A DNA stretch of 64,000 nt from Oscillospiraceae bacterium. Its GTDB lineage: Bacteria > Bacillota > Clostridia > Oscillospirales > CAG-272. The notes beneath the pieces are model-generated. The model saw only the letters and a program-made list of their open reading frames with translations. It did not search any database and was not told where the DNA came from. This document shows, piece after piece, positions 1-64,000 of the stretch. How positions within the stretch are numbered: the stretch's first letter is position 1; each line of letters opens with the position of its first letter. The stretch spans positions 55,883 to 119,882 of the forward strand of contig SVRT01000004.1 in NCBI GenBank assembly GCA_015064685.1, read 5' to 3'. A program made the position numbers and the translations under genes.

Positions 1-1058
1 CGCTCCACGTTATCGGAGCCAAGACGGGATTTGACGTTGTCTCCTCAATTCTTGAGCAGATGACCGACGACGGGGCTAATCAGCACGCGGCAAGCTCGCG
101 CCTCGCAAAAATAACCGATAACGGAGACGGAACATCAACCATCCGCTATAAGTCAAGCCTCTCCGAGGTCTATTTCAGAATGGGTGCGGGTGCGAGCAAC
201 TGCATCAACTTCTCAAAGGGCGACAGAGTCTTTATGTATAACTCTAACGGTCAGCGCGTCTGCGACACTCCCGCTCTCTCGGATGCCCATCTCATAGAGG
301 AGAGCGTCGTCAGTGTCTCTGACGATAAAATGACAAGAGACGTAAAGATCAAGCTATATGAAATGGCGGTCGCGACAGAGGCGCTTAATCTTGCCTGCCT
401 TGATGGATATGACCTGAATGACGACCATTACAGAATGGACAATAAGGTGCTTGTAGATAACCTCAGCCGCAACAGCGTCGGCTATATCTACGACAACGTA
501 ACGATAAAGAATACACGCTCGCGCGGTATTCTCTTCAAGACTATGAACGTCACCGCGCAGAACTGCACATTCAAGAACCTCGCTCATACGGGATGTCTCT
601 TGTCTGTCGAATACGTATGGGGAGAAAGCACCGTCGGCTGTGACGCCGCGATAAAAAATTGTATTTTTGATAACGTGGGATATATAAACAACTACGATTA
701 TTATCTCCCCTTGTCCCCTATCTCGATCGTCGGATTTTCAAAAACCGTGTCCGAGGATACCCTGCTATATAAGAATATCCTCATTGAGGGCAACCGCTTC
801 AAAAATAATACCCACGACTACCAGATAAACGTAAACTCCGCAGAAAACGTGCGGATAATCAATAACGTCTTTGAGCCTAACCAAAAAGAAAACGATATGA
901 AGCCTAAAAAAGTCATCAATATCGATACCGCAATGAATATCGAGATCTCGGGCAATAAATATTCGCACTTCTTAAAGGATATCAAAGACGGAATCGATGC
1001 AAAGAACTATAAAAACGTCCACGGCACCGATATCACCCTCAACGACGACGTAGAATAA
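1..1058 (+). CDS. parallel beta-helix repeat protein, C-terminal portion (5' end outside window)
   Basis: The frame is open from base 3, so the ATG at 60 is internal. LHVIGAKTGFDVVSSILEQMTDDGANQHAASSRL aligns with HINGCRRGVDATSCLFESMCDDGSNQRASSSRL of ORF 1356-3731. Shared NTRSRGIL.KT, IEGNRF and VRI.NNVFE rungs. The last 14 aa are identical to the paralog. Confidence 0.75.
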   Translation, partial: LHVIGAKTGFDVVSSILEQMTDDGANQHAASSRLAKITDNGDGTSTIRYKSSLSEVYFRMGAGASNCINFSKGDRVFMYNSNGQRVCDTPALSDAHLIEESVVSVSDDKMTRDVKIKLYEMAVATEALNLACLDGYDLNDDHYRMDNKVLVDNLSRNSVGYIYDNVTIKNTRSRGILFKTMNVTAQNCTFKNLAHTGCLLSVEYVWGESTVGCDAAIKNCIFDNVGYINNYDYYLPLSPISIVGFSKTVSEDTLLYKNILIEGNRFKNNTHDYQINVNSAENVRIINNVFEPNQKENDMKPKKVINIDTAMNIEISGNKYSHFLKDIKDGIDAKNYKNVHGTDITLNDDVE

Positions 1059-1067
1059 ACTCCTTCA

Positions 1068-1323
1068 TTTCAAATTTTGATTTATCGGGGAGGCGAACAA
1101 TCCCTCAGTCACGCGCAAGGCGTGACAGCTCCCTTTACACAAGGGAGCTTTGTTGGTGGATGTTCGTACGCATTATAGATGTGAAAACCCTTTAAAATTT
1201 AAAGGAAATTTCACTATATCCGCGTTCTCCACCTTTCAGGTAAAGCTCCCTTGTGTAAAGGGAGCTGGCGCGCCTCCGTGCGCGTCTGAGGGATTGTTCG
1301 CGTTCCCGCTAAACCCCAATTTA
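1068..1323 (-). repeat. type I nested palindromic intergenic element, copy 1 (centre subtype Ia)
   Basis: Termini TTTCAAATTTTGATTTATCGG ... TAAACCCCAATTT. Arms GGCGAACAATCCCTCAG / CTGAGGGATTGTTCG. Two AGCTCCCTT-TACAC-AAGGGAGCT hairpins. Variable modules GTCACGCGCAAGGCGTGAC (left) and GGCGCGCCTCCGTGCGCGTC (right). Confidence 0.9.
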
Positions 1324-1355
1324 TAAGCCTTTTCAGCACGAACACGGAGGTAATT

Positions 1356-3731
1356 ATGAGAAACATTTTAACGAACAACGAGATAATTTTCTGTCAGGAG
1401 ATAAGCGAGGACGTTACCGTCAAAGCCACGGGCGTCATCATCCAAAACTGCAAAATAAACGGTAACATCTACCTTGAAAACGCAACCAACTGCCTTGTGG
1501 CTCAGAACGAGATAAACGGCAATATCACCGCTAAGAACACATATAACTCGGTAATTCTTCTCAATAAGGCGCAAAATATCACCGCCGAGAGCAATACAAA
1601 TCTTTACGTAGTCGAAAACACCCTCTCGGGTACGCTCGTACTTAAAGATAATAACTACCTCTTAGCAGATGCAAATGCCTCCGGAGAAACAATATCCGAA
1701 AATAACGAAAACTTCAACGGTGACAATATCACCGCCGTCAATTCCCGTCTCCCCCACGGAGCTGACCTTGACTTGCTCCCGCACGCAAATAAGGAGCTCT
1801 TTGTCGGTATGCCGAGACGCGAATCTGTCAACGCCCACGATACCGACGGTAGCGAGAGCATCGAAAAATATATCATAAACCGCGCAAAAGGCGGCACTGT
1901 CATAGTTCCCCCCGGAGCGTACGAAGCTCCCGAGCCCGTAAGACTCAATGCAGATGCATCAGGCTCGACTATCTATGCCTTCGGCGCATTTATGGAGATG
2001 CTCCCCTACGGAAACGCCTTTGTCATAACCAACGGAAATAACATCACCGTCAAAGGACTCGTCATAGGCTACGCACAACAACCTTGCGGACAGGTAACGC
2101 TTATCGAGGAGATCGATAAATACACCTTCCTCGCTCTCCCCTACGCAGGCTCGATAGACGGATTTGGCAAGACCGACACAAAATTCTTCAGCGGCGGCTT
2201 TACCGACATTTTCGCCGAGGGCATGAACTACCCCTGGGGAACGCTTGGCGGAGCGTATGATATCGAAAAGCTCGAGAACGGACTCTATAAGATCAGGATA
2301 TGGGATAGCTATCCCTTCAAGGACGACATAAAGAAGGGCACAAGACTTGCAAACCGCCTCGTCGGACCCGATAAGATATCCATCCTTATGAATTACTCGA
2401 AAAATATTCTCTTCAAGGATATCTTCTTATACTGCCATTCCGCCTGCCTCGCTGCAGTAGCAGGAGGTGCGAGCGAGAATATCCACTTCTACCGCTGGTA
2501 CAACGGAAACGAGGCGGCTCGGATCATAGACAAGGCGACCTATGACCGCTACCGCGCGATAGAAGAAAAATACGGTGTCACAGGTGAGGTCTATATCGAC
2601 TCTCTCGGCAGATACCGCGGAGGCACTCCCCTCATCTGCTCCTCCGACGCGACTCACATCAACGGATGCCGCCGCGGAGTAGATGCCACCTCCTGCCTAT
2701 TTGAGTCAATGTGCGACGACGGATCGAACCAGCGCGCGTCAAGCTCGCGCCTTGCGGGAGTCACCGATAACGGCGACGGCACAACCACACTCTACTATAA
2801 GGGTAGCGTCTCGCAGATCTATTGCCTCAACTTCTTCAACGAAAATAACCCCCGCCCCACCCCAAGCAAGTGTCAACCCATATCGAAGGGCGACAGAGTG
2901 CTTATATATACGGGAACGGGAGTCACCTTCTGCGATACCGAAGCCCTCTCTGACGAGATCGCCGTGGAGGACTACGACTTTATCATCTCCCCCGAGGGCA
3001 AAACACCTCGCCACTACTACGACACGGTAAAGAAATTCACCGTCGCAACGAGCGCGCTCAATATGGCGGCGATAGAGGGCTTTGACCTCTCGGACAACCA
3101 CTACGATATGAAAAACAAGGTGCTTGTCGACAATCTCAGCCGCAACAGCGCAGGCTTCCATTTCGATAACGTGTTGGTCAGAAATACGCGCTCTCGCGGA
3201 ATTTTGGTCAAGACCGTAGGCGCGACTGTTGAACACTGTACCTTCCAAAATCTCGGACACACGGGAGTTCTCCTCTCGGTCGAGTTCGTCTGGGGCGAGA
3301 GCTCTGTCAGCCAGGATATCACGGTCAAAAAATGTCTTTTTGATAACGTGGGCTTTATAAATAAAGGTATCGCAAACAAGACCCTTGCCCCCGTAGCGAT
3401 CAAGGGACTTTCCTCCACAGTCGACGAAAAGTCGCTCCTCTACAAGAACATCCTCATCGAGGGCAATCGCTTTATAAACAATCAAAATAACTACGCCGTA
3501 ACGGTGAACTCCGCGCAGGACGTCCGTATCGTGAACAACGTCTTTGAGGAGTCTGTCGGAGAGTCCGAGGGATACTCGAGAATGGTCATCGACGTCGAGA
3601 CCTCTATGAATGTTGAGATCTCTGATAACAAATACTCCAAATATCTCGCCAATATTGAGGACGGCATCAGCGCGAAAAACTTTAAAAATATCCACGGCAC
3701 CGATATCACCCTCAACGACGACGTAGAATAA
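1356..3731 (+). CDS. parallel beta-helix repeat protein (probable glycoside hydrolase or polysaccharide lyase fold), paralog 2
   Basis: 791-aa ORF with a GGAGG RBS upstream of the ATG. N- and C-terminal blocks of NxxIxxN / IEGNRF beta-helix rungs. No signal peptide. Paralogous to 1-1058 and 6055-8595. Confidence 0.75.
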   Translation: MRNILTNNEIIFCQEISEDVTVKATGVIIQNCKINGNIYLENATNCLVAQNEINGNITAKNTYNSVILLNKAQNITAESNTNLYVVENTLSGTLVLKDNNYLLADANASGETISENNENFNGDNITAVNSRLPHGADLDLLPHANKELFVGMPRRESVNAHDTDGSESIEKYIINRAKGGTVIVPPGAYEAPEPVRLNADASGSTIYAFGAFMEMLPYGNAFVITNGNNITVKGLVIGYAQQPCGQVTLIEEIDKYTFLALPYAGSIDGFGKTDTKFFSGGFTDIFAEGMNYPWGTLGGAYDIEKLENGLYKIRIWDSYPFKDDIKKGTRLANRLVGPDKISILMNYSKNILFKDIFLYCHSACLAAVAGGASENIHFYRWYNGNEAARIIDKATYDRYRAIEEKYGVTGEVYIDSLGRYRGGTPLICSSDATHINGCRRGVDATSCLFESMCDDGSNQRASSSRLAGVTDNGDGTTTLYYKGSVSQIYCLNFFNENNPRPTPSKCQPISKGDRVLIYTGTGVTFCDTEALSDEIAVEDYDFIISPEGKTPRHYYDTVKKFTVATSALNMAAIEGFDLSDNHYDMKNKVLVDNLSRNSAGFHFDNVLVRNTRSRGILVKTVGATVEHCTFQNLGHTGVLLSVEFVWGESSVSQDITVKKCLFDNVGFINKGIANKTLAPVAIKGLSSTVDEKSLLYKNILIEGNRFINNQNNYAVTVNSAQDVRIVNNVFEESVGESEGYSRMVIDVETSMNVEISDNKYSKYLANIEDGISAKNFKNIHGTDITLNDDVE

Positions 3732-3740
3732 ACTCCTGCA

Positions 3741-3994
3741 TTTCAAATTTTGATTTATCGGGGAGACGAACAATCCCTCAGTCACGCGCAAGGCGTGACA
3801 GCTCCCTTTACACAAGGGAGCTTTGTTGGTGGATGTTCGTACGCATTATAGATGTGAAACCCTTTTAAATTTAAAGAAAATTTCACTATATCCACGTTCT
3901 CCACCTTTCAGGTAAAGCTCCCTTGTGTAAAGGGAGCTGGCGCGCCTCCGTGCGCGTCTGAGGGATTGTTCGCCTCCCCGCTAAACCGCAATTT
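3741..3994 (-). repeat. type I nested palindromic element, copy 2 (Ia)
   Basis: Near-identical to copy 1, including both variable modules. It follows an identical gene 3' end, consistent with a tandem segmental duplication. Confidence 0.9.
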
Positions 3995-4016
3995 TCAACA
4001 CAGAGAGAAATAAAAA

Positions 4017-6038
4017 ATGATAAGATACGAAAAAATCAGCATGCCTGCGGCATCGATGGGTGAAGTAAACCCACTTGCCGACATAGGAAACATTGAATAC
4101 ATCCACGCGGGATACGAGACAACGGACAACATTTCCCCCGCCGAGCGCGAGCGCATCGGCAAGGGAATGATCCATACGATCCTTCCCTACACCATCGAGG
4201 ACAACTTCGACAGGGTAAGAAAAATTCGCGAATTTGACGCGGCGATACTTGAAAACGAGTATTTACGCGCGACCTTCATTCCCTCTCTCGGCGCGCGTCT
4301 CTGGTCGCTCTACGACAAAGAGCAAAAGCGCGAATTACTCTACGTCAATCCCGTATTCCAGCCCGCCAATTTAGCGATAAGGAACGCGTGGTTTGCGGGC
4401 GGCGTTGAGTTCAACGTCGGAATAAAGGGACACAATCCGCTGACCTGCGACCCCTATTTCTCCCGTATCGCAAGGACCGCGGACGGGCAAGAGGTATTGC
4501 AGGCTTACGAATACGAGCGCATACGCGGTCTCGTCTTCGGCATTGAGGCGTATCTTCCCGAGGGCTCGAGGGTGCTTTATATCCGCGACACCGTCGAGAA
4601 CGTAAGCGGATCTGACACCTATTCATATTGGTGGTCAAACATTGCCGTTCCCGAAACTCCCGACACGCGCGTGATAGTTCCCACTACGCGCTCCTTCCTC
4701 TCGACCTACGACGAGGGACATTACGTCCTTGACAAGGTAGATATACCCTATATCGACGACGTCGACGTAAGCAGACCGACAAATCTTCACCGCTCTCTCG
4801 ATTTCTTCTATGAGATACCCGAGGAGTCGGACGAGCGCTGGGTAGCCGCAGTTGACGGCGAGGGCTACGGCTTGGCGCAGTTTTCCACCCGAGAGATGCT
4901 CGGCAGAAAAATGTTCCTCTGGGGACAGAGCGCGGGCGGCAGAAATTGGTGCGACTTCCTCTCTGACGGCTCGTCGAGCTACATCGAGATACAGGCAGGC
5001 AGAGCCTACACTCAGCTCGAGCATATACTTATGAAAAAGGGCGAGAGGTGGAGCTTTACCGAGGGATACACGGGAATATCCTGTGACAAAGCTCGCGCTC
5101 ACTCGCAAAATTGGAGCGAGGCGATAGACGAGGCGGCGGCTAATATCCGCAAAAACCTCGGTCGCGACGACCTCGACGCGGCTCTCCGCGACGTTTTCCC
5201 CACGGATTTCGTCTCCTACGATCTTCTTTCGCTCGGATCTCCCTTCGCGTACCTCGAGGAGCTTGAGCGAGGAGAAAAGCTATCGGATAAATTCGATTTT
5301 TACAAGGAATCGGCGAGCATCCTCTCGTTCGATTTTGAAAAGCTCGTACGTGACGGTTATCTTCCCGAGAAGATGCCCGATCAGTATCCTCTCTCCTACG
5401 TTTCTGGCAAGGAATGGTACGAAAGACTCAAAAACAGCACCGCCACCCCCAACGGAGAGCATTGGTACACGTATTATCACCTCGGTGTCGTCGCGTATCA
5501 GCTGAAGCTCGTCGACGAGGCGAGGGCGTATTTTGAAAGGTCAAATTCACTTTGCGAAAACGCCTGGAGCACGCGAAATCTCGCACTCCTCAGCCTTTAT
5601 GCAAAGGACACAAAGACCGCCGCGGACAAGATGACGCGCGCGATAGCTCTCTGTCCCGATTGCCCAAATCTCTACCCCGACGCGATGAAATGCTACCTTG
5701 CCCACAAGCAGTACGATGCGGCAGTGAGCTGCTTTGATAACGCCCCCGAAAATGTACGGGCTCGCGGCAGAATGCAGCTTCTCTGCGCCGTCGCTCTTAT
5801 CTCGCTCGGCGAATACGACAAGGCGTGCGCCTACGTTAATCCCGAATTCAGGATGGACGATATGCGCGAGGGCGAGATATCACTATCCCACGTCTGGGAG
5901 GACCTATATTGCGCTATTTTGCGCGAAAAACACCCCGAAATGAGCCAAAAAGAGCTTATTTCACTCCAAAAAGAAATTTATCCCCTGCCGCGTCACCTCG
6001 ATTTCCGTATGCATGACGAGGACGAGCAAGGGCTTTAA
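4017..6038 (+). CDS. DUF5107-like protein with C-terminal TPR-like repeats
   Basis: 673 aa. ILENEYLRATFIPSLGARLWSLYDK...WFAGGVEFNVGIKGHNP matches the DUF5107 pattern as I remember it. The C-terminal half is helical-repeat-like. It lies in a glycan-utilisation context. Confidence 0.6.
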   Translation: MIRYEKISMPAASMGEVNPLADIGNIEYIHAGYETTDNISPAERERIGKGMIHTILPYTIEDNFDRVRKIREFDAAILENEYLRATFIPSLGARLWSLYDKEQKRELLYVNPVFQPANLAIRNAWFAGGVEFNVGIKGHNPLTCDPYFSRIARTADGQEVLQAYEYERIRGLVFGIEAYLPEGSRVLYIRDTVENVSGSDTYSYWWSNIAVPETPDTRVIVPTTRSFLSTYDEGHYVLDKVDIPYIDDVDVSRPTNLHRSLDFFYEIPEESDERWVAAVDGEGYGLAQFSTREMLGRKMFLWGQSAGGRNWCDFLSDGSSSYIEIQAGRAYTQLEHILMKKGERWSFTEGYTGISCDKARAHSQNWSEAIDEAAANIRKNLGRDDLDAALRDVFPTDFVSYDLLSLGSPFAYLEELERGEKLSDKFDFYKESASILSFDFEKLVRDGYLPEKMPDQYPLSYVSGKEWYERLKNSTATPNGEHWYTYYHLGVVAYQLKLVDEARAYFERSNSLCENAWSTRNLALLSLYAKDTKTAADKMTRAIALCPDCPNLYPDAMKCYLAHKQYDAAVSCFDNAPENVRARGRMQLLCAVALISLGEYDKACAYVNPEFRMDDMREGEISLSHVWEDLYCAILREKHPEMSQKELISLQKEIYPLPRHLDFRMHDEDEQGL

Positions 6039-6054
6039 GGGAAAGGATAACATT

Positions 6055-8595
6055 ATGACAACACAAGATTTTGAGAGATTGGTCGGCACTCCTCACGTCA
6101 GCGAGCCGATAGTACTTGAAAACGGTATATACGACGGACACGGCGGCGTCCTCCACGCCGACGGCGGTATCATAATCGACCGCGCAGGCTCTATCCTCCG
6201 CAACGTCACTATATACGGCAGCATCGCCGTAACGGGCAGAAACGCCGTTATCCAGAACTGTAAGATCAAGGCAGACACCTACGCGATCTTCGCCTCGGGA
6301 TGCGACGTGGTGATCAGAAACAACGAGATCGACGCGCCGAGCGCTATTATGATCGAGCCGGGCGCTCAAAACATCCTCATCGCGCAGAATAATACCCACG
6401 GAGACGTAAAAATAGACGGCGCGCTCAACTGCTCGGTCGTTCTTAATAAAGCTAACAAGATAAGCGTTGAGTCCTCCACGAGCGTCTACCTCTCGGCGAA
6501 CGATTTCGAGGGCAAGGCTACGCTGAAGAATAACGACTACCTCCTCTGCGACAACAACGCGGCAAGCGTGTTCGACGTATCTGGCAACAAAAATACCAAC
6601 GGTGACAATATAACCGACGTAAACGCGCGCGCAGAGTACGGCGCAAACGAGGATATCCTCCCCCACACCAACAAGAACCTCTTTGCAGGTATGCCAAGAA
6701 AAAAGACAGTCCTTGACGCAGACTACGACGAGATGCTCGACTTCACAGAGTACATCAAGAGAGAAGCGACCTCAAACCACATAGTCATCATTCCCCCCGG
6801 CGCATACGCGGTCGACCGCGAGATCTGGCTCGGCGCGGAATGCTCGAACTGCAAGATCTATGCCTACGGCGTATTTGCCGAGAAGACAGAGTATGCCGGC
6901 ACCTATACGGTAAGCGGTGTTGAAAACCTCGAGCTTCACGGTATCACCACGGGCTACGCTCAGCAGTCCTGCGGTCAGGTACACGTGCTTGACGTGATCG
7001 ACGATTGCACCTTCCTCGCAATCACCGCGGCGGGTATGCTCGACGATTTCGGCAAGAGCGATACCTCGCGCTTCCACGCGGGATTTGTCAATATCTTCAG
7101 GGCAGGTCATATAGAGCCCTACGGCAGCTTCGGCGGTAACTACGAGATCGAAAAGCTCGACGGTGGCGTTATGAAATTCACTATCCCCGAGAACCACGAC
7201 AAGGTCGGCAAGGTATATAAGGGAGATATCCTTACCTGCCGTATGGCGCTTCCCTTCCTCCGCTCCATCTACTTCGAGAACTGCAAGAACGTGCTTGTTA
7301 AGGACACCGTGCTGTACGGTTATTCCTCCGCGCTCGCTATAGTTATGTCGGGTGACTCTCAGAACGTGCGTATGGTAAGATGGCACGACACGGCGAAATT
7401 CTCTCCTGCGATCGAGGAGGCAACATATTCAAAATATAAGGCTCTTGAGGAAAAATACGGCGTTGATCTCGAGGTATACATCGACGACAGAGGCCGTTGG
7501 CGCGGCTCGACTCCGAGACTCAGCTCTATGGACTCATCTCACATCACAGGCTCGCGCGAGGGTCTGTCCTGTATCAGCTGCATTATGGAAAATATGTGCG
7601 ACGACGCAACCAACCAGCGAGCTTCAAGTGCGCGCCTGCACTCCCTCACCGACCTTGGCGACGGCAGGACCTCGCTGAAATACAAGCACTGCGCGACCGA
7701 GGTGTATTTCAACATCGACAGAAAGCCCACCGCGCGCGGCTCTCTCTGCCCTCCATTCAAGGCAGGCGACCATATTCTCGCCTACGCGTCGAGCGGTAGA
7801 ACGCTATGTAACACCCACACTCTCTCCGCTACCGAAAAGGTCGGCGAGCTTGAGTATACCATCACGGCTCCATCTCACTCAAAGGATTATACCGCGGATA
7901 TATTTGAGATCATAGTTCCCACGGCGGACGTTGATTTCTCTGTCATTGAGGGACTCGATCTCGAGGACAATCACTACCGACTTGACAACAAGGTATTTGT
8001 TGATAACCTTGACAGAAACAGCGCAGGCTACCTCTTCGACAACGTGCTTATGCAGAACGCGAGAGCGCGCGGCGCACTCGTCAAGACGGTCGACGCGACG
8101 GTTCGTAATTGCACCTTCAGAAATCTCCTCCACTCCGCGGTAATGTTCTCCGCAGAGCCATCCTGGGGAGAAAGCTCGGTGCCGCAAAACGTAGCTATCG
8201 AAAAGTGCCTCTTCGATCATACGGGTTATACCAACGAGGACTACGGCAACCGCCGCTATACGCCTATATCTGTCTACGGTCAGGGTACTCTGCTCGACAG
8301 AGACGCGCTTCTCTACCGTGACCTTTCTGTCCGTGAGTGCAAGTTCAAGAATATCTATACCGAGGTCTTCGTCTATATCAACGCAGCTCAGAAGGTCACT
8401 ATCGAGAATAATATCTTCGAGAGAAGCGAGAACAGCCCCTATAAGGATTCTCCCCTCATCCTCGACGTAACCCTCGCAGCAGACGTCACCTTCAAGGGTA
8501 ATACCTACCCCTGCGACGCAAAAGCCGAGGACAGAATCACAGGTCAGAGATACCAAAACGTCTCATTCGAGGGCGTATTACTCTCTAAGGATTAA
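6055..8595 (+). CDS. parallel beta-helix repeat protein, paralog 3
   Basis: The ATG at 6055 (MTTQDFERL) is preceded by AAGGGAAAGGA. The ORF-track start at 6013 would overlap the upstream gene. It aligns along its length with ORF 1356-3731 (GYAQQSCGQV, MCDDATNQRASSARL, NARARGALVKT). Confidence 0.75.
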   Translation: MTTQDFERLVGTPHVSEPIVLENGIYDGHGGVLHADGGIIIDRAGSILRNVTIYGSIAVTGRNAVIQNCKIKADTYAIFASGCDVVIRNNEIDAPSAIMIEPGAQNILIAQNNTHGDVKIDGALNCSVVLNKANKISVESSTSVYLSANDFEGKATLKNNDYLLCDNNAASVFDVSGNKNTNGDNITDVNARAEYGANEDILPHTNKNLFAGMPRKKTVLDADYDEMLDFTEYIKREATSNHIVIIPPGAYAVDREIWLGAECSNCKIYAYGVFAEKTEYAGTYTVSGVENLELHGITTGYAQQSCGQVHVLDVIDDCTFLAITAAGMLDDFGKSDTSRFHAGFVNIFRAGHIEPYGSFGGNYEIEKLDGGVMKFTIPENHDKVGKVYKGDILTCRMALPFLRSIYFENCKNVLVKDTVLYGYSSALAIVMSGDSQNVRMVRWHDTAKFSPAIEEATYSKYKALEEKYGVDLEVYIDDRGRWRGSTPRLSSMDSSHITGSREGLSCISCIMENMCDDATNQRASSARLHSLTDLGDGRTSLKYKHCATEVYFNIDRKPTARGSLCPPFKAGDHILAYASSGRTLCNTHTLSATEKVGELEYTITAPSHSKDYTADIFEIIVPTADVDFSVIEGLDLEDNHYRLDNKVFVDNLDRNSAGYLFDNVLMQNARARGALVKTVDATVRNCTFRNLLHSAVMFSAEPSWGESSVPQNVAIEKCLFDHTGYTNEDYGNRRYTPISVYGQGTLLDRDALLYRDLSVRECKFKNIYTEVFVYINAAQKVTIENNIFERSENSPYKDSPLILDVTLAADVTFKGNTYPCDAKAEDRITGQRYQNVSFEGVLLSKD

Positions 8596-8596
8596 T

Positions 8597-8849
8597 AAAT
8601 TGCGGTTTATGGGAGAGGCGAACAATCCCTCAGTCTCGCATTCGCTCGACAGCTCCCTTTACACAAGGGAGCTTTACCTCAAAGGTGAAAAACGAGGATG
8701 TAGTGACGTTTTTCCTTCAAATTAAAGGGTTTTTATGTCTACAAAGCGCACAAACATCCACCAATAAAGCTCCCTTGTGTAAAGGGAGCTGTCACGCCTT
8801 GTGCGTGACTGAGGGATTGTTCATCTCACCGATAAATCAAAATTTGAAA
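8597..8849 (+). repeat. type I nested palindromic element, copy 3 (centre intermediate between Ia and Ib)
   Basis: AAATTGCGGTTTATGGGAGAGGCGAACAATCCCTCAG ... CTGAGGGATTGTTCATCTCACCGATAAATCAAAATTTGAAA. Modules GTCTCGCATTCGCTCGAC (left) and GTCACGCCTTGTGCGTGAC (right). Confidence 0.9.
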
Positions 8850-8855
8850 GTGTAC

Positions 8856-9122
8856 AAATTGCGGTTTATCGGTGGGATAATAATTACAAACGCATTTAAA
8901 ATGTTTCACGGCTATAAGTCAAACGACACCAAATAACCGTAGGGACCGACGTCCTCGGCGGTCCGCTTCGATACGATTGTTTCTTTTCAGCCATAAGGGT
9001 TTTGTAGGCGTTTGCTTTGCGGACCGCCGAGGACGTCGGTCCCTACGGCGCAAAGCGTACCGTGGAGTAAATTTATAGCCGTGAAATTCAATTTAAACAG
9101 TTCGCTAAATCAAAATTATAAA
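8856..9122 (+). repeat. type III element: same termini, different interior
   Basis: AAATTGCGGTTTATCGG ... GCTAAATCAAAATTATAAA. The interior carries a perfect 30-bp inverted repeat, CCGTAGGGACCGACGTCCTCGGCGGTCCGC (8937-8966) / GCGGACCGCCGAGGACGTCGGTCCCTACGG (9019-9048), plus an outer IR TTTCACGGCTATAA / TTATAGCCGTGAAA. Confidence 0.85.
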
Positions 9123-9128
9123 GTGTAC

Positions 9129-9324
9129 AAATTGCGGTTTAGCGAACGGTCTACACTGTAGGGCGGGGGCTTGCTCCCGCCGTGAAAACCTTTTAAATTC
9201 AACGAAACGGCGGGAGCAAGCCCCCGCCCTACAGTGCGAAGCGTATTGAAAGTTTTTGCGGAGCTTTTTTCAAAAAGCGACACGCGTCCCCCGTCTCCCC
9301 GCACCGACAAATCAAAATTTGAAA
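9129..9324 (+). repeat. type IV element: same termini, another interior
   Basis: AAATTGCGGTTTAGCG ... CCGACAAATCAAAATTTGAAA. Perfect 28-bp IR CTGTAGGGCGGGGGCTTGCTCCCGCCGT (9156-9183) / its reverse complement (9207-9234). The right part contains GAAAGTTTTTG + GCTTTTTTCAAAAAGC, the motif also found upstream of the GRE and activase genes. Confidence 0.85.
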
Positions 9325-9351
9325 AACCACACCTGCGGGTGTGGTTTTTTT
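9325..9351. terminator. bidirectional intrinsic terminator
   Basis: AAAAA-CCACACC-TGC-GGGTGTGG-TTTTTTT. There is an A-tract on one side and a T-tract on the other. It lies immediately downstream of the minus-strand AraC gene stop at 9350. Confidence 0.8.
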
Positions 9352-10153
9352 ATGTTTCGAGGTTATTTTTTCTATATTCTGTTGGGGTCATACCGAAATG
9401 CTTTTTAAATGCTCGGGAAAAATAGAGGGGGTCGTCAAATCCGCAACGCTCTGCGACCGACGAGACCGAGAGTGCGGTGTCCGAGAGCATCATTTTCGCC
9501 TCACGCAGTCGGTAATCGCTCCTGTATCTCTGCGGTGTCACGCCGTACACGGCGCGGAACGAACGGATAAAATGCGCGGCTGTCATGCCGTATCTTGCGG
9601 CAATATCGCCAACGCTTATGTCCTCGCTTTCGAGCGAACGGCGTGCGCCCGAAAAGGGCTGCGCAGCACTTTTCGGAGATGCGATAAGCTCGAAAAGCGC
9701 CCTCGTAAGCGAGACTATATACGGCGATTCCCTGTCGCTGCCGTGTGTCAAAAGGTCGTAGATAAGACGAAAAAGCGCGTCTGTCTCCTGCTTTTTTCCG
9801 TTTGAGGGATGAAAGCCCGAGCATAGACCGATCTCGGCAAGATCCTTCTCCATATTCCGACCCGTGAAATGCATCCAATAGTAAAGAGAGTCACCGTCGG
9901 CGCAATATGTGTATTTTTGCGCCTCGCCCGGAAAATAAACGTAGCTGTCACCGCCGCGAAGTATCCTGCCCCCGACCTCTATCTCACCCGAGGCAACGTA
10001 AAGCAGATGGAAATCCTCCCTGCCTCGTGGACGGCTTACCGTCGCATCCTGGGGCAGAGCGCGCTGATACCCGAAATTGTTGAGATAGAGCGGCACCTCT
10101 CTGCCTGCCCTCTGATCGTATCCTGCGCCAAACAGCGCGAAATATCTTACCAT
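9350..10153 (-). CDS. AraC family transcriptional regulator
   Basis: C-terminal AraC-type HTH (LSVSSVAERCGFDDPLYFSRAFKKHFGMTPTEYRK) and an N-terminal cupin-like domain. The ATG at 10153 has a GGGGGAG RBS; earlier in-frame starts have none. Confidence 0.8.
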   Translation of the reverse strand: MVRYFALFGAGYDQRAGREVPLYLNNFGYQRALPQDATVSRPRGREDFHLLYVASGEIEVGGRILRGGDSYVYFPGEAQKYTYCADGDSLYYWMHFTGRNMEKDLAEIGLCSGFHPSNGKKQETDALFRLIYDLLTHGSDRESPYIVSLTRALFELIASPKSAAQPFSGARRSLESEDISVGDIAARYGMTAAHFIRSFRAVYGVTPQRYRSDYRLREAKMMLSDTALSVSSVAERCGFDDPLYFSRAFKKHFGMTPTEYRKNNLET

Positions 10154-10241
10154 AGCTCCCCCATAAATCAAAAAAGTCCGTCTGTTTTCCATAATTATAA
10201 CACAAAATATCAATTTTGTCCATATATACACCAAAATTCCA

Positions 10242-10270
10242 TTGAAAATTCATTCCCGGAGTGCTATTAT
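10242..10270 (+). promoter_or_regulatory. sigma-A type promoter upstream of the GH2 operon
   Basis: TTGAAA (10242-10247), 17-nt spacer, TATTAT (10265-10270). It lies upstream of repeat copy 6, so that element would be transcribed as 5' UTR. Confidence 0.55.
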
Positions 10271-10286
10271 ATGCTCATAGATCGAT

Positions 10287-10539
10287 AAATTGGGGTTTAT
10301 GGGAGAGGCGAACAATCCCTCAGTCTCGCATTCGCTCGACAGCTCCCTTTACACAAGGGAGCTTTACCTGAAAGGTGGAGAACGTGGATATAGTGAAATT
10401 TTCTTTAAATTTAAAAGGTTTTCACACCTATAATGCGTACGAACATCCACCAACAAAGCTCCCTTGTGTAAAGGGAGCTGTCACGCCTTGTGCGTGACTG
10501 AGGGATTGTTCGAACTCACCGATAAATCAAAATTTGAAA
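10287..10539 (+). repeat. type I nested palindromic element, copy 6 (Ia)
   Basis: AAATTGGGGTTTATGGGAGAGGCGAACAATCCCTCAG ... CTGAGGGATTGTTCGAACTCACCGATAAATCAAAATTTGAAA. It ends 18 nt before the GH2 ATG. Confidence 0.9.
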
Positions 10540-10557
10540 CTCTTTGGAGGTCAGAAA

Positions 10558-12861
10558 ATGAGAGAAAAGATATGCATTGACAAGGGCTGGATGTTCCACA
10601 GAGGAGACATAAAAATTGACTTTCCCAACGTAAAGGCGGCGGCGTACAATCGCGCCAAGACCGAGAGGATGCTCTGGGGGCCTGCGGCGCGCGATTACGA
10701 CACGGGCGCGTACGCAAGGGAGAGATGGGACAAGGTCGATCTTCCTCACGACTACGTTGTGGAAAACGAGACAGAGGAGAGATACAACAACGCGCTCGGA
10801 TATTTGAAATACGACAACGCGTGGTACAGAAAGAGCTTCACGCTCACCGAAGCCGACCGCGACAAGAGGCTCACTCTTTATTTCGAGGGCATCGCAACTT
10901 ATGCGACGATATACCTCAACGGTTGCCTTTTAAAGCGTAATTTTTGCGGCTACACCTCGTTCGAGGTCGACATCACCGACTTTGCCCGCTTTGACTGTGA
11001 AAATATCCTCGCCGTCTACGTAAACACCGAGGAGCATGAGAGCTGGTGGTACGAGGGAGGCGGTATCTACCGCCACGTCTGGCTCTGCAAGACCGACCTT
11101 GTATCTGTTGACCTCTGGGGAGTTTATGCCAAGCCTAAAAAGATCTCCGACACAGTCTGGGAGGTCGAGACCGAGACCACGCTCCGCAACGACACCGACA
11201 AGCGTCAGCTCGTCACACTGAACGGCGAGATATGCGACGGAAAAGGCAAAGTCGTTGCCTGCGCAACGTCTCGCGGATATATAACCGAGCGCGACAAAAA
11301 GGTCTTTAAATACACCTTTTCTCTCTCCTCTCCCCTACTGTGGTCGCCCGAGGAGCCGAATTTATACACGGTAAAGACCCACGTTCTGCGCGGCAATAAC
11401 GAGGTCGATTCGACCGACACCCGTATCGGATTCCGCGAGGCATACGCCGACCCCGTACGCGGACTCTTCATCAACGGCAAAAAATACAAGATACAAGGAC
11501 TTTGCGGTCACGCCGACTGCGGACTTTTGGGCAAGGCAGTCTCGGATAATATCCACCGCTACAAGGTCAGACTTATGAAGGAAATGGGCGCCAACGGCTA
11601 CCGCACGAGCCACTATCCGCAAGCCGAGGCGCTTATGGACGCGCTCGACGAAAACGGCTTTATCGTAATGGCTGAGACGCGCTGGTTCGATTCAAGCGAC
11701 GAGGGCAAGGCTCAGCTTGAGATGCTTATGAAGAGAGACAGAAACCGCCCGTCAATCTTTTTCTGGTCACTCGGGAACGAGGAATTCTATCACGCCAACG
11801 AGAACGGCAGAAGGATAGTAAAAAATCTCCTCGCCTATGCCAAAAAGCTCGACAACACGAGAATGATAATGACCGCCGTCGACCGCACGCCGCACAACGC
11901 CGCGGTGCTTGAGGAGCTTGACGTGGTCGGAGTGAACTACAACTGGGACGCCTACGGCGCGATACACGAAAAATTCCCGAAAAAGCCCGTGATCTCAAGT
12001 GAAAACTGCGCCACGGGTACGACGCGCGGATATTATTTCGATGACGGTGTGTACGTGACGGGCTACGACCACGATGCAAACCGAATGTTCCGCAGCCGAG
12101 AGTTCACCTGGAAATTTATTATGGAGCGAGATTGGATGATGGGCGGCTATCAATGGATCGCCTTTGAGCATCGCGGAGAGGCGACCTGGCCCCGAATCTG
12201 CTCGCAGAGCGGCGCGATCGACCTCTATATGCAGAAAAAGGACCCGTTCTATCAGAATATGTCGCATTGGACGACCTCTCCTATGGTACACCTTCTGCCC
12301 CATTGGAATTTCAAGGGGCTTGAGGGTGAGCCTGTAAAGGTCTTTGCCTACACGAACACCCCCACCCTCGAGCTTTTCCTTAATGGCGAGAGTCAGGGCA
12401 GGCGCGAGATCGAAAAATACGGTCACGGAGAGTGGGTAGTTCCATACGCCCCCGGCAAGCTCGAGGTCGTGGCATACGACACTGACGGCAATATAGTTGC
12501 TCGCGACTCAAAAACGACCACGGGAGAGCCCAAAAAGCTTATGCTCAAGCTCGATACTCCCGATATTAAAGCCAACGGGCAGGACGTCGCTATCGTTACC
12601 TGCTATGCGGTCGACGAAAACGGACTCGAGGTTCCCGACGCTGCTCCGACCGTCCGCTTCTACTCAAATTCGCTCGGATGTATCTATTCGACGGGCTCGG
12701 ATATCGCTGACCACTCCTCCCTCCTTCTCCCCATAAGAAAAATGCGGGCAGGCAGGATCGGTGCCGCGGTCAAGATAGGTAATACCTCGGGTGAGCTCAG
12801 AATATACGCCGAGTCCGACGGCCTCGATACCGCCGTCCTGAAAATCAACGTCGATCAGTAA
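10558..12861 (+). CDS. glycoside hydrolase family 2 (beta-galactosidase / beta-glucuronidase type)
   Basis: ATG at 10558 with a GGAGG RBS; the ORF-track TTG start lies inside the repeat. GH2 hallmarks: GIYRHVWL, NGYRTSHYPQ, FFWSLGNEE (acid/base Glu). No signal peptide. Confidence 0.85.
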   Translation: MREKICIDKGWMFHRGDIKIDFPNVKAAAYNRAKTERMLWGPAARDYDTGAYARERWDKVDLPHDYVVENETEERYNNALGYLKYDNAWYRKSFTLTEADRDKRLTLYFEGIATYATIYLNGCLLKRNFCGYTSFEVDITDFARFDCENILAVYVNTEEHESWWYEGGGIYRHVWLCKTDLVSVDLWGVYAKPKKISDTVWEVETETTLRNDTDKRQLVTLNGEICDGKGKVVACATSRGYITERDKKVFKYTFSLSSPLLWSPEEPNLYTVKTHVLRGNNEVDSTDTRIGFREAYADPVRGLFINGKKYKIQGLCGHADCGLLGKAVSDNIHRYKVRLMKEMGANGYRTSHYPQAEALMDALDENGFIVMAETRWFDSSDEGKAQLEMLMKRDRNRPSIFFWSLGNEEFYHANENGRRIVKNLLAYAKKLDNTRMIMTAVDRTPHNAAVLEELDVVGVNYNWDAYGAIHEKFPKKPVISSENCATGTTRGYYFDDGVYVTGYDHDANRMFRSREFTWKFIMERDWMMGGYQWIAFEHRGEATWPRICSQSGAIDLYMQKKDPFYQNMSHWTTSPMVHLLPHWNFKGLEGEPVKVFAYTNTPTLELFLNGESQGRREIEKYGHGEWVVPYAPGKLEVVAYDTDGNIVARDSKTTTGEPKKLMLKLDTPDIKANGQDVAIVTCYAVDENGLEVPDAAPTVRFYSNSLGCIYSTGSDIADHSSLLLPIRKMRAGRIGAAVKIGNTSGELRIYAESDGLDTAVLKINVDQ

Positions 12862-12866
12862 TATAA

Positions 12867-13120
12867 TTTCAAATTTTGATTTGGCGGTGTGTTCGAACAA
12901 TCCCTCAGTCTCGCATTCGCTCGACAGCTTCCTTTACACAAGGGAGCTTCACCTAAAAGGTTGAGAACGAGGCTGCAGTGAGTTTCACTTTATCCGTAAA
13001 GGATTTCACGGCTACAAAGCGCACAAACGTCCACCAACAAAGCTCCCTTGTGTAAAGGGAGCTGGCGCGCCTCCGTGCGCGTCTGAGGGATTGTTCGCGT
13101 CCCCTATAAACCGCAATTTA
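12867..13120 (-). repeat. type I nested palindromic element, copy 7 (Ib; interior inverted relative to termini compared with copies 1 and 2)
   Basis: TTTCAAATTTTGATTTGGCGG ... TATAAACCGCAATTT. The centre reads TCACCTAAAAGGTTGAG...CCACCAACAA, opposite to copy 1, which has the same terminus orientation. Confidence 0.9.
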
Positions 13121-13139
13121 TAAAAAAAGAGGTAAAAAA

Positions 13140-14876
13140 ATGAAGAGCTTTAGAATTGAAAAGGATCACATATACGTTGACGGGAGACCCGAGAAGATAG
13201 TTTCGGGAGCGATGCACTATTTCCGCATTCATCCCGACTATTGGTACGACCGTTTACTCAAGCTTCGCGAATGCGGCTGCAACTGCGTGGAGACGTACGT
13301 CGCGTGGAATCTGCACGAAAAGACAGAGGGCGAGTTTGACTTTTCGGGCTGGCTCGACCTCGGCAAATTCATCGATATGGCAGAGGAGATGGGACTTTTC
13401 GTCATCGTCCGCCCGGGACCCTTCATCTGCTCGGAATGGGATATGGGAGGATTGCCGTGGTGGCTGCTCAAATACCGCGACATTCAGCTTCGCTGCTCAC
13501 ATCCTCTCTATCTTGAGAAGATCACACCATATCTTAAAAGGGTGTGCGAGATAATGCGCCCCCGACTTATCACGAACGGCGGCAGCATCATAATGGTGCA
13601 GGTCGAGAACGAATACGGCGACGTTGCCGACGACACGGCATATATGGAATACGTAAGAGACGTCCTTATTGCCGAAGGAATAGATTGCGATCTGTTCATT
13701 TCCACGGGCGCGAGCCGAGCCTCGCTTTTCACGGGAGTCCCCGAAGGCGTTTACGCATCGGTCAACTACCGCAGAGAGAGCGCGGAAGCCTTGACAACGC
13801 TTAAAAAATGCTATCCTGATCAGCCCGGAATGGTAATGGAGCTTTGGAACGGAAAGGCTATGCACTGGGGCGAGGAATTTCTCAGGCGAAACGTCGACGA
13901 GGTCGCGGAATCTGTCGACAAGGCGCTCGAGTACGGTGACCTCCTGAATCTCTATATGTTCCACGGCGGCACGACCTTCGGCTTTATGAACGGCGCGAAT
14001 GACTTTGGCAAGTACGTCGTGCAGATGTCGAGCTACGACGTTGACGCACCGCTCAACGAGTACGGCAAGCGCACCTCAAAATACTACGCCGAGCAACAGG
14101 TCATCTGTAAGTGGCGCAAAATTGCACCCCAAAGTACCGCCAAGGACCCCATAATCGCCACCTATTCCGATATAAAATATATCGGTGCGGCTCCCCTCTC
14201 TGCATCCTTTGCCAAAACACCTCCGAGATGTATAAGCTCGGTAACTCCTCTCTCTATGGAGGAATGTGACCAGGGATACGGCTATATCGTGTATGAAACG
14301 ACGGTCCACTCCTTTAGTGACGTTGCTACGATGACCTTCACCGAGATCCACGACGTAGCGCACATATACGTTGACGGAGTATATACAAAGACTATATACC
14401 GCGACGACACAGACAAGACATTCAGGATCGGTCGCGAGGGCGACGTCAGAATATCGGTATTAGTGGAAAATCTCGGACGCGTCAACGCGGGCTGGAGAAT
14501 ATATGACAAAAAGGGCTTGCTCGGTAATATCTTCGCCAACGGACAGAGACAGCACTTCGGATACAATATGTACCCGATCCCGCTTGACACTCTCCCCGAG
14601 ACATACGATGCCGATCCCGTCCCCAACACACCCACCTTCTACAAGTACGTGTTCAATGCCGACAAGCCGCAGGACACCGTCCTTCACCCCGAGGGATTTA
14701 CGAGAGGAGTCGCCTTTATCAACGGCTTCAACCTCGGCAGACATTGGAAGATAGTTTGCTCGGACAATAAGCTCTTCATCCCCGCTCCCTTTATCAAGGA
14801 GGGCGAGAACGAGATCGTCATATTTGACGTGCTTCCCTCGAGAGCGGAAAAGTCCATAAGACTTTCAGAGTTTTAA
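13140..14876 (+). CDS. glycoside hydrolase family 35 beta-galactosidase
   Basis: MHYFRIHPDYWYDRLLKLRECGCNCVETYVAWNLHE and VQVENEYG are typical GH35 motifs. 578 aa, no signal peptide. Confidence 0.85.
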   Translation: MKSFRIEKDHIYVDGRPEKIVSGAMHYFRIHPDYWYDRLLKLRECGCNCVETYVAWNLHEKTEGEFDFSGWLDLGKFIDMAEEMGLFVIVRPGPFICSEWDMGGLPWWLLKYRDIQLRCSHPLYLEKITPYLKRVCEIMRPRLITNGGSIIMVQVENEYGDVADDTAYMEYVRDVLIAEGIDCDLFISTGASRASLFTGVPEGVYASVNYRRESAEALTTLKKCYPDQPGMVMELWNGKAMHWGEEFLRRNVDEVAESVDKALEYGDLLNLYMFHGGTTFGFMNGANDFGKYVVQMSSYDVDAPLNEYGKRTSKYYAEQQVICKWRKIAPQSTAKDPIIATYSDIKYIGAAPLSASFAKTPPRCISSVTPLSMEECDQGYGYIVYETTVHSFSDVATMTFTEIHDVAHIYVDGVYTKTIYRDDTDKTFRIGREGDVRISVLVENLGRVNAGWRIYDKKGLLGNIFANGQRQHFGYNMYPIPLDTLPETYDADPVPNTPTFYKYVFNADKPQDTVLHPEGFTRGVAFINGFNLGRHWKIVCSDNKLFIPAPFIKEGENEIVIFDVLPSRAEKSIRLSEF

Positions 14877-14878
14877 GC

Positions 14879-15236
14879 AAAAAAAATCACGGGATATGGC
14901 GTTGTGTTCCTAAGGACACAACGCCAACTCTATTCGCCTACGGCGAGTTCTATTGCATCGCAGTGATATTCGGCCCCAGCCGAGTGGTATTCGCTACGCG
15001 AGTTTTGAAGGCGAATAGAATATAACTGCTCTGCCTGCAGAGCAATATCACTTTTGCGAAGCGAAAATATCACGCTGTTGCAAAGCGACAGCATATCACT
15101 AAAAACTATCAGGAAGAGCGCACTTACTCACCACCGAAAGTGGTAGTGCTATACAAAAGAGCCGATACGGAATCAAATCCATATCGGCTTTTTTACTGTC
15201 CTTTAGCACCCGTAGCTATTTCCCCGTGATTTTTTC
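14879..15236. repeat. composite hairpin-array region bounded by AAAAAAATCACGGG / CCCCGTGATTTTTT
   Basis: Five plus-strand units of 7-mer (GGGATAT, ACTCTAT, GTTCTAT, GTGATAT, GTGGTAT) + short hairpin at 14891-15001. They face four minus-strand units (GTGATAT x3, GTTATAT + hairpin) at 15020-15099. Further hairpins follow. Confidence 0.75.
15161..15194. terminator. intrinsic terminator between convergent GH35 and pfkA
   Basis: GCCGATA...TATCGGC stem followed by TTTTTT on the plus strand. On the minus strand the same stem is followed by TCTTTTGT. Confidence 0.6.
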
Positions 15237-15244
15237 TTCTATAC

Positions 15245-16324
15245 TTATTTACCAAGCTCGAAGGAGAGCTTGTAGAGCTTTTCCATCTTGAGTCTTCTCT
15301 GCGCGCAAGCAGCCTTCATTTCCTCGACTTGTGCCGCGGTGTACTTATCAAGGTCGCCGTCCTTGAGCTTGCCCTTATACATACGGTCGAGAACAAGCGC
15401 GTAGTTGATATCGATATCGGTGATCATACCGTTCTTTATAGCCATTACAACGTTGCTCTTTCCCTCAAGCAAGCAGCTTACTGCCTCTGCGCCGAACTGA
15501 GTAGCATGGAGACGGTCGCGAAGTGTGGGCGAGCCGCCGCGCACGATATGACCGAGGCGGGCAAACTTTGTCTCTATTCCCGTCTCTGCCTCGAGCTTCT
15601 TAACGAATTCCTCGCTGTACTTGTTGCCGCCGTTGTTGAGAGACATTCCCTCGGCAAATACACCGATCATACCTCTCTTGCCGTGCTCTCTTGCCTCTCT
15701 GAACTTGCTGATCGCATATTCCTCGTCAAACTCAAACTCGGGAATAGCAATAACAACAGCTCCTGCCGCAACGCCCGCGTAAAGCGCGATCATACCGCAG
15801 TCACGTCCCATGACCTCGATGATGTTACATCTCGCGTGTGACTCGCAGGTCTCTCTGAGCGCGCCGACCATTCCGACAACGGTGTTCATCGCGGTGTCAA
15901 AGCCTATTGTGTACTCGGTTGCGGTAATATCGTTATCGATAGTACAGGGTATGCCTATCGAGGGGATACCGTGGTTTGTAAGATCCGTTGCTCCGCGGAA
16001 GGTTCCGTCTCCGCCGAGAGCTACGATAGCGTCTATCTGATTGTCCTCGCAGGTCTTTATAGCCTTTGCCATTCCCTCTGCCGTCTTGAATTCGGGGCAA
16101 CGGGAGGAATAGAGGATAGTTCCGCCAAGAGTGATGATATTTGATACCGAACGGTTATCAAGAGGACGGAGGTCTCCGTTAATAAGTCCCGCATATCCGC
16201 CCTGAATACCGACGACCTCAATGCCCTCGTAAAGAGCCTTTCTCGCAACCGCTCTGATAGCGGCGTTCATACCGGGCGCGTCTCCACCCGAAGCAAGTAT
16301 ACCGATTTTTCTGAATTTTGCCAT
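15245..16324 (-). CDS. pfkA: ATP-dependent 6-phosphofructokinase
   Basis: MAKFRKIGILASGGDAPGMNAAIRAV..., GGDGT, PCTIDND, MGR motifs. The ATG at 16324 is preceded by GAAAGGAAG. Confidence 0.9.
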   Translation of the reverse strand: MAKFRKIGILASGGDAPGMNAAIRAVARKALYEGIEVVGIQGGYAGLINGDLRPLDNRSVSNIITLGGTILYSSRCPEFKTAEGMAKAIKTCEDNQIDAIVALGGDGTFRGATDLTNHGIPSIGIPCTIDNDITATEYTIGFDTAMNTVVGMVGALRETCESHARCNIIEVMGRDCGMIALYAGVAAGAVVIAIPEFEFDEEYAISKFREAREHGKRGMIGVFAEGMSLNNGGNKYSEEFVKKLEAETGIETKFARLGHIVRGGSPTLRDRLHATQFGAEAVSCLLEGKSNVVMAIKNGMITDIDINYALVLDRMYKGKLKDGDLDKYTAAQVEEMKAACAQRRLKMEKLYKLSFELGK

Positions 16325-16502
16325 TTTTTCGCTTCCTTTCAATTCACGCCTGCCGATCGCTTTATAATCAAATGTCAATCGGCGTGTATTTTCTCTGTAA
16401 ACCAAACTACCCATATTGTAATACTTTTTTCCCCAAAAATCAATAGCTTATCAAAAATTTAACAAAATTATTCCATAATTCTACAACACCTTCAAAATTC
16501 TG

Positions 16503-16531
16503 TTGAAAAAAAGGGGGTTTTGTAGTATAAT
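16503..16531 (+). promoter_or_regulatory. sigma-A type promoter for the radical SAM gene
   Basis: TTGAAA, 17 nt, TATAAT (16526-16531). Confidence 0.6.
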
Positions 16532-16572
16532 TAATAAAAATCGGCATAAAGCACGAAAAAAGGGGTGAGAGA

Positions 16573-17463
16573 ATGGCACTTTGCAATATCTGTCCGCGCA
16601 AATGCGGAGTTGACCGTGAGAGCGGCAGGGTTGGCGTATGCCACTCCCCTTACGACTTTTCGGTCTCGAAGATCATGCTCCACGAGTGGGAGGAGCCCTG
16701 TCTTGTCGGAAATAGCGGCGCGGGGACTATATTTTTCTCGGGCTGCAATCTTGGTTGCATATATTGCCAGAACAGAAAAATAAGCCGAGGGGGCTGCGGC
16801 GAGACAATGACCGATGCCGAGCTTGAAGGTGCGATATTCTCTCTTGAGGAGCGCGGAGCCGCCTGCATCGAATTCGTCACCCCGACACATTATTCGGACA
16901 GGCTTTGCGACCTGCTCTCGAAAATAAAACACCGTCTCTCCGTCCCCGTGGTCTGGAACAGCGGAGGATACGAGAGCGTTGAGACTCTGCGTTCCCTTGA
17001 AGGTCTTATTGATATTTATATGCCCGATTTCAAATATTTTTCCCCCGAGACAGCGAAAAAATACTCCTTTGCGGAGGATTATTGCTCGGTCGCGCTCGAT
17101 GCTCTTCGCGAGTACGTGCGTCAGGTCGGAAAACCGCATTACGATGGAAGCGGAAAGCTACTTCACGGAGTCATCGTCCGTCACCTCATTCTTCCCTCTC
17201 ATCGCGCGGACTCGATAAAGATACTTGAGCTTATCGCAAGTGAGATAGGCGCGAAGAACGTTATTTTGAGCCTTATGGGGCAGTATACGCCCGATTTTTA
17301 CCTTGAGGAGAGCGAGGGCAAGGAGACCGTTTACAAAAATCTCTGCCGCAGATTAACCTCCTTTGAGTACGACAGTGTGCTATCGGCGGCGCAGGATCTC
17401 GGCTTTGAGGGATACTTTCAGAGCCTCTCCTCCGCAAGCAAAAAATACACACCCGATTTCTGA
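16573..17463 (+). CDS. radical SAM protein, PflX-like (COG1313 type)
   Basis: CNICPRKCGVDR N-terminus followed by the GCNLGCIYCQN (CxxxCxxC) radical SAM cluster motif. 296 aa. Confidence 0.75.
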   Translation: MALCNICPRKCGVDRESGRVGVCHSPYDFSVSKIMLHEWEEPCLVGNSGAGTIFFSGCNLGCIYCQNRKISRGGCGETMTDAELEGAIFSLEERGAACIEFVTPTHYSDRLCDLLSKIKHRLSVPVVWNSGGYESVETLRSLEGLIDIYMPDFKYFSPETAKKYSFAEDYCSVALDALREYVRQVGKPHYDGSGKLLHGVIVRHLILPSHRADSIKILELIASEIGAKNVILSLMGQYTPDFYLEESEGKETVYKNLCRRLTSFEYDSVLSAAQDLGFEGYFQSLSSASKKYTPDF

Positions 17464-17477
17464 ATACCACAGACTTA

Positions 17478-17507
17478 CACGGCTTGTTGAAAAAAGCCGT
17501 GTTTTTC
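17478..17507 (+). terminator. intrinsic terminator
   Basis: CACGGCTT-GTTGAAAA-AAGCCGTG followed by TTTTT. Confidence 0.8.
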
Positions 17508-17541
17508 TTTGAAAAATATATGTTTTTTTTGAATTTTCCTA

Positions 17542-17570
17542 TTGCATTCGCCAATAGAATATGATATAAT
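17542..17570 (+). promoter_or_regulatory. sigma-A type promoter of the MarR-ABC operon
   Basis: TTGCAT, 17 nt, TATAAT (17565-17570). Confidence 0.65.
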
Positions 17571-17576
17571 TAAGCA

Positions 17577-17597
17577 GTTAACGGTTAACGCGTTAAC
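17577..17597 (+). promoter_or_regulatory. probable MarR operator (three GTTAAC palindromes)
   Basis: GTTAACGGTTAACGCGTTAAC lies immediately downstream of the -10 box and upstream of the MarR gene. Confidence 0.5.
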
Positions 17598-17624
17598 TTT
17601 TCTTTTGGAATAAATTCAGATTTT

Positions 17625-18134
17625 ATGAAGGGAGAGATCTTTTTGACGGAAAAAAACAACCTTGAAGCCTTGACAACACCTCGTGACGAGCGCGAGATAA
17701 TCCATAAATTCATACAGACCAACCGTCTGCACAGACGTGTCATCGAGAGGTGGGCTGAGAGAGCCGATCTCCAATGCGCCTGCCACCGCATGCTTATGCA
17801 TATCTCAAGGGTCGACAATATCCCCTCGCAAAAGGAGCTTGCCGATCACTTCAAGATAAGCCCCGCCGCAGTAGCCACAACACTTAAAAAGCTCGAAGCG
17901 GACGGCTATATCGAACGTAACCGTTGCCCCGACGGCAAGGACAGCCGTATCAACGAGATATGCGTCACCGAGCTTGGCCGTACAGTTGCCGAGGATGCTG
18001 AAAAATATTTCAGATACGTTGACAAAACGACGCTCGACGGCTTTACCGACGAGGAGATAGATACTCTTATCTCTCTGCTCGAGCGTATGCAGGAAAATCT
18101 ACACAAGATCGAGGATTGCTCCTCGTTAAGCTAA
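17625..18134 (+). CDS. MarR family transcriptional regulator
   Basis: Winged-helix MarR pattern (SQKELADHFKISPAAVATTLKKLEADGYIERNRCPDGKDSRINEICVTELG). The true start may be the TTG at 17643, which has a GGGAGAG RBS. Confidence 0.8.
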   Translation: MKGEIFLTEKNNLEALTTPRDEREIIHKFIQTNRLHRRVIERWAERADLQCACHRMLMHISRVDNIPSQKELADHFKISPAAVATTLKKLEADGYIERNRCPDGKDSRINEICVTELGRTVAEDAEKYFRYVDKTTLDGFTDEEIDTLISLLERMQENLHKIEDCSSLS

Positions 18135-18150
18135 GAAAGGATACCCAGAG

Positions 18151-19905
18151 ATGAAAAAATGGATGAAATACGTAAAGCCATACCTGCTTTACTTTATTTT
18201 AGGACCGCTCTGTATGATCATCGAGGTCATAGGTGAGGTGCTTATGCCCCTCTACCTTGCCGAGGTCATAAACGGCGCGGTCTACGGCACGCTCACCACC
18301 GAGTCAAGCCTATGGGCTATGGTCAAGATGATCGGCACGGCGATAATGATGATGATAGGCGGTGTCGGCGGATCATATTTCGGTGCGAAGGCATCGGTAA
18401 ACTTTGCGGCAGACCTGCGCGCAGACCTTTTCAGAAAGGTACAGACATACAGCTTTGCCAACATAGATAAGTTCTCGACAGGCTCGCTCGTAACAAGACT
18501 TACCAACGACGTCACCCAGCTCCAGAACTTCGTAAATATGATGCTCCGTATGATGCTCCGCTCCCCCGGAATGCTCATCGGCGGCGTTATTATGGCGATA
18601 AAACTCAGCCCCTCGCTCTCGATAGTTATGGCGGTCACTATCCCCCTGCTTCTGCTTGCTATCACCTTTATCATCGCTCGCGGTATGCCCCGATTCTCCA
18701 AGATGCAGACCAAGATCGATACCCTCAACTCTACGGTGCAGGAGAACATCACCAACGTCCGCGTTGTAAAGTCCTTCGTGCGCGAGGATTTTGAGACCGA
18801 AAAATTCGGCAAGGCTAACTCCGAGCTAAAGGGCGCGGGTATGTCTGCTATGAAGAATATGATCTTTATGCAGCCCGTTCAGACCTTCTTTATGTATATC
18901 ACGACCGGACTCGTTATCTGGTTTGGAAGCCAGCTCGTTATAAATAACTACGACGCGGGAATCACTAATTTCAGTGTCGGTGAGCTTTCCTCATTTATCA
19001 ACTACGTCTCGCAGATCCTATTCTCTCTTATGATGGTCACGATGATGCTTATGATCTCCTCCCGTGCACTCGCGTCGGCTAAGCGTATCCGCGAGGTGCT
19101 TGACGAGGACATCGACATCAAGGACGCTGACGGCATTGACACAGATGCAAAAATTGAGGGCGGTAAAATCGAATTCCGAGGCGTGGCCTACCGCTACTAC
19201 AAGAACAGCGCAGAGCCTGTTCTCTCGGATATCAACCTCACGATCGAGGCGGGACAGACGGTCGGTATCATCGGCTCAACGGGATGCGGCAAGACCACTC
19301 TCGTCTCGCTCATTCCCCGTCTCTACGACGCTGACGAGGGCGAGATCCTCATCGACGGCAAGAACGTCAAGGATTACTCGCTCTACCACCTGCGCGAGGG
19401 TGTCGGAATGGTGCTTCAGAAGAACGTCCTCTTCTCGGGTACTATCGAGGACAACCTCCGTTGGGGTAACGAAAACGCGACCGACGAGGAGATGATGGCG
19501 GCGGCTGAGAGCGCTCAGGCGGATAAGTTCGTCAAGAACTTTACAAACGGCTATCAGACAGAGCTCGGTCAGGGCGGCGTTAACGTCTCGGGCGGACAGA
19601 AGCAAAGACTCTGTATCGCTCGCGCGCTTCTCAAAAATCCCAAGATAATCATTCTCGACGACTCGACGAGCGCGGTAGACACCGCGACCGAGGCGCAGAT
19701 CCGCAAAGCGTTTTCAAACGAGCTTGCGGCATCTACCAAGATAATCATCGCGCAGAGAATATCCTCCGTCAAGGATGCGGATATGATCGTCGTTATGGAC
19801 GACGGCAGGATCACGGGTGTCGGCACTCACGATTCTCTTCTTTCGTCCAACACCGAATACCAGGAGATCTATAACTCGCAGATCTCCGGAAAGGCAGGTG
19901 CTTGA
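18151..19905 (+). CDS. ABC transporter permease/ATP-binding protein (exporter half 1)
   Basis: Six-helix TMD followed by Walker A GSTGCGKTT, signature SGGQKQR and Walker B IIILDD. Confidence 0.9.
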   Translation: MKKWMKYVKPYLLYFILGPLCMIIEVIGEVLMPLYLAEVINGAVYGTLTTESSLWAMVKMIGTAIMMMIGGVGGSYFGAKASVNFAADLRADLFRKVQTYSFANIDKFSTGSLVTRLTNDVTQLQNFVNMMLRMMLRSPGMLIGGVIMAIKLSPSLSIVMAVTIPLLLLAITFIIARGMPRFSKMQTKIDTLNSTVQENITNVRVVKSFVREDFETEKFGKANSELKGAGMSAMKNMIFMQPVQTFFMYITTGLVIWFGSQLVINNYDAGITNFSVGELSSFINYVSQILFSLMMVTMMLMISSRALASAKRIREVLDEDIDIKDADGIDTDAKIEGGKIEFRGVAYRYYKNSAEPVLSDINLTIEAGQTVGIIGSTGCGKTTLVSLIPRLYDADEGEILIDGKNVKDYSLYHLREGVGMVLQKNVLFSGTIEDNLRWGNENATDEEMMAAAESAQADKFVKNFTNGYQTELGQGGVNVSGGQKQRLCIARALLKNPKIIILDDSTSAVDTATEAQIRKAFSNELAASTKIIIAQRISSVKDADMIVVMDDGRITGVGTHDSLLSSNTEYQEIYNSQISGKAGA

Positions 19906-19907
19906 TC

Positions 19908-21908
19908 ATGGCAAGAAGTCTTGAAACACTCCAGAAGCAGTATCACAGCACCCACAAGCCCGGCGCGCCCCAGATGGGTGGCGGCGGTCCTCGCGGAGGT
20001 CGCGGCGGCGGTCAGCGCGGTATGGGCGGCAAGCCCAAGAATATGAAGAAGACTGTCGGAAGACTCCTTCGCTACGTCGGTAAATACAAGGCTCTTCTCT
20101 TCGTCGTCCTCATATTTATGATGCTCAACACGGTAGCCTCCCTCGTCGGCGGTTACATGACAAGACCCATTATCAATCAGCTCTCGGAATACGTCGGTCT
20201 CGAGGTCGACCGTGAGACACTCTCAAGCCCCATCTATCAGGCTCTTGACACTGCTATCCGCGCGCTCAAGGACAGCGCGGTCGGATTCATCGGCGGTATG
20301 GTAGGCGACGGCTTTAATGAAAAGGCTACGGCGGTAATGTTCTATATCGCCGCGACCATTATGATACTCGTCTGTATATACGCCTTTACGATACTGACAA
20401 ACTATCTCCAGGCGAGAGTTATGGTGACTATCTCGCAAAACTCGATCGAAAAGATCAGAAACGACCTCTTTACAAAGCTCCAGAAGCTCCCCGTCAGGTT
20501 TTTCGACACGCATCCCACGGGTGAGGTCATGTCCCGCTTTACAAATGACGTCGACAATATCGACGTTATGCTCAATAACTCCTTGACCAGCATAGTATCG
20601 GGCGTTATCTCGCTCGTCGGCACCTTTGTATTTATGGTAACGACGAATATCTGGCTGACTCTCATCACCGTAGTATTCGTTCCCTTTTTCGCTATCGGAG
20701 GCGCAAAGATCGCGGGCGCGTCAAGAAAATATTACTCGGGTCAGCAGGCGGCGCTCGGCGCGGCAAACGGCTACGTTGAGGAGACCGTTACCGGTCAGAA
20801 GGTCGTTAAGGTATTCAACCACGAATCGACCTGCTGCGAGGAATTCGAGACCCTTAACGAGGACCTCCGCGACAAGCAGATGAAGGCTCAGTTCTACGGC
20901 GGAATCATGGGTCCCATTATGCACAACACGAGTATGATAAGCTACTCTGTCACCATCGGTGTCGGCGGAATACTCATGGTCATGGGCAGACTTGACCCCG
21001 GTGCGCTCCAGCTCTTCGCACAGTACTCAAAGCAGTTCAGCATGCCGATAAACAATATCTCTCAGCAGACCGCGGCTATCTTCTCTGCCCTTGCAGGCGC
21101 GGAGCGCGTGTTCGCGGTCATGGACGAGGCTCCCGAGACCCCCGACGGCGAGGGCGCGATAGATATGCCCGATATGAAGGGCGACGTCGTATTTGAGAAC
21201 GTTACCTTCGGATATAATCCCGACAAGGTCATACTCAAAAATCTCACGCTCTACGCGCATCCCGGTCAGAAGATCGCCTTTGTTGGCTCGACGGGCGCAG
21301 GTAAGACCACCGTCACCAATCTTTTGAGCAGATTCTACGATATCGAGTCGGGTACGATCACCATCGACGGTGTCAATATCAAGGACATCAAGCGCGACTC
21401 GCTCCGCTCGAATATCGCGATGGTGCTTCAGGATACCCACCTCTTTACGGGAACCGTCATGGAGAATATCCGCTACGGCAGACCCGATGCAACTGACGAC
21501 GAGGTCGTGCAGGCGGCTAAGACCGCAAGCGCGCACAGCTTTATTATGCGCCTTGAGAACGGCTACGACACTATGCTCGAGGGCGATGGCGCCAACCTCT
21601 CTCAGGGTCAGCGTCAGCTTCTCAATATCGCGCGTGCCGCTCTTTCAAAGGCTCCCATCCTCGTCCTCGACGAGGCAACAAGCTCGGTCGATACCCGTAC
21701 CGAGCGCCATATCGAGCATGGTATGGACAGACTTATGGCAACCCGTACTACCTTCGTTATCGCGCACAGACTCTCGACCGTCCGTAACTCAAACGCCATT
21801 ATGGTGCTTGAGCAGGGCGAGATAATCGAGCGCGGTACCCACGAGCAGCTGCTCGAAATGAAGGGCAGATACTACGAGCTCTATACAGGCAAGCGCGAGC
21901 TTGATTAA
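19908..21908 (+). CDS. ABC transporter permease/ATP-binding protein (exporter half 2)
   Basis: ATG at 19908; the track start at 19902 is TTG. Gly/Arg-rich N-terminus, TMD, Walker A GSTGAGKTT, signature LSQGQRQ, Walker B ILVLDE. Confidence 0.9.
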   Translation: MARSLETLQKQYHSTHKPGAPQMGGGGPRGGRGGGQRGMGGKPKNMKKTVGRLLRYVGKYKALLFVVLIFMMLNTVASLVGGYMTRPIINQLSEYVGLEVDRETLSSPIYQALDTAIRALKDSAVGFIGGMVGDGFNEKATAVMFYIAATIMILVCIYAFTILTNYLQARVMVTISQNSIEKIRNDLFTKLQKLPVRFFDTHPTGEVMSRFTNDVDNIDVMLNNSLTSIVSGVISLVGTFVFMVTTNIWLTLITVVFVPFFAIGGAKIAGASRKYYSGQQAALGAANGYVEETVTGQKVVKVFNHESTCCEEFETLNEDLRDKQMKAQFYGGIMGPIMHNTSMISYSVTIGVGGILMVMGRLDPGALQLFAQYSKQFSMPINNISQQTAAIFSALAGAERVFAVMDEAPETPDGEGAIDMPDMKGDVVFENVTFGYNPDKVILKNLTLYAHPGQKIAFVGSTGAGKTTVTNLLSRFYDIESGTITIDGVNIKDIKRDSLRSNIAMVLQDTHLFTGTVMENIRYGRPDATDDEVVQAAKTASAHSFIMRLENGYDTMLEGDGANLSQGQRQLLNIARAALSKAPILVLDEATSSVDTRTERHIEHGMDRLMATRTTFVIAHRLSTVRNSNAIMVLEQGEIIERGTHEQLLEMKGRYYELYTGKRELD

Positions 21909-21921
21909 TTGCTTTTTTTCC

Positions 21922-21956
21922 AAAAACAGAGGAAGCTTCGGTTTCCTCTGTTTTTT
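21922..21956 (+). terminator. intrinsic terminator
   Basis: AAAAA-CAGAGGAA-GCTTCGGT-TTCCTCTG-TTTTTT directly after the ABC operon. Confidence 0.85.
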
Positions 21957-21957
21957 G

Positions 21958-22202
21958 TTAATTGCAATTTAACGAGGAGACAATCCCTCAGTCGCCTATG
22001 GCGACAGCTCCCTTTACACAAGGGAGCTTTGTTGGTGGACGTTTGTGCGCTTTGTAGCCGTGAAATCATTTACGGATAAAGTGAAACTCACTACAGCCTC
22101 GTTCTCAACCTTTGAGGTGAAGCTCCCTTGTGTAAAGGGAGCTGTCGAGCGAATGCGAGACTGAGGGATTGTTCGAACGCCCCGACAAATCAAAATTTAA
22201 AG
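21958..22202 (+). repeat. type I nested palindromic element, copy 8 (Ib, degenerate left terminus)
   Basis: TAATTGCAATTTAACGAGGAGACAATCCCTCAG, module GTCGCCTATGGCGAC, hairpin AGCTCCCTTTACACAAGGGAGCT, centre TTGTTGGTGGACG..., right module GTCGAGCGAATGCGAGAC, then ...GACAAATCAAAATTTAAA. Confidence 0.85.
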
Positions 22203-22208
22203 GTCAGA

Positions 22209-22628
22209 TTATTTTGCCGCTTCGCCAAGCGAGCGGGCAACGGCGGCTTCGAAGAATTCGCGCCAATGCTGATCCTCGGCGCTCTCCGCTTTAGATATAG
22301 AGTAGCTTGGATTAGTTTTATTTTGTTTAGATATAGCCCAAGCCCCCCTTGAAGCCCCCTTGGTGGCACCCGATTGATCTTCGGTCTGATTTTTCTTGAT
22401 GCTCGCGCCAATAGAACCGTACGCGCTGTACTCGAGCCGACGGTCGATGCAAGGGAAGATCATCGTTGCGACGGGTTTGGCTTTTCCCTTGAATTCCATA
22501 GGCTTTTCGCCATATATCTGATACCTGTATACCGCCCAAAGTATCCTCTTAAAATCGCTTGCGCTGAGGTCTTGCATAGCCTCAAACCATTCGTTGTAGA
22601 TGAGAACGCCCTTATGTACTTGTCCCAT
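22209..22628 (-). CDS. small hypothetical protein, DUF6291-like (phage/mobile-element associated family)
   Basis: 139 aa. LIYNEWFEAMQDLSASDFKRILWAVYRYQIYGEKPMEFKGKAKPVATMIFPCIDRRLEY resembles the DUF6291 N-terminal pattern as I recall it. It is an isolated gene bracketed by two repeat elements. Confidence 0.4.
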   Translation of the reverse strand: MGQVHKGVLIYNEWFEAMQDLSASDFKRILWAVYRYQIYGEKPMEFKGKAKPVATMIFPCIDRRLEYSAYGSIGASIKKNQTEDQSGATKGASRGAWAISKQNKTNPSYSISKAESAEDQHWREFFEAAVARSLGEAAK

Positions 22629-22834
22629 TTTTTACTCCTTTTTTAAAAAAAATTATATGAATTTTTTGTGACCACGAGGTAATTCGAGTGCAATTTGATT
22701 GCAACCCGAGGTCAATTGCGATCAGTTCCGCAACAACATTATAGCACATTTGTTCTGTTTTGTCGGCTCCAAAATGGAAAAAATTTTTTTTCATCCTCGA
22801 AATGGGGAAAAAATTTGTAATCTTTCAAGTATAT

Positions 22835-23092
22835 AAATTGGGGTTTTACGAATAGCCTTCTCCAGCGGAGAAGGGGGACCACCGAAGGTGGTGGATGAGG
22901 AGGTCGCCATTAGGATGTATTTCACGGGAGCGGTGTGGATTTTGTCTTTTCGCGCAAAGATTCTTATGCATCGGAACAAGGTCTTTACACGGACGCGAAG
23001 CCCACAAAAGGGCGACCTCCTCATCCACCGCTAACGCGGTCCCCCTTCCCCGCTGGGGAAGGCTAAAGGCACCGATAAATCAAAATTTGAAA
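22835..23092 (+). repeat. type II element: same termini, interior built from CCTTCYCC/GGRGAAGG and GGTGGATGAGGAGGTCGCC modules
   Basis: AAATTGGGGTTTTACGAA ... CACCGATAAATCAAAATTTGAAA. Arms carry sub-hairpins CCTTCTCCAGCGGAGAAGG, ACCACCGAAGGTGGT / ACCGCTAACGCGGT and CCTTCCCCGCTGGGGAAGG. Confidence 0.9.
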
Positions 23093-23125
23093 CAAAAAAA
23101 GGGCTGACGGTGTCAGCCCTTTTGG
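23093..23125 (-). terminator. intrinsic terminator of the vWA operon
   Basis: GGGCTGAC-GGT-GTCAGCCC with a T-run on the minus strand (complement of AAAAAAA at 23094-23100). The same stem sequence recurs at 27861-27881. Confidence 0.8.
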
Positions 23126-23132
23126 GTGTAGA

Positions 23133-24953
23133 TTATTTTCTTGTTACGAGGGCTCTAACAAGCTCGCGGAATTCGAGCTTATAGGGGTCGGTAAGTGTGA
23201 GGGAGTCGAGCTCCTCGAGTACGTCCTCAATCGAGATCTCGCCGTCGTAGCTGAGGTTGCGGAGAAGCGCTGTAAGCTCGATTACCGCTCCGATAAAGCG
23301 TGTGTCCTCGCTCGGCTGTACCGCAATGTCCTGACCGCCTACGGTATACTCATTAAGGAGGCTGATAGGCTCACCGGGGTTCTTATAGCGCACTCTGAGC
23401 GTCATATAGGTCGCGCCGTCACTGTCATTGGGCTTGAGCTTTAACTCATAGCAGACAGTTACCTGGTGCGAGGCTCCTACCTCGCCTGCGTCCTTTGTAT
23501 CGTCCTCAAAATCATCCTTGTCAAGGACTCTGTTATCGTATCCGATAAGGCGGTATGCCTCTACGTATGCGGGATCGAACTCCACCTGGAGCTTTACGTC
23601 GTTCGCGACGGTATAAAGCGTACCCGTGAGGTCTGTTCCGAATACCTTCTCTGCCTCGCTCTCGCCGTCGATGTAATAATACACACCGTTTCCGTTATCA
23701 GCGAGCGCTTCCATTCTGTCGTCACGGTAGTTGCCCGTTCCAAAGCCGAGAACCGAGAGGTATATTCCCTGATCTCTCTTTTCCTCGATGTACTTTGTCA
23801 GCTCGGTCGCGGAAGAAATACCAACGTTGAGGTCACCGTCCGATGCCATGATTATACGGTTATTTCCACCCTCGATAAAGTGCTTTTCGGCGATCTGATA
23901 AGCCATGGTAAGTCCTGCCTCGCCGTTAGTCGAGCCCGAAGCCTTAAGAGAGTTTATCGCGTTCATTATCGTCTCGGTATCAGCACCCTTGCAGCCGTCA
24001 AGCACGACTGCCTCATGTCCCGAATAGGTTACGATAGAAACCGTGTCATTGGGTCCGAGATTGCCAACGAGATAGGAGAATGCCTTCTGAAGCAGGGGAA
24101 GCTTATCTGTCGACGACATAGATCCCGAAACGTCAATGAGGAATATGAGGTTATTTCCCTTGGTGTTTACCACGTTCTCTGCCTGGAGCGTTACGCGGAA
24201 AAGCATCGTGTTCTCGTCCCACGGACAAGGCGCGATCTCGGTAACAACTCCGAAAAGCTCGTTCTCTGCGGGCTGGGGTACGTCGTATCTGAAGTAATTT
24301 ATGAACTCTTCGGTTCTGAACGCAGAGTTGCCTCTGAGCATGCTGAATGCATATCCGCTGTTGACAAGCTTGCGGAAGAACGTGTACGATGCCGTGTCAA
24401 CGTCCGCCGAGAAGGTTGAATACTTGTTGTCGCTTGTATTTGTAAAGGGCTTTGTGATAAAGGGGTTCTCGGGAACTATTACGTCGCATGGATGATCGGT
24501 CTCGTTTTCAACGCCTGTGTTCACCTCGGTCTCGTTTTCAACGCCTGTGTTCACCTCGGTCTCGCCCTTTTCAGCATCGTCACCCCCATCGGGAGGCGTA
24601 GGATCACCAACTTCAGGCTCGCTGGGTTTCATTTCCTCCTCGGGCTCCATATCCACGCCACCTTCTATTTCGGCATCACCCGGCATACTGTAATCGGGAG
24701 CCTCCTCATCATTCCAGTTATCGCCGAGAGATCCGTCCGGGATGCCGCCCAAAGATCCCGTAGAGCCGTTGATAATGCTGCCTTCGCCTTTATTATCACC
24801 GTTGCCGCCGTTCAGGATCCCGTCATATCCGTTATCCACTCTGTCGCCACCCATATTCGCATTCTCGTCGGCCTTCGACGCGTCGCAAGCGATAAACGAG
24901 AAGGTCAGGAGAAGCGCAAGCATAAGTGCAAATACCTTAATAAACTTTTTCAT
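23133..24953 (-). CDS. von Willebrand factor type A domain lipoprotein (YfbK-like)
   Basis: Lipobox LLTFSFIAC. Acidic low-complexity linker. FSADVDTASYTFFRK N-terminal domain. MIDAS motif LIFLIDVSGSMSS. The C-terminal part is DUF3520-like. Confidence 0.8.
   Translation of the reverse strand: MKKFIKVFALMLALLLTFSFIACDASKADENANMGGDRVDNGYDGILNGGNGDNKGEGSIINGSTGSLGGIPDGSLGDNWNDEEAPDYSMPGDAEIEGGVDMEPEEEMKPSEPEVGDPTPPDGGDDAEKGETEVNTGVENETEVNTGVENETDHPCDVIVPENPFITKPFTNTSDNKYSTFSADVDTASYTFFRKLVNSGYAFSMLRGNSAFRTEEFINYFRYDVPQPAENELFGVVTEIAPCPWDENTMLFRVTLQAENVVNTKGNNLIFLIDVSGSMSSTDKLPLLQKAFSYLVGNLGPNDTVSIVTYSGHEAVVLDGCKGADTETIMNAINSLKASGSTNGEAGLTMAYQIAEKHFIEGGNNRIIMASDGDLNVGISSATELTKYIEEKRDQGIYLSVLGFGTGNYRDDRMEALADNGNGVYYYIDGESEAEKVFGTDLTGTLYTVANDVKLQVEFDPAYVEAYRLIGYDNRVLDKDDFEDDTKDAGEVGASHQVTVCYELKLKPNDSDGATYMTLRVRYKNPGEPISLLNEYTVGGQDIAVQPSEDTRFIGAVIELTALLRNLSYDGEISIEDVLEELDSLTLTDPYKLEFRELVRALVTRK
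24498..24557. repeat. perfect 30-bp tandem duplication inside the vWA gene linker
   Basis: GGTCTCGTTTTCAACGCCTGTGTTCACCTC x2, followed by a partial third GGTCTCG. It encodes ETEVNTGVEN twice. Confidence 0.9.
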
Positions 24954-24981
24954 AACAAAACCATCCTTTCGAAATTTAATT

Positions 24982-25620
24982 TCAGCTTAAGATCCCTTGT
25001 ATTCTTGTGACGAATTCCTCTGAGGGGATTATCTCGGGTTCGTAATCAAACACCTCGGTCGAAATATTGCCCGATGTAGCTACGAGATATGGGGAGATCA
25101 CCCTGCCGTCTCCGAGAAGCACCCAGACTCTGCAATTGAGCTCGGGCGACTCGGCTCCGACGTAGTATCCGCATCCGATCTCGACCTTGAGGCTTTCAAG
25201 CTCTGCCCCTTCTATTCCCTCGCTGACGTAGTATCCTCCGTCACCGGAATACTGCCAGACCACGTGCGCCATACCGTCAAAATACGGGAGCGTGTCGGCA
25301 TCTGCGAGGTACTCGTATCCATCTCCGCCCTCGATTGAGCTGAGGAAGGAATCAAGCGTACCCGTCTGCGCAGGTGCTTGGGGTGCGTCGTTGAATTCGG
25401 GTGCGACACTGTCTCCCTTCTTTTCGTCGGCAAGCCTGCCGATCACTCCAAGTCCCATCATAATCGTCAGGAATACCGCGACCGTTGCCGCAAGGATCAC
25501 AAGCCTTGAGCCTGCTCTCCGTCTCGGTCGGTACGCCAGCGCCTCGGCAAGAAGAGTGTCGTCGATCTCTCCGATGCCCTCAAGGAGCATTTCGGCTTTT
25601 ATTATCTTTTCATTATTCAT
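24982..25620 (-). CDS. single-pass membrane protein, possible anti-sigma factor
   Basis: The start overlaps the sigma gene stop (ATGA). One TM helix (LVILAATVAVFLTIMMGLGVIG). No recognisable anti-sigma zinc motif, so the role is inferred from position only. Confidence 0.45.
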   Translation of the reverse strand: MNNEKIIKAEMLLEGIGEIDDTLLAEALAYRPRRRAGSRLVILAATVAVFLTIMMGLGVIGRLADEKKGDSVAPEFNDAPQAPAQTGTLDSFLSSIEGGDGYEYLADADTLPYFDGMAHVVWQYSGDGGYYVSEGIEGAELESLKVEIGCGYYVGAESPELNCRVWVLLGDGRVISPYLVATSGNISTEVFDYEPEIIPSEEFVTRIQGILS

Positions 25621-26168
25621 AACAAGCCCTCCTCCTCAAGTAATTTTCTGAGATCAAGTCTCATTCTGTGCAGCGCGGTCTTTACGCGTGACTCGCCCGA
25701 GCCTACCTTTAAGGCGACCTCCTCGATCGACTTCGAATAGAAATAGCGCAGAATAAACATCGCTCTCTTCTCTCTGTCGCAGGAATAAAGGAATTTGTTG
25801 ATTATCTCCTTTATCCGCTCGCTGTCGCTCCCAAGCCACTCCTCCTCGACGTCGGGTATACATTCGGTAAGCTCCGCGCAGAGATTGTCTATTCCTCCGC
25901 GCCGCTCCGTGTGTCTTCGGCGGAAGCAGTCTATCGAGATTCGTCTCACTATCTTGGACAGAAACGCTCCGAGATAGTCGGGTCTGGCTGTCGGCATCGA
26001 GTTCCAGGCATCTATGTACGTGTCGTTGACACATTCCTCCGCATCCTCCCTTGAGGAAAGCAAGGAATATGACAATGAGCTTAACATCCTGCCGTACTTT
26101 TTGTCCGACTCGCTTATCGCCGCCTCGTCGCGCGCCCAATAGAGATCAACTATTTTCGAGTCTTCCAT
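25617..26168 (-). CDS. ECF-type sigma-70 family RNA polymerase sigma factor
   Basis: 183 aa with region 2 (DAEECVNDTYIDAW) and region 4 (SIEEVALKVGSGESRVKTALHRMRLDLRKLL) patterns. Confidence 0.85.
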   Translation of the reverse strand: MEDSKIVDLYWARDEAAISESDKKYGRMLSSLSYSLLSSREDAEECVNDTYIDAWNSMPTARPDYLGAFLSKIVRRISIDCFRRRHTERRGGIDNLCAELTECIPDVEEEWLGSDSERIKEIINKFLYSCDREKRAMFILRYFYSKSIEEVALKVGSGESRVKTALHRMRLDLRKLLEEEGLL

Positions 26169-26318
26169 GGCGGTCTCCTTTTCTTTTTTTCGGGCTTCAA
26201 CCTATATGTCGCAAAAAAATGTGGATGGTTACATTTTTTTGCTATTTTTTTCAAATTTTTTTCTAAGCCTTCACCCGTTGACTTTATCTTACCATATTAT
26301 TTATATTGTGTCAATGAT

Positions 26319-26571
26319 AAATTGCGGTTTATGTGGGAGGCGAACAATCCCTCAGTCTCGCATTCGCTCGACAGCTCCCTTTACACAAGGGAGCTTTACC
26401 TGAAAGGTGGGGAACGTGGATATAGTGAAGTTTTCTTTAAATTTAAAAGGGTTTCACATCTATGATGCGTACGAACATCCACCAACAAAGCTCCCTTGTG
26501 TAAAGGGAGCTGTCACGCCTTGTGCGTGACTGAGGGATTGTTCGAACTCACCGCCAAATCAAAATTTGAAA
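26319..26571 (+). repeat. type I nested palindromic element, copy 9 (Ia)
   Basis: AAATTGCGGTTTATGTGGGAGGCGAACAATCCCTCAG ... CTGAGGGATTGTTCGAACTCACCGCCAAATCAAAATTTGAAA. Same module set as copies 3 and 6. Confidence 0.9.
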
Positions 26572-26601
26572 ATGACTTTTTTTGATGTTCATAAATTGCA
26601 A

Positions 26602-26630
26602 TTGAAAAATCCCCCGGGGAGTGATATACT
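26602..26630 (+). promoter_or_regulatory. sigma-A type promoter for the hydrolase gene
   Basis: TTGAAA, 17 nt, TATACT (26625-26630). Confidence 0.5.
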
Positions 26631-26667
26631 TACACTAAGCTCACGGCAGACACGCGGAGGTGAAAAT

Positions 26668-27567
26668 ATGGATCAATTAAAGCAAAAATGGCTTGACGCG
26701 CTCGGCAAGCCTTCATATACAAAGACCTACGGCAAGGCTACGCTCGTCTCTTCCTTCTCGACCGACGAATTCGACGCCGAATGGTACCGTCAGGAAAACG
26801 GAGATGGCAAAACGCAGCGCGTGCTGATGCTTCTTCCCAAGCACCTCGAGGAAAACTCGCCCGCAATCGTTATTCCCTTCTATTTTCCCGAGGCTCTGCT
26901 TGCCTTTGATCACGCAACCGGCGAGGAGCTCGAATATTACAAGGGGCTTGAAATGATGCTCCACCTCGTTCGCCGCGGATACGTGGTCATTTCCGCGGAC
27001 GCTTATCATTTGAATTATATCGACAGCGACAAGGATCGCAGAGACTTTACTCGCTGGCAGGACGCTGCGAATTCGCTCCGCGCCGACCATCCCTATTACA
27101 GCGGTATGGGTAAGCTTGTTGATGACACAAGGCTTTTGATCGATCTGCTCGACTCGGATGGTCGAGTTGACAGCTCACGCATCGGCATTGCGGGACACTC
27201 GCTCGGGGGTAAGATGGCATTCTACACGGGCTGCCTGGACGAGCGGATCAAGGTAATTGTCGCAAGTGATTTCGGCATTGGATGGCATCAGACGAATTGG
27301 AAGGACGATTGGTATTGGGGCAAGGATGCAAAGAGGCTCGAGGAGGCTGGATTTGACCATTCCGAGCTGCTCACGATCGCCCAAAAGCCATTCTGTCTCA
27401 TCGCAGGCCTCTATGACACCGACGAGAGCCTCGAGATCGCACTCCGCGCCGACGGATACGAAAACGACGGCGAAAAGCTCAAGTTCATTAACCACGCTAC
27501 GGGTCACCGCCCCCCTATGTGGACGCTCGACCAAGGGTATGATTTCCTTGATAAGTGGTTGAAATAA
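26668..27567 (+). CDS. alpha/beta hydrolase (dienelactone hydrolase / esterase-like)
   Basis: ATG at 26668 with a GGAGGTG RBS; the track start lies in the repeat. Nucleophile elbow GIAGHSLGGKMA and a C-terminal HATGH. Confidence 0.65.
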   Translation: MDQLKQKWLDALGKPSYTKTYGKATLVSSFSTDEFDAEWYRQENGDGKTQRVLMLLPKHLEENSPAIVIPFYFPEALLAFDHATGEELEYYKGLEMMLHLVRRGYVVISADAYHLNYIDSDKDRRDFTRWQDAANSLRADHPYYSGMGKLVDDTRLLIDLLDSDGRVDSSRIGIAGHSLGGKMAFYTGCLDERIKVIVASDFGIGWHQTNWKDDWYWGKDAKRLEEAGFDHSELLTIAQKPFCLIAGLYDTDESLEIALRADGYENDGEKLKFINHATGHRPPMWTLDQGYDFLDKWLK

Positions 27568-27572
27568 AAAAT

Positions 27573-27602
27573 AAGGAAGAGATGAAAGTCTCTTCCTTTT
27601 TT
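27573..27602 (+). terminator. intrinsic terminator
   Basis: GGAAGAGA-TGAAAG-TCTCTTCC followed by TTTTTT. Confidence 0.8.
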
Positions 27603-27606
27603 GATG

Positions 27607-27858
27607 AATTGCGGTTTATCGTGGAGGCGAACAATCCCTCAGACGCGCACGGAGGCGCGCCAGCTCCCTTTACACAAGGGAGCTTTGTTGGTGGACGTTT
27701 GTGCGCTTTGTAGCCGTGAAACCCTTTACGGATAAAGTGAAACTCACTGCAGCCTCGTTCTCAACCTTTTAGGTGAAGCTCCCTTGTGTAAAGGGAGCTG
27801 TCGAGCGAATGCGAGACTGAGGGATTGTTCGAACTCACCGATAAATCAAAATTTGAAA
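27607..27858 (+). repeat. type I nested palindromic element, copy 10 (Ib)
   Basis: AATTGCGGTTTATCGTGGAGGCGAACAATCCCTCAG, module GACGCGCACGGAGGCGCGCC, centre TTGTTGGTGGACG..., right module GTCGAGCGAATGCGAGAC, then ...CCGATAAATCAAAATTTGAAA. Confidence 0.9.
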
Positions 27859-27890
27859 AAGGGGCTGACGGTGTCAGCCCCTTTGGGTTT
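27856..27890 (-). terminator. intrinsic terminator of metG
   Basis: GGGGCTGAC-GGT-GTCAGCCCC with a T-run on the minus strand. It is a near-copy of the terminator at 23093-23125. Confidence 0.8.
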
Positions 27891-27895
27891 AATAA

Positions 27896-29878
27896 TTATC
27901 TTACTCTTTCACCGAGAGGTGTATCCTCTGCGAGGAATACGACGCGTACGGTCTCCTCGCCCGATGCGAGGATCATTCCGTTCGACTCGATTCCGCAGAG
28001 CGTTGCGGGCTTAAGGTTAGCCACGACGATGATCTTCTTTCCGATGAGATCCTCGGGCTGATACCACTTTGCGATACCGGAAACTACCTGTCTTTCCTCG
28101 TATCCGAGGTCGATCTTGAGCTTGAGGAGCTTCTTTGCCTTCGGCACCTTCTCGCACTCGATTATCTTCGCGGTACGAAGCTCAACGCCCATAAAGTCCT
28201 CGATGCCTATAAGCGCGCATCCCTCGGGCTTTTCAGGCTTCTCCTCTGCCTTTGCCGCAGCCTCAGCCGCCGCCTTCTTCGCCGCCATCTCTGCTTCAAG
28301 CTCAGAGAGCATCTTTGCCTCGTCGATACGCGCGAACATAACGCGAGAATCGCCTACGACACTTCCTGCCTCGATCTTACCGAAGCACTTTACGCATCCG
28401 ACCGTCGTGTAGTCGGTCTTATCAGTACCGATGGTTGCGAGTATCTCCTCTGCCGTTGCGGGAATGAAGGGCTTGAGCAGCACAGCACCCCAACGGATCG
28501 CCTCAAGGAGGTTATAGAGGACGGTGCCGAGTCTCTCTCTCTGCGCTTCGTCCTTCGCGAGCGTCCAGGGAGTAGTCTCGTCTATATACTTATTCGCTCT
28601 TGAGAGCATCTCGAATACACACTCGAGCGCGTCGGCGATTCTGAACGCATCCATATTCTTGACAACGCCATCGTAAGCCTTTGCGCAAGCCGCCTTAAGC
28701 TCCTCGTCGAGAGCTTCGGGAGCTGTGGGCGCCTGAACGACCTTATCAAAATACTTCTTCTGCATATCAAGCGTACGCTTAACGAGGTTTCCGAGGTTAT
28801 TTACAAGGTCGGTGTTATATCTCTTGATAACCGTCTCGTATGTGATGCTACCGTCGGATGCGAAGGGCATCTCGGAGAGCGCGTAGTATCTTACGCCGTC
28901 GATTCCGAAGCGGTCCGCTAGCTCGTCGGCATAGATCACGTTGCCGCGCGACTTGGACATCTTATCCGCGCCGAAGTTAAACCAGGGATGACCGAATATC
29001 TGCTTAGGAAGCGGAATATCGAGAGCCATCAAGAAGATAGGCCAATAGATAGTGTGGAAGCGGAGGATGTCCTTACCGATAACGTGGACGTCCGCAGGCC
29101 AATATTTCTTGAACTTCTCGCTCTGCTCCTCAAACGACTTATCGGGGTCGTAACCGATAGCCGTGATGTAGTTGGTGAGCGCGTCGAGCCATACGTAGGT
29201 TACGTGACGGGGATCGAAGTCAACGGGGATACCCCACGAGAAGGAGGTACGCGAAACACAGAGGTCCTGGAGTCCGCCCTCGACCTTGAGGAAGTTGTTG
29301 ACCATCTCCTTCTTTCTCGACTCGGGCTGAATGAACTCGGGATTTGCTTCGATGTGAGCCATAAGTCTGTCGGCGTACTTGCTCATCTTGAAGAAGTAAG
29401 CCTCCTCCTCAGCCTTCGCGACGGGTCTGCCGCAGTCGGGACACTTGCCGCCCTCTGCCTGAGTCTCTGTGAAGAAGGACTCGCAGGGGGTACAGTACCA
29501 GCCCTCGTACTTTCCTTTATATATATCGCCCTGCTCGTAGAATTTCTTGAATATCTTCTGAACTACCGCCTCGTGATAATCGTCGGTCGTGCGGATAAAG
29601 TGATCGTAATTTACGTTCATCTTGTCCCAAAGCTCACGGATCTCGCCCGCTACGCCGTCAACGTATGCCTTAGGCGTGATACCTGCCGCCTTTGCAAGCT
29701 CCTCGATCTTCTGTCCGTGCTCGTCGGTACCCGTACACATAAATACGTCGTATCCCATCTCTCTCTTATAGCGAGCCATAGCGTCTGTTGCTATTGCCTC
29801 GTAGGTGTTTCCGAAGTGGGGCTTTTTCGACGCGTACGCGATAGCCGTTGTGATGTAATACTTCTGTTTGTCTGCCAT
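27896..29878 (-). CDS. metG: methionine--tRNA ligase with C-terminal tRNA-binding (Trbp111/EMAP-like) domain
   Basis: YITTAIAYASKKPHFGNTYE (HIGH-type motif), KMSKSRGN, a CxxC zinc knuckle (CTPC...CPDC) and a C-terminal GIEDFMGVELRTAKI OB-fold. Confidence 0.95.
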   Translation of the reverse strand: MADKQKYYITTAIAYASKKPHFGNTYEAIATDAMARYKREMGYDVFMCTGTDEHGQKIEELAKAAGITPKAYVDGVAGEIRELWDKMNVNYDHFIRTTDDYHEAVVQKIFKKFYEQGDIYKGKYEGWYCTPCESFFTETQAEGGKCPDCGRPVAKAEEEAYFFKMSKYADRLMAHIEANPEFIQPESRKKEMVNNFLKVEGGLQDLCVSRTSFSWGIPVDFDPRHVTYVWLDALTNYITAIGYDPDKSFEEQSEKFKKYWPADVHVIGKDILRFHTIYWPIFLMALDIPLPKQIFGHPWFNFGADKMSKSRGNVIYADELADRFGIDGVRYYALSEMPFASDGSITYETVIKRYNTDLVNNLGNLVKRTLDMQKKYFDKVVQAPTAPEALDEELKAACAKAYDGVVKNMDAFRIADALECVFEMLSRANKYIDETTPWTLAKDEAQRERLGTVLYNLLEAIRWGAVLLKPFIPATAEEILATIGTDKTDYTTVGCVKCFGKIEAGSVVGDSRVMFARIDEAKMLSELEAEMAAKKAAAEAAAKAEEKPEKPEGCALIGIEDFMGVELRTAKIIECEKVPKAKKLLKLKIDLGYEERQVVSGIAKWYQPEDLIGKKIIVVANLKPATLCGIESNGMILASGEETVRVVFLAEDTPLGERVR

Positions 29879-29920
29879 TTTTCTTTACCTTACACTCTGC
29901 GAATGGGCAGAGTGCCTTTC

Positions 29921-31066
29921 TTATATTTTCTTGCCTTGGAAGATGACTTCCTTGACATTATATTCTTCATCAAGTATGAGCATATTCGCTCTCTTGCCCG
30001 TATCGATCGAGCCGAGAGTGCCGTACGCTCCGATCATTTTTGCCGGGGATGCCGTCGCGCAATAGAGCGCCTCGGAAAAGGGTATCTCCGCAAAAGCCGA
30101 AAGATTCTTCACTCCGTCAATAAGACCTAACGTGCTACCCGCGATCGCGCCCTCGTGCGTTCTTGCGCGTCCGTCCCTGACCGTGACGGGGAGACCCGCA
30201 ATGAAGTATTCTCCGTCGGGCATTCCCGTTGCCTCCATCGAGTCTGTGATGAGGACAATTTTTTCCTTTTTTAATTTATATGCCATTCTGACCGCCTCGG
30301 GAGAGACGTGAAATCCGTCGCATATCAGCTCGCAGAAAACTCCGTCGGTGAGAAGCCCCGCGCCGACCGATCCGCCGTCTCTGTGGTGGAAGGGCGACAT
30401 AGCGTTATAGGTGTGAGTGAGGGATATAGCTCCGCGCTCAAAGGCTCTCTGCCCCTCGGCAAAGGTCGCGTCGGAATGTGCAAGACCGAGCGTAGCTCCA
30501 CCCTCAAGTGCTGCGGTGGTAAAGTCTCCGCTCTCGTCAAGCTCGAGCGCCGCGCTGACGTGCGCGAAACCCGTTTTCTTCATCTCCTTTACAAGAGCCG
30601 AGATCTCGCTCGCATCGGGCTTTGCTAGAAGGCTTGCCGCGTGCGCGCCCCTTCTCTTTTCATTGAGATATCTACCCTCAAGGTGTACTCCGATAAACGC
30701 GCTCTCGCCGCTCTTCAGCTCTGCCACTCTTTCTATCGAGGTATACAGATCATCAAGCGTCGCAGACGCTAACGTTGCCATAACAGAGGTGACTCCGCTA
30801 TTTACGTAAGACTCCGACATCCTTTTTAGCACTTCAACGTCAGCGGTGTTGAAGTCTCCGCCCGCGCGACCGTGGGTGTGAACGTCGATGAGTCCGGGAA
30901 TCAGATAATTGCCATCAAGGTCAATGATGTTCTCAAATTCGCCCGAAGGAGTTGCGTCTGTGAAATATACGCCGTCAATAATACCGTCCGCTACCGTGAC
31001 CGCGCCCGACATAAAGCATTTCTGCTCACTTACGTATATTTTGCCGTTTTTATAAAGTACACTCAT
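29921..31066 (-). CDS. nagA: N-acetylglucosamine-6-phosphate deacetylase
   Basis: IDVHTHGRAGGDF metal-binding motif, AHSDAT and TDSME motifs. ATG at 31066 with a GGAGGTG RBS; the track start is a TTG five codons upstream. Confidence 0.85.
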   Translation of the reverse strand: MSVLYKNGKIYVSEQKCFMSGAVTVADGIIDGVYFTDATPSGEFENIIDLDGNYLIPGLIDVHTHGRAGGDFNTADVEVLKRMSESYVNSGVTSVMATLASATLDDLYTSIERVAELKSGESAFIGVHLEGRYLNEKRRGAHAASLLAKPDASEISALVKEMKKTGFAHVSAALELDESGDFTTAALEGGATLGLAHSDATFAEGQRAFERGAISLTHTYNAMSPFHHRDGGSVGAGLLTDGVFCELICDGFHVSPEAVRMAYKLKKEKIVLITDSMEATGMPDGEYFIAGLPVTVRDGRARTHEGAIAGSTLGLIDGVKNLSAFAEIPFSEALYCATASPAKMIGAYGTLGSIDTGKRANMLILDEEYNVKEVIFQGKKI

Positions 31067-31160
31067 CTCTCTCACCTCCAAAATAGCACATATATATGTA
31101 TTATATCAAATAATTGGTAATTTTACAAGAGATTTATAAAATATTGTTCCATAATTCGAT

Positions 31161-31412
31161 AAATTGGGGTTTATGGGAGAGGCGAACAATCCCTCAGACG
31201 CGCACGGAGGCGCGCCAGCTCCCTTTACACAAGGGAGCTTTACCTGAATGGTGGAGAACGCGGATATAGTGAAGTTTTCTTTAAATTTAAAAGGTTTTCA
31301 CATCTATAAAGCGTACGAACATCCACCAACAAGCTCCCTTGTGTAAAGGGAGCTGTCGAGCGAATGCGAGACTGAGGGATTGTTCGAACTCACTGACAAA
31401 TCAAAATTTGAA
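31161..31412 (+). repeat. type I nested palindromic element, copy 11 (Ia centre with a different module pair)
   Basis: AAATTGGGGTTTATGGGAGAGGCGAACAATCCCTCAG, module GACGCGCACGGAGGCGCGCC, centre TTACCTGAATGG..., right module GTCGAGCGAATGCGAGAC, then ...TGACAAATCAAAATTTGAA. Confidence 0.9.
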
Positions 31413-31626
31413 GCTATTCTGACGTAAAATCACCTTTTTTATGTTATTTGTAAATAAAAGTATTACCTTGTAAAAATAGGATATATTGGATATTTTTAGG
31501 CGGTGTTTGTTAATTAAATGTCACAGATTCTTGACATTTTTTTGTCAGTGGCAATTTTTTATAAAATGCCCCAAAATTCGACGCTCCGATTTAGTGCAAT
31601 TTTCACATAGGGGTTTTAAAAAACTA

Positions 31627-31655
31627 TTGCAATTCAAAGAAAAATCTGCTATAAT
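31627..31655 (+). promoter_or_regulatory. sigma-A type promoter, candidate BMC operon promoter
   Basis: TTGCAA (31627-31632), 17 nt, TATAAT (31650-31655), about 120 nt upstream of ackA. Confidence 0.6.
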
Positions 31656-31774
31656 AATGGTGTAAAAGTCTGCCCTGAGGAAAACCGTCAGGATTTTTCG
31701 TCTCGCGTAGATATAATTTAGTTTAATAATTTTATTTATTTTGCCCAAAATACGGCAACAGAAAGGAAGACACC

Positions 31775-32968
31775 ATGAAAATTCTTGTCATCAATGCAGG
31801 AAGCAGCTCGCTCAAGTATCAGCTTTTTGATATGTCCACGGGCGCTGTTCTTGCAAAGGGCTTGTGCGAGAAGATCGGTCTTACCGGTGCTATCACCCAC
31901 AAGCGTCCCGGTAAGGAAAACTACGAAGAGGACTACCCTATGCCCACTCACAACGAGGCGATCGCTCTCGTGCTCAAGCTTCTCACAGATCCTGAGCTCG
32001 GCGTTATCGCGGACGTTGACGAGATCAGCGCGGTAGGTCACCGCTTCGCTCACGGCGGCAAGCTCACAAAGTCCTGCTTCCTCGGCGAAGAAGAGATCAA
32101 GTACATCGAATCCATCATCCCGATCAACCCCCTCCACGGTCCTCCCGCACTCAAGGGTGTTGCGGCTTGTAAGGCAGTTCTCCCGAACAAGCCTCACGTA
32201 GGTGTATTCGACACCTCCTTCTACTCCGGCTTTGACAAGAAGTCCTACGTATATCCCCTCCCCTACGAGTGGTACGAGAAGTACGGTGTTCGCCGCTACG
32301 GCTTCCACGGTACGTCCCACCGCTTTGTATCCGCTAAGGCTTGCGAGTTCCTTGGAATGGACTACGCTACAAGCAAGATCATATCCTGCCACATCGGCTC
32401 CGGCTCCTCTATCACCGCTATCGACTGCGGCAAGGCTGTTGACACCTCCATGGGCTTTACTCCCCAGGAAGGTCTTCCTATGGGTACACGCTGCGGTACT
32501 ATCGACCCCTCTATCGTATCCTACGTTTGCGAGCAGAGCGGCATGAGCGTTGCTGAGGTAAACGACGCACTCAATAAGAAGTCCGGCCTTCTCGGTGTTT
32601 CGGGCGTTTCCAACGACGCACGTTACGTATGGGATGCGGCTGACCAGGGCAACGAGCGCGCACAGCTTGCTATGGACCTTCTCGTTCACAATGCAAAGAA
32701 GATCATCGGATCGTACGTTGCAGAGATGAACGGCATTGATATCCTTATCTTCACCGCAGGTCTCGGCGAGAACGACAGACGCGCGCGTCAGCTCATCGGC
32801 GACAATATGGAATACCTCGGAATCAAGATGGACAAGGACGCTAACATGAACGGTCCCAGAGGCGAGAACATCGTTATAAGCGCTCCCGACTCCAAGGTCA
32901 AGGTTGTCGTTATCCCCACCGACGAGGAGTACATGATCGCTTCCGACACGTACGATCTCGTTAAATAA
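31775..32968 (+). CDS. ackA: acetate/propionate kinase
   Basis: MKILVINAGSSSLKYQLF, GHRFAHGG, FDTSF and GFHGTSH motifs. 397 aa. Confidence 0.95.
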   Translation: MKILVINAGSSSLKYQLFDMSTGAVLAKGLCEKIGLTGAITHKRPGKENYEEDYPMPTHNEAIALVLKLLTDPELGVIADVDEISAVGHRFAHGGKLTKSCFLGEEEIKYIESIIPINPLHGPPALKGVAACKAVLPNKPHVGVFDTSFYSGFDKKSYVYPLPYEWYEKYGVRRYGFHGTSHRFVSAKACEFLGMDYATSKIISCHIGSGSSITAIDCGKAVDTSMGFTPQEGLPMGTRCGTIDPSIVSYVCEQSGMSVAEVNDALNKKSGLLGVSGVSNDARYVWDAADQGNERAQLAMDLLVHNAKKIIGSYVAEMNGIDILIFTAGLGENDRRARQLIGDNMEYLGIKMDKDANMNGPRGENIVISAPDSKVKVVVIPTDEEYMIASDTYDLVK

Positions 32969-33014
32969 TCACGAAAATAAAAAATTTATATAATATTTGA
33001 AAGGAAACACGAAA

Positions 33015-33827
33015 ATGGCACAGTCATCCTTTGAAATCAAAAAAGAAATCTGCGACATTGGTAAAAGAATTTATGACCACGGCTTCGTAGCTGCTAACGA
33101 CGGTAACATCTCCGTTAAGGTTGGCCCCAACGAGTTCTACTGCACTCCTACCGGCGTATCCAAGGGCTATATGACCCCCGATATGATCATCAAGGTAGAC
33201 GGCAAGGGCAACAAGATCGACGGTAAGCTCAACCCCTCCTCCGAGATCAAGATGCACATGAGAGTTTATCAGGAGCGTCCCGACGTTAACGCTGTCGTTC
33301 ACGCTCATCCCCCCGTTGCTACCGCTTTCACGGTTGCAGGCGTAGAGCTTGACCAGTACATCCTTCCCGAGGCTATTCTTACTATCGGTAACGTTCCTAC
33401 CTGCGATTACGGTATGCCCTCCACCATGGAGATCCCGGATTCGCTTATGCCCTACATCCAGAAGCACGATGCGTTCCTTCTTAAGAACCACGGCGCTCTT
33501 ACAGTAGGTAACACACTTCTCCGCGCTTGCTTCACAATGGAAGAGGTAGAGTTCAACGCAAAGATCAACCTCTACGCTCGCCAGATCGGTGTTGGTAAGA
33601 ACGCTAACATCGAGGAGATCTCCTGCCACGAGCTTGAGAGACTTATGGAGCTTCGTAAGAAGATGGGTCTCCCCGGAAAGCACCCCGGATGCAAGTCCTG
33701 CCCCAACAAGGGTACCCCTAACTGCAAATGTGCTGACGGTAAGTGCAGCTGCGGCGATCACGGTTCTTCCGACGATGCAGTAGTAGCAGAGATCACACGC
33801 AAGGTTCTCGCCGCTCTCGGAAGATAA
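33015..33827 (+). CDS. class II aldolase (fuculose/rhamnulose-phosphate aldolase family) with Cys-rich linker and C-terminal encapsulation-peptide-like helix
   Basis: GFVAANDGNISVK, AVVHAHPP and HGALTVG are class II aldolase motifs. The tail is HPGCKSCPNKGTPNCKCADGKCSCGDHG followed by the amphipathic DAVVAEITRKVLAALGR. ATG at 33015 (GAAAGGAAAC RBS). Confidence 0.85.
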   Translation: MAQSSFEIKKEICDIGKRIYDHGFVAANDGNISVKVGPNEFYCTPTGVSKGYMTPDMIIKVDGKGNKIDGKLNPSSEIKMHMRVYQERPDVNAVVHAHPPVATAFTVAGVELDQYILPEAILTIGNVPTCDYGMPSTMEIPDSLMPYIQKHDAFLLKNHGALTVGNTLLRACFTMEEVEFNAKINLYARQIGVGKNANIEEISCHELERLMELRKKMGLPGKHPGCKSCPNKGTPNCKCADGKCSCGDHGSSDDAVVAEITRKVLAALGR

Positions 33828-33865
33828 TTCGATAGCATCGAATTTCTGAGAAAGGAGAACCCAAA

Positions 33866-35326
33866 ATGGCATTAAATCTTACAGAATCTCAGATAAACGC
33901 AATCGTTGCAAACGTCATTTCTGAGATGAAGAAGCCTGCCGCACCCGCGCAGGAAAGGAAGGCTTGGGACTCCACACAGTACAACGGACGTAAGCTCATC
34001 GGAGTTTACGAGACTATGGAAGAGGCGATAGAGGTCGCAAACGCGGGCTACACCGCTGTTCGCGCGATGTCGGTCGCTCAGAGAGAGAAGATAATCACCG
34101 CTATCCGCGATCTCACAAGAGCCGAGGCGCAGACAATGGCTGCTCTCGGAGTTGCTGAGACCAAGATGGGTCGAGTTGATCACAAGTACGCAAAGCACGT
34201 GCTCGTTGCGGACAAGACCCCCGGAACCGAGGACATTATCGAGGAGGCTAAGACGGGCGACAGCGGTCTTACCCTCACCGAGATGGCTCCCTTCGGTGTG
34301 GTCGGTGCTATCACTCCCTCAACCAACCCTTCTGAAACAGTTATTTGTAACAGTATAGGCATGATCGCCGCAGGTAACGGCGTTGTATTCAACCCCCACC
34401 CCGGTGCGATCGCAACCTCCAACTACGCAGTTGACCTCGTCAACCGCGCGGTATACAGTGCCGGAGGTCCCCGCGTGCTTGTTGCGAGCGTGGTAAAGCC
34501 CACCCTCGACACGGCAAGCGTTATGTATAAGCATCCCTCAATAAAGCTTCTCGTTTGTACGGGAGGCCCCGGAGTCGTTAAGGCTGTTCTCTCCTCCGGA
34601 AAGAAGGCTATCGGCGCGGGCGCGGGCAATCCCCCCGTTATCGTCGACGACACCGCTGATATCGATAAGGCTGCAAAGGACATCATCGATGGATGCACCT
34701 TCGATAACAACCTCCCCTGCATCGCAGAAAAGGAAGTTTTCGTATTTGACAACGTCGCTGACAGACTTATCGCAGGTATGCAGAAAAACGGATGCATAAA
34801 GCTCACACGCCAGCAGGCAGACGAGCTTGCAAAGGTCGTTCTCGTTGAAAAGACCGACAAGAACGGCAAGGTAAAGAAGATAGTCAACCGCGATTGCGTC
34901 GGACGCGATTGCAGGGTCATCCTTGAAAAGATCGGAATCAAGGTAGGCAGCGACATCCGTTGCGCTATCGCAGAGGTTCCCTTCGAGCATGATTTTATCC
35001 AGGAAGAGCTTATGATGCCCATCCTCGGTATAGTCAGAGTCAAGGATATTAACGAGGCTATCACACTTGCGGTAAAGGCGGAGCACGGTAACCGCCACAC
35101 CGCTCATATGCACTCCAAGAACATCGACAACCTCACCGCGTTCGCACGCGCCGTTGAGACCACGATCTTCGTCAAGAACGCTCCCTCCTATGCGGGAATC
35201 GGATTTGGCGGCGAGGGTCACACGACCTTTACCATCGCAGGTCCTACGGGTGAGGGTATCACAAGCGCAAGAAGCTTTACAAGAAAGCGTCGCTGCGTTA
35301 TGGTCGACAGCTTCAGAATAATCTAA
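33866..35326 (+). CDS. CoA-acylating aldehyde dehydrogenase (PduP/EutE-like) with N-terminal encapsulation peptide
   Basis: N-terminus LTESQINAIVANVISEMKK (amphipathic EP). Catalytic Cys context FDNNLPCIAEKE. PFGVVGAITPSTNP. Confidence 0.9.
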   Translation: MALNLTESQINAIVANVISEMKKPAAPAQERKAWDSTQYNGRKLIGVYETMEEAIEVANAGYTAVRAMSVAQREKIITAIRDLTRAEAQTMAALGVAETKMGRVDHKYAKHVLVADKTPGTEDIIEEAKTGDSGLTLTEMAPFGVVGAITPSTNPSETVICNSIGMIAAGNGVVFNPHPGAIATSNYAVDLVNRAVYSAGGPRVLVASVVKPTLDTASVMYKHPSIKLLVCTGGPGVVKAVLSSGKKAIGAGAGNPPVIVDDTADIDKAAKDIIDGCTFDNNLPCIAEKEVFVFDNVADRLIAGMQKNGCIKLTRQQADELAKVVLVEKTDKNGKVKKIVNRDCVGRDCRVILEKIGIKVGSDIRCAIAEVPFEHDFIQEELMMPILGIVRVKDINEAITLAVKAEHGNRHTAHMHSKNIDNLTAFARAVETTIFVKNAPSYAGIGFGGEGHTTFTIAGPTGEGITSARSFTRKRRCVMVDSFRII

Positions 35327-35343
35327 GAAAGGAAGACAGAAGA

Positions 35344-36567
35344 ATGGATATTACAGCTTCCCAGATCGAAAGCATCGTTCGCTCCGTGATAAGCTCGATG
35401 GGCGGAACTGCTCCTCGCGCGCATGGTCCCATCCCCACAACTGCTCACGTTGCGATGCTTACCGATACAAAGAAGATAGAAGTTAAAGAGCTTCCCATTC
35501 CCCCTCTCGGTGACGATGATATTCTCATCAAGGTCGAGGGCGCGGGTATCTGCGGAACCGACGTTCACGAGTGGAAGTCCGATCCCTTCGGTCTCATCCC
35601 CGTAGTTCTCGGTCACGAGGGCACGGGTGAGGTCGTTGCAGTCGGAAAGAACGTCAAGGTCGACACCGCAGGAAAGCCCTTAAAGGTAGGCGACAAGATC
35701 GTTACCTCGGTTATCAGCTGCGGCGAATGCTACGCTTGCCGTATGGTTCCCGGCAGAACGAATCTCTGTGACAACCAGGGAGTTTTCGGACTCATCGGCG
35801 ACAAGAGAGGCGAGGCTGAGGGCAACAGAGTCAACGGTTGGTTTGCTGATTATATGGTGATCAAGGGCGGACTCGGAGCTACATATTTCCAGGTCAACGA
35901 GCTTGATCTTAAGCAGAGAATGATCCTCGAGCTTGCGTGCGTTTGCGTTCACGCGCTTGAGAGAGGTCAGAAAACAGGACTTCTCAACTTCGGCTCCAAG
36001 GTTCTCGTTCAGGGCTGCGGACCTGTTGGTCTCGTTATGATCACGGTTCTCCGCGCGGCAGGTATCAACCACATCATCGCAGTTGACGGAAACGAGGACA
36101 GACTCAAGGTTGCACAGAAGATGGGCGCAAAGACGACTATCTGCTTCCGCAGACCCGACGAGGATACTCTTGACAAGAGAGTTGCAAAGGTCAAGGCGGT
36201 CGCTAACGGCGTCGGCGTTGATTTCGCATATCAGTGCACGGGCGCTCCCGTAGCGGCAGCTGACATTTACAGCTACATCCGTCGCGGCGGCGGCATGTGC
36301 GAGATGGGCTTCTTCGTTAACAACGGCGAGTATCAGGTCAACCCCCACTTCGCTATGTGCAACAAGGAGATCGACATCGTAGGCTCTTGGGACTACTCCG
36401 CTGAGGACTACCCCAAGACCGTGGCATTCCTAAAGCAGTGCCGCGAGATGAACATCCCGATCGAGGATCTCATCACTCACTCCTTCCCTCTCGACAAGAT
36501 GAACGAGGCTATGGAGACAAACGTTGCTCAGGCAGGTATCAAGATCTGCTACATCAACGAGAACTGA
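35344..36567 (+). CDS. zinc-dependent (MDR family) alcohol dehydrogenase with N-terminal encapsulation-peptide-like extension
   Basis: N-terminus DITASQIESIVRSVISSMGG. Zn ligands in GICGTDVHEW and GHEGTGEV. Structural Zn motif CGECYACRMVPGRTNLC. Rossmann motif VQGCGPVG. Confidence 0.85.
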   Translation: MDITASQIESIVRSVISSMGGTAPRAHGPIPTTAHVAMLTDTKKIEVKELPIPPLGDDDILIKVEGAGICGTDVHEWKSDPFGLIPVVLGHEGTGEVVAVGKNVKVDTAGKPLKVGDKIVTSVISCGECYACRMVPGRTNLCDNQGVFGLIGDKRGEAEGNRVNGWFADYMVIKGGLGATYFQVNELDLKQRMILELACVCVHALERGQKTGLLNFGSKVLVQGCGPVGLVMITVLRAAGINHIIAVDGNEDRLKVAQKMGAKTTICFRRPDEDTLDKRVAKVKAVANGVGVDFAYQCTGAPVAAADIYSYIRRGGGMCEMGFFVNNGEYQVNPHFAMCNKEIDIVGSWDYSAEDYPKTVAFLKQCREMNIPIEDLITHSFPLDKMNEAMETNVAQAGIKICYINEN

Positions 36568-36586
36568 CATATCGGGGTGACCGAAT

Positions 36587-36919
36587 ATGGCAGCACTCGG
36601 TATGATAGAGGTCTACGGCTACACGACCTCGATAATAGTTGCGGACACCGTGGCAAAGACGGCGGACGTAAAAGTCGTAGCCATTGACAAGAACAAGCCC
36701 GCAAATGCGGATGCTTGTCCCGTACCGCTGGTTATGGTAGTCAAGTTTATGGGTAACGCAGGCGCGGTCCAGTCGGCTCTCGACGCGGGAGTAGCTGAGG
36801 CGGAGCGTCGCGGACTCTACATCACCTCGAAGATGATCGCGGGTCTTGACGATCAGGTACAGTGGTTCGCAGATCTTACCGCAACGGGTAAGGATAAATT
36901 CAGAAACCTCGACAAATAA
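36587..36919 (+). CDS. BMC domain shell protein (divergent BMC-H)
   Basis: ALGMIEVYGYTTSIIVADTVAKTADVKVV is the BMC (Pfam00936-type) signature, with an internal insertion. Confidence 0.8.
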   Translation: MAALGMIEVYGYTTSIIVADTVAKTADVKVVAIDKNKPANADACPVPLVMVVKFMGNAGAVQSALDAGVAEAERRGLYITSKMIAGLDDQVQWFADLTATGKDKFRNLDK

Positions 36920-36975
36920 GTCGGGAGAAATAAACAAGTTTAAAAAATATTAGAAATAAAAAGGAGAAAACAATC

Positions 36976-37251
36976 ATGAATGAAGCACTCGGAATGGTAG
37001 AGACCAGAGGACTTGTAGCTGCAATCGAGGCAGCAGATGCTATGGTAAAGGCAGCAAACGTACAGCTTATCGGCTCTGAGAAGATCGGTAGCGGACTCGT
37101 ATCCGTTATGGTTCGCGGCGACGTTGGCGCAGTTAAGGCTGCAGTTGAGGCCGGCGGCGCAGCAGCAGCTCGTCTCGGCGAGGTTGTTGCAACTCACGTT
37201 ATCCCCAGACCCCACACAGACGTTAACAAGCTCCTCCCCACACTCGGTTAA
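36976..37251 (+). CDS. BMC-H shell protein (PduA/EutM-like)
   Basis: [29 protein letters not shown]...VIPRPH is a canonical hexamer shell sequence. AAGGAG RBS. Confidence 0.95.
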
Positions 37252-37273
37252 TTTTTGTAAGACAAAAATTAAC

Positions 37274-37382
37274 GTGAAATTTGTCCTTTGGACAAGTGAA
37301 ATATTGCTACGCAATGTGAAATACGCCTTCGGCGTGTGAAATGTCGCTTGCATACAAGCTACATGAATATTTGCGAACGCAA
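37274..37382 (+). repeat. array of five GTGAAAT + variable hairpin units between two shell genes
   Basis: GTGAAAT-TTGTCCtttGGACAA, GTGAAAT-ATTGCtacGCAAT, GTGAAAT-ACGCCttcGGCGT, GTGAAAT-GTCGCTTGcataCAAGCTAC, ATGAATAT-TTGCgaacGCAA. It is preceded by the hairpin TTAATTTTTGT-aag-ACAAAAATTAA (37248-37272). Confidence 0.85.
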
Positions 37383-37428
37383 CGGGAAGCTTGTCCAAGG
37401 GCAGATCAATCTATTTAGGAGACAGGCT

Positions 37429-37710
37429 ATGGAAAATGCAATTGCATTGCTTGAGGTTCAAGCTATGGTAACGGCTATCGTCGGTCTTGACGCTATGGTC
37501 AAGGCTGCTAACGTAAAGCTCATCCACGTTGAAAAGCGTCTGGGTGGCAGACTCGTTACGGTCGTCGTTGAAGGCTCAGTCTCGGCTGTCACTGCCGCAC
37601 TTGAGGCGGGAGTCGAGGCCGCCAAAGCTGTCGGTCGTGTTGCGTGCGCAGAGGTAATCGCACGTCCGCATGCCGACATTATGAGATTTATTAAAACCGA
37701 TAAGGTTTGA
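37429..37710 (+). CDS. BMC-H shell protein
   Basis: ATG at 37429 (TAGGAGAC RBS). [32 protein letters not shown]...VIARPH. The track start at 37336 is a GTG inside the hairpin array. Confidence 0.9.
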   Translation: MENAIALLEVQAMVTAIVGLDAMVKAANVKLIHVEKRLGGRLVTVVVEGSVSAVTAALEAGVEAAKAVGRVACAEVIARPHADIMRFIKTDKV

Positions 37711-37823
37711 GTTGAATTTTTCCGTCTTACGGCGTTGCTCCTCAAAAGCGGCTCGACTTACGCAGGTAAGTCATCACCCGGGCTTTTGCGGTGCGCCTTG
37801 TCAGGCGAAAAAAATTCCAACTC
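37709..37823 (+). repeat. multi-hairpin intergenic cluster closed by a long-range stem
   Basis: GAGTTGAATTTTT ... AAAAATTCCAACTC encloses the hairpins CCGTcttACGG, GACTTACgcagGTAAGTC, CAAAAGC...GCTTTTG and CGCCTtgtcAGGCG. Confidence 0.7.
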
Positions 37824-37895
37824 AATTAACAACAAAAAAATCGGGTTATTCCCGTTAAAATTTAAAAAAATTTATCCAAAAAGGAGATTTTAACT

Positions 37896-38171
37896 ATGAA
37901 CGAAGCATTAGGAATGGTTGAGACCAGAGGTCTCGTAGCAGCGATCGAGGCAGCAGATGCTATGGTTAAGGCTGCAAACGTACAGCTTATCGGCTCTGAG
38001 AAGATCGGTAGCGGACTCGTTTCCGTTATGGTTCGCGGCGACGTTGGCGCTGTAAAGGCTGCTGTTGAGGCAGGCGGCGCAGCTGCAGCTAACCTCGGTG
38101 AGGTTGTTGCAACTCACGTTATTCCCCGTCCTCACACCGACGTTAACAAGCTTCTCCCCACACTCGGCTAA
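37896..38171 (+). CDS. BMC-H shell protein (near-identical paralog of 36976-37251)
   Basis: 91 aa differing from the 36976 product at one residue in the given translations (ARLGE vs ANLGE). The DNA differs at many synonymous sites. Confidence 0.95.
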
Positions 38172-38189
38172 TATAAGTCGAAGCAAGTG

Positions 38190-38295
38190 GCGCGCTTTGC
38201 GCGCAACGCGTTTCCTGCCCGATCTTCGGGCAGGAAACGGGAGATTGTTTCAATATGAAGATTACCGAGCCCTATCGGCACGCTTCATATTGAAA
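38190..38295 (+). repeat. three strong hairpins between shell gene and pduL
   Basis: GCGCGCtttGCGCGC (38190-38204). GTTTCCTGCCC-gatcttc-GGGCAGGAAAC (38210-38238). TTTCAATATGAAG...CTTCATATTGAAA (38248-38295). None is followed by a U-tract. Confidence 0.75.
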
Positions 38296-38327
38296 TAATC
38301 GTACTTTAATCGAAAGGAAACAGAAAA

Positions 38328-38999
38328 ATGAGCATTTCAAATGTTGAGATCGAAGCTATCGTCAAAAAAATAGTTTCCGAAATGAACGGCGGCTCTCAGA
38401 ATGCCTCCTCACCCGCAAAAACCGGCTACGAAATTCCCGTTGGAATCTCCAACAGACACATTCATCTGACACAGGAGCATCTTGAGATACTTTTCGGCAA
38501 GGGATATACCCTTACACACTTAAAGGATCTCTCCCAGCCCGGTCAGTACGCTTGCAAGGAGACCCTCACCATCGTCGGTCCCTCCATGCGCTCGATCGAG
38601 GGTGTTCGCGTGCTCGGTCCTCTCCGTCGCGCAAGCCAGGTAGAGATCTCGGTCACGGATTCCTACGTTCTCAAGGTCAAGCCCCCCGTCCGTGAGTCGG
38701 GTAAGCTCCAGGGCTCCGCTCCCATCACCATCATAGGTCCTAAGGGTATAGTTCAGCTTAGTGAGGGCTGCATAATCGCAAACCGTCACATCCACATGTC
38801 TCCCGACGATGCCGCTCACTTTGGCGTTAAAGACGGAGATTACATCGACGTTGATGCTACTACGGGAACAAAGCGCACACGCTGGTTTGACGTTCAGGTC
38901 CGCGTTCACAAGGACTTCCGTCTTGAAATGCACGTTGATACAGACGACGCGAACGCAGTTGGATTCAAGAACGGATCTACCGTTGTCCCGGTCAAATAA
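38328..38999 (+). CDS. pduL: phosphate propanoyl/acetyltransferase PduL with N-terminal encapsulation peptide
   Basis: Two PduL repeats (PVGISNRHIHLTQEHLEILFG and IIANRHIHMSPDDAAHFGVKDGD). N-terminus ISNVEIEAIVKKIVSEM. Confidence 0.9.
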   Translation: MSISNVEIEAIVKKIVSEMNGGSQNASSPAKTGYEIPVGISNRHIHLTQEHLEILFGKGYTLTHLKDLSQPGQYACKETLTIVGPSMRSIEGVRVLGPLRRASQVEISVTDSYVLKVKPPVRESGKLQGSAPITIIGPKGIVQLSEGCIIANRHIHMSPDDAAHFGVKDGDYIDVDATTGTKRTRWFDVQVRVHKDFRLEMHVDTDDANAVGFKNGSTVVPVK

Positions 39000-39017
39000 T
39001 TATTTGAGGTAAAGAAG

Positions 39018-39278
39018 ATGTTAAGAGGAAAAGTAATAGGAAATATCGTTTCGACAAACAAGCTCGACAAGCTCGTTGGCTTTAAGTTCCTTGAAATACA
39101 GCTTATCGAAAACACAAAGCTCACAGACAAGTACATCGTCGCAGTTGACCGTACTGTAAGCGCGGGAATCGGCGAAGAAGTTCTTATCACGACCGGAAGC
39201 GGTGCGAGAATGGCACTTTGCGACGAGAGCTGCCCGATCGACGCTGTCGTCGTCGGAGTTGTCGACAAAAATCAATAA
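39018..39278 (+). CDS. BMC-P pentameric vertex protein (EutN/CcmL/PduN family)
   Basis: 86 aa. MLRGKVIGNIVSTNKLDKLVGFKFLEIQ...AVVVGVVD is typical of the EutN family. Confidence 0.9.
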   Translation: MLRGKVIGNIVSTNKLDKLVGFKFLEIQLIENTKLTDKYIVAVDRTVSAGIGEEVLITTGSGARMALCDESCPIDAVVVGVVDKNQ

Positions 39279-39369
39279 TCAATTGCAAAATAAACCCGTT
39301 GTTTATTTTTGATTTAAAAAGCACAAAAATCATAAACTGTAAACCGTTTTTACGGCGAAAGGCAGGCAA

Positions 39370-40692
39370 ATGTCAAACATAGATCTTAAGGCATTGCTGC
39401 AGAATGCAGGCATCGTAGGTGCGGGCGGCGCAGGCTTCCCTACCTATGCAAAGCTCTCGGACGACGCGGATCTTCTCTGTGTCAACTGCTCCGAGTGTGA
39501 GCCTTTGATGTATACCGACTTCATCCTCAACCGCGAGGAGATGACGAAAATAGTCAAGGGTGCCGAGCTCATTATGGCGGCAAGCAACATAAAGCATACA
39601 TATCTTGCGATCAAGGTCCATCGCGCCGAGGCGCTCGGATATGACGACGGTCAGGTGCTTGGAGAAAACGTCTCGGTAAAGTATCTGCCGAGCGTCTACC
39701 CCATCGGTGACGAGATCGGACTTATCTACGAGACCACGGGAAGACTTATCAAGGCGGGCAACCTACCGATAACCAAGGGAGTTATCGTTATGAACGCCGA
39801 GACGGTCTACAACGTCTACGAGGCGATCGCAAACGGACGCCCCGTGACCGAAAAGTGGGTCACAGTTGCGGGCGATATTCCCGAAAAATTCTTAATAAAG
39901 ACACCCATCGGCATGAGAGTGTCGGAAATTCTTAGAAAGCTCGGCATCAAGGTCGACTCGGATCACGTTATGATCGAGGGCGGACCCTCTATGGGCTCTA
40001 TCGTCTCTCCCGACAAGGCTGTCATCAGAAAAACGACGAAATCAATCCTTATTCTCCCCAAGACCACGCGTTGCGTTGAGAATAAGCAGACGAACATAGA
40101 CGATATGCTCCGTCGCGCCGCATCCGCGTGCTGCGGATGCACAAGATGCACTGAGATGTGCCCCCGATATCAGCTTGGATACCCCATCGAGCCTCATAAG
40201 CTCATCCGCGCCGCTCTCAACAGCGCCGCAACCGATTATCCCGAGCTTATCGCGACCGCATCGCTCTGCTGCTCCTGCGGAGTCTGCGCAGAGGTCTGCT
40301 GTCAGGACATCTCCCCGAAGGACGTTATTTTGAGCCTCAAGGGAATCCTCGCGAAGAATAAGATAAAGTTCGTCGCGGACAAGGATTATCCCGTCAATTC
40401 CGACCGTCCTTACCGTATGATCCAATCGGGCAAGTGGAAGGATATGCTCGGAGTACTTAAATTTGACGCTATCCCGACATACGTTCCAAAGAAAATGAAG
40501 GCGGAGCGAGTGGAGATACTCACCTCCCAGCACATCGGTGCGCCGTCTATCCCCTCCGTCAAGGTCGGAGACACGGTAAAGGAGGGCGACCTCATCGCCA
40601 CTGCGGGACAGGGACTCTCTGTTCCTCAGTACGCATCGATCTCGGGTAAGGTCGTATCCTGCGACCCCACCAAGATCGTAATAGAAGCATAA
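39370..40692 (+). CDS. PduS-like / RnfC-like flavin and 4Fe-4S oxidoreductase
   Basis: GIVGAGGAGFPTYAKL (NuoF/RnfC-type nucleotide site). Two ferredoxin motifs (CCGCTRCTEMCP and CCSCGVCAEVCC). C-terminal barrel-sandwich-like KVGDTVKEGDLIA. Confidence 0.8.
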   Translation: MSNIDLKALLQNAGIVGAGGAGFPTYAKLSDDADLLCVNCSECEPLMYTDFILNREEMTKIVKGAELIMAASNIKHTYLAIKVHRAEALGYDDGQVLGENVSVKYLPSVYPIGDEIGLIYETTGRLIKAGNLPITKGVIVMNAETVYNVYEAIANGRPVTEKWVTVAGDIPEKFLIKTPIGMRVSEILRKLGIKVDSDHVMIEGGPSMGSIVSPDKAVIRKTTKSILILPKTTRCVENKQTNIDDMLRRAASACCGCTRCTEMCPRYQLGYPIEPHKLIRAALNSAATDYPELIATASLCCSCGVCAEVCCQDISPKDVILSLKGILAKNKIKFVADKDYPVNSDRPYRMIQSGKWKDMLGVLKFDAIPTYVPKKMKAERVEILTSQHIGAPSIPSVKVGDTVKEGDLIATAGQGLSVPQYASISGKVVSCDPTKIVIEA

Positions 40693-40732
40693 ATCGGCAT
40701 TATCGCATTAATATAGAAAGGTATACATCAGA

Positions 40733-41278
40733 ATGTATCAGGCAGTTGGTGTAATTGAGCTTAAAAGCATTTCAAAGGGTATAGAGGCGACCGACGCGGC
40801 TCTCAAGAGCGCGGGCGTTACCCTCATTTCCGCTCGCGCGGCTTGTCCAGGCAAGTTTGAGATGATCCTCACGGGTACTATATCAAACGTGACGAGCGCG
40901 GTCGAGCACGTCAAGAGCCGCTTTGACGACAAGCTCGTTGACGTCTCCATTATGGGACGTATCGACGAGCAGGTCATCACCGCTCTTTTCGGCACGGTAC
41001 TTACGGAAAAGAAAGGAAGCCTCGGCGTAATAGAGACCTTCTCTGCTGCTTCCATCATCAAGGCGGCTGATATCGCCGTCAAGACTGCAAAGGTCGAGAT
41101 ATTCGAGCTTCGCGCCTCCCGCGGTATGGGCGGCAAGGGCATTTGCCTTATCACCGGCGAGGTCGGCGACGTGACCGCCGCAGTCGAGGCAGGAAGCCAG
41201 CACGCAAAGGATCAGGGCGTTTTCTGCAACAGCGCAGTTATTCCCGCCCCCCACGAGCTTCTCTGGAGTCAGATCTAA
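40733..41278 (+). CDS. BMC-T tandem-domain shell protein (PduT-like)
   Basis: Two BMC domains in 181 aa (AVGVIELKSISKGIEATDAALKSAGV and SLGVIETFSAASIIKAADIAVKTAKV). Cys in ARAACPGKF sits where PduT binds its Fe-S cluster. Confidence 0.85.
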   Translation: MYQAVGVIELKSISKGIEATDAALKSAGVTLISARAACPGKFEMILTGTISNVTSAVEHVKSRFDDKLVDVSIMGRIDEQVITALFGTVLTEKKGSLGVIETFSAASIIKAADIAVKTAKVEIFELRASRGMGGKGICLITGEVGDVTAAVEAGSQHAKDQGVFCNSAVIPAPHELLWSQI

Positions 41279-41280
41279 GG

Positions 41281-41326
41281 GGATGCGAGAGGATGCGAGG
41301 GGATGCGAAGGGATGCGAGGAGATGC
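41281..41326. repeat. 10-bp tandem repeat GGATGCGAGG x ~4.5
   Basis: GGATGCGAGA GGATGCGAGG GGATGCGAAG GGATGCGAGG AGATGC, starting 3 nt after the PduT-like stop. Confidence 0.9.
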
Positions 41327-41330
41327 ATTT

Positions 41331-41602
41331 GGGGAACTTTTTTAGGAAAAGTTCCCCAAGCCCCTCAAAACCTTCCAAAAAATTGGTTTGGTTTAAGACT
41401 TTTTATTGAACTAAACCGTGTAGCACTTGCATAGTCTCTCTGCTACCGTGTTGCAAGTGTATTTTGAGTCGTTAAATTAATAAATTAATAAATTAATAAA
41501 TTAATAAATTAATAAATTAATAAATTAATAATAGAGACCTCCTCGGAGTCCTTTTCAGGAAAGTTTTTGGAGGTTTGGAACCTTTTTTCAAAAAGGTTCC
41601 AA
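41331..41602 (+). repeat. type V long palindromic element / leader L1 upstream of the GRE gene
   Basis: Left end GGGGAACTTTTTTAGGAAAAGTTCCCC + CCCCTCAAAACCTTCC. Right end GGAAAGTTTTTGGAGG + TTGGAACCTTTTTTCAAAAAGGTTCCAA. The ends are mutually inverted. It is paralogous to 44163-44412. Confidence 0.75.
41474..41530. repeat. octanucleotide microsatellite (AAATTAAT) x7
   Basis: Seven perfect tandem AAATTAAT units inside leader L1, about 85 nt upstream of the GRE start. Confidence 0.95.
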
Positions 41603-41614
41603 GAAAGGCTTCTT

Positions 41615-44146
41615 ATGAGTCAAATTAAATTTGTTATTGAAAAAAGCCCGAGAATACAGAGGCTTATAGATCATTTATACGCAAAGATGCCCGAGATCGA
41701 GGCAGACCGCGCCGAGCTTATAACCGAGAGCTACAAGGCAACGGAGGGTCTTCCGATCATCAGGCGCCGTTCTGCCGCGTTCAAGCACATTATGGAGAAT
41801 ATTCCGATAGTCATCCGTCCCGAGGAGCTTATCGTGGGTAGTAACTCGATAGCTCCCAGAGGATGCCAGACCTTCCCCGAGTATTCGTTTGAGTGGCTTG
41901 AAAAGGAGTACGACACCGTTGCCACACGTGAGGCTGACCCCTTCTACATCTCTCCCGAGACCGTCGAGAGACTCAAGAAGGTCTACCCTTACTGGAAGGG
42001 CAAGACCGTCAGCGATCTCGCGGCGCAGAGCATGGACGAGAAGGTGCTTGACGTATTCCTCAATCACGGCATTTTCACGGTAGGAAACTACTTCTACAAC
42101 GGAATAGGACACATAAACGTAGATTACGCGAAGGTTATTAACTCGGGTCTTGAGGGCGTAATGGCAGAGTGCCGCGAGGCTCTCTCAAAGCTCTACATAG
42201 GCAGCGGAGATTATCTGCGCCGCAAGGCTTTCCTTGAGTCGGCGATCGAGAGCTGCGAGGCTGTAATTACCTATGCTAAGAGATACAGCGCACTCGCGAA
42301 AAAGGAAGCCGACGCTTGCAGTGACTCTACCCGTCGCGCAGAGCTTATCCGCATAAGCGAGACCTGCGCTCACGTTCCCGCAAAACCCGCGCGCTCCTTC
42401 TACGAGGCTTGCCAGGCGTTCTGGTTCATTCAGCAGCTCCTTCAGTGTGAGTCGAGCGGACACTCGATCTCTCCCGGACGCTTTGACCAGTATATGTATC
42501 CTCTCTTCAAAAAGGACATTGACAGCGGCAAGGAAACCCTTACGTCCGCTCAGGAATATATCGATTGCATCTGGGTCAAGCTCAATGACCTTAACAAGGT
42601 CCGCGACGCGGCTTCCGCAGAGGGATTTGCGGGCTACGGTCTCTTCCAGAACCTCATCGTAGGCGGTCAGGACGAGGACGGTGTTGACGTTACAAACGAG
42701 CTTTCCTATATGTGCATGGAGGCGACGGTTCACGTTCGTCTTCCTCAGCCCTCTCTTTCCATCCGCGTATGGAACAAGACCCCCCACGATCTTCTCATCA
42801 AGGCGGCGGCGGTCACACGCGAGGGCTTGGGTGTTCCCGCATTCTATAACGACGAGGTCATCATCCCCTCGATCATGTCGAGAGGTCTTACCCTTCAGGA
42901 TGCGCGCGACTACTGTATAATCGGTTGCGTTGAGCCTCAGAAGGGCGCAAGAACAGACGGCTGGCACGATGCGGCATTCTTCAATATGTGCCGTCCGCTC
43001 GAGCTTGTATTTTCTAACGGATACGACAAGGGCGAGCTTATCGGTCTCCAGACCGGTGACGTCGAGAAGATGACCACATTCGAGGAATTCTTCGAGGCTT
43101 ACAAGGCTCAAGAGCTTTATATGATAGAAATGATGGTCCACGCCGACAACGCGGTCGACTACGCGCACAGCGTTCGCTGTCCTCTCCCCTTCCAGTCCTG
43201 CCTCTGCAACGACTGTATCGAGCGCGGAATCTCGCTCCAGGAGGGTGGCGCGCACTACAACTTCACAGGACCTCAGGGCTTCGGTATCGCAAATATGACT
43301 GACGCGCTCCTCGCTATGAAGACACTCGTATTCGAGGAAAAGAAGGTCACAATGGCGGAGATGAAGCAGGCGCTTGCCGACAACTTCGGCAAGGGACTTA
43401 TCCCCAAGAAGGCGCTTGAGCTTACGACCGAGGTTGCCCGTCAGCTCGATGCTAACGGCATACAGGTAAACGAGGATATGATCCGCGCGATCTATCAGAA
43501 CATCACGACCGCCGAGAGCGTTCCCGCCGACAGAAAGGCGAGATATCAGGAGATACTTGATATGATCGCTGCTCTTCCCAAATACGGAAACGACATTCCC
43601 GAGGTAGACGCGTTCGCACGCGAGGTCGGAAACACGTACACAAAGCCCTTTGAAAACTTCACAAACAACCGCGGCGGTATGTTCCAGGCAGGTCTTTACC
43701 CTGTTTCGGCTAACGTTCCGCTCGGATATCAGACCGGCGCAACGCCTGACGGCAGACTTGCTTACACTCCCATTGCGGACGGTGTAGGCCCCGCTTCGGG
43801 CAGAGACGTCAAGGGTCCGACCGCAACGGCTAACTCCGTCGCGCGTCTCGACCACGGTATCGCCTCAAACGGTACTCTCTTTAACCAGAAATTCCACCCC
43901 TCCGCGCTCGCGGGTATGGGCGGACTTGAAAAATTCGTCGCTTACCTTCGCGGTTACTTCGACCAGAAGGGTATGCACGTTCAGTACAACGTAGTTTCTA
44001 AGGAAACATTGCTCGACGCGCAGAAGAACCCCGAAAAGTATAAGACCCTCGTGGTCCGCGTCGCAGGCTACAGCGCACTCTTTACTACCCTTTCCCGTTC
44101 GCTCCAGGACGACATCATCAACCGTACCGAGCAGGCGGGATTGTGA
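41615..44146 (+). CDS. glycyl radical enzyme, diol-dehydratase-like (probable 1,2-propanediol dehydratase)
   Basis: Glycyl radical motif VVRVAGYSALF near the C-terminus. Thiyl loop IIGCVEPQ with Glu at Cys+2 and Asp at Cys+14 (HDAA), as in B12-independent diol/glycerol dehydratases. ATG at 41615; the upstream TTG extension is translation of a palindrome. Confidence 0.85.
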   Translation: MSQIKFVIEKSPRIQRLIDHLYAKMPEIEADRAELITESYKATEGLPIIRRRSAAFKHIMENIPIVIRPEELIVGSNSIAPRGCQTFPEYSFEWLEKEYDTVATREADPFYISPETVERLKKVYPYWKGKTVSDLAAQSMDEKVLDVFLNHGIFTVGNYFYNGIGHINVDYAKVINSGLEGVMAECREALSKLYIGSGDYLRRKAFLESAIESCEAVITYAKRYSALAKKEADACSDSTRRAELIRISETCAHVPAKPARSFYEACQAFWFIQQLLQCESSGHSISPGRFDQYMYPLFKKDIDSGKETLTSAQEYIDCIWVKLNDLNKVRDAASAEGFAGYGLFQNLIVGGQDEDGVDVTNELSYMCMEATVHVRLPQPSLSIRVWNKTPHDLLIKAAAVTREGLGVPAFYNDEVIIPSIMSRGLTLQDARDYCIIGCVEPQKGARTDGWHDAAFFNMCRPLELVFSNGYDKGELIGLQTGDVEKMTTFEEFFEAYKAQELYMIEMMVHADNAVDYAHSVRCPLPFQSCLCNDCIERGISLQEGGAHYNFTGPQGFGIANMTDALLAMKTLVFEEKKVTMAEMKQALADNFGKGLIPKKALELTTEVARQLDANGIQVNEDMIRAIYQNITTAESVPADRKARYQEILDMIAALPKYGNDIPEVDAFAREVGNTYTKPFENFTNNRGGMFQAGLYPVSANVPLGYQTGATPDGRLAYTPIADGVGPASGRDVKGPTATANSVARLDHGIASNGTLFNQKFHPSALAGMGGLEKFVAYLRGYFDQKGMHVQYNVVSKETLLDAQKNPEKYKTLVVRVAGYSALFTTLSRSLQDDIINRTEQAGL

Positions 44147-44162
44147 TTGGGAAGGAGGCGTT

Positions 44163-44412
44163 CGAGAACCCTTTTTTGAGGAAAAAGGGTTCTCGAGCTC
44201 TCCCAAAAACCTTCAAGCATATTTTATTTCAGCTAAGACGGATTATCGATTTATACCGTGGCGCACGTGCGTAGCTCTCGGGCTTACGTGTTGCGAATCA
44301 AATTGTTATTATTGCTCTTTACGGTCAATATCCGCTTTCACGGGAAAGTTTAGCTTTGTCCGTTTGAAAGTTTTTGGAATTCTTAAAACCTTTTTTCCAA
44401 AAAGGTTTTAAG
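44163..44412 (+). repeat. type V long palindromic element / leader L2 upstream of the activase gene
   Basis: Left end CGAGAACCCTTTTTTGAGGAAAAAGGGTTCTCG + CTCCCAAAAACCTTCAA. Right end TTGAAAGTTTTTGGAAT + CTTAAAACCTTTTTTCCAAAAAGGTTTTAAG. It shares a central ACCGTG.NGCAC.TGC.TAG block with L1. Confidence 0.75.
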
Positions 44413-44439
44413 CCGTCGGAGACAAGAAAGGAGGCTGTC

Positions 44440-45234
44440 GTGAAAGACATATACAACCAGACGGGACGCATATTCGACATACAGAGATATTCTCTTCATG
44501 ACGGTCCCGGAATCAGAACCATAGTATTTTTAAAGGGCTGCTACCTCAGATGTAAATGGTGCTGCAACCCCGAATCGCAGGAATATGCGATACAGGAGAT
44601 GACCCGTGCGGGTAAAAAAGAGATCATGGGTCGCGACGTTACGGTCGGCGAGCTTATGGACGAAATAAGCAAGGACAGGATCTACTACGCGCGAAGCGGC
44701 GGCGGAATCACGCTTTCGGGCGGCGAGTGTATGGCTCAGCCCGATTTCTCGGAGGCTCTTTTGCGCGCCTGCCACGATTACGGCTTCAATACCGCCATCG
44801 AGACAACGGCGTTCGCAAGTCACGACGTAGTCGCGAGACTTCTTCCACACGTTGACCATTTCCTTATGGACATCAAGCACATGGACTCGCACAAGCACGA
44901 GCAGTTCACGGGCAAGCCTAACGAACAGATACTAAAGAACGCGAGATTTATCGCGGAAAACGCGCGCGATCTTATCATCCGCGTACCTACCGTTCCTACC
45001 TTCAACGCGACTCCCGATGAAATTTCGGCGATCGCGAGGTTTGCTTCAAGCCTGCCGGGCGTCAAGGAGCTTCACCTGCTCCCCTATCACCGTCTCGGAC
45101 AGGACAAGTACACGGGACTCGGCCGAAATTATCTTATGGACGGCATCGAGCCGCCGACGAACGATCTAATGGCTGAGCTTTTAAAGGTTGCAAAGAGAGC
45201 CGCCCCAAATCTGCACGTACAGATAGGAGGCTAA
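44440..45234 (+). CDS. glycyl radical enzyme activating enzyme (radical SAM)
   Basis: GTG at 44440 with an AAGGAGG RBS 5 nt upstream. GRIFDIQRYSLHDGPGIRTIVFLKGCYLRCKWCCNPES (CxxxCxxC). Confidence 0.9.
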   Translation: MKDIYNQTGRIFDIQRYSLHDGPGIRTIVFLKGCYLRCKWCCNPESQEYAIQEMTRAGKKEIMGRDVTVGELMDEISKDRIYYARSGGGITLSGGECMAQPDFSEALLRACHDYGFNTAIETTAFASHDVVARLLPHVDHFLMDIKHMDSHKHEQFTGKPNEQILKNARFIAENARDLIIRVPTVPTFNATPDEISAIARFASSLPGVKELHLLPYHRLGQDKYTGLGRNYLMDGIEPPTNDLMAELLKVAKRAAPNLHVQIGG

Positions 45235-45237
45235 AAC

Positions 45238-45705
45238 ATGAAAAGATTTCTTGTTTTGTTGCTCGCCGTTCTGGCAGTATTTATACTCTTCGTTTCATGT
45301 GACGGCAAAAAAGCTGCCGAAACAGAAAGCAAAACTGAAGCCGACACCGAATCAGTTTCCAAGTCTGACGCAATATACGGCACGTATATTCGAGAAAACG
45401 ACAACGGATATGATTCCTTTTCGATCACTCTGCACGAGGACGGAACCTATACGTACTACGAGACGATGATCAGCAGTCACTTGGGACACGGTGAATATAC
45501 CATTGAAGGCAATCTGATCACCCTGATCGACACGCAGATCCCCACATACAGCAGCTCCGCTACTTATGAATTTAAATTCGAATACCGCGACGGCAAGCTT
45601 ATATATCTCGCTGCAAAGTCCGATCAGTTTATGTACGTACATATTCCCGACGGCGCGGAATTTGAGCGCTTCGAGATTGAAGTAGAAACGAAAAAACCAG
45701 AATAA
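45238..45705 (+). CDS. predicted lipoprotein of unknown function inside the BMC operon
   Basis: Signal peptide plus lipobox (LAVFILFVSC). The mature part is beta-rich (YGTYIRENDNGYDSFSITLHEDGTYTYYE). The start is 3 nt after the activase stop. Confidence 0.6.
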   Translation: MKRFLVLLLAVLAVFILFVSCDGKKAAETESKTEADTESVSKSDAIYGTYIRENDNGYDSFSITLHEDGTYTYYETMISSHLGHGEYTIEGNLITLIDTQIPTYSSSATYEFKFEYRDGKLIYLAAKSDQFMYVHIPDGAEFERFEIEVETKKPE

Positions 45706-45729
45706 CAATACCCCATTCGGAGGTTAACA

Positions 45730-46101
45730 ATGTCTAATTCATTTGAATTTCAAGATAAAATGCGAATAGTTCAGGAGCTGGTGCCGGGTCGTCAGATCAC
45801 TCTGGCGCACATCATCGCCAATCCCGACCCCACGCTCTATCAGAAGCTCGGACTTGATCCCAAGCTTGACTATGAGAAGGCTGCCATCGGTGTACTCACC
45901 GTCAGCCCCGCCGAAACCGCGGTCATTACAGCCGATATAGCGCTCAAATCCTCGGGTGCAGACCTCGGATTCGTCGACCGTTTTTCGGGTACGCTCATAA
46001 TCACCGGCAAGGTCGCGGAGGTCGAGGCTTCGTTTACGGCTATTACCGAGTATTTCAGAAATACACTCAAATTCACAGTCTGCGAGATGACGAGAACCTG
46101 A
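45730..46101 (+). CDS. circularly permuted BMC shell protein (PduU/EutS-like)
   Basis: RIVQELVPGRQITLAHIIANPDP...AIGVLTVSPAETAVITADIALKSSGADLGFVDRFSGTLIITG is the typical PduU/EutS pattern. Confidence 0.85.
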   Translation: MSNSFEFQDKMRIVQELVPGRQITLAHIIANPDPTLYQKLGLDPKLDYEKAAIGVLTVSPAETAVITADIALKSSGADLGFVDRFSGTLIITGKVAEVEASFTAITEYFRNTLKFTVCEMTRT

Positions 46102-46532
46102 TGAAAAAGCTCATTTTGATGGGTAGAGTTGCCGCGGGCAAGACAACGCTCACGCAAGCCCTCAAGGGCGAGCAGCTCCACTACTGCAAAACGCAGTACA
46201 TAAATTATATGGACACTATAATAGACACGCCCGGCGAATACACCGAGGTTCACACCCTGGCGGCGGCTCTGGCGGTCTACTCATACGAGGCGGACGTGAT
46301 AGGTCTTGTCGTTAGCGCGAACGAGCCATTCTGCGTTTTTCCGCCCAACTGCACTCACCACGTTAACCGCGACGTTATAGGAATAATTTCCGGAATTGAC
46401 AAGGAAGATGCAAATATTCCGCTTGCGGAGCGCTGGCTGCTTAACTGCGGAGTGCAAAAGGAAAAGTTATTCTACGTCAGCTCATATACCCGCGAGGGAC
46501 TTGATACAATAATCGATTACCTAAATAAATAA
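46101..46532 (+). CDS. EutP/PduV family small GTPase-like protein
   Basis: MKKLILMGRVAAGKTTLTQAL P-loop and DTPGEY. 143 aa. The start overlaps the upstream stop (TGATG). Confidence 0.8.
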   Translation: MKKLILMGRVAAGKTTLTQALKGEQLHYCKTQYINYMDTIIDTPGEYTEVHTLAAALAVYSYEADVIGLVVSANEPFCVFPPNCTHHVNRDVIGIISGIDKEDANIPLAERWLLNCGVQKEKLFYVSSYTREGLDTIIDYLNK

Positions 46533-46557
46533 TTATGACCGTTTCGTAATTTGTGAG

Positions 46558-46608
46558 GGCGACCTCCACAGCCTATGCAAGCGGTCCCCCTTCCCCGCTG
46601 GGGAAGGC
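46558..46608. repeat. fragment of a type II element arm
   Basis: GGCGACCTCC...GCGGTCCCCCTTCCCCGCTGGGGAAGGC matches the right arm of 22835-23092. No termini are present. Confidence 0.7.
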
Positions 46609-46621
46609 GAAAGGGGAAAAT

Positions 46622-47413
46622 ATGTCAAAGACCAAAACCATCTGCTTTGCCAACAACAAGGGCGGAAGCGGAAAATCCACCACCTGCGCGAACATCGGCT
46701 ATTCGCTCTCGACGCTCGGCAAACGCGTGCTTCTCATCGACGCTGATATGCAGATGAACCTCACGCTCCAGTTTTTTGACGACGAGACCTCGCTTGAAAT
46801 GGCGAAAAGCGGCAAAAATATTTACGTCGGCGTGACAGAACAAAAGGATCTTTCGGATTTTGTCGTGCCGACCGAATACGAAGGGCTTGATATGATCCCC
46901 TCCTCGACTCTTATGAGCGGGATCGAGTTCCAGCTCTTTACAAAGTGGCAGAGAGAATTTATTCTCCGTCAGGGACTTAAGTCGATCAAGGAATCGGGCA
47001 AGTATGATTACATACTCATCGACGCGCCTCCCACGCTCGGCTGCTGGGTAATGAACATCATGTGCGCGTCTGATTACCTCGTAATTCCCGTTGAGGCATC
47101 GCCCTGGGGGCTTTTCGGACTTGCGAATATGTTTGAATTCTACGAGCAGGTCAAGCTGATATCCCCCACGCTTAATCTTATGGGAATTGCTATCACGAAG
47201 GCGAGCGAACGCAAGAATTACTTCAAGCAGACCGTCGAAACACTCTCGTCGCTTGATAACGTAAGACTCTTCGAAACAATAATCCGCATCGACTCAAACG
47301 TCGAGTGGTCGCAGGATAACTCAAAGCCCGTTATGGTCTATAAGAGATCAAGCCGCGCGGCACAGGAATATTTTGAAATGGCAAAGGAGATCGAAAAATA
47401 TGTCGATAGGTAA
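46622..47413 (+). CDS. ParA/Soj/MinD-family P-loop ATPase
   Basis: ATG at 46622 (AAAGGGGAAAA RBS). Deviant Walker A NNKGGSGKST with the signature Lys. LLIDADMQ and YILIDAPP motifs. Confidence 0.85.
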   Translation: MSKTKTICFANNKGGSGKSTTCANIGYSLSTLGKRVLLIDADMQMNLTLQFFDDETSLEMAKSGKNIYVGVTEQKDLSDFVVPTEYEGLDMIPSSTLMSGIEFQLFTKWQREFILRQGLKSIKESGKYDYILIDAPPTLGCWVMNIMCASDYLVIPVEASPWGLFGLANMFEFYEQVKLISPTLNLMGIAITKASERKNYFKQTVETLSSLDNVRLFETIIRIDSNVEWSQDNSKPVMVYKRSSRAAQEYFEMAKEIEKYVDR

Positions 47414-47804
47414 GTCCAGCATCACAAAGAGAGTCGCAAAGGTCGCAGAGCCCGAGGCGGCAAAGGAAAAGAACATAGCTCCCGAGCTTGTCGCAACGGT
47501 TGCGGCAGCACCAAAGGTAGCACCAAAGGCAGAGCCAAAGAAGGCTCCCGCGAAGAAAGCCTCTTCCGAGGCGGCAAAGAAGCCCGCAGCCTCCACCGCG
47601 AAAAAGCCTGCGGCAAAGAAGCCTGCAACGCCCAAGAAGGAGACACTCACTCCTCCAACCGAGGCGCCCTCGACACCCTTGGTCGACAGCACGGTGCTCG
47701 CAAACGTCTCGCCCGAGACTGTTGCCGCCGTTACGGGTCACAAGGAAAACAGCGGATTTGAAAAGGTCCAGCTCGGCGAAAAAATGCCCGTACATTTACT
47801 TTAA
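47400..47804 (+). CDS. lysine/alanine/proline-rich, probably disordered basic protein (candidate ParA partner)
   Basis: The ATG at 47400 overlaps the ParA 3' end by 14 nt, with an AAGGAG RBS. MSIGKSSITKRVAKV... is followed by AKKPAA/PKKAPAKK-type repeats. A terminator follows immediately. No recognisable folded domain. Confidence 0.6.
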   Translation: MSIGKSSITKRVAKVAEPEAAKEKNIAPELVATVAAAPKVAPKAEPKKAPAKKASSEAAKKPAASTAKKPAAKKPATPKKETLTPPTEAPSTPLVDSTVLANVSPETVAAVTGHKENSGFEKVQLGEKMPVHLL

Positions 47805-47810
47805 TATCAC

Positions 47811-47840
47811 AAAACGGAGAGATTTTTCTCTCCGTTTTTG
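47811..47840 (+). terminator. intrinsic terminator
   Basis: AAAA-CGGAGAGA-TTTTT-CTCTCCG-TTTTTG. An identical copy lies at 49085-49114. Confidence 0.85.
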
Positions 47841-47846
47841 TTTGTC

Positions 47847-47898
47847 AAATTGCGGTTTACGGGGATTGTTCGTCTCCCCACTAAATCAAAATTTGAAA
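47847..47898 (+). repeat. 52-bp solo element: termini only, interior missing
   Basis: AAATTGCGGTTTACGGGG-ATTGTTCG-TCTCCCCACTAAATCAAAATTTGAAA. It retains only the last 8 nt (ATTGTTCG) of the type I arm. Confidence 0.8.
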
Positions 47899-47969
47899 TC
47901 AAATCGCAAAATTGATATTGAGTTAACAATAATATCTTATAATTAAAAAAATATTTTTCGAGGTAAAAA

Positions 47970-49079
47970 ATGAAAAAATATCAGGCATCAATACACCCCG
48001 ACGACGACGCGCATTACGAAAAGATGGGGCTTGTCAAGGACAAGATCGAGCTTTGGGAGGACGCTATGCGTACCGACGGCTCGAAGGGTACCTACGAATG
48101 GTGGTACTACGACTCACACTACCCCGACGGCACTATTCTCGTTATCTTTTTCTTCTCAAAATCCCCCATCGCCGTCGACGGTCCCATAAAGCCGACCGCG
48201 ACCGCCGAGCTTACCCTTCCCGACGGAACGAAATATTCCGAGGAGGTATACGCGAGCATAGAGGACAGCTTTTACTCAAAGGAAAAATGCGATATAAGGA
48301 TCGGCGAGTGCAAAACGAGCGGCGATCTCTCTCACTACGACGTAGTATTCAAGGGCGAGAGGATCCAAGCCACGCTTTCGCTTGACGGCACTGTCCCCGC
48401 TTGGCGTTCGCAGACGGGCAGTATACTATTTGGAGACAACGAGGAACATTATTTTGCTTGGCTCCCCGCAATTCCCGAGGGACGCGCGGTCGCTGACGTC
48501 ACGTATGAAGGTAATTCCCTTCACCTCGAGGGCAGCGGCTACCACGACCACAACTGGGGCAATATCTCAATGCTTTCACTTATGCACCATTGGTATTGGG
48601 GCAGAGCCAAGATCGGAGATTACAAGGTCATATCTGCTTGGATCACGGGCGAGCGCAAGTACGGCTACAAGGATTTTGACGTCTTTATGCTTGCAAAGGG
48701 CAATAAGATCATCGGTGATAACTCAAATCACACTCTCAGATTTCTTTCGACCGACGAGTATACAGACGAGCATACGGGCAAGCCCGTCTACAACAATGTA
48801 GTGTACGAATACCTGACACCCTATGGCGAGAATTACCGTATCACGTATTCCCGCAAGGGAGATATCGCCTCGCAGAGGTTTATCGACCTACTCCCGCCCG
48901 TCCTTAAGATTGGAGCGAAGATCGTGGGCTTCTCGGGAGCCTACCTCAGATTCTTCGGTGAGGCTTCGATCGAAAGGATCGAAAACGGCGTGACCGTCGA
49001 AAAGGTCACCGAGCCGAGCGCCGTCTGGGAGCTGATGTATTTCGGTAAATCCGCCGCAGATAAAAAATACAAAAAATAA
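47970..49079 (+). CDS. AttH/CrtC-like lipocalin-fold protein (function unknown)
   Basis: GTYEWWYYDSHYPDG and GSGYHDHNWGN resemble the hydroxyneurosporene-synthase/AttH family as I recall it. 369 aa, no signal peptide. Confidence 0.45.
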   Translation: MKKYQASIHPDDDAHYEKMGLVKDKIELWEDAMRTDGSKGTYEWWYYDSHYPDGTILVIFFFSKSPIAVDGPIKPTATAELTLPDGTKYSEEVYASIEDSFYSKEKCDIRIGECKTSGDLSHYDVVFKGERIQATLSLDGTVPAWRSQTGSILFGDNEEHYFAWLPAIPEGRAVADVTYEGNSLHLEGSGYHDHNWGNISMLSLMHHWYWGRAKIGDYKVISAWITGERKYGYKDFDVFMLAKGNKIIGDNSNHTLRFLSTDEYTDEHTGKPVYNNVVYEYLTPYGENYRITYSRKGDIASQRFIDLLPPVLKIGAKIVGFSGAYLRFFGEASIERIENGVTVEKVTEPSAVWELMYFGKSAADKKYKK

Positions 49080-49084
49080 ACGCA

Positions 49085-49114
49085 AAAACGGAGAGATTTT
49101 TCTCTCCGTTTTTG
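49085..49114 (+). terminator. intrinsic terminator (copy of 47811-47840)
   Basis: AAAAA-CGGAGAGA-TTTTT-CTCTCCG-TTTTTG. Confidence 0.85.
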
Positions 49115-49120
49115 TTTGTC

Positions 49121-49387
49121 AAATTGGGGTTTGTCAGTGTGATAAGCCTTCCCCAGCGGGGAAGGGGGACCGCGTTAGCGGTGGATGAGGAGGTCGCCCT
49201 TTCAAGGGCTTTTCGTCTGTAAAAAAGCTTTGTTTCGTTGCAAAAGAATCCTTATGCCACAAAACAAAATCCACGATACACCCGTGGCGCGCGTCCTAAT
49301 GGCGACCTCCTCATCCACCACCTTCGGTGGTCCCCCTTCTCCGCTGGAGAAGGCTATTCGCAACAGTTAGACAAATCAAAATTTGAA
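49121..49387 (+). repeat. type II element, interior inverted relative to copy at 22835-23092
   Basis: AAATTGGGGTTTGTCAG ... TTAGACAAATCAAAATTTGAA. The CCTTCCCC/ACCGCGTTAGCGGT arm is on the left here and on the right in the other copy. The centre is its reverse complement. Confidence 0.9.
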
Positions 49388-49443
49388 TTTCTTAATTACG
49401 TTATTACGTTGTTAATACTGTTTTAAAAATTTTCTCTTTTTTA

Positions 49444-49472
49444 TTGACAAATCCCTTTTCGCGTGTTATAAT
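49444..49472 (+). promoter_or_regulatory. consensus sigma-A promoter of the metal-resistance operon
   Basis: TTGACA, 17 nt, TATAAT (49467-49472). Confidence 0.75.
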
Positions 49473-49486
49473 TATAGCAACACTTG

Positions 49487-49504
49487 AACAATTATTCAAT
49501 TGTT
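49487..49504 (+). promoter_or_regulatory. probable ArsR/SmtB-family operator
   Basis: Inverted repeat AACAATT-ATTC-AATTGTT between the -10 box and the RBS of the ArsR-family gene. Confidence 0.55.
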
Positions 49505-49523
49505 GTTAGAAAGGAGTTAAATT

Positions 49524-49901
49524 ATGTCACACGGTCACGGCAATATTCCGCTCTGCACCGAGCGCGAAGCACACCACGAGGTCATCGATAAGATATCCCT
49601 CCCTGACGATGAGCATCTTTTTGATCTCGCGGAGTTTTTCTCAGTTATGGGAGACAGCACGCGTATAAAGATCCTCTATCTTCTCTTTGAGGGCGAGCTA
49701 TGCGTATGCGATATATCTGAAAAGCTGTCTATGACAATGTCGGCAATCTCCCACCAGCTCCGTATTCTGAAAAACGCGAGACTGGTAAAATACCGCAAGA
49801 GCGGAAAAAGCGTATTCTATTCCCTTGACGACGAGCATATCAAAACTATCATCAATATGGGAAACGAGCATATTAACGAAATGTTTGGAGGTAACGTATG
49901 A
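49524..49901 (+). CDS. ArsR/SmtB family metal-sensing repressor
   Basis: ELCVCDISEKLSMTMSAISHQLRILKNARLV is the alpha3 CVC metal site plus the HTH. Confidence 0.85.
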   Translation: MSHGHGNIPLCTEREAHHEVIDKISLPDDEHLFDLAEFFSVMGDSTRIKILYLLFEGELCVCDISEKLSMTMSAISHQLRILKNARLVKYRKSGKSVFYSLDDEHIKTIINMGNEHINEMFGGNV

Positions 49902-50116
49902 AAAAGGTATTTGAGCTTGAGGATCTCGACTGTGCGAACTGCGCGGCGAAGATGGAGGCGGCGATAAACAAGATCGACGGAGTTATCGAGGCTAAGGTCA
50001 GCTTTATGACCCAGAAGTTGACGATCGAGGCTGATGAGAAGGATTTCGACAAGATCTTAAAGGCGGCGCAGAAGGCAATAAAGAAGGTCGAGCCCGACTG
50101 CAGAATAATCTTATAA
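49898..50116 (+). CDS. heavy-metal-associated (HMA) domain protein
   Basis: 72 aa with a CANC metal-binding loop in a ferredoxin-like HMA pattern (LEDLDCANCAAKMEAAINKIDGV). Confidence 0.8.
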   Translation: MKKVFELEDLDCANCAAKMEAAINKIDGVIEAKVSFMTQKLTIEADEKDFDKILKAAQKAIKKVEPDCRIIL

Positions 50117-50123
50117 ATAAAGA

Positions 50124-52016
50124 ATGAAGAGAAAAGACAAAAAACAGCTGTGTCGGATAGTTGTCTCAGCCCTCCTGCTCGCGCTGATCTCAGCGATAGA
50201 GAAAATATGGAGTTTTCCTTTTTCTCTCAAGGCTTTCGGCTTTGATCTCCTACCGCTTCTCGCCTATCTGATCCCATATATCCCGGTTGGATACGCGGTT
50301 CTTTTCAAGGCGGCGAGAAATATTGCGCACGGTCAGGTGTTCGACGAGAATTTTCTTATGTCTATCGCAACCGTTGGCGCGTTCGCGACAGGAGAGTATG
50401 CTGAGGCGGTCTTCGTAATGCTCTTCTACCAGGTCGGCGAGCTTTTCGAGCATATCGCCGTTGGCAAGAGCCGAAACGCGATAAAGAGCCTGCTCTCTAT
50501 CCGTGCGGACACCGCATATATAGAAAAGGAAGACGGCGAGCTTTATGAGGTCGAGTGCGAGGAGATATCGGTCGGCGATATAATCACGGTCAAGGCGGGC
50601 GGCAGAATTCCGCTTGACGGAGTCATAGTCGAGGGAAAAAGCGCGCTGAACACCGTCGCTCTTACGGGAGAATCGTTGCCAAGAGAGGTAAACGTAGGCG
50701 ACGAAGCCCTCTCGGGCTGTGTAAACGAGGGGGGAATGCTCAAAATCAGAGTCACAAAGCCCTTTTCAGAATCAACCGTATCAAGAATCCTCGCGCTCGT
50801 CGAAAATTCAGCGGAAAATAAGTCGAAAAGCGAGGATTTTATCACGCGCTTCGCGCGCATCTACACCCCCGCGGTGGTTATCGGAGCTGCATTGCTCGCA
50901 ATCCTCCCCCCCGTTTTCATCGGAGTCGGCGACGCGTCGGTCTGGCGCGAATGGGTGATGAGAGCGATGACGTTTCTCGTCATTTCCTGCCCCTGCGCGC
51001 TCGTGATCTCGGTTCCACTCTCATATTTTGGAGGAATCGGCTCGGCATCAAGGCGCGGAATACTTATCAAGGGCTCAAATTATCTTGACGCGCTTTCCCG
51101 TTGCGACACGGTGGTTTTTGATAAAACGGGAACTCTCACCGAGGGTGTTTTCAAGGTGACAGAGGTCTCAGCCACGGCAGGCGAAACAGAAAAAAGCATA
51201 CTTTCAATCGCATCTGCCGCAGAAAAGTACTCAACTCACCCGATCGCCGGGGCGATCCGCAAATATTGCGAGGAAAACGGCATCGAGGAATCGGGATCGC
51301 TCAGGGATATCGAGGAGATCTCGGGTTTTGGAGTCAAGGCAGGGTGCGACGGTGGCATCTTGCTCGTCGGTAATACCAGAATGATGAGAGATAATGGCAT
51401 AAATACCCCCGAAATACTCGGTGGAGCGGCGGTTTTCATCGCATTTAACGAAAAATACCTCGGTCACATTCTGCTTGCAGATCTTCCAAAAGCAAATGCG
51501 CGCGAATCGGTTGAAAAAATGAAAAAGATCGGCATCAAAAACGCGATCATGCTCTCGGGAGACAGAAAAAGCGAGGCGGAATACGTCGCAAGCACACTTT
51601 CGCTCGACTCATACCGCGCCGAGCTGCTCCCGGGCGACAAGGTATCCTCTCTTGAGGACGTGATAAAAGGCTCGAGCGGACTCGTCGCATACGTCGGAGA
51701 TGGCATAAACGACGCTCCCGTCCTTGCGCGCGCTGACGTCGGGATCGCTATGGGCGCGCTCGGCTCGGATGCCGCGATCGAGGCGGCGGATATCGTTCTT
51801 ATGGACGACAATCTCGACAAAATAAGCGACGCGATCCTTCTCTCAAGAAGAACCCGTCGCATAGTTATGCAAAATATAGTCTTTGCGCTCGGTGTCAAAG
51901 CAGCCGCGCTCATCCTCGGCGCGCTCGGACTCGTCGGTCTCGGTGTTGCAATATTTGCAGACGTAGGTGTAGCGGTGATAGCAATACTAAACTCGATGAG
52001 AAATTTAAAGCAATAA
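50124..52016 (+). CDS. heavy-metal translocating P1B-type ATPase (Cd/Zn/Co type likely)
   Basis: CPC motif (SCPCALVIS), DKTGTLT, GDGINDAP. No fused N-terminal HMA domain. Confidence 0.9.
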   Translation: MKRKDKKQLCRIVVSALLLALISAIEKIWSFPFSLKAFGFDLLPLLAYLIPYIPVGYAVLFKAARNIAHGQVFDENFLMSIATVGAFATGEYAEAVFVMLFYQVGELFEHIAVGKSRNAIKSLLSIRADTAYIEKEDGELYEVECEEISVGDIITVKAGGRIPLDGVIVEGKSALNTVALTGESLPREVNVGDEALSGCVNEGGMLKIRVTKPFSESTVSRILALVENSAENKSKSEDFITRFARIYTPAVVIGAALLAILPPVFIGVGDASVWREWVMRAMTFLVISCPCALVISVPLSYFGGIGSASRRGILIKGSNYLDALSRCDTVVFDKTGTLTEGVFKVTEVSATAGETEKSILSIASAAEKYSTHPIAGAIRKYCEENGIEESGSLRDIEEISGFGVKAGCDGGILLVGNTRMMRDNGINTPEILGGAAVFIAFNEKYLGHILLADLPKANARESVEKMKKIGIKNAIMLSGDRKSEAEYVASTLSLDSYRAELLPGDKVSSLEDVIKGSSGLVAYVGDGINDAPVLARADVGIAMGALGSDAAIEAADIVLMDDNLDKISDAILLSRRTRRIVMQNIVFALGVKAAALILGALGLVGLGVAIFADVGVAVIAILNSMRNLKQ

Positions 52017-52020
52017 AAAT

Positions 52021-52050
52021 ATTCCTCACCGTTATCGGTGAGGAATTATT
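52021..52050. terminator. bidirectional terminator between convergent genes
   Basis: ATTCCTCACC-GTTATC-GGTGAGGAAT, flanked by an A-rich left side and a T-rich right side. Confidence 0.75.
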
Positions 52051-52911
52051 TTATTTTTCTGCGGTTACTATATAGCATCCTGTATTATCGGGAGATATCA
52101 CGCAGGATTCAAAGTTATCGGGCAAGACAATGCACCCGTCAACCGACTTCTGCCTTGATACAAGGTATCCGTCGATCTCGTACCACTGCCCTATCTCAAG
52201 CCCCCCGATATATTCCTCGAGCGTTGTGTGATTATTATAAATCACGTCCGAGTGCGGATGCCCCACGTATCTTATATGCCAGGGCTCGAAGCGGATACCC
52301 GTAACGTCCTCTCCGTATGACGGATAACGGATAATAAAGCCGTACTTCCAGGAATGTGAGTTGACGAATCTGCCCGCCGCGGATTTTACAAAGGCATCGC
52401 CAGAATATTTTGCAACGTAGACATCAAGCGCGAGTCCTGTCTGATGCTCACTCGCGCCCGGAAGCGTTGCGGTGAGAGGATCCTCTCTGTAAAGCTCCTC
52501 CTGCTCCTCCGCCGTACGGAAATCGCTTGAAACGTAGAGCTTCTTCCCTGTCTTCTCGCTGACCGCAGCCGAAAGACGCGCATAAGACTCAAGCATGCAT
52601 CTGCTCATATAAACGGTGGTGTCCTTATATTCAAGAACATCCGCCTCATAGTCCTCGGGTAACGTATACTCGGTATTTACGAGCATAAGGCTCTGATCCA
52701 GCGTGATCCTCGGGTCTGCCGCAATTTCGTCAAAAGAATAGGACGTGCAGACAACGTCGGTCCCGTTTATGCCGATGCTTTGGCGAAACCAGCCCCGAGT
52801 CTCTGCGAAAACGTATATCTTATGGTAATTCACCGCCACAGCCACGATAGCTGCGATAAGCAAGATCGCGCAAGAAGCAACGGTGATCAATATTTTTAGC
52901 TTTTTTGTCAT
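52051..52911 (-). CDS. M15 family D-alanyl-D-alanine carboxypeptidase (VanY-like), membrane anchored
   Basis: N-terminal TM helix. SEHQTGLALDV and EPWHIRYVG zinc-site motifs. Confidence 0.8.
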   Translation of the reverse strand: MTKKLKILITVASCAILLIAAIVAVAVNYHKIYVFAETRGWFRQSIGINGTDVVCTSYSFDEIAADPRITLDQSLMLVNTEYTLPEDYEADVLEYKDTTVYMSRCMLESYARLSAAVSEKTGKKLYVSSDFRTAEEQEELYREDPLTATLPGASEHQTGLALDVYVAKYSGDAFVKSAAGRFVNSHSWKYGFIIRYPSYGEDVTGIRFEPWHIRYVGHPHSDVIYNNHTTLEEYIGGLEIGQWYEIDGYLVSRQKSVDGCIVLPDNFESCVISPDNTGCYIVTAEK

Positions 52912-52929
52912 TTTCCTGTTTTTTTACAA

Positions 52930-54330
52930 TTATTCCTCGGTCTTGCCCGTCAGCGCACCGTTACCCTCGGCAACATCTATTCCGCTCACCGAAACAGGGT
53001 GCAAGGACGTGCAGCCGCCAAAGGTATCCTTGCCGATCTTCTTCACGCCTCCAAGCGACACCTCTTCAAGTGCTATGCAGCCGTAAAATGTAGATGGCTC
53101 AAGAGCCGAAAGCGTATCGGGCAAGCTGATCCTTTTGAGCGACTCGCATCCAAAAAAGGCTTGCATTCCAAGGCTTTCAAGAGACTCGCCAAGATTTGCC
53201 GACACCATAGCGTCGCAGCCGAAGAAGGCATCGTCCATAATTTTTGTCACTCGGTCCGGAAGAGTAATGCTCGCAAGCGAGCGGCAGGCGTAAAACGCCC
53301 TTGCTCCGACCGTTTCAAGCGACTCGGGGAGCGTCACGCTCGTAATATATTTGCACGAAGCGAATGCAAACGAAGGAATAGCCGTGCTTCCCTCCGCTAC
53401 CGTCACGTTACGAAGCGAGAGCGGTACGAAATCCCCGTTATAATCGTGGTCGCTCGCACCGAATATTCTGCCGAGATAGTCGCCCTCGGACATATTCAGC
53501 GTGATCGAATTGAGCGCGGAGCAGGAGAAAAAAGCTCCGTCTCCGATTTTTCCAACACCCGAGCAATCAATTGCGTAAAGCGACGTGCAATACGCGAAGC
53601 TATATTCGCCCACACTCTCAACGCCGTCGCCTAGCGAGACGTACACGAGATCGGCACATTCGTAGAGGGCAAGATCGCCTATCTCACTCACACTGTCGGG
53701 CAGGATCAGCGCGGAAAGAGTCTTGCATCCGCGAAGCGCATACTGAGCGATCTCTTCTGCTCCGTCGCCCAAAATGAGCATATCAAGGCTTGCGGGAACG
53801 GTGATCGCGTTTTCGTCATACGAATCCGCGCCAAAGATATGACCGAGATAATTCTTTTCTTCGCCGTCACCGATAAAGGGCAGACGGAGAGTTGAAAGTC
53901 CGTCGCACTCGGAAAAAACGCCCTTCTCCATATTTTTTACGCTGTCGGGAATATACACCGCGCGGAGCGCAGAGCCTGAAAAAGTCCCCTCGCACAGCTT
54001 CACAACGGACACGCCGTCGATGCTCTCGGGCAGGACTACTATATTTCCGTCTCCAATGTATTTTTTGATTACAACACCCGTGTCATCAAGCTCATAGAGG
54101 AAATCCGAGGCGGCCGCCTCGGAATAATCCTTGAATGCAAGCGTTGCGTTCTCTTCGTATTCGAGATATCGCCCGTACAGCTCGCTGTCCTTACCGGTGT
54201 CGACCACGGGCTTGAAATCATCCGCGGGGATCGGCGCTTTTCCGCCTTCTCCGCTCTTCGCCTGACATCCTATCGCCAAAAGCGACAAAAGGAGACATAA
54301 AAGAGACGCAAGAATCTTCTTATTCTTCAT
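52930..54330 (-). CDS. BspA-type leucine-rich repeat lipoprotein
   Basis: ATG at 54330; the track start is TTG. Lipobox LLAIGC. Repeated LPDSV..IGD.AF..C..L units. Confidence 0.75.
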   Translation of the reverse strand: MKNKKILASLLCLLLSLLAIGCQAKSGEGGKAPIPADDFKPVVDTGKDSELYGRYLEYEENATLAFKDYSEAAASDFLYELDDTGVVIKKYIGDGNIVVLPESIDGVSVVKLCEGTFSGSALRAVYIPDSVKNMEKGVFSECDGLSTLRLPFIGDGEEKNYLGHIFGADSYDENAITVPASLDMLILGDGAEEIAQYALRGCKTLSALILPDSVSEIGDLALYECADLVYVSLGDGVESVGEYSFAYCTSLYAIDCSGVGKIGDGAFFSCSALNSITLNMSEGDYLGRIFGASDHDYNGDFVPLSLRNVTVAEGSTAIPSFAFASCKYITSVTLPESLETVGARAFYACRSLASITLPDRVTKIMDDAFFGCDAMVSANLGESLESLGMQAFFGCESLKRISLPDTLSALEPSTFYGCIALEEVSLGGVKKIGKDTFGGCTSLHPVSVSGIDVAEGNGALTGKTEE

Positions 54331-54802
54331 TTTCCTCAAGCTCCTTCTTTTCGCTCGATGCTCTGATCATATGGTAAGAAAAAACGATCAGAAACGGGAT
54401 TATCTGCGCCAAGAACCAGCCGATGCATCCGTCGTATTTTTCAGGGGACTCTCCCTTGACGAACGGAAGCATGGCAAGATAGGTAAAGGCGCAGACGACC
54501 GCGATGATAACAGCCTTCTGCTTCTGCGTTTTAACGGGAAGATACTCTCCGTAGGAATAGACCGCGGTAAGTATCACCGCAACGGCTATCACCGGCGGCA
54601 GATACGAGCCGTAGCGCAAAAGCCACGCAGTATGCTCCATATCTCCCTTCGCCTCATACTCAGCAAGCTTTTCGGGAACGGTATTGTTGTAGATCGCCAG
54701 CATAATGCACATAACCGCACAAAGCCCGACTATGCACAGGGCGACCTTCAATATCCCGTTCGCCATTTTATTTTTTTCCGACAACTTGTTTTTAGCACTC
54801 AT
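54320..54802 (-). CDS. multi-pass membrane protein, unknown function
   Basis: 160 aa with about four hydrophobic helices. It overlaps the downstream LRR gene start. Confidence 0.5.
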   Translation of the reverse strand: MSAKNKLSEKNKMANGILKVALCIVGLCAVMCIMLAIYNNTVPEKLAEYEAKGDMEHTAWLLRYGSYLPPVIAVAVILTAVYSYGEYLPVKTQKQKAVIIAVVCAFTYLAMLPFVKGESPEKYDGCIGWFLAQIIPFLIVFSYHMIRASSEKKELEENEE

Positions 54803-54824
54803 TCTTTTTTTATTTCCTTAAAGA

Positions 54825-55043
54825 TCAGATTTGCTTGTGAACGCTCTTGTACTCATCGTAGTAGCGGTAATACGGACACCCCTTTGTGTTGCCGCCGAGA
54901 AAATCGATCATCTCATCCTCGTCAAGCGACATCGAGCAAACGTACTCTCCCCACTCCTCGTCATAATCGTAAAACTCACAGCTCTCACAATTTCTTGCGA
55001 CGTACTTTGGCGCCGGAGCCGCGCTGTTTTTATTGTTCTCCAT
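54825..55043 (-). CDS. small cysteine-rich acidic protein, unknown function
   Basis: ATG at 55043 with a GAGGGG RBS. CESCEFYDYDEEWGEYVC...GCPYYRYYDEY. Confidence 0.5.
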   Translation of the reverse strand: MENNKNSAAPAPKYVARNCESCEFYDYDEEWGEYVCSMSLDEDEMIDFLGGNTKGCPYYRYYDEYKSVHKQI

Positions 55044-55053
55044 GATAAGCCCC

Positions 55054-55464
55054 TCAAAGATTGCCCTTGTCAAACGCCTCGGGGAGGATGTCTCCGAGCG
55101 TATACGTCTTTATCTCGTTTCCGTCGCAGAGCAATATCTCAAAATCGGCATTGCAGAATTCCGCCATCACCTGGCGGCAGATGCCGCAGGGAGCGCAGAA
55201 AGCCGATAGCTCCTCTCCTCTTTTCGCGCCTACTATCGCGATCGCGGTAAAATCCTTCTTGCCTTCCATTACAGCGTGGAAGAATGCTGTCCTCTCGGCG
55301 CAGTTGGTCGCTCCGTAGGAGGAATTTTCAATATTCGCGCCCTCGTATATACTTCCGTCTGCGCAGAGCAGAGCTGCTCCCACGCAAAAGGAGGAATAAG
55401 GCGAGTATGCTTTGAGTCTCGCCTCAGCCGCGCGACCGACGAGCATTTTTTTATCGTAACTCAT
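55054..55464 (-). CDS. cdd: cytidine deaminase
   Basis: CAERTA and PCGICRQ zinc-binding motifs. 136 aa. Confidence 0.9.
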   Translation of the reverse strand: MSYDKKMLVGRAAEARLKAYSPYSSFCVGAALLCADGSIYEGANIENSSYGATNCAERTAFFHAVMEGKKDFTAIAIVGAKRGEELSAFCAPCGICRQVMAEFCNADFEILLCDGNEIKTYTLGDILPEAFDKGNL

Positions 55465-55475
55465 TATACACCTCT

Positions 55476-56075
55476 TCAGTTTTTCTTAAGCTCCGAGCCC
55501 TCGACGAAATATGCCGCCTCGGTGTCGGCACAGTTGAGGAAGAAGGCAAGCGGAAACATCTCCATCGCCTTTCCGACGTTTCCGGGATTATCCTTGTCAG
55601 CCGAGAATCCCATATGGTAACGGATGGCGAACGCCTCGTCGCGAGTGAGTCTCATATATCCCGACACGATATACACTGACTTTTCGCCGTGTCCGTAAGG
55701 AAGGTTGTCGTCCACCGTGTAGAAAGGCACGGACTCCCACTTTCCCATCTCGTTTTTGACGTTTCTGAAGCTCACGTTATAGAAATTTATCTTGCACACG
55801 TCGTGAAGGAGCGCGGCTATCGCAATGCTCTCCTCGCTGTACTCGATACCGTACATCTCCTTGATCCTCGGACGGCTCATAATGTCGCAAAGGCAGTCGT
55901 ATACGTTGAGACTGTGCTCAAGGAGTCCTCCCTCGTAATTTCCGTGAAAGCGCGTCGAGGCGGGAGCGGTGAAAAAGTCGCTTCCCTCCGAGCAAAGATA
56001 GGCTAAAAGCTTATCTGCGCCCTCTCTCTTTATTTTTGTTTTGTAAATTTCGATAAATCTTTCCCTGTTCGTCAT
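55476..56075 (-). CDS. HD-domain phosphohydrolase
   Basis: FHGNYEGGLLEHS...LLHDVCK is the HD motif. ATG at 56075 with a GAGGG RBS. Confidence 0.7.
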   Translation of the reverse strand: MTNRERFIEIYKTKIKREGADKLLAYLCSEGSDFFTAPASTRFHGNYEGGLLEHSLNVYDCLCDIMSRPRIKEMYGIEYSEESIAIAALLHDVCKINFYNVSFRNVKNEMGKWESVPFYTVDDNLPYGHGEKSVYIVSGYMRLTRDEAFAIRYHMGFSADKDNPGNVGKAMEMFPLAFFLNCADTEAAYFVEGSELKKN

Positions 56076-56151
56076 TATCATCCCTCGTTCTTTGAACATA
56101 TTTATACGATTATATTTTACAATACAAAGCCGGCTTTGTCAAGAGATTTTC

Positions 56152-58830
<2,679 letters not shown>

Positions 58831-58991
58831 TTTTTCTTTTATCTCCAAACCGAAAATAATGATCACTCCCTTTGCCTTTGTCCTTAAGTATATATATGTC
58901 AAAGGCAAAAAAATAATACCGAGGATTATCCCCGATTAGATCAGATACGCTTTTCCGCTCCCCCGCGAACTCCCCATTTGAGCAAAATCTC

Positions 58992-59020
58992 TTGACAATT
59001 TGCCGCTCGGATGATATAAT
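58992..59020 (+). promoter_or_regulatory. consensus sigma-A promoter
   Basis: TTGACA, 17 nt, TATAAT (59015-59020). It is followed by a ~90-nt leader with two hairpins (GCTCAAC...GTTGAGC and GCTTTCCG-TAAC-CGGAAAGC). Confidence 0.7.
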
Positions 59021-59114
59021 GTTAGCGAAGGCTCAACAGTATAGCCGTTGAGCAAAGAAGTGCTTTCCGTAACCGCGGAAAGCCACCAAAACCAAGAAAG
59101 GAAAGGCTACTATT

Positions 59115-60824
59115 ATGAAAAGAAGACACATTTTGACACTTATTCTGTGCCTTATGCTCGCTATGAGTATGCTTCTCACCGCGTGCAACACCTCAGATAA
59201 GAAGGATGACGGCAAGGACAATGATAAAGGCGGCTCCAAGACAGGTGACGTTCAGGCGATCATTGACGATATCGGCTCACTCAATCTCGGCACACTCATC
59301 GAAGAGCTCGATAAGACCGCCGATATGTCTCTCTCCGATGCTCTTAAGGATATAGCTTGCGAGGGTAAATTCAACGTAAACGCAGGCGGACAGACTATGT
59401 CCGGCTACGTAGGACTCAAGGATGGAGTAATCAAGGCCGACGCTATGGGCGAGACCGTATATATGGTTATCTCCGGCAACGATATGATCGCTCTCACTCC
59501 CTCCTACCTCGGCGGCTACAACGTTGACGTGGAAAGCGGCGACAGCATCACTGAAGATCTTGAGGAATCCGTTTCCGACAAGACGCTCGATCTTCTCGCA
59601 GAGTTCAGACTTCCCGCTATCAAGGAATCTCAGCTTACAAAGGAAGACGGCTTATACGTAGTTTCCGAGGATTACTACGATGCAGTTGCCAAGAAGGTCA
59701 TCGATACCTACCTGGCTCTTATGAAGGAATCCGGTGTTCCCTCCGATGCTCTCCCCTCAGGCGACGATTACGATGAGATCGTGGATATGGTAAACGGCAT
59801 CATCGATGCTCTCAACCTCAAGCTCGGATTTGCGGTTGATAACGGCAAGATCTCCGGCATCGCTCTCTCAGTTGACACAAAGCTCAGCGAGATCGCAAAG
59901 GTGGTTGAGGCTGAAATGGATGCTGAAGACGACGGCCCTATCAAGGCAGACGTAAGAATCGACTTCGATCCCGAAACCCTCGTTATCAAGCACGCAAAGA
60001 TAAATGCTGAGATTACAGCAGAGGGCAGACAGGCAAAGATCAATGCCGATCTCACCGCGATCCTTGATAAGGACAATATGCCCGTAGGTCTCAATGCAAC
60101 ACTTGACTGCACTGTTCCCGCAAACGAGTACGACTACGTTGAGTACGGCGAGCCCGACGAGTGGGGCGACTATGAATATGCGGACATCAATATCAATGGT
60201 TCCGCAGAGGTAAAGATAAGCATCTTTATGGATCTCTCAAAGCTCTCCTCCGACGGTGAAGCAACAGTTGTTGATGCAACCGTAGAGTATTCCTCCAAGT
60301 TCACAAGCTGCACAGCAGAGATCTTCGACGAGGATACGTATGAATACGCTGAGATCGATCCCTCCTCTATCGGAGTTGAAGTAGACTTTGCGGACTACAA
60401 CCAGACAGGAAAGATCCTCCTCAAGGTTCAGACAACCGGCAAGAACGCTATCTCCTTCACCCTCTCCGCTCAGACCAACGGTGAGACGGTCAACCTTTCA
60501 GGTGATGCAAGCATCGATCCCGAGAAGGCTGACAACTTCGGCACACTTCCCGCAGAGATCACATCTATCAAGAACGATGCTGACTTCGCCGAGAAGTATT
60601 ACGCGGTCAAGGATATCGCATACGAGCTTGAAGAAGCGTTCTACTACGTAAGCTCCGACGAGTTCTCATACGAGGATTCCTTCCTCTACACAGATGCCGA
60701 GAGCGGTCTTTACGTATACTTCGAGAGCATTTACAGCTATCCCGAGATCCTCACCTCCGCTCCCGCGGACGATTGCATCCCCGTATCTATCGATCCCCTT
60801 ACAGGTGAGCTTGTATTCAATTAA
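59115..60824 (+). CDS. acidic lipoprotein, unknown function
   Basis: Lipobox MLLTAC. 569 aa, Asp/Glu-rich, with no recognisable motif. Confidence 0.6.
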   Translation: MKRRHILTLILCLMLAMSMLLTACNTSDKKDDGKDNDKGGSKTGDVQAIIDDIGSLNLGTLIEELDKTADMSLSDALKDIACEGKFNVNAGGQTMSGYVGLKDGVIKADAMGETVYMVISGNDMIALTPSYLGGYNVDVESGDSITEDLEESVSDKTLDLLAEFRLPAIKESQLTKEDGLYVVSEDYYDAVAKKVIDTYLALMKESGVPSDALPSGDDYDEIVDMVNGIIDALNLKLGFAVDNGKISGIALSVDTKLSEIAKVVEAEMDAEDDGPIKADVRIDFDPETLVIKHAKINAEITAEGRQAKINADLTAILDKDNMPVGLNATLDCTVPANEYDYVEYGEPDEWGDYEYADININGSAEVKISIFMDLSKLSSDGEATVVDATVEYSSKFTSCTAEIFDEDTYEYAEIDPSSIGVEVDFADYNQTGKILLKVQTTGKNAISFTLSAQTNGETVNLSGDASIDPEKADNFGTLPAEITSIKNDADFAEKYYAVKDIAYELEEAFYYVSSDEFSYEDSFLYTDAESGLYVYFESIYSYPEILTSAPADDCIPVSIDPLTGELVFN

Positions 60825-60854
60825 TTTTTGAATATTAACAGTAATAAAAACATA

Positions 60855-60890
60855 ACCGCCGTGTCCGATTCGGACACGGCGGTGTTCTTT
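60855..60890. terminator. bidirectional terminator between convergent genes
   Basis: 13-bp stem ACCGCCGTGTCCG-ATT-CGGACACGGCGGT with T-rich sequence after it and A-rich sequence before it. Confidence 0.8.
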
Positions 60891-60897
60891 ATTATCA

Positions 60898-62286
60898 TTA
60901 ATATCTGTCGGAAAGAGACTGATAATCTCTCGGCTTTGCGATACACTTGTACGCAGGACGGATGATCTTATTCGAGGTGCAATACTCCTCCATACGGTGA
61001 GCGCACCAGCCTGCAACTCTCGCGATAGCGAAGAGAGGGGTATACATCTCGACGGGTATGTCGAGCATACGGTAAACGAGTCCGGAATAAAGGTCGACGT
61101 TCGCGCACATATCCTTGTCAACTCCCTTATAAGCTCTGAAAAGCTCGGGGGTTATGCGCTCGATCTTCTCGAGAAGCTCAAAGTCGTCGCCGTATCCCTT
61201 CTCAAAGGCAAGCTTTTTCGCGTAGGTCTTGAGCATCTCGGCACGCGGGTCGCTCTTGGTATAGATCGCGTGACCCATACCGTAGATAAGTCCGGAGCCG
61301 TCGTATGCTTCTCCGTTGAGTATCTTGAGCAGGAACGCGGCGACCTCACCGTCGTCCTTGATATTGACAACGTTCTCCTTGATGCAGTCGAACATCTCCT
61401 GCACCTTTATGTTCGCTCCTCCGTGACGGGGACCCTTGAGCGCGCCGATAGCCGCGCTGATAGCAGAATAGGTATCTGTTCCCGAGCTTGAAAGCACGCG
61501 GCAGGTAAATGTCGAGCAGTTACCTCCTCCATGCTCGGCGTGGACCGCGAGGCAGAGGTCAAGAAGTCTTGCCTCCTCCTTGGTGTAGCTCTTGTCGGGA
61601 CGAAGCACGCGCAAAAAGTTCTCCGCAGTGGTCAGATTGTCCTTGGGGTTGTGGATATTAAGGCTCTTGTCGTTGAAGGCATTCTGGTATACCGCGTATG
61701 ATTGCGCCGCGATAACCGGTAGACGTGCAACAAGCTCCATGCTTTGATGAAGCATATTCTCAAGGCTGGTATCGTCGGGATTATCGTCGTATGAGTAGAG
61801 TGAAAGCGTTGCCGATGCCATCTTGTTCATTATCGAGCGCGAGGGCGCCTTCATGATAATGTCCTCGGTAAATCTCGGGGGGAGACGTCTGTATGCCGCC
61901 AGAAGCTCGTTGAATTCGTTAAGCTCCTGCTCTGTCGGAAGGTGTCCGAAGAAAAGAAGAAAAGCGCACTCCTCAAAGCCGAATCTGTCCTCTTTCACGA
62001 AGTTATTTACAAGCGTTGCGATCTCGTATCCGCGGTACTCAAGCCGTCCCGTGTCGGGGCATTTATCACCCTCACTCATAACGTATCCGTGAACGTTACC
62101 GATTCTCGTAACACCCGCGGTGACACCTGAGCCATCCGCTTCTCTGAGTCCTCTCTTGACTCTGTAATTATCGAATGCCTGCTTGGGTATGACGTACGCG
62201 CTTCTCGCGTCGTCAAGCATCGCCTGAAATTCCTTTTCTATATCCTCATCGTGATCGCTCTGATGGTTCTTCGAATAAAGCTGCAT
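60898..62286 (-). CDS. citrate synthase (Si-type family)
   Basis: ATG at 62286 with an AAGGAGG RBS. GPRHGGAN, YGMGHAIYTKSDPRA and ARVAGW motifs. Confidence 0.85.
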   Translation of the reverse strand: MQLYSKNHQSDHDEDIEKEFQAMLDDARSAYVIPKQAFDNYRVKRGLREADGSGVTAGVTRIGNVHGYVMSEGDKCPDTGRLEYRGYEIATLVNNFVKEDRFGFEECAFLLFFGHLPTEQELNEFNELLAAYRRLPPRFTEDIIMKAPSRSIMNKMASATLSLYSYDDNPDDTSLENMLHQSMELVARLPVIAAQSYAVYQNAFNDKSLNIHNPKDNLTTAENFLRVLRPDKSYTKEEARLLDLCLAVHAEHGGGNCSTFTCRVLSSSGTDTYSAISAAIGALKGPRHGGANIKVQEMFDCIKENVVNIKDDGEVAAFLLKILNGEAYDGSGLIYGMGHAIYTKSDPRAEMLKTYAKKLAFEKGYGDDFELLEKIERITPELFRAYKGVDKDMCANVDLYSGLVYRMLDIPVEMYTPLFAIARVAGWCAHRMEEYCTSNKIIRPAYKCIAKPRDYQSLSDRY

Positions 62287-62420
62287 CACAATCCTCCTTG
62301 CCTTCTCCCTCCCCTCTTTACGGGTGGAGACAAAAATGTACTGCGTTAATGCCTTATTATAACGCTTAATATCAAAATTTGCAATTAACAAATTGTAAAC
62401 TTTCACATTTTGGTATCAAA

Positions 62421-62466
62421 GCACAATAAAACACCCAAAAATTGCAAGTTCTTGGGTGTTTTTATT
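62421..62466. terminator. terminator hairpin downstream of the CDF gene
   Basis: ACACCCAA...TTGGGTGT stem with T-runs on both strands. Confidence 0.6.
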
Positions 62467-62481
62467 CAATTTCGATTGATT

Positions 62482-63645
62482 TTACGATCTGTCGACCGTC
62501 GTCACCGTGAAGAATACCTCATTGTATTCGCTTACACGCTTCGCGATCTCGCGCTTGAGCTCCAAGTCGCTCATTTTTAGCTCAAAGGGCGCATTGACGT
62601 CAAAGATAAGATTTGTGTGAGTCACTCCCCTGACAAACCTGAAATCATGAATATCAAGCCTCTCATCGATCTCTTTGACAAGGGCGCGAACAACGTCACG
62701 CATCTCGCTGACCTCTTTGTCGTTCGTCACGATCGGGTCCATGTGGATATTCGACTGAATTCCAAGCTCGGTGTTGAGCCGTCTCTCAATAGAGTCGATC
62801 ATATCGTGAGAGTCAAATACGCTCCTGTCTCCGTCGACCTCGATGTGAAGAGTCACGATCGTGCGCCCCGGTCCGTAGCTGTGTACCACCATATCGTGAA
62901 TGCCGAGCGCGTCGGGAAACTCTGACACGATCTTCTTTACGCTTTCAACAATCTCGGGGTCTGCGCTCTCACCAAGTATGGCATTCTTGGTCTCGTTGAG
63001 TATCTTGATGCCCGCGATAAATATGATCACCGCAACGATCACACCCATATATCCGTCGGCATCAAAGCCCGTAAATCTGAACACAAGCATCGCAATCAGC
63101 ACCGCCGCAGTCGCGATAGCATCAGAAAGCGAGTCCGCCGCGGTCGCCTTCATAACCGACGAGCCTATCCTGTCGGCAAGCCGCCTGTTGAAAAGGCAGA
63201 GCCAGAGCTTTACGAATACCGACACACCGAGAACAATTATCATAAGCCAGGAAAACGTGGTCTTGATCTCGGGATCGAATATCTTTGCCACAGATTCACT
63301 CAGCACGTTCCAGCCCACGAGCAGAATGAAAAATGAAACGATCATCGAAGCGACGTATTCTATCCTCGCGTGACCGAAGGGGTGGTCGCGGTCGGCAGGC
63401 TTTGCCGCCATTTTAAAGCTGATAAATGAAATGATCTGCGAGCCCGCATCGGACAAGTTGTTGATACCGTCCGCGGTCAGCGAGATCGCGCCGAATAAAA
63501 GTCCGACAACGCATTTCCCCGCCGCCAGAATCAGATTGAGAATAATTCCGACCACGCTTCCAAGCGTGCCGTACGCGCGTCTCACCTCGGGCGAGCGCAC
63601 GTTTTCTCTGTCCTTAATAAATAACCTACATAAGATCTCTGTCAA
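62482..63645 (-). CDS. cation diffusion facilitator (CDF) family transporter
   Basis: Six TM helices with ADGINNLSDAGS and ATAADSLSDAIAT motifs, plus a C-terminal cytoplasmic domain. Confidence 0.85.
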   Translation of the reverse strand: MTEILCRLFIKDRENVRSPEVRRAYGTLGSVVGIILNLILAAGKCVVGLLFGAISLTADGINNLSDAGSQIISFISFKMAAKPADRDHPFGHARIEYVASMIVSFFILLVGWNVLSESVAKIFDPEIKTTFSWLMIIVLGVSVFVKLWLCLFNRRLADRIGSSVMKATAADSLSDAIATAAVLIAMLVFRFTGFDADGYMGVIVAVIIFIAGIKILNETKNAILGESADPEIVESVKKIVSEFPDALGIHDMVVHSYGPGRTIVTLHIEVDGDRSVFDSHDMIDSIERRLNTELGIQSNIHMDPIVTNDKEVSEMRDVVRALVKEIDERLDIHDFRFVRGVTHTNLIFDVNAPFELKMSDLELKREIAKRVSEYNEVFFTVTTVDRS

Positions 63646-63761
63646 TTAAAGCACCTCAAATAACTTTTTCTAAAATCATTAATCAAGTATTACAAAACCT
63701 CGCTCAAAGCATAACCAATCCTCGAGAAACGGGAGTGCTTGAACGCGAAAAATGGAAAAAC

Positions 63762-63843
63762 AAGCCGCGCAAAAACTTTTCGAGACAAGGCGCACCGCAA
63801 AAAGCAAAGCGATGGCGTAGTTCCCTACGTCGAGCTGCTTTTG
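63762..63843. repeat. ~82-bp direct repeat, unit 1
   Basis: AAGCCGCGCAAAAACTTTTCGAGACAAGGCGCACCGCAAAAAGCAAAGCGATGGCGTAGTTCCCTACGTCGAGCTGCTTTTG. Confidence 0.9.
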
Positions 63844-63917
63844 AGGAGCAACGCAGTATCGGGAAGATTTTGATGGCTTTATTCGCCCGTTTCCAAAAAA
63901 CAGTAGTTTGGCAATAA

Positions 63918-64000
63918 GAAGCCGTGCAAAAACTTTTCGAGACAAGGCGCACCGCAAAAAGCAAAGCGATGGCGTAGTTCCCTACGTCGAGCTGCTTTTG
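63918..64000. repeat. ~82-bp direct repeat, unit 2 (reaches the window edge)
   Basis: Same sequence as unit 1 except for one visible substitution (CCGTGC vs CCGCGC). The period is 156 bp. Confidence 0.9.

Follow-up and report, generated by a model that had tools for sequence, protein, structure and literature searches.

A palindromic intergenic repeat family with conserved ends and exchangeable interiors in uncultured Eubacteriales/Oscillospiraceae

Copies of the repeat in the window

The 64-kb stretch of DNA analysed here, referred to as the window, contains 14 copies and one arm fragment of a palindromic repeat. The genes flanking elements of this family are mostly housekeeping genes, such as those for MetRS, ackA, a holB-like protein and homoserine dehydrogenase. 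Reading of the sequences recovered all copies and the fragment listed in the initial annotation, which had also described them as strictly intergenic and as occupying about one twentieth of the window. Both descriptions are accurate, since 100 % of the copies and the fragment lie between genes and the 14 copies sum to 3,363 bp, which is 5.25 % (~5.3 %) of the window. A BLAST search of every copy against the window returned no additional copy or fragment. The count of fourteen, however, needs a qualification. Positions 979-1322 match 3652-3994 in a segmental duplication that covers copies 1068 and 3741 together with the 3' end of a gene, and there are therefore 13 independent sites rather than 14.

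The duplicated type I copies lie on the reverse strand at 1068-1323 (right end 1068-1083, left end 1310-1322) and 3741-3994, the latter following the gene whose 3' end was duplicated with it. A tandem trio on the forward strand starts with a type I copy at 8597-8849, which is separated by the 6-bp spacer GTGTAC from a type II copy at 8856-9122, and ends with a type III copy at 9129-9324. Two pairs of type I copies are near-identical despite unrelated flanks. The first, with 96 % identity, consists of the forward copies at 10287-10539, whose right end is 19 nt upstream of the ATG of a GH2 gene, and 26319-26571. The second, with 96.8 % identity, consists of a reverse-strand copy at 12867-13120 with a flipped centre (Y orientation) and a forward copy at 27606-27858, which also has a Y centre and lies between two convergent terminators. 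The remaining full-length copies are all on the forward strand, namely type I copies at 21958-22202 (Y centre) and 31161-31413 and type IV copies at 22835-23092 and 49121-49387, the last two sharing 68 % identity. The 52-bp mini-element at 47847-47898 (forward) retains both ends and a remnant of a type I right arm and is an internal-deletion derivative of type I. Its left flank is identical over 36 bp to that of copy 49121. The type IV right-arm fragment at 46558-46608 (forward) lacks the ends and is located upstream of the real ATG (46622) of a ParA-like gene. Over the left-to-right pairs of the window and of other loci, copy length ranges from 51 to 485 bp, with a mode near 252-270 bp.

Conserved ends and variable interiors

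The left end AAATTGSGGTTTA was matched 13 times in the window with at most one mismatch, compared to 0.14 matches expected by chance, and the right end AAATCAAAATTTGAAA 15 times with at most two mismatches, compared to 0.04. Of these right-end matches, 14 pair with a left end and read AAATCAAAATTTGAA. The other one, at 62369, is a lone, unpaired chance match. The initial annotation had assigned the same termini to all copies, which is true for 13 left and 14 right ends; the left end is degenerate at 21958 (TTAATTGCAATTTA) and reads GAATTG at 27606. Together, the ends form an imperfect terminal inverted repeat, in which AAATTGCGGTTTATCGGGGAG and the reverse-complemented right end AAATTTTGATTTATCGGGGAG agree at 18 of 21 positions. 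This repeat is conserved in 41 copies and is longer than the minimum of 10-15 bp used for MITEs. The consensus is (A-Y)AAATTGSGGTTTA(TCGGGGAG) for the left end and (CTCCCCGA)YAAATCAAAATTTGAA(A) for the right end, and the two differ at the same positions in every copy. Information content falls sharply at both boundaries of the 41 copies, and homology between near-identical copies ends exactly at the conserved ends, with unrelated flanks beyond. In agreement with the initial annotation, no target-site duplication was found, as no direct repeat with k = 2-9 was present at offsets from -3 to +7 in the 41 copies. Neither GTTRRRY nor RYYYAAC occurs at the element boundaries.

The layered inner structure that had been described is present, with CGAACAATCCCTCAG and CTGAGGGATTGTTCG occurring eight times each in the window, AGCTCCCTTTACACAAGGGAGCT eight times and its complement nine times. 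The four types of interior had been described as unrelated, but they are not wholly so; TRTAGCCGTGAAA, for example, is common to the type I centre and the outer stem of type II. Type I copies are mosaics of shuffled hairpin modules with centres in both orientations. Their hairpin modules belong to a far wider repeat family of gut Clostridia that lacks these ends: the B module has exact matches in 30 IMG/VR contigs of 56-65 % G+C, where the ends have none. The ends were also absent from plasmids and from 756 kb of contigs from more distant Clostridia. The clade-specific feature is the pair of ends, here called the shell, and not the interior, or payload. About 45 left-to-right pairs included no empty shell. 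Even the shortest two hold remnants of type I or type IV, and such mini-elements are collapse products of these types.

The interiors of types II and III are perfect inverted pairs of GTAG-tagged REP hairpins that resemble REPINs. In type II, the hairpin GTAGGGACCGACGTCCTCGGCGGTCC at 8939-8964 (forward) is paired with its inverted partner at 9021-9046 (reverse) across a spacer of 56 nt, and in type III the pair at 9158-9183 (forward) and 9207-9232 (reverse) has a spacer of 23 nt. Types I and IV do not carry the GTAG tag. A RAYT-like ORF was found at positions 7280-7804 of locus L008 in JAZRRX01, a MAG that carries the repeat family. It was matched by the NCBIfam model REP_Tyr_transpos with E = 1.3e-15 and 57.5 bits, below the cut-off of 80, and by Pfam Y1_Tnp with 22.2 bits, below the cut-off of 23. 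REPs inside this gene match the payload of element L007 of the same MAG, and the homologous gene at L148 contains the type II REP of the window at 26/26 bases. In both genes, two REPs lie in frame within the coding sequence instead of flanking it as in a REPtron, and they encode VGTGVLDCP or VGTDVLGGP, and GQSGTPVPT or GPSRTPVPT. No shell surrounds either gene. Judged from these matches, the RAYT-like gene family of these bacteria appears to carry the same REPs as the type II and III payloads.

Dispersal, payload turnover and rearrangement

The same ends, enclosing many different palindromic interiors, were found at 19 loci in eight other MAGs of uncultured Eubacteriales/Oscillospiraceae. Near-identical and hence recent copies also occur at unrelated loci outside the window, such as L013 and L023 (99.6 % identity), both in one MAG. 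As the initial annotation had suggested, the family is hence dispersed and not a product of local duplication. Since whole units including both ends were copied to unrelated loci with 96-99.6 % identity, the shell moves with its payload. Contigs often end at the elements, and tandem arrays with spacers of 4-7 bp are present.

Orthologous sites show a different kind of change. Downstream of the MetRS gene, identically placed ends enclose unrelated interiors in five lineages, and ends are kept across lineages with 93-95 % MetRS protein identity while the interiors differ completely. This conservation of position could also mean that the ends have a host function. The right end of copy 27606 is orthologous with elements of other types at L028, L029, L032 and L034. 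Copy 21958 is missing at the orthologous site in L028, and copy 31161 is missing in L028, L029 and L034. In L033, with 90.5 % nucleotide identity, the left half and centre of copy 31161 are kept, but one module is swapped and a 71-bp palindromic insertion is present. The comparison of filled and empty sites proposed in the initial annotation thus showed that copies are missing in some relatives, but it did not fix the insertion point, as near-identical strains yielded no clean empty site and the intergenic DNA of the nearest relatives without a copy is too diverged.

Ends that persist while their interiors change would be expected if the ends were a host motif already scattered through the intergenic DNA, for instance a palindrome bound by a protein or a signal next to a terminator, and unrelated hairpin transposons repeatedly inserted into its centre, with only the payloads being mobile. 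The far wider distribution of the payload modules, the insertion within an existing copy directly seen in L033, and the occurrence of the REP pairs of the window only inside shells are in line with this explanation. The lack of unoccupied shells and the copying of whole units with both ends speak against it, and we consider it unlikely.

Closely related strains also differ in the arrangement of the ends. L161 is 99.8 % identical to window positions 22849-28910 and has a right-right version of the type IV payload, while L151 is 99.6 % identical to positions 22081-23065 and has a left-left version. In both, other genes follow beyond the payload, and the unit common to these chimeras is the interior 22849-23065 of copy 22835. 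Identity to the window in these near-identical strains ends at the border between ends and interior. Such chimeras with changed flanking genes imply inversion. Together with module shuffling and flipped centres, they support the proposal of the initial annotation that the repeat is a recombination substrate, and on the strength of these comparisons the element appears to be a site of chromosome rearrangement.

Some of these observations are also compatible with a cassette-type, site-specific recombination system similar to integron attC sites, in which the ends would be recombinase core sites, the interior would matter only as structure and the enclosed genes would be cassettes. As in attC sites and the repeats of Vibrio cholerae (VCR), short conserved ends enclose a variable, imperfectly palindromic interior between genes, and some genes bracketed by two sites vary between strains. 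In the window, an esterase gene lies between the directly oriented copies 26319 and 27606, where L028 and L034 have a single element, and a DUF6291 gene between two elements is missing in L028 and encodes an identical protein in a second genomic context. The tandem arrays and the identity breaks at the interior border would fit as well. However, neither the roughly 40 larger ORFs scanned in the window nor the surroundings of copies at other loci contained an integrase or recombinase domain, a GTTRRRY-type core is absent, the elements point in mixed directions with respect to both genes and other copies, and the flanked genes are mostly housekeeping genes. The elements are also two to four times longer than attC/VCR sites, and inversion between two payload copies is the simpler explanation for the second DUF6291 context and for an MFS context. 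A cassette system is therefore quite improbable.

Single strands of the elements are predicted to fold far better than shuffled sequences, with z = -13.1 for type I, -8.5 for type II and -8.9 for type IV. Many copies are located 1-40 nt from stop or start codons, some of them inside apparent operons, and internal hairpins followed by T-runs register as terminator-like. These properties could point to an RNA-level function, in which structured modules between cistrons or in 3' UTRs would be kept because they serve the stabilisation, termination or processing of transcripts, their spread being secondary. Under RNA rules, 29 of 41 copies, which are not independent of each other, fold better as the left-to-right strand (mean 4.2 kcal/mol), and this suggests G-U pairs on one strand; the asymmetry is in part due to one G-T pair fixed in the ends. 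Against such a function, the elements are oriented at random to their neighbouring genes and to transcription (11, 8, 10 and 8 over four classes), several copies between convergent genes are located past the terminators of those genes, and orthologous sites do not retain the sequence of the interior. The Rfam search proposed earlier matched no family on the elements, with only sub-threshold miRNA-hairpin matches even at permissive thresholds, and nothing on related elements in seven loci. An RNA function as the primary explanation has a low probability, similar to that of the cassette system. The sole Rfam match in the whole window was Gut-1, which is located away from the elements.

A probably mobilised shell and its relation to known repeats

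We estimate a probability of roughly 60 % that the repeats are a non-autonomous, trans-mobilised family of MITE/REPIN-like palindromes, each with a constant shell around a payload that can be exchanged, and that they also act as recombination substrate. The non-autonomous character suggested by the initial annotation holds as far as visible: no Pfam transposase or recombinase domain was detected in roughly 40 larger ORFs of the window, no transposase adjoins a copy in any of 168 loci, no left-to-right end pair with a spacing of 600-5000 bp occurs in the window and in loci bearing the family, and none of the loci examined has a gene enclosed by the two ends. The payload of hairpin modules would fold the element into one long stem or cruciform, and new copies would arise at other AT-rich sites between genes, with no duplication of the target. 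For their spread, they would depend on an enzyme able to recognise either the shell or the folded single strand, with its gene elsewhere in the genome. The likeliest candidate, we infer, is an HUH/Y1 enzyme of the IS200/RAYT type or another non-DDE enzyme. Payload replacement would probably result from recombination of dispersed copies with one another, with arms flipping the centre between them, modules being swapped by gene conversion, and small hairpin units nesting inside, including GTAG REP pairs with their cognate RAYT-like gene. Palindromes may then collapse into mini-elements, and recombination between copies may invert chromosome segments.

Among the closest known systems are REPIN/REP-RAYT systems (Nunvar 2010; Bertels and Rainey 2011, PMC3116915), including GTAG REPs (Di Nocera 2013, PMC3733652). 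Shared features are non-coding intergenic hairpin doublets in high copy number without target duplication, persistence at orthologous sites, inverted GTAG hairpin pairs as type II and III payloads, and a RAYT-like gene bearing the same REP. Mobilisation of REPs is thought to be due to a single-copy Y1/HUH enzyme encoded elsewhere, as may be the case here. In contrast to REPINs, the elements are about 250 bp long and wrapped in additional AT-rich, asymmetric ends, a shell that the REPIN definition does not include. Types I and IV lack the GTAG tag, and the RAYT-like genes differ from RAYTs by in-frame REPs and by scores under the curated cut-off. TIRYT-associated families, which are linked to Y1 transposases and not to DDE enzymes, are moderately abundant, long terminal-inverted-repeat elements, some of them self-complementary and clustered (PMC3733652), as are those described here. 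Unlike in TIRYT families, where repeats flank a transposase gene, no gene flanked by the ends was found, and the common TIRYT motif GGGGWSAS is matched only partially (GGGGAGGC and similar).

Classical bacterial MITEs such as Correia/NEMIS, ERIC, RUP and Nezha (reviewed in PMC10969869) are likewise intergenic elements of 50-500 bp that have terminal inverted repeats and long hairpin potential, are dispersed in many copies, and include variants with internal deletions and copies that carry insertions. The 14 copies per 64 kb and the copies in eight other MAGs agree with the small, non-coding, multi-copy nature of MITEs. The repeat deviates from them by the lack of the 2-10 bp target-site duplication, by ends that differ from each other identically in every copy, and by one end pair enclosing many unrelated but always palindromic interiors. 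A parent IS of the repeat is not known. BOX elements of Streptococcus pneumoniae and BIMEs of E. coli share with it the conserved terminal modules, internal modules that vary in number and kind, and a mosaic composition differing between loci and strains, but not the concentric palindromes with nested layers. By eye, the repeat does not resemble the consensus sequences of Correia, ERIC, RUP, BOX and BIME, which is a lead rather than a test. A full-text literature search for the element's own sequence strings gave no match. The earlier statement that it matches no named family holds for Rfam and this full-text search but not for the interiors of types II and III, which are GTAG REP pairs, and the repeat family as such is apparently unnamed.

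A further-reaching reading is that the shell is a new kind of mobile unit, a portable nest whose short, asymmetric ends would be recognised by an undescribed non-DDE enzyme, with no target duplication and an exchangeable palindromic payload. The payload could change its orientation and the ends could re-sort into left-right, left-left and right-right pairs, shuffling non-coding cassettes between hundreds of sites and inverting the chromosome. REPINs, whose unusual RAYT-like gene has its REPs within the reading frame, may then be among the payloads, along with five or more further hairpin families. We regard this reading as doubtful.

The host lineage, uncultured Oscillospiraceae-type gut and rumen bacteria, is known only from fragmented MAGs, and a 250-bp repeat that makes up about 5 % of the sequence and lies at contig ends explains part of this fragmentation. 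The elements mark synteny breaks between strains and are a naturally occurring example of how recombination within palindromes flips payloads and re-pairs ends. Their two-level organisation of conserved ends and interchangeable palindromic payload is outside the usual description of MITEs and REPINs. They also connect GTAG REP doublets with a family of RAYT-like genes in Clostridia, whereas the 2013 survey of GTAG REPs listed hosts only among Proteobacteria, Cyanobacteria, Chloroflexi and the PVC group and none among Firmicutes (PMC3733652). If the mobilising enzyme is new, the repeats would represent a new transposition system; if it is not, they would be a well-documented new family of a known kind.

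Architecture and distribution of the shell

The fourteen copies placed in the window by the initial annotation were recovered when the sequence was read at every listed position, and a mechanical repeat finder gave the same families. A BLAST search of all copies against the window returned no match beyond the positions listed. The left end AAATTGSGGTTTA occurs 13 times in the window with at most one mismatch (0.14 expected), and the right end AAATCAAAATTTGAAA 15 times with at most two (0.04 expected). Of the 15 right ends, 14 have a left-end partner at a distance of 51-267 bp; the remaining one, at 62369, is an unpaired chance match. The left ends of two copies are degenerate. The two ends form an imperfect inverted repeat with 18 of 21 positions matching and fixed differences at positions 6, 7 and 9. 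Between them, the layers follow the order previously described: CGAACAATCCCTCAG with its complement comes first, followed by a short hairpin that varies, the 23-nt hairpin (AGCTCCCTT-TACAC-AAGGGAGCT) with its mirror, and in the middle a centre of roughly 95 bp. Single strands fold strongly compared with shuffled sequence (z = -13.1 for type I, -8.5 for type II and -8.9 for type IV). The copies total 3,363 bp or 5.25 % of the window, in agreement with the estimated one twentieth, and all of them are strictly intergenic, as had been claimed; the arm fragment at 46558-46608 is also intergenic and precedes a ParA-like gene, whose true start is at 46622. The 52-bp copy derives from type I by deletion.

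The copies starting at 1068 and 3741 belong to one segmental duplication that takes in the end of a paralogous beta-helix gene. Three paralogous genes lie at 60-1058, 1356-3731 and 6013-8595, each followed by an element 1-10 nt past the stop codon; a Pfam right-handed beta-helix domain was found in two of the three, and the elements after two of the three fall within one common duplication. A second, unrelated repeat of 88 bp is present at the end of the window (63756-63843 and 63913-64000, 97 % identical, 157 bp apart). It also occurs between aldolase and aldehyde dehydrogenase genes in two loci of relatives (L028, 15685-15816; L029, 9798-9884, reverse-complemented to the window orientation), while the corresponding site in the window holds no copy.

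The gene content of the window, with glycoside hydrolases, a glycyl-radical microcompartment operon, MetRS and ackA, places the host among saccharolytic anaerobes. An exact-pattern scan for the left end, 215-245 nt and the right end across one genome per species (185,579 species) yielded 21 stretches, 19 of which come from eight MAGs of rumen or faecal origin that bear the label Eubacteriales or Oscillospiraceae. The other two, from an archaeon and a member of the Bacteroidales, have non-palindromic interiors and look like chance matches. The eight MAGs carry further interiors between the same ends, every one palindromic, and this establishes a dispersed family rather than a local duplication. 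Additional copies in the fetched loci are 51-485 bp long with a mode near 250-270 bp, and head-to-tail arrays with 4-7 bp between copies are frequent.

The shell is specific to a narrow clade, since its ends are essentially absent from more distant Clostridia and absent from IMG/VR and plasmids. Only two single matches were found in 756 kb of distant contigs, which came from a metagenome scan anchored on PFK, consist mostly of distant relatives (51-85 % protein identity) and serve as a negative control only. The plasmid collection gave no element match, and matches in the phage collection were confined to short modules in faecal contigs that are unverified. The type I modules, in turn, are part of a far broader family: exact copies of the 22-nt B module together with its CAG flanks are found in 30 IMG/VR contigs of 56-65 % G+C, and multi-hairpin palindromes of a similar kind that lack the AT-rich ends are present in human faecal contigs. 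A half-element of type I-like sequence, namely the left half with the B module and the next hairpin, was also observed in the same context in many related phage contigs from IMG/VR (L119, L123-L125, L128, L130, L132, L134, L136, L142, L143 and L147). The flanks there look like coding sequences on either side, and an in-frame intragenic position is suspected.

Dispersal, boundaries and insertion sites

Whole units have been copied recently to unrelated loci. Two units within one MAG (L013 and L023) are 99.6 % identical, and in the window the copies at 27606 and 12867 share 96.8 % and those at 10287 and 26319 share 96 %. In every near-identical pair, homology ceases at the element ends. This copying of whole units including both ends weakens the idea that the ends are a host motif serving as landing pad. 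Across 41 copies, the information content drops from about 2 bits to about 0.2 bits right after TTTGAA at the right boundary, and at the left boundary it falls two bases before AAATTG with a weak A-Y preference remaining. No target-site duplication was found in these copies at any boundary offset or length, consistent with the initial impression that none was obvious.

The copies sit a few to a few tens of bases from stop codons, start codons or gene terminators, in random orientation relative to the neighbouring genes (11, 8, 10 and 8 for the four classes), which argues against a strand-specific role as RNA and weakens an RNA-level function as an explanation. Rfam searches at gathering and permissive thresholds returned no family matching the elements or related modules. 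As a separate observation, a Gut-1 RNA (Rfam RF01706) lies at 37272-37347 (+) between paralogous BMC shell genes within the microcompartment operon (79.3 bits, gathering score 50), with a weaker, sub-threshold match at 14925-14995 (+) just downstream of a GH35 gene (37.5 bits) and a third in the related MAG locus L015 at 5425-5494 (+) (40.6 bits). A promoter across the tandem junctions was considered and rejected, as TTGAAA, a 17-nt spacer and TATCGG provide a poor -10 element.

Metagenome contigs frequently terminate inside or beside elements, as expected for a high-copy repeat. No strain-level empty sites were found: contigs with identical MetRS, esterase and DUF6291 proteins all retain the same insertions, and the nearest relatives without copies have about 90 % nucleotide identity or less, with intergenic DNA too diverged for this use. 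The idea of an AATT/AAATTT target, with the outermost AAATT as its duplicate, was dropped as unproven. An empty site in L028 (site A) has GTAAATT at the junction, which fits, but at site C the AAATTTTGA-like motif stands apart as a sequence of its own that is retained roughly 20 nt away, and the tandem-copy junctions are also inconsistent with it.

Recombination and payload turnover

The proposal that the elements are a recombination substrate is supported by mosaics, centre flips and chimeras bracketed by two ends of one kind. Type I copies are mosaics in which four variable hairpins share one slot in differing combinations. Their centre, in two versions about 75 % alike, occurs in both orientations relative to the ends, which is the expected product of recombination between the inverted arms flanking it.

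Payload turnover at the same site is seen at orthologous loci obtained via MetRS homologues. In the window, L028, L029, L032 and L034/L035, lineages with 93-95 % MetRS protein identity, a right end follows closely on the MetRS terminator at one and the same position, and the interiors are unrelated: type I in the window, a type IV collapsed to 69 bp in L028, one further type in L029 and L032, and a 424-bp element in L034. A sigma-factor promoter abuts the left end in the window, L028 and L034. In L033, which is 90.5 % identical to the window at the nucleotide level, the orthologous copy upstream of the amidohydrolase gene retains the left end, arm, hairpin and centre, with one module swapped and the right hairpin interrupted by a 71-bp palindrome. 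At the right end of this copy, synteny with the window is lost. L033 (98 % MetRS protein identity) has its amidohydrolase-MetRS block in a different neighbourhood, near tsaD, rex, dnaD-like and dnaI-like genes, and on the other side of this block synteny is lost at the position of the window element 27606-27858. An esterase gene flanked by two elements in the window corresponds to a single element in L028 and L034, and a DUF6291 gene flanked likewise to about 15 bp in L028.

Rearrangement is also evident between strains. L161 matches window positions 22849-28910 at 99.8 % identity and continues to the left of 22849 into a right-type end and an MFS gene. For L151 and L153 the identity is 99.6 % over 22081-23065, past which they have a left-type end and HAD/RsmF genes. 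The payload at 22849-23065 is therefore bracketed by left and right ends in the window, two right ends in L161 and two left ends in L151. This pattern is the expected outcome of an inversion between two copies in direct orientation whose payloads face opposite ways, and it implies a strain-level inversion. The model predicts, for the window strain, a second type IV copy lying between the MFS gene and the HAD/RsmF genes, its payload reversed with respect to the ends. Among all fetched loci, there are 84 left-right pairs versus five same-end chimeras, and all five stem from this one event.

Several features of the flanking sequence were observed in addition. A 9-bp direct repeat, GATTATTTT, at 22207-22215 and 23131-23139 brackets the DUF6291 gene, a type IV element and a terminator, with each copy providing the stop codon of one gene (DUF6291 and a VWA protein); it may stem from a separate insertion of about 920 bp, either as a target duplication or as microhomology. 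The terminator hairpin GGGCTGACGGTGTCAGCCC is common to 23101-23119 and 27862-27880, just outside the right ends of a type IV and a type I element, and in L034 the two orthologous terminators are more alike to each other than to those of the window. Judged from this likeness, concerted evolution may extend beyond the element ends. In front of their left ends, the mini type I element and a type IV element have the same 36-bp flank, AAAACGGAGAGATTTTTCTCTCCGTTTTTGTTTGTC, which includes a terminator (47811-47846 and 49085-49120).

REP payloads, RAYT-like genes and mobilisation

Types II and III each hold a perfect inverted pair of GTAG-tagged hairpins, the signature of REPs in a REPIN arrangement (PMC3733652, PMC3116915). 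A tblastn search of the fetched loci with IS200 TnpA and E. coli RAYT sequences gave a single match, L008:7280-7804, from a MAG in which the shell family is present. This ORF has HUH (NHIHLV) and tyrosine (SRSYDHVIRD) motifs and matches the NCBIfam REP-associated tyrosine transposase with E = 1.3e-15 and 57.5 bits, below the curated cut-off of 80, and Pfam Y1_Tnp with 22.2 bits (cut-off 23). Its coding sequence contains two inverted GTAG REPs in frame, which nearly equal the REP pair forming the payload of an element in the same MAG (L007).

The payload REPs are matched by a RAYT-like gene family that is large in Ruminococcaceae/Oscillospiraceae MAGs (2,796 matches at E <= 1e-10). The REP-encoded peptides VGTGVLDCP and GQSRTPVPT are conserved across it and tandemly repeated in some members. 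In this Y1/HUH family from Oscillospiraceae/Clostridia MAGs, two in-frame inverted GTAG REP hairpins were also seen to flank the HUH motif on both sides, and some members have two to three tandem copies of the peptides (family examples are the proteins P0149, P0170, P0174, P0175 and P0177). The homologous protein P0252 (L148:149-658) encodes VGTDVLGGP from GTAGGGACCGACGTCCTCGGCGGTCC, in which 26 of 26 bases equal the type II REP of the window. Along with the agreement between L007 and L008 within one genome, this match would predict, as a general rule, that genic and dispersed REPs co-vary. Full-text literature searches returned no paper for the REP and REP-peptide strings or for the element sequence strings, and a keyword search only general MITE and REP papers.

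A Pfam scan of about 40 ORFs detected no transposase, integrase or recombinase domain in the window, as the initial annotation had stated, and the genes adjoining orphan ends in L016, L017 and L019 are all housekeeping. A cassette-type site-specific system is likewise weakened by the missing recombinase; compared with attC sites, the family has no integrase, core site or co-orientation. The evidence best supports a palindromic family that is non-autonomous and mobilised in trans, in which the shell is conserved and the payload can be exchanged. An enzyme encoded elsewhere in the genome would recognise the ends or the folded strand. The leading, though tentative, candidate is a single-strand HUH/Y1-type enzyme because of the absence of target duplication, the asymmetric ends, the hairpin-rich elements and the RAYT-like family in these bacteria. 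The payload would be replaced by ectopic gene conversion or recombination, perhaps preceded by breakage of the long palindromes.

Such a family works like REPINs and MITEs but falls outside the definition of each; unlike MITEs, it shows no target duplication, and a partner IS was not found. For a specialist, the unexpected aspects are that the shell is separable from its payload, that left-left and right-right chimeras arise between near-identical strains, and that RAYT-like genes carry their own REPs in frame.

Follow-up and report, generated by a model that had tools for sequence, protein, structure and literature searches.

The window analysed here, 64,000 nucleotides in full, comes from a gut or rumen Oscillospiraceae-like host (gut Clostridia) and carries nine intergenic copies of a hairpin-forming repeat of about 250 bp, which we call Type I. 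All nine had been located by a first-pass annotation of the sequence, and all are present. Each is built in three layers: an outer terminal frame, an inverted pair of arms and a centre. The frame consists of imperfect terminal inverted repeats (AAATTGSGGTTTATCG ... CGATAAATCAAAATTT), with 13 of 16 positions matching between AAATTGCGGTTTATCG and the reverse complement of CGATAAATCAAAATTT. Within the frame, a conserved arm unit of 55-60 bp occurs twice, in inverted orientation, and comprises ACAATCCCTCAG, one variable hairpin (the module) and a flanking hairpin, AGCTCCCTTTACACAAGGGAGCT. This 23-bp hairpin is perfect or near-perfect and occurs 18 times, against 0 occurrences expected by chance. 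The centre, of 92-94 bp, is a weak palindrome in its own right. The inverted pair of palindromic units and its spacer are predicted to fold as one long hairpin in both orientations of the centre, as computed for c6 (-130.7 kcal/mol, z -14.3) and c10 (-128.5 kcal/mol, z -11.0). The curated covariance models of Rfam gave no match at the elements, the sole gathering-level match in the window being Gut-1, which lies elsewhere; matches of long-hairpin miRNA models at the elements were far below threshold and were rejected as spurious.

The copies and the related elements of the window are as follows, with modules given as left / right and every copy oriented from AAATTG to TTTGAAA.

1068..1322, minus strand: Type I copy c1, modules B / C, centre Ia.
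3741..3994, minus strand: Type I copy c2, modules B / C, centre Ia (same state in L134).
8594..8849, plus strand: Type I copy c3, modules A / C, centre Ic (same state in L135-L138).
8853..9122, plus strand: Type II element, Type I termini, interior of long inverted repeats headed GTAGGG.
9126..9324, plus strand: Type III element, Type I termini, interior a GTAGGGCGGGGGCTTGCTCCCGCC inverted repeat.
10284..10539, plus strand: Type I copy c6, modules A / C, centre Ia (same state in L136).
12867..13120, minus strand: Type I copy c7, modules B / A', centre Ib (inverted), centre proper 12949-13040.
21958..22202, plus strand: Type I copy c8, modules D / A', centre Ib (inverted), centre proper 22029-22120, left terminus degenerate (same state in L120).
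22832..23092, plus strand: Type IV element, Type I termini.
26316..26571, plus strand: Type I copy c9, modules A / C, centre Ia (same state in L128 and L130-L132).
27603..27858, plus strand: Type I copy c10, modules B / A', centre Ib (inverted), centre proper 27685-27776.
31158..31413, plus strand: Type I copy c11, modules B / A', centre Ia.
47846..47899, plus strand: minimal element, two termini and a remnant of one Type I arm (GGGATTGTTCGTCTCCCC).
49118..49388, plus strand: second Type IV element.

Termini of the AAATTG/TTTGAAA type are thus common to element Types I-IV. Type II has a submodule, TTTCACGGCTAYAA, in common with the Ib centre. The arms of Type IV parallel the Type I design, with a GCCTTCTCC..GGAGAAGG hairpin, a variable hairpin and GGATGAGGAGG. 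We read the minimal element as a collapsed Type I palindrome.

The left module of Type I is B (GACGCGCACGGAGGCGCGCC) in c1, c2, c7, c10 and c11, A (GTCTCGCATTCGCTCGAC) in c3, c6 and c9, and D (GTCGCCTATGGCGAC) in c8, while the right module is C (GTCACGCCTTGYGCGTGAC) in c1, c2, c3, c6 and c9 and A' (GTCGAGCGAATGCGAGAC) in c7, c8, c10 and c11. These are the five module sequences previously noted, each recovered on one or the other strand, and the "at least four" combinations announced for them are the four pairings B/C, A/C, B/A' and D/A', which become five states when the orientation of the centre is added. Left module A is the exact reverse complement of right module A'. Since the same module therefore stands on the left in some copies and, exactly reverse-complemented, on the right in others, recombination between copies is forced. 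The nine copies of the window pass every pairwise four-gamete test, so that the argument for exchange comes from module A and from one orthologue comparison.

That comparison concerns the copy at the c11 locus of L153 (98% MetRS identity), whose other flank is non-syntenic. This copy keeps the c11 centre, including its specific markers (CGCTTTATAG and a one-base deletion at GGGAGC-TTGTTGG), but both of its modules differ, A' and B being replaced by module C and an A-like module. It also carries a nested, hairpin-rich insertion of about 76 nt within the stem of a flanking hairpin. The claim that Type I copies are mosaics made by reshuffling hereby gains direct support.

The centres of c7, c8 and c10 had been described as reversed relative to the termini, and we found that they are diverged reverse complements of the other six. 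Ia and Ib centres are identical at 0.74-0.77 of positions when one is reverse-complemented and at 0.53-0.58 in the forward direction, with shuffled controls at 0.52 +/- 0.04 (maximum 0.62); the alignment scores are +44 and -10, respectively. The first-pass annotation had itself named the circumstance under which no inversion would have occurred, namely that the palindromic centre aligns equally well both ways. The whole element is indeed an imperfect palindrome, and Ia centres match their own reverse complements at 0.58-0.69, slightly above shuffles. However, over all centres this self-match is weak (0.50-0.69; score +8 for Ia and -9 for Ib), the two centre ends, TTACCTGAAAGG and CCACCAACAA, are plainly unlike each other, and the reversed identity lies far above both the forward identity and the shuffles. 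An artefact of palindromy is therefore next to inconceivable.

The asymmetry of the outer arms (GGCGAAC on the left, TTCGAAC on the right) is identical in both centre orientations, which places the ends of the inverted segment inside the arms. In six of the nine copies, module A adjoins the same centre end (TTACCT in Ia and Ic, TCACCT in Ib), so the inverted unit could be module A together with the hairpin and the centre. Orientation had been said to track centre subtype. The centre of c3, which had been counted as Ia, belongs to a third lineage, Ic: it is about equidistant from Ia (0.77-0.81) and inverted Ib (0.76-0.77) and, though in the Ia orientation, has CTACAAAGCGCACAAAC and AACGAGG in common with Ib. 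Ia and Ib centres are about 24% diverged, with 1-8% between copies within a subtype; the three Ib centres are 96-99% alike.

Whether the centre still flips can be judged from orthologous loci. In JGI and ENA samples, all 21 full-length orthologous copies (seen at c2, c3, c6, c7, c8, c9, c10 and c11) have the orientation and modules of the window, a count of assembly consensus in which a minority orientation within a population would be invisible. At c7, the Ib orientation was found in 8/8 contigs with full or partial coverage. Many contigs break inside Type I repeats, and, being 99.2-100% identical to the window over the aligned parts, these assemblies sample little evolutionary time. Related species reach further back: the c11 site is empty in L149-L151 (91-94% MetRS identity) and the c8 site in L149 (94%), from which it follows that the present insertions are much younger than the split between Ia and Ib.

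These data bear on the idea of an active inverton, in which a site-specific recombinase would reversibly flip the centre between its inverted arms and thereby alter the expression of neighbouring genes. As in known invertons (fimS, Bacteroides and the class found by PhaseFinder), a segment of roughly 100 bp lies between inverted repeats, here perfect ones of 23 bp (60-80 bp with the arms), and both orientations occur in one genome. Orientation could matter, since a terminator-like signal (a hairpin followed by TTGTTGGTGG) is present, weakly, on one side only. Known invertons differ from Type I, however, in that each Type I locus has one orientation, with 0/21 orthologous copies departing from it, and deep divergence separates the two states. 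Pfam annotation of essentially all genes in the 64 kb, about 6 kb upstream and about 10 kb downstream showed no invertase, integrase or transposase, and the centres scanned contain no promoter-like site. Moreover, centre orientation has no consistent relation to the direction of the flanking genes. We therefore consider an inverton highly improbable. The unflipped orthologues, the divergence of the centres, the youth of the insertions and the absence of a recombinase from this DNA all agree with the first-pass preference for a fixed, old event over ongoing switching, while its remark that the arms are what an invertase would use draws its support from their geometry. The reversed centre records an ancient rearrangement of repeat DNA that has since become fixed; it does not work as a genetic switch.

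At the level of loci, orientation and modules are fixed, and the c11 locus of L153 shows that modules can be exchanged for others around a retained centre. Whole elements are gained and lost between close relatives. The empty sites at c11 and c8 amount to insertion polymorphism of the kind expected of a MITE. At the site downstream of MetRS, the termini are kept in species of 91-95% MetRS identity whose interiors differ, so that AAATTG/TTTGAAA termini stay at orthologous sites while the interior type changes. Near-identical strains have alternative junctions exactly at elements (L120, L122/L127 and L135/L137), and in two cases a gained gene is bracketed by elements, in the order element-gene-element. 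The nine Type I copies lack copy-specific direct repeats at their flanks; in the empty c11 site, AAATTTTGA is already present at the position where the right terminus starts, which fits a preferred target and a poor duplication of 8-9 bp equally. With ten loci seen, the sample is too small for reconstructing the order of events.

The reading that we find somewhat probable is that Type I elements are non-coding, non-autonomous nested imperfect palindromes that vary by copy-to-copy exchange and underwent one ancient flip. Copies would diversify through gene conversion or short-patch recombination with one another, probably starting from two conserved connectors, CCCTCAG and the 23-bp hairpin. 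Because these connectors are self-complementary and the arms mutually inverted, a donor copy can pair with a recipient in direct or inverted register. In the inverted case, exchange would place a left module on the right side in reverse-complemented form, the pattern that module A shows, and would also flip the centre. This flip, or an equivalent intramolecular recombination between arms, may have occurred once, long ago, after which each orientation would have spread as a separate subfamily. Any function would be a by-product: transcripts would contain a predicted hairpin of about -130 kcal/mol, and the copies would offer portable homology able to drive gene gain, loss and rearrangement.

A single ancient intramolecular inversion in a master copy, followed by amplification of Ib and with the module differences unrelated to it, is rather unlikely in our estimate. 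Homologous recombination, or template switching during replication, between an element's own inverted 23-bp hairpins or longer arms would produce it. The arms of c11 are those of c7 and c10 (modules B / A'), these copies differing only in the orientation and sequence of the centre, as a simple inversion would have it; breakpoints inside the flanking hairpins would be scarless, as the hairpins are perfect inverted repeats, and the three Ib centres are closely alike. Yet the constant position of module A beside one centre end and its transfer from left to right arms are left unexplained, and further exchange or homogenisation is needed because the c11 centre is 24% from Ib while the modules are identical.

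A third account takes the interior, or the centre alone, as a separate small palindromic element that would have entered an already existing terminal frame, one way round in some master copies and the other way in others. In the window, the same termini surround at least four unrelated interiors; this, the differing interiors at one orthologous site among related species and the extra hairpin insert of L153 all speak for it, and REP dimers within "target palindromes" are known from other bacteria (PMC3733652). Against it, a solo centre was never found in the window or in 119 loci of other genomes, neither insertion scars nor duplications flank the centre, and the whole interior did not flip, because the arm asymmetry outside the modules is unchanged. 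We judge such nested insertion improbable.

Flips without a dedicated recombinase have precedents. In small hairpin-associated inversions of chloroplast non-coding DNA, and in template switching at quasipalindromes, the loop or spacer between inverted repeats is fixed by lineage in either orientation. There, the states are found at orthologous loci between species, whereas those of Type I are paralogous copies in one genome; a flip of the chloroplast kind is seen one level down in other genomes, where the loop of the 23-bp hairpin reads TACACA or TGTGTA. BIMEs of E. coli and BOX elements of S. pneumoniae are mosaics of a few interchangeable palindromic and linker modules, with alternating orientation and locus-specific combinations. 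Type I resembles them as a mosaic of swappable modules, although sequences and hosts are unrelated; in BIMEs, orientation alternates by whole unit, and a reversed central spacer in a fixed frame is not known as one of their features. MITEs with subtype mosaics, such as the Correia elements of Neisseria, measure 100-300 bp, lack an ORF, end in terminal inverted repeats, lie between genes or are co-transcribed, vary in presence between relatives and form subtypes that are combinations of end variants. Type I has terminal inverted repeats in the same way, but a target-site duplication and a cognate transposase were not found in the DNA examined (no autonomous transposase-encoding element with Type I ends occurs in the window, flanks or related loci), and at a given site its termini persist while the entire interior is exchanged.

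A close structural parallel is with REP dimers or REPINs of Pseudomonas, E. coli and others, which are inverted palindromic pairs with a 20-100-bp spacer that form one long hairpin, are intergenic and numerous, and occur as head-head and tail-tail dimers and as heterodimers differing in stem or loop (PMC3116915, PMC3733652); some are nested in longer "target palindromes" (PMC3733652). Type I shares the inverted palindromic pair, the spacer and the one-hairpin fold and, in these terms, is a tail-to-tail heterodimer with a structured spacer in a palindromic frame. Its arm, in contrast, starts with ACAATCCCTCAG and has no GTAG or CGTC tag (GTAGGG heads are present in Types II and III of the same window), and its two-hairpin unit is of about 55 nt. 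No RAYT or Y1 transposase was found in the window or flanks. Altogether, we class Type I as a REPIN/BIME/MITE-like family of nested palindromes with copy-to-copy recombination as its shaping force.

Whereas the partner of REP is RAYT, a Y1 transposase, the Type I arm unit in other genomes brackets small genes of DUF559 (PD-(D/E)XK) endonucleases. The unit is widespread in gut Clostridia as ACAATCCCTCAG, a variable hairpin and AGCTCCCTTTACACAAGGGAGC. Among 120 arm units from other MAGs we counted 85 different variable hairpins, all of which fold (MFE -8.4 versus -2.0 kcal/mol for shuffles), predominantly with GNA/TNC triloops. The DUF559-bracketing hairpin cassette is a provisional class defined in this analysis. 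Its 5'-type arm consists of GCCTCCC..GGGAGGT, a hairpin and GGAGGGATTGT, its 3'-type arm of ACAATCCCTCAG, a hairpin and GCTCCC..GGGAGC, and the two face outward, enclosing the DUF559 gene or about 22 nt of spacer. Type I instead has two 3'-type arms facing inward with a 93-nt centre between them, and neither the window nor the related loci contain a DUF559 gene. The cassette ends are matched by the arms of Type I, not by its termini. Since the arm unit is the same sequence but differently arranged, Type I is a derivative of the cassette rather than a member. The Type IV element at 22832..23092 has a stretch of 24 nt identical to the 5' arm of a DUF559 cassette in L096.

It is a tentative and on the whole doubtful proposal that gut Clostridia harbour a class of small selfish cassettes, as yet undescribed, whose terminal hairpin module is represented by the arms of Type I and, in a second lineage, of Type IV. 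In such a cassette, an endonuclease of about 120 aa (DUF559, Vsr-like PD-(D/E)XK) would be exactly bracketed by two structured inverted arms, the 5' arm providing the Shine-Dalgarno sequence GGAGG and the 3' arm a hairpin together with the stop codon. Its non-autonomous progeny, by analogy with REPtron and REPIN, would be pairs of arms without a gene, spaced by about 22 nt, and palindromised derivatives, among them Type I; the nuclease would act on the hairpins. If this is true, hairpin-directed cleavage and repair would yield the hypervariable GNA/GNRA-looped stem, the flips of loops and centres, and the swapping of interiors inside fixed termini.

The nine Type I copies in the window (c1, c2, c3, and c6 through c11) consist of outer termini, two inverted arm units, and a centre. 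Read from the AAATTG terminus to the TTTGAAA terminus, the parts of the element are as follows.

Ends of the element: AAATTGSGGTTTA / TAAATCAAAATTTGAAA
Left half: terminus (G)ATAAATTGSGGTTTA, about 10 variable bases, GAACAATCCCTCAG, a 14- to 20-nt hairpin (the module), AGCTCCCTTTACACAAGGGAGCT
Middle: a centre of 92 to 94 nt
Right half: AGCTCCCTTGTGTAAAGGGAGCT, the second module, CTGAGGGATTGTTCG, about 10 bases, TAAATCAAAATTTGAAA

Each of the two forms of the element folds into one long hairpin (−130.7 kcal/mol with z = −14, and −128.5 kcal/mol with z = −11), and a 23-nt hairpin occurs 18 times at ≤1 mismatch, against 0 expected. An Rfam search of the elements returned no family, whether judged by gathering threshold or by E-value. 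The five module sequences listed in the first-pass annotation were matched exactly, on one strand or the other, and its count of at least four module combinations was borne out: written as left/right, these are B/C (c1, c2), A/C (c3, c6, c9), B/A' (c7, c10, c11), and D/A' (c8). No copy carries the same module on both arms, which is not significant (P about 0.24); selection against long, perfect palindromes might explain why such copies are missing.

In c3, c6, and c9, module A occupies the left arm; A', which occupies the right arm in c7, c8, c10, and c11, is its exact reverse complement, and therefore transfer between arms is required. In addition, arms and centre must have separate histories, since identical modules in the pairs c3/c6 and c10/c11 accompany centres that are 76–78% alike (for c10/c11, after reverse complementation). 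The strongest evidence for the proposed reshuffling of modules comes from L153, a 98% relative in which the c11 locus is orthologous on the amidohydrolase side. In its centre, the element there retains the markers specific to c11 (CGCTTTATAG and the loss of one base at GGGAGC-TTGTTGG), and it carries module C and an A-like module, vs A' and B in the window. An additional insertion, rich in hairpins and about 76 nt long, interrupts the stem of its 23-nt hairpin.

The inversion of the centre described in the first-pass annotation is also confirmed. Centres of c7, c8, and c10 (subtype Ib) reach an identity of 0.74–0.77 with those of c1, c2, c6, c9, and c11 (subtype Ia) after reverse complementation, whereas forward alignment of Ia and Ib gives 0.53–0.58, the level of shuffled sequences (0.52 ± 0.04, maximum 0.62); global alignment scores are +44 reversed and −10 forward. 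An artefact of palindromy in the centre, named at the outset as the alternative, does not account for this result, since each centre matches its own reverse complement weakly (0.50–0.69; scores of +8 for Ia and −9 for Ib). The centre of c3 represents a third lineage, Ic, equidistant from Ia and inverted Ib; it lies in the Ia orientation, yet has CTACAAAGCGCACAAAC and AACGAGG in common with Ib. The outer arms differ from each other in the same way (GGCGAAC left, TTCGAAC right) whichever way the centre lies, so the flipped segment ends within the arms. In six of the nine copies, module A adjoins one particular centre end (TTACCT in Ia/Ic, TCACCT in Ib), so the flipped unit may be A plus hairpin plus centre.

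We infer that exchange between copies would be seeded at the conserved connectors, CCCTCAG and the 23-bp hairpin. Because these are self-complementary, donor and recipient could pair in either register, and exchange in the inverted register would move a module to the other arm and reverse the centre. Alternatively, recombination within one element, between its two arms, with amplification afterwards, would explain the flip equally well, but leaves the position of module A unexplained. Nested insertion would account for the swapping of interiors, although no solo centre was found in 119 loci of other genomes, among the matches listed. One nesting level down, TACACA is flipped to TGTGTA in 3 of 120 3'-type arms and 2 of 57 5'-type arms among the matches listed (e.g., L111), which fits a recombinase-free, hairpin-associated process. 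Flips of this kind are known from quasipalindromes and chloroplast spacers.

Whether the centre still switches was addressed with orthologous loci from other public assemblies, which were found via exact matches to three window proteins and match the window at 99.2–100% identity where they align. Samples with this strain include ENA ERZ27248370, ERZ27248351, and ERZ27248436 and JGI 3300024272, 3300024270, and 3300023371. They cover c2, c3, and c6 through c11 one to eight times each. All 21 full-length orthologous copies in these consensus assemblies have the modules and centre orientation of the window, in line with the earlier preference against ongoing switching, and partial copies agree as far as they are covered. 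A 22nd copy, which occupies a locus that the window lacks (L134, 6794–6986), is D/Ib/A', as is c8; ten loci were seen in all, each in consensus assemblies. Centre-specific patterns gave no match in metagenome contigs, and genes for a recombinase, transposase, or integrase are absent from the window and from about 6 kb upstream and about 10 kb downstream of it. In both respects, centre orientation at single loci and a nearby recombinase, Type I fails the tests that define an inverton, and a candidate phase-variation switch is now out of consideration. On one side of the centre, a hairpin followed by TTGTTGGTGG is weakly terminator-like. The idea of a directional terminator was rejected, as the direction of this hairpin and TTGTTGGTGG has no constant relation to neighbouring genes across copies.

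Centres diverge by 1–8% within one orientation and by about 24% between orientations, and insertions at individual loci are polymorphic. The c11 site is empty in L149 through L151, from species at 91–94% MetRS identity (alignment A1), holds a small single-hairpin element in L152, and holds Type I in L153 and the window. Copies c9 and c10 are missing in a 98% relative, and L149 (a 94% relative) has 60 nt (15212–15272) where window 21958–23092 has a Type IV element, a DUF6291 gene, and c8. Since the orientations are about 24% diverged while the insertions at these loci are young, the Ia/Ib split is older than the visible copies; that is, the present insertions are young relative to the split, and each orientation spread as its own subfamily. 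No convincing case of target-site duplication was found. A search of GH35 homologues for orthologues of the c7 site gave one close relative, on a 1.8-kb contig.

Unrelated interiors also occur inside the same termini in the window.

8853–9122: Type II, long inverted repeats headed by GTAGGG
9126–9324: Type III, long inverted repeats headed by GTAGGG
Type IV: arms of parallel design to those of Type I
47846–47899: minimal element of 54 nt, both termini and GGGATTGTTCGTCTCCCC, a remnant of one Type I arm

The minimal element looks like a Type I palindrome with its interior deleted; analogous single-hairpin elements of the Type IV kind are present in L149 and L152. Types II and III stand in tandem with c3, with the same GTGTAC linker at the joins, and resemble GTAG-tagged REP dimers. 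Directly after the MetRS terminator, four related genomes share the same right element terminus with entirely different interiors: the window (27560–27920, 26160–26680) has Type I copy c10, a DLH-family gene, and a second Type I copy, c9; L149 (11983–12160) has a 75-nt element with one hairpin; and L150 and L151 have other interiors downstream of MetRS. L152, too, has another interior there. In addition, contigs that match the window at ≥99.9% identity where aligned turn to other genes exactly at elements.

At c7: L122 (before 4070) and L127
At c8: L120 (from 9335)
At the right end of Type II: L135/L137 (from about 5260), two samples

These strain-level junctions are either rearrangements at repeats or assembly chimeras. 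Two recent gene gains relative to L149, the DLH-family hydrolase and the DUF6291 gene, have the form element-gene-element in direct orientation, which would be the expected trace of integration by recombination at a resident element. Integron-like cassettes, in which genes are bracketed by arms of successive copies, were considered and rejected, as element orientations are inconsistent.

Other genomes were scanned for the hairpin 21-mer of the arm unit, the matches listed excluding the window's own species. Among these matches, more than 119 stretches of MAGs from gut and rumen Clostridia contain the 21-mer, nearly always with ACAATCCCTCAG and a short hairpin ahead of it. The 120 arm units listed hold 85 different hairpins, all of which fold (mean MFE of −8.4 vs −2.0 kcal/mol for shuffles; 6.3 pairs on average); consequently, the modules of the first-pass annotation correspond to the variable stem of a conserved unit. 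Most loops are TNC on the strand read, and GNA and GNRA loops occur in the mirror-type arm. The usual outward arrangement elsewhere is GCCTCCCTTGTGTAAAGGGAGGT, hairpin, GGAGGGATTGT, spacer, ACAATCCCTCAG, hairpin, GCTCCCTTTACACAAGGGAGC. Both Type I arms are of one kind (...GACTGAGGG, GGGAGCTGTC), whereas other genomes pair two systematically different kinds. Because inward pairs of same-kind arms, the Type I design, were absent from the 119 stretches listed, Type I looks like a palindromised form derived from the 3' arm and specific to this lineage.

Spacer length among the matches listed is bimodal: of the 34 spacers of ≤40 nt, most measure about 22 nt, and eight other spacers measure 344–347 nt. 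A DUF559 gene (PF04480, E = 4.7e-29) makes up the long spacer; it encodes an endonuclease of about 120 aa and is bracketed exactly by the two arms.

DUF559 cassettes: L096, L097, L048, L066, L018, L105, L104, L103, L111; in part, L054 and L009

The 5' arm ends in GGAGGGATTGT, whose GGAGG lies at Shine-Dalgarno distance from the DUF559 start codon, and the stop codon lies inside the hairpin of the 3' arm (ACAATCCCTCAG-hairpin). Judged from sequence, the cassettes and the gene-less pairs with spacers of about 22 nt look like autonomous and non-autonomous forms. L096 contains a second DUF559 cassette, whose variant arms have 24 bases identical to the Type IV arms of the window; neither the window nor 34 related loci hold a DUF559 gene or remnant. 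A possible similarity of the left terminus to the 3' coding end of the L096 gene is unshared by other DUF559 genes and was treated as chance. In L104, L096, L111, and L028, the cassettes lie between copies of an approximately 45-nt direct repeat (TTTGCATCTAAACCTTATGCCTCGCAAT...ATGTCGAA), which suggests tandem arrays or a specific insertion site. The DUF559 papers found contain nothing on flanking repeats, and neither the DUF559 link nor the change of interiors in a fixed frame was found in the literature searched. Full-text matches to the motif sequences were chance matches only, and a literature search for MITEs in Oscillospiraceae and relatives gave microbiome surveys only.

The mosaicism of Type I resembles that of BIME, BOX, and Correia subtypes. 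Type I has no GTAG/CGTC tag of the REPIN kind; in the DNA examined, it shows no convincing duplication of the classical MITE kind, and neither a MITE transposase nor a known RAYT was found. In REP vocabulary, it would be called a tail-to-tail heterodimer whose spacer is structured and which lies nested within a palindromic frame (PMC3733652, PMC3116915).

The window itself comes from the chromosome of a member of the Clostridia from gut or rumen, and its gene content is ordinary; the closest relatives of its MetRS and beta-galactosidase carry the names Ruminococcaceae or Oscillospiraceae bacterium. Genes in the window and its flanks include GH2 and GH35 glycoside hydrolases, beta-helix proteins, an AraC regulator, PFK, ABC exporters, MetRS, a microcompartment/fuculose-type cluster, and a glycyl-radical enzyme; no tRNA gene was found in the window. 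All nine Type I copies lie in window 1–31415, around the glycoside-hydrolase genes (a polysaccharide-utilisation region), and the next 43 kb or so (31416–64000 plus L139 to +10 kb) contain no Type I copy. The beta-helix proteins are paralogues with a repeated N-terminal stretch, MCDDG...NQRA.SS.RL (41–174, 2690–2823, 7594–7637), and L134 has another set of such paralogues upstream. The sole Rfam match in the window, remote from the Type I elements, is a Gut-1 RNA (RF01706, 79 bits; 37272–37347) inside the microcompartment gene cluster. It directly follows the first copy of a 295-nt direct repeat (36958–37252 / 37878–38172, 89%), and no further Gut-1 follows the second. At the window end (63756–64000) lies an 88-nt direct repeat (97%, spacing 157), at which two small ORFs are present or absent between strains (L139, 14531–15236, vs L140, 14421–14812).

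Altogether, Type I shows how a repeat family diversifies, with interchangeable hairpins, a centre readable either way, and interiors replaced within fixed termini. As stated, this finding is of modest interest; the parts worth following are the DUF559 link, a side result that could be more valuable, and the interiors that change in a fixed frame. For the genome dynamics of the lineage, the elements stand at rearrangement junctions, flank two gene gains, and crowd a polysaccharide-utilisation region; they also break metagenome assemblies. Finally, the side result opens a first genomic approach to DUF559, a domain that is very common but has no assigned role, and to a hairpin motif strewn through the intergenic DNA of uncultured gut Clostridia, where it is a source of spurious ORFs.

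Follow-up and report, generated by a model that had tools for sequence, protein, structure and literature searches.

The genes for two BMC-H shell proteins of a glycyl-radical BMC operon are separated by an array in which a 7-nt head, GTGAAAT, alternates with short hairpins, and this raises the question of what such an array is and whether it serves the operon that houses it. The array lies in a 64,000-nucleotide stretch of Oscillospiraceae DNA that was analysed as a whole and is called the window here. A sequence-only reading had described it as five units in which the 7-mer is invariant in four and every stem is different, and the unit count, the coordinates, the 7-mer and the distinct stems were all borne out.

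Array anatomy and operon setting

36976..37251, + strand: upstream gene, BMC-H shell protein 1 (BMC-H1, 91 aa; Pfam BMC domain, E = 4.8e-30)
37247..37273, + strand: AT-rich 12-bp hairpin GTTAATTTTTGTaagACAAAAATTAAC, containing the BMC-H1 TAA stop (37249-37251) and no head
37272..37347, + strand: Gut-1 RNA (RF01706) match, three GUGAAAU-joined hairpins (Rfam covariance model)
37274..37295, + strand: unit 1, GTGAAAT and hairpin TTGTCCtttGGACAA (dG -7.0 kcal/mol with its A-U and U.G closing pairs counted)
37296..37315, + strand: unit 2, GTGAAAT and hairpin ATTGCtacGCAAT (dG -4.0 kcal/mol)
37316..37335, + strand: unit 3, GTGAAAT and hairpin ACGCCttcGGCGT (dG -7.8 kcal/mol), the Gut-1 consensus hairpin
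37336..37362, + strand: unit 4, GTGAAAT and hairpin GTCGCTTGcataCAAGCTAC with one C/T mismatch (dG -7.7 kcal/mol)
37363..37382, + strand: unit 5, degenerate head ATGAATAT and weak hairpin TTGCgaacGCAA (dG -2.5 kcal/mol)
37390..37404, + strand: CTTGTCCAAGGGCAG, an imperfect repeat of hairpin 1 (spacer fold of minimum free energy)
37417..37431, + strand: ribosome-binding site AGGAGA and ATG of BMC-H2 (from the sequence)
37429..37710, + strand: downstream gene, BMC-H shell protein 2 (BMC-H2, 93 aa; Pfam BMC domain, E = 3.6e-19; reading frame checked)

The four exact heads start at 37274, 37296, 37316 and 37336, the fifth head is degenerate, and the head-to-head spacings are 22, 20, 20 and 27 nt. 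Between the heads, the segments are palindromic over their whole length, with loops of 3-4 nt. The spacer as a whole gave a folding z-score of -5.3 and the stop-codon hairpin one of -5.9 (dG -10 kcal/mol); the hairpin of unit 5 did not differ from shuffles. In the minimum-free-energy fold, CTTGTCCAAGGGCAG is able to pair with the hairpin-1 region and so to enclose the array, and this element is kept as CTTGTCCtaGGACAT in L002-type strains. A coding function was rejected. The open reading frame at 37336-37710 is in frame with BMC-H2 and takes the GTG of head 4 as its first codon, but no ribosome-binding site precedes it; BMC-H2 truly begins with the ATG at 37429.

The array lies on the sense strand of the operon. 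No promoter-like site was found on the + strand at 36.9-38.3 kb and no terminator-like site on the + strand at 36.5-38.5 kb, an intrinsic terminator being a G+C-rich stem followed by a U run; each hairpin of the array is followed by GUGAAAU instead. Given this position within the operon and the absence of both kinds of site at 36.9-38.3 kb, the array should be present in the mRNA, which upholds the expectation of the sequence-only reading. The same context argues for co-transcription with the upstream gene and against a free-standing small RNA.

Chance and a plain tandem repeat were ruled out by shuffles and by a viral-contig control. The window has 15 copies of GTGAAAT, both strands counted (8.2 +/- 2.7 in shuffles), four of them in the array's 69-nt stretch, and the expectation computed from the shuffle density for a four-head chain with start-to-start spacing of at most 39 nt is ~3e-8. 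Of the copies outside the array, at least 5 of 11 fall inside ~260-nt 'type I' repeats. Matches to the three-head pattern proved to be hairpin-filled chains in 79 of 140 cases in genomes, as against only 4 of 111 in viral contigs; an association with phages was discarded, real arrays being present in only 2 of 120 viral contigs matching the pattern. Tandem Repeats Finder did not report the array because its units differ, and relaxed head chains at 31083-31126 and 1522-1582 were rejected as further arrays of the window and attributed to chance.

The Gut-1 family and its distribution

A covariance-model search, which the sequence-only reading had proposed without recognising the motif, established that the GTGAAAT-hairpin array belongs to a motif that Rfam already lists, Gut-1 (RF01706). 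The match at 37272-37347(+) scored 79.3 bits (E = 2.8e-14; Rfam gathering threshold, 50 bits) and covered the whole model (positions 1-77 of 77). Its three successive hairpins stand between GUGAAAU heads, with A-U and U.G closing pairs that come from the flanking heads and with GAA linkers; the stem ACGCC..GGCGT is that of the Rfam consensus of the third Gut-1 hairpin (ACGCC-UUC-GGCGU). A further 24 matches above the cut-off were found in related strains and in loci of metagenome-assembled genomes (MAGs), and none in the array-less strain L003. The gut origin agrees as well: identical BMC-H2 loci and the pattern matches come from gut metagenomes and from MAGs of ruminant and human-gut Clostridia.

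The 2010 description of Gut-1 drew on 43 fragments of human-gut metagenomes. It presented the motif, which occurred in no sequenced organism, as a noncoding RNA that probably stands alone, and rated it 'certainly RNA', the alignment having 18 covarying positions (Weinberg et al. 2010, Genome Biol 11:R31, PMC2864571). Stop codons are marked directly upstream of the motif in the alignment of that study (PMC2864571), and Rfam types RF01706 as Gene; sRNA. This was the only paper found in a literature search on the heads, on RF01706 and on REP-like repeats in these taxa. Whereas the original description mentions no repeat-element behaviour, the family as surveyed here is dispersed and strain-variable with variable unit numbers; it occurs in many ruminant and human-gut MAGs, in sense orientation directly behind stop codons and, at the window site, within an operon. 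Across genomes the stems recur (ATTGC..GCAAT, ACGCC..GGCGT), so that the claim that every stem is different holds within the array only. The stem of unit 2 is also present in L012, L041, L073, L104, L112, L118 and L124, and the hairpin of unit 1 is shared with arrays of the GTGATAT type in other strains.

The sequence-only reading had also seen the same logic at 14.9-15.1 kb, rightly so, since this locus belongs to the Gut-1 family in an inverted composite form:

14895..15218, + strand: composite Gut-1 element of ~325 nt, with Gut-1 matches on both strands
14898-14925: hairpin P0 of the composite element
14930-14938 / 15010-15018: long-range helix CTATTCGCC / GGCGAATAG, enclosing GTGATAT-type units
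15158-15192: terminator-like hairpin of the composite element

Its Gut-1 matches are below the cut-off (37.5 bits at 14925-14995(+), 28 bits at 15040-15116(-)), and its GUGAUAU composite matches sequences of the original Gut-1 seed alignment. The inverted part consists of three units of hairpin plus ATATCAC followed by one more hairpin. This architecture is common to 17 copies with 72-90% mutual identity and unrelated flanks; the copy in L106, for example, is 83% identical to that of the window.

The survey of gut Clostridia MAGs turned up ~79 arrays at ~70 loci, with several copies per MAG. None of the 79 lies inside a gene, and most begin 17-35 nt past a stop codon in sense direction. With gene contexts assigned by a codon log-odds gene caller, the upstream gene was on the head strand for 53 arrays and on the opposite strand for 18, the latter being mostly inverted halves of composites; on re-reading, co-directional contexts amounted to ~24 sense versus 4 antisense, and only four arrays lay between divergent genes. 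The genes adjoining 74 array loci belong to 128 unrelated Pfam families, and among them no association with BMC genes or any other gene family was detected. A search of very low power, covering 74 neighbouring genes in 8-kb tiles round the arrays, yielded no recurring transposase family and no other mobilising gene. Proximity to contig ends was strongly over-represented (22 of 71 arrays within 200 nt versus 3.3 expected); Gut-1 arrays break metagenome assemblies of gut Clostridia.

Alleles of the BMC site and evolution of the hairpins

The site is variable among strains with 97-99% identity in their BMC genes: it holds four units headed GTGAAAT, four headed GTGATAT, or no array. Array-bearing and array-less alleles of orthologous BMC loci, the comparison suggested by the sequence-only reading, both exist among near-identical strains. 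Among the array-bearing alleles are those of L005, with four GTGATAT units, and of L002, with six units. The stop-codon hairpin is kept in all array-bearing strains (L001, L002, L004-L010). L003, with BMC genes of 98% identity, holds only paired heads and anti-heads in place of an array. The head variant is uniform within an array and differs between strains at the same site. In other strains, though not in the window, a second array follows the paralogous gene BMC-H3. It has its first 50 nt in common with the array after BMC-H1, and the order of units differs between the two arrays of one strain. Between alleles of the site after BMC-H3, ~38 nt are replaced by ~196 nt, with no target duplication and no clean empty site.

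To judge from the sequences, the hairpins are under selection: the inter-head segments of 209 units form end-to-end hairpins with stems of 5-6 bp (168 distinct hairpins), RNAalifold found 10 of 12 pairs maintained through changes on both sides, and differences between strains lie in loops or are compensated (e.g. TTCG..CGAA versus TCCG..CGGA). Among related blocks, 42 of 44 sequences have the closing A-U pair and all 44 have the closing U.G pair. Within the variable stems G.U accounts for only 10 of 1186 pairs, under 1%, and single mismatches showed no strand bias (six A.C versus five G.U), which makes strand assignment by wobble pairs uninformative; both observations look more like DNA palindromes than typical RNA. 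The loops on the head strand are biased towards U..C (82 of 172, as against only four G..A), which puts loops of the GNA and GNRA types, classically stable ones, on the complement. In DNA mini-hairpins, C-GNA-G and GNRA loops are known for their high stability. When both strands are folded as RNA, the head strand does better than its complement in 73 of 74 arrays, an advantage that is partly a matter of construction because the heads supply extra pairs.

Function and origin of the array

Given these findings, we are evenly inclined to accept or to doubt that the array is a REP/BIME-like dispersed hairpin repeat in the operon mRNA with a modest role as a barrier to decay or as an attenuator, and not a dedicated BMC regulator. 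On this reading Gut-1 would be a dispersed repeat of intergenic regions, made of modules that each combine a 7-nt tag (GTGAAAT or GTGATAT) with a short hairpin and are arranged head to tail, often with a second block next to them in inverted orientation, and its copies would be gained, lost, resized and reshuffled quickly by recombination or slippage at the identical heads and by replacement of whole arrays. From its position inside the BMC operon, the array would be transcribed within the polycistronic mRNA. In the RNA each hairpin would be closed by the invariant A-U and U.G pairs from the flanking heads, with the GAA linkers remaining. The units could then act as serial modest obstacles to 3'-to-5' decay and possibly to read-through, which would favour the BMC-H1 segment over the downstream genes. 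The individual hairpins (-2.5 to -7.8 kcal/mol) may be too weak to stop PNPase-type exonucleases. Such an effect would be akin to that of REP/BIME arrays and of stem-loops in selective RNA processing and stabilisation (SRPS), and would be a strain-variable by-product of the repeat family. The heads are kept across families and orders of Clostridia, which implies a conserved trans-acting factor, and the REP-like reading names none.

REP elements follow coding regions, where the neighbouring ORFs run in one direction or converge (PMC3733652), and the REP325 array of the E. coli yjdMN operon stabilises upstream mRNA and attenuates read-through (bioRxiv 10.64898/2026.03.23.713779). Gut-1 resembles REP/BIME elements and REPINs (PMC3733652, PMC3116915) in its short palindromes with an unpaired conserved tag at one end, in being multi-copy, extragenic and mostly downstream of ORFs, in its clusters and inverted pairs, in its strain-variable location and, probably, in being co-transcribed. 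However, its tag is the 7-nt GTGAWAT rather than GTAG or CGTC, its 5-6 bp stems differ from unit to unit where REP stems follow one consensus per genome, and its units are mostly direct tandem repeats in Firmicutes, unlike the REPs of Proteobacteria. We know of no RAYT association of Gut-1. SRPS stem-loops, as in cip-cel, are likewise intercistronic 3'-end structures in operons of multi-subunit assemblies, and their stability sets relative transcript levels (PMC4423207, PMC8219983). Yet they are single, gene-specific and co-evolving with their gene, whereas Gut-1 is a repeated family with conserved linkers that is found behind unrelated genes and is dispensable in close strains. Recasting Gut-1 as a REP-like repeat behind stop codons, not a free-standing small RNA, makes its function testable.

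A possible but doubtful alternative is a purely DNA-level selfish element, in which the hairpins are single-stranded DNA substrates of a RAYT- or IS200/IS605-like HUH nuclease or of a head-specific recombinase that copies, inverts and reshuffles the units, transcription and RNA effects being incidental. It would account for the near-perfect Watson-Crick palindromes with their scarcity of G.U, the C-GNA-G and GNRA loops on the complement strand, inverted blocks like transposon ends or REPINs, homologous copies in unrelated contexts, assemblies broken by identical copies, the differing unit order in one strain's two arrays and the empty-looking L003 allele. However, no transposase emerged from the low-powered survey of neighbouring genes, the BMC-H3 alleles differ by replacement with neither target-site duplication nor clean empty site, and copy-and-paste would not yield differing stems without long divergence under structural selection. 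In addition, the strict placement behind stop codons and the U.G closing pair, which exists only in RNA (44 of 44), suggest selection on the transcript.

We regard as unlikely, though worth stating, that a dedicated factor, specific for the GTGAWAT tag beside a hairpin, builds and reshuffles the arrays unit by unit. It is just as speculative that Gut-1 would then be a Firmicute tagged-palindrome mobile element with cassette-like exchange of units, distinct from REP/RAYT, and similarly tentative that the GNA/GNRA bias of the complement strand would reflect the factor's single-stranded DNA substrate. Uniform heads per array, reordered units, head/anti-head 'empty' alleles and the rarity of G.U fit such unit-by-unit exchange.

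A dedicated structured RNA, free-standing or derived from a 3'UTR, whose GUGAAAU-hairpin units bind several copies of an RNA-binding protein as a scaffold or sponge, appears improbable to us. The 'certainly RNA' rating with its covarying positions (PMC2864571) speaks for it, as do the identical single-stranded linkers repeated between hairpins, which resemble multivalent binders, the conservation of heads across Clostridia families and the better folding of the head strand, with the caveat on construction given above. On the other hand, the arrays have no promoter ahead of them and start 17-35 nt past stop codons, closely related strains differ freely in the number and content of their units, to the point that the array is sometimes absent, and several copies per genome sit in random gene contexts. 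The loops have no fixed motif beyond the U..C bias, and a protein sponge for CsrA of the CsrB/RsmZ type was rejected because the loops are UUC, UUU, UGC, UAC and similar, with no GGA class among them.

It is very improbable that the array is a BMC-specific device which evolution shaped to adjust the proportion of shell protein to enzymes, the most specific proposal of the sequence-only reading: 3' stem-loops of the SRPS type do set subunit stoichiometry in Clostridium operons (PMC4423207), and the array follows the major BMC-H gene, with a second one behind the paralogous BMC-H3 in other strains, but Gut-1 also lies behind PFK, GH35 beta-galactosidase, tRNA genes, regulators and more than 100 other families, L003 has no array, the window itself has none after BMC-H3, and the 50 nt common to both arrays fit gene conversion between paralogues rather than independent selection. 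Among the roles proposed in the sequence-only reading, REP-like elements fit the comparative data best. The implied link to shell/enzyme stoichiometry finds no support in the comparison, given the 128 unrelated neighbour families and the strains with 97-99% identical BMC genes that carry another array or none. What this means for the biology of microcompartments is mostly negative, in that the BMC locus does not include the array as a conserved part.

Several other known systems were considered and rejected. CRISPR arrays have repeats of at least ~23 nt and non-palindromic spacers about as long as the repeats; here only 7 nt are repeated, and what takes the place of spacers is self-complementary and forms hairpins of 12-20 nt. 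The ANTAR (EutV-type) antiterminator targets of BMC operons consist of two hexaloop hairpins (A at position 1, G at position 4) that overlap a terminator, and the array has loops of 3-4 nt and no terminator. GTGAAAT..ATTTCAC resembles the Rex/CRP-type half-site TTGTGAA-N4-TTCACAA; this operator type was dropped, the heads being direct repeats with hairpins between them. Kissing between UUC loops and the GAA of the heads found no support, as GTGAAAT and GTGATAT arrays have identical loop spectra.

Gut-1 arrays introduce strain-level noncoding differences into otherwise conserved operons. The natural alleles of the BMC operon, with six, four or no units or with the other head variant, form a ready-made allelic series for effects of the array on mRNA decay and read-through.

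The array and its assignment to Gut-1 RNA

The locus around the array is a glycyl-radical-enzyme microcompartment locus, which encodes acetate kinase, class II aldolase, aldehyde and alcohol dehydrogenases, PduL, EutN, an RnfC-like protein, a PFL-like glycyl-radical enzyme with its activase, and five BMC-domain proteins. The sequence-only reading had described units of a GTGAAAT tag (the head) and a hairpin between two shell-protein genes, and this description was borne out as written.

Features of the array region (positions in the window)
36976-37251, upstream BMC-H gene (H1), Pfam BMC domain
37247-37273, AT-rich hairpin of 12 bp directly 3' of the first BMC-H gene, TAA stop inside
37274, 37296, 37316 and 37336, four exact GTGAAAT heads
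Fifth unit, degenerate head ATGAATAT with a weak hairpin
37429-37710, downstream BMC-H gene (H2), Pfam BMC domain

Each head is followed by a different hairpin, which occupies the entire gap to the next head. The window has 15 copies of GTGAAAT, where shuffles predict 8.2; four of the 15 lie in the array and at least five of the remaining copies inside 'type I' repeats of ~260 nt. The chance expectation for four in-register heads within 69 nt, estimated from the shuffle density, is ~3e-8, and the run is not due to chance.

A covariance-model search, proposed in the earlier reading, identified the array. With the Rfam library, 37272-37347(+) matched the full model of Gut-1 RNA (RF01706) at 79.3 bits (gathering cut-off 50, E = 2.8e-14), the sole match above gathering score across the 64-kb window. 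In the family consensus GUGAAAU joins three hairpins, and in the model the A and U that end one head pair with the G and U that open the following one, leaving GAA linkers; the third hairpin of the array, ACGCC-UUC-GGCGU, equals that of the consensus. Gut-1 was published with 43 representatives, all from human-gut metagenomes, and was rated 'certainly RNA, probably not cis-regulatory, not a riboswitch', with no function proposed (Weinberg et al., 2010; PMC2864571). Our literature search for Gut-1 found no mention beyond that paper. The array thus belongs to a family that was already known. Relative to the 2010 description, several points are new: Gut-1 is placed in Clostridia MAGs, its units are modular and vary in number, a composite form has a long-range helix that covaries, arrays lie in sense orientation by stop codons, and there is evidence that the motif is dispersed and polymorphic at strain level. 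For an orphan motif these points are useful context.

When one genome per species was scanned for runs of three GTGAWAT heads at 12-16 nt spacing, at least 120 stretches matched. Among the matches listed, true arrays were present in ~70 loci (79 arrays altogether), nearly all in Clostridia MAGs from ruminant and human guts (Oscillospiraceae, Acutalibacteraceae, Ruminococcaceae, Christensenellaceae and unclassified 'Clostridia/Eubacteriales'), and the matches from other phyla were plain tandem repeats lacking hairpins. With the same pattern, viral contigs used as control gave hairpin-filled chains in 4 of 111 cases. Another 24 Gut-1 matches above the Rfam threshold were spread over 20 of the listed array loci. 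In 209 units among the matches listed, stems were 5-6 bp long (range 4-8), C-G closed the loop in 85%, the main loops were UUC, UUU, UGC, UAC, UUGC and UUAC, and the variable stems contained 1176 Watson-Crick but only 10 G.U pairs. RNAalifold analysis of 44 four-head blocks found pairing kept despite two-sided changes for 10 of 12 pairs, with the closing A-U pair in 42 and the U.G pair in all 44. Hairpin pairing is conserved through sequence change. One-way arrays usually end with GTTRAGGA or GTGAAGGA, then one extra hairpin and sometimes a terminator.

A highly stereotyped composite form was found in 17 copies among the matches listed. It is made up of a strong hairpin, then TNTATTCGCC, three to four hairpin units (some heads degenerate) and GGCGAATANA, and three to four inverted units of hairpin plus ATATCAC; TNTATTCGCC and GGCGAATANA form a long-range helix that covaries, one position being A-T, C-G or T-A. 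The 'same logic' noticed from sequence at 14.9-15.1 kb reflects such an element: Gut-1 matched there on both strands, though below cut-off (37.5 and 28 bits), and the architecture agrees with the GUGAUAU-type sequences of the Weinberg seed alignment.

Genomic position, strain variation and dispersal

Gene calling relied on codon log-odds scores learned from the long ORFs of the array loci. Among the matches listed, none of the 79 arrays lay within a gene, the upstream gene shared the strand of the heads in 53 cases and lay on the opposite one in 18, and only four arrays lay between divergent genes. Most of the 18 are inverted halves of composites or stand behind tRNA genes, and co-directional gene pairs alone gave, by our reading, ~24 sense versus 4 antisense. 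The first head frequently follows the stop codon by just 17-35 nt, and stop codons are marked just 5' of the motif in Weinberg's alignment too. Gut-1 arrays are located at gene 3' ends in sense orientation. The 74 proteins whose gene 3' ends face arrays, among them PFK, GH35 beta-galactosidase, MreB and regulators, comprise 128 Pfam families, none with more than three occurrences, and therefore show no association with microcompartments or any pathway; no recurrent transposase was found among them.

At six loci (L030, L049, L063, L075, L090, L109) composites or arrays stand directly behind tRNA genes and A-tract/T-tract terminators; such copies would sit past a terminator, not in a 3'UTR. The heads include TGA, and four heads at unit periods of 20 and 22 nt put a TGA into each of the three head-strand frames; at L099 (~7010-7013) and L124 (~335-338) the upstream ORF appears to stop at the TGA of the first head.

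Comparison with orthologous BMC loci, another suggestion of the sequence-only reading, showed that the array is not kept. In ten contigs from other samples (L001-L010) the BMC-H2 protein is identical to that of the window and the H1-H2 spacers are variable. L001 and L009 have the same spacer as the window. L005 (flanking genes 97-99% nt identity) has four units, three with exact GTGATAT heads behind a degenerate first, and its hairpins are mostly unlike those of the window; it looks like a six-unit array minus two units, cut exactly at heads. Six GTGATAT units are present in L002 (83-97% identity), L004 and L010, six units also in L006 and L007 (89-98%), and five units plus a degenerate first head in L008 (82-97%). 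L003 is array-less, with 97.6-99.4% identity in flanking genes except EutN (95.0%). Its array site (2911-3000) holds only a hairpin, GTGAAAAGTGAATAgg-ttttgc-TATTCACTTTCAC, in which two head-like sequences pair with two resembling the reverse complement, the anti-head (GTGAAAAGTGAATA..TATTCACTTTCAC), and the inserted hairpins are absent.

Each array uses one head variant throughout. Between six-unit alleles, substitutions are in loops or compensated (TTCG..CGAA versus TCCG..CGGA), and the tail 3' of the arrays diverges freely. L002, L004, L006, L007, L008 and L010 carry a second array behind the paralogous BMC-H3, absent there in the window, which reuses the same hairpins in changed order.

Arrays lay within 200 nt of a contig end in 22 of 71 cases versus 3.3 expected, and one MAG has six at contig ends, several with common unit sets. 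The window's composite (14895-15218(+), ~325 nt including a terminator-like hairpin) has 83% identity to that of L106, where the flanking genes are unrelated, and contigs from other samples break within the window's composite; all 17 composites share 72-90% identity, with flanks unrelated by tblastx. From the spacer alleles, the contig-end excess and the composites with unrelated flanks, Gut-1 behaves as a dispersed repeat family with rapid turnover, spread over unrelated loci and polymorphic between strains.

Candidate modes of action

The array is probably transcribed along with the operon, as the sequence-only reading had assumed, because no promoter-like or terminator-like site was found on the + strand at 36.9-38.3 kb. 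By analogy with REP/BIME arrays (tagged repetitive extragenic palindromes) or the stem-loops of selective RNA processing and stabilisation, the hairpin string in the mRNA would be an obstacle to 3'-to-5' decay of the BMC-H1 segment upstream of it and might also lower read-through. We give this combined reading roughly an even chance. Two systems offer the nearest worked parallels: the REP325 array within E. coli yjdMN, which attenuates read-through as well as stabilising the mRNA upstream of it (bioRxiv 10.64898/2026.03.23.713779), and, in Clostridium, the stem-loops of cip-cel (PMC4423207). The array would work like the REP-like elements suggested earlier, but it is not a REP/BIME element: the REP/BIME tag is GTAG or CGTC, that of Gut-1 is neither, and Gut-1 stems differ from unit to unit.

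In 73 of 74 arrays the RNA fold of the head strand is more stable than that of the complement (-24.5 versus -18.9 kcal/mol), largely because the conserved heads supply A-U and U.G pairs. Single hairpins of the window's array are weak (-2.5 to -7.8 kcal/mol), and head-strand loops are U..C in 82 of 172 and G..A in only 4 of 172, so that the complement carries the C-GNA-G and GNRA loops. Weak hairpins, near-absent G.U pairs and a strongly strand-specific loop bias in the 'wrong' direction do not fit a decay obstacle. These same three features, together with the inverted blocks of composites, the re-ordering of units between arrays and the head/anti-head 'empty' allele, leave room for a DNA-level mechanism, in which a nuclease or recombinase would recognise the tag together with the hairpin and act on single-stranded DNA; we regard this as possible, at perhaps half the weight of the decay obstacle. 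A dedicated protein-binding small RNA is improbable, because arrays lack promoters, vary in their number of units and lie in random gene contexts, and the BMC-specific shell-to-enzyme stoichiometry device proposed from sequence is very improbable, since the family is distributed over unrelated gene families and a sister strain lacks the array.

Other repeats in the window

The 'type I' repeats fold as long hairpins and number at least 12 copies in 64 kb, at the following positions among others.

Copies of 'type I' repeats
8594-8849
10284-10539
12869-13124
22001-22201
26316-26571
27596-27858
31160-31415
1185-1322
3857-3994

They have terminal inverted repeats GAACAATCCCTCAG / CTGAGGGATTGTTC, conserved AGCTCCCTTtacacAAGGGAGCT hairpins, slots with variable-sequence hairpins and a GTGAAAT..TTTTCAC centre; like Gut-1, they combine conserved linkers with variable hairpins. 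No Rfam family matched them apart from weak matches to generic long-hairpin models.

Within the BMC operon, the BMC-H2/BMC-H3 spacer (37711-37835) contains a ~115-nt insertion between inverted repeats GTTGAATTTTT...AAAAAAATTCCAAC, a third polymorphic repeat family there, which is missing in L002 and L008 and related (80% over 75 nt, inverted) to repeats at 63756-63843 and 63913-64000. At 38190-38239, 3' of BMC-H3, a hairpin GCGCGCtttGCGCGC is accompanied by a strong 14-bp hairpin CGTTTCCTGCCCGAtctTCGGGCAGGAAACG that is kept in all strains; in L002, L006 and L008 the stretch from the BMC-H3 stop to this 14-bp hairpin is replaced by a Gut-1 array. The 290-nt spacer from BMC-T to the glycyl-radical enzyme gene contains two exact-looking tandem repeats, AGGGGATGCG x4.9 (41278-41326) and TAAATTAA x7.4 (41473-41531). 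Another dispersed family has GCGGTCCCCCTTCCCCGCTGGGGAAGGC hairpins (23036-23084, 46581-46629, 49327-49375) and includes an inverted pair of 258-nt copies, 22846-23103 and 49106-49363, that are 83% complementary and 26 kb apart.
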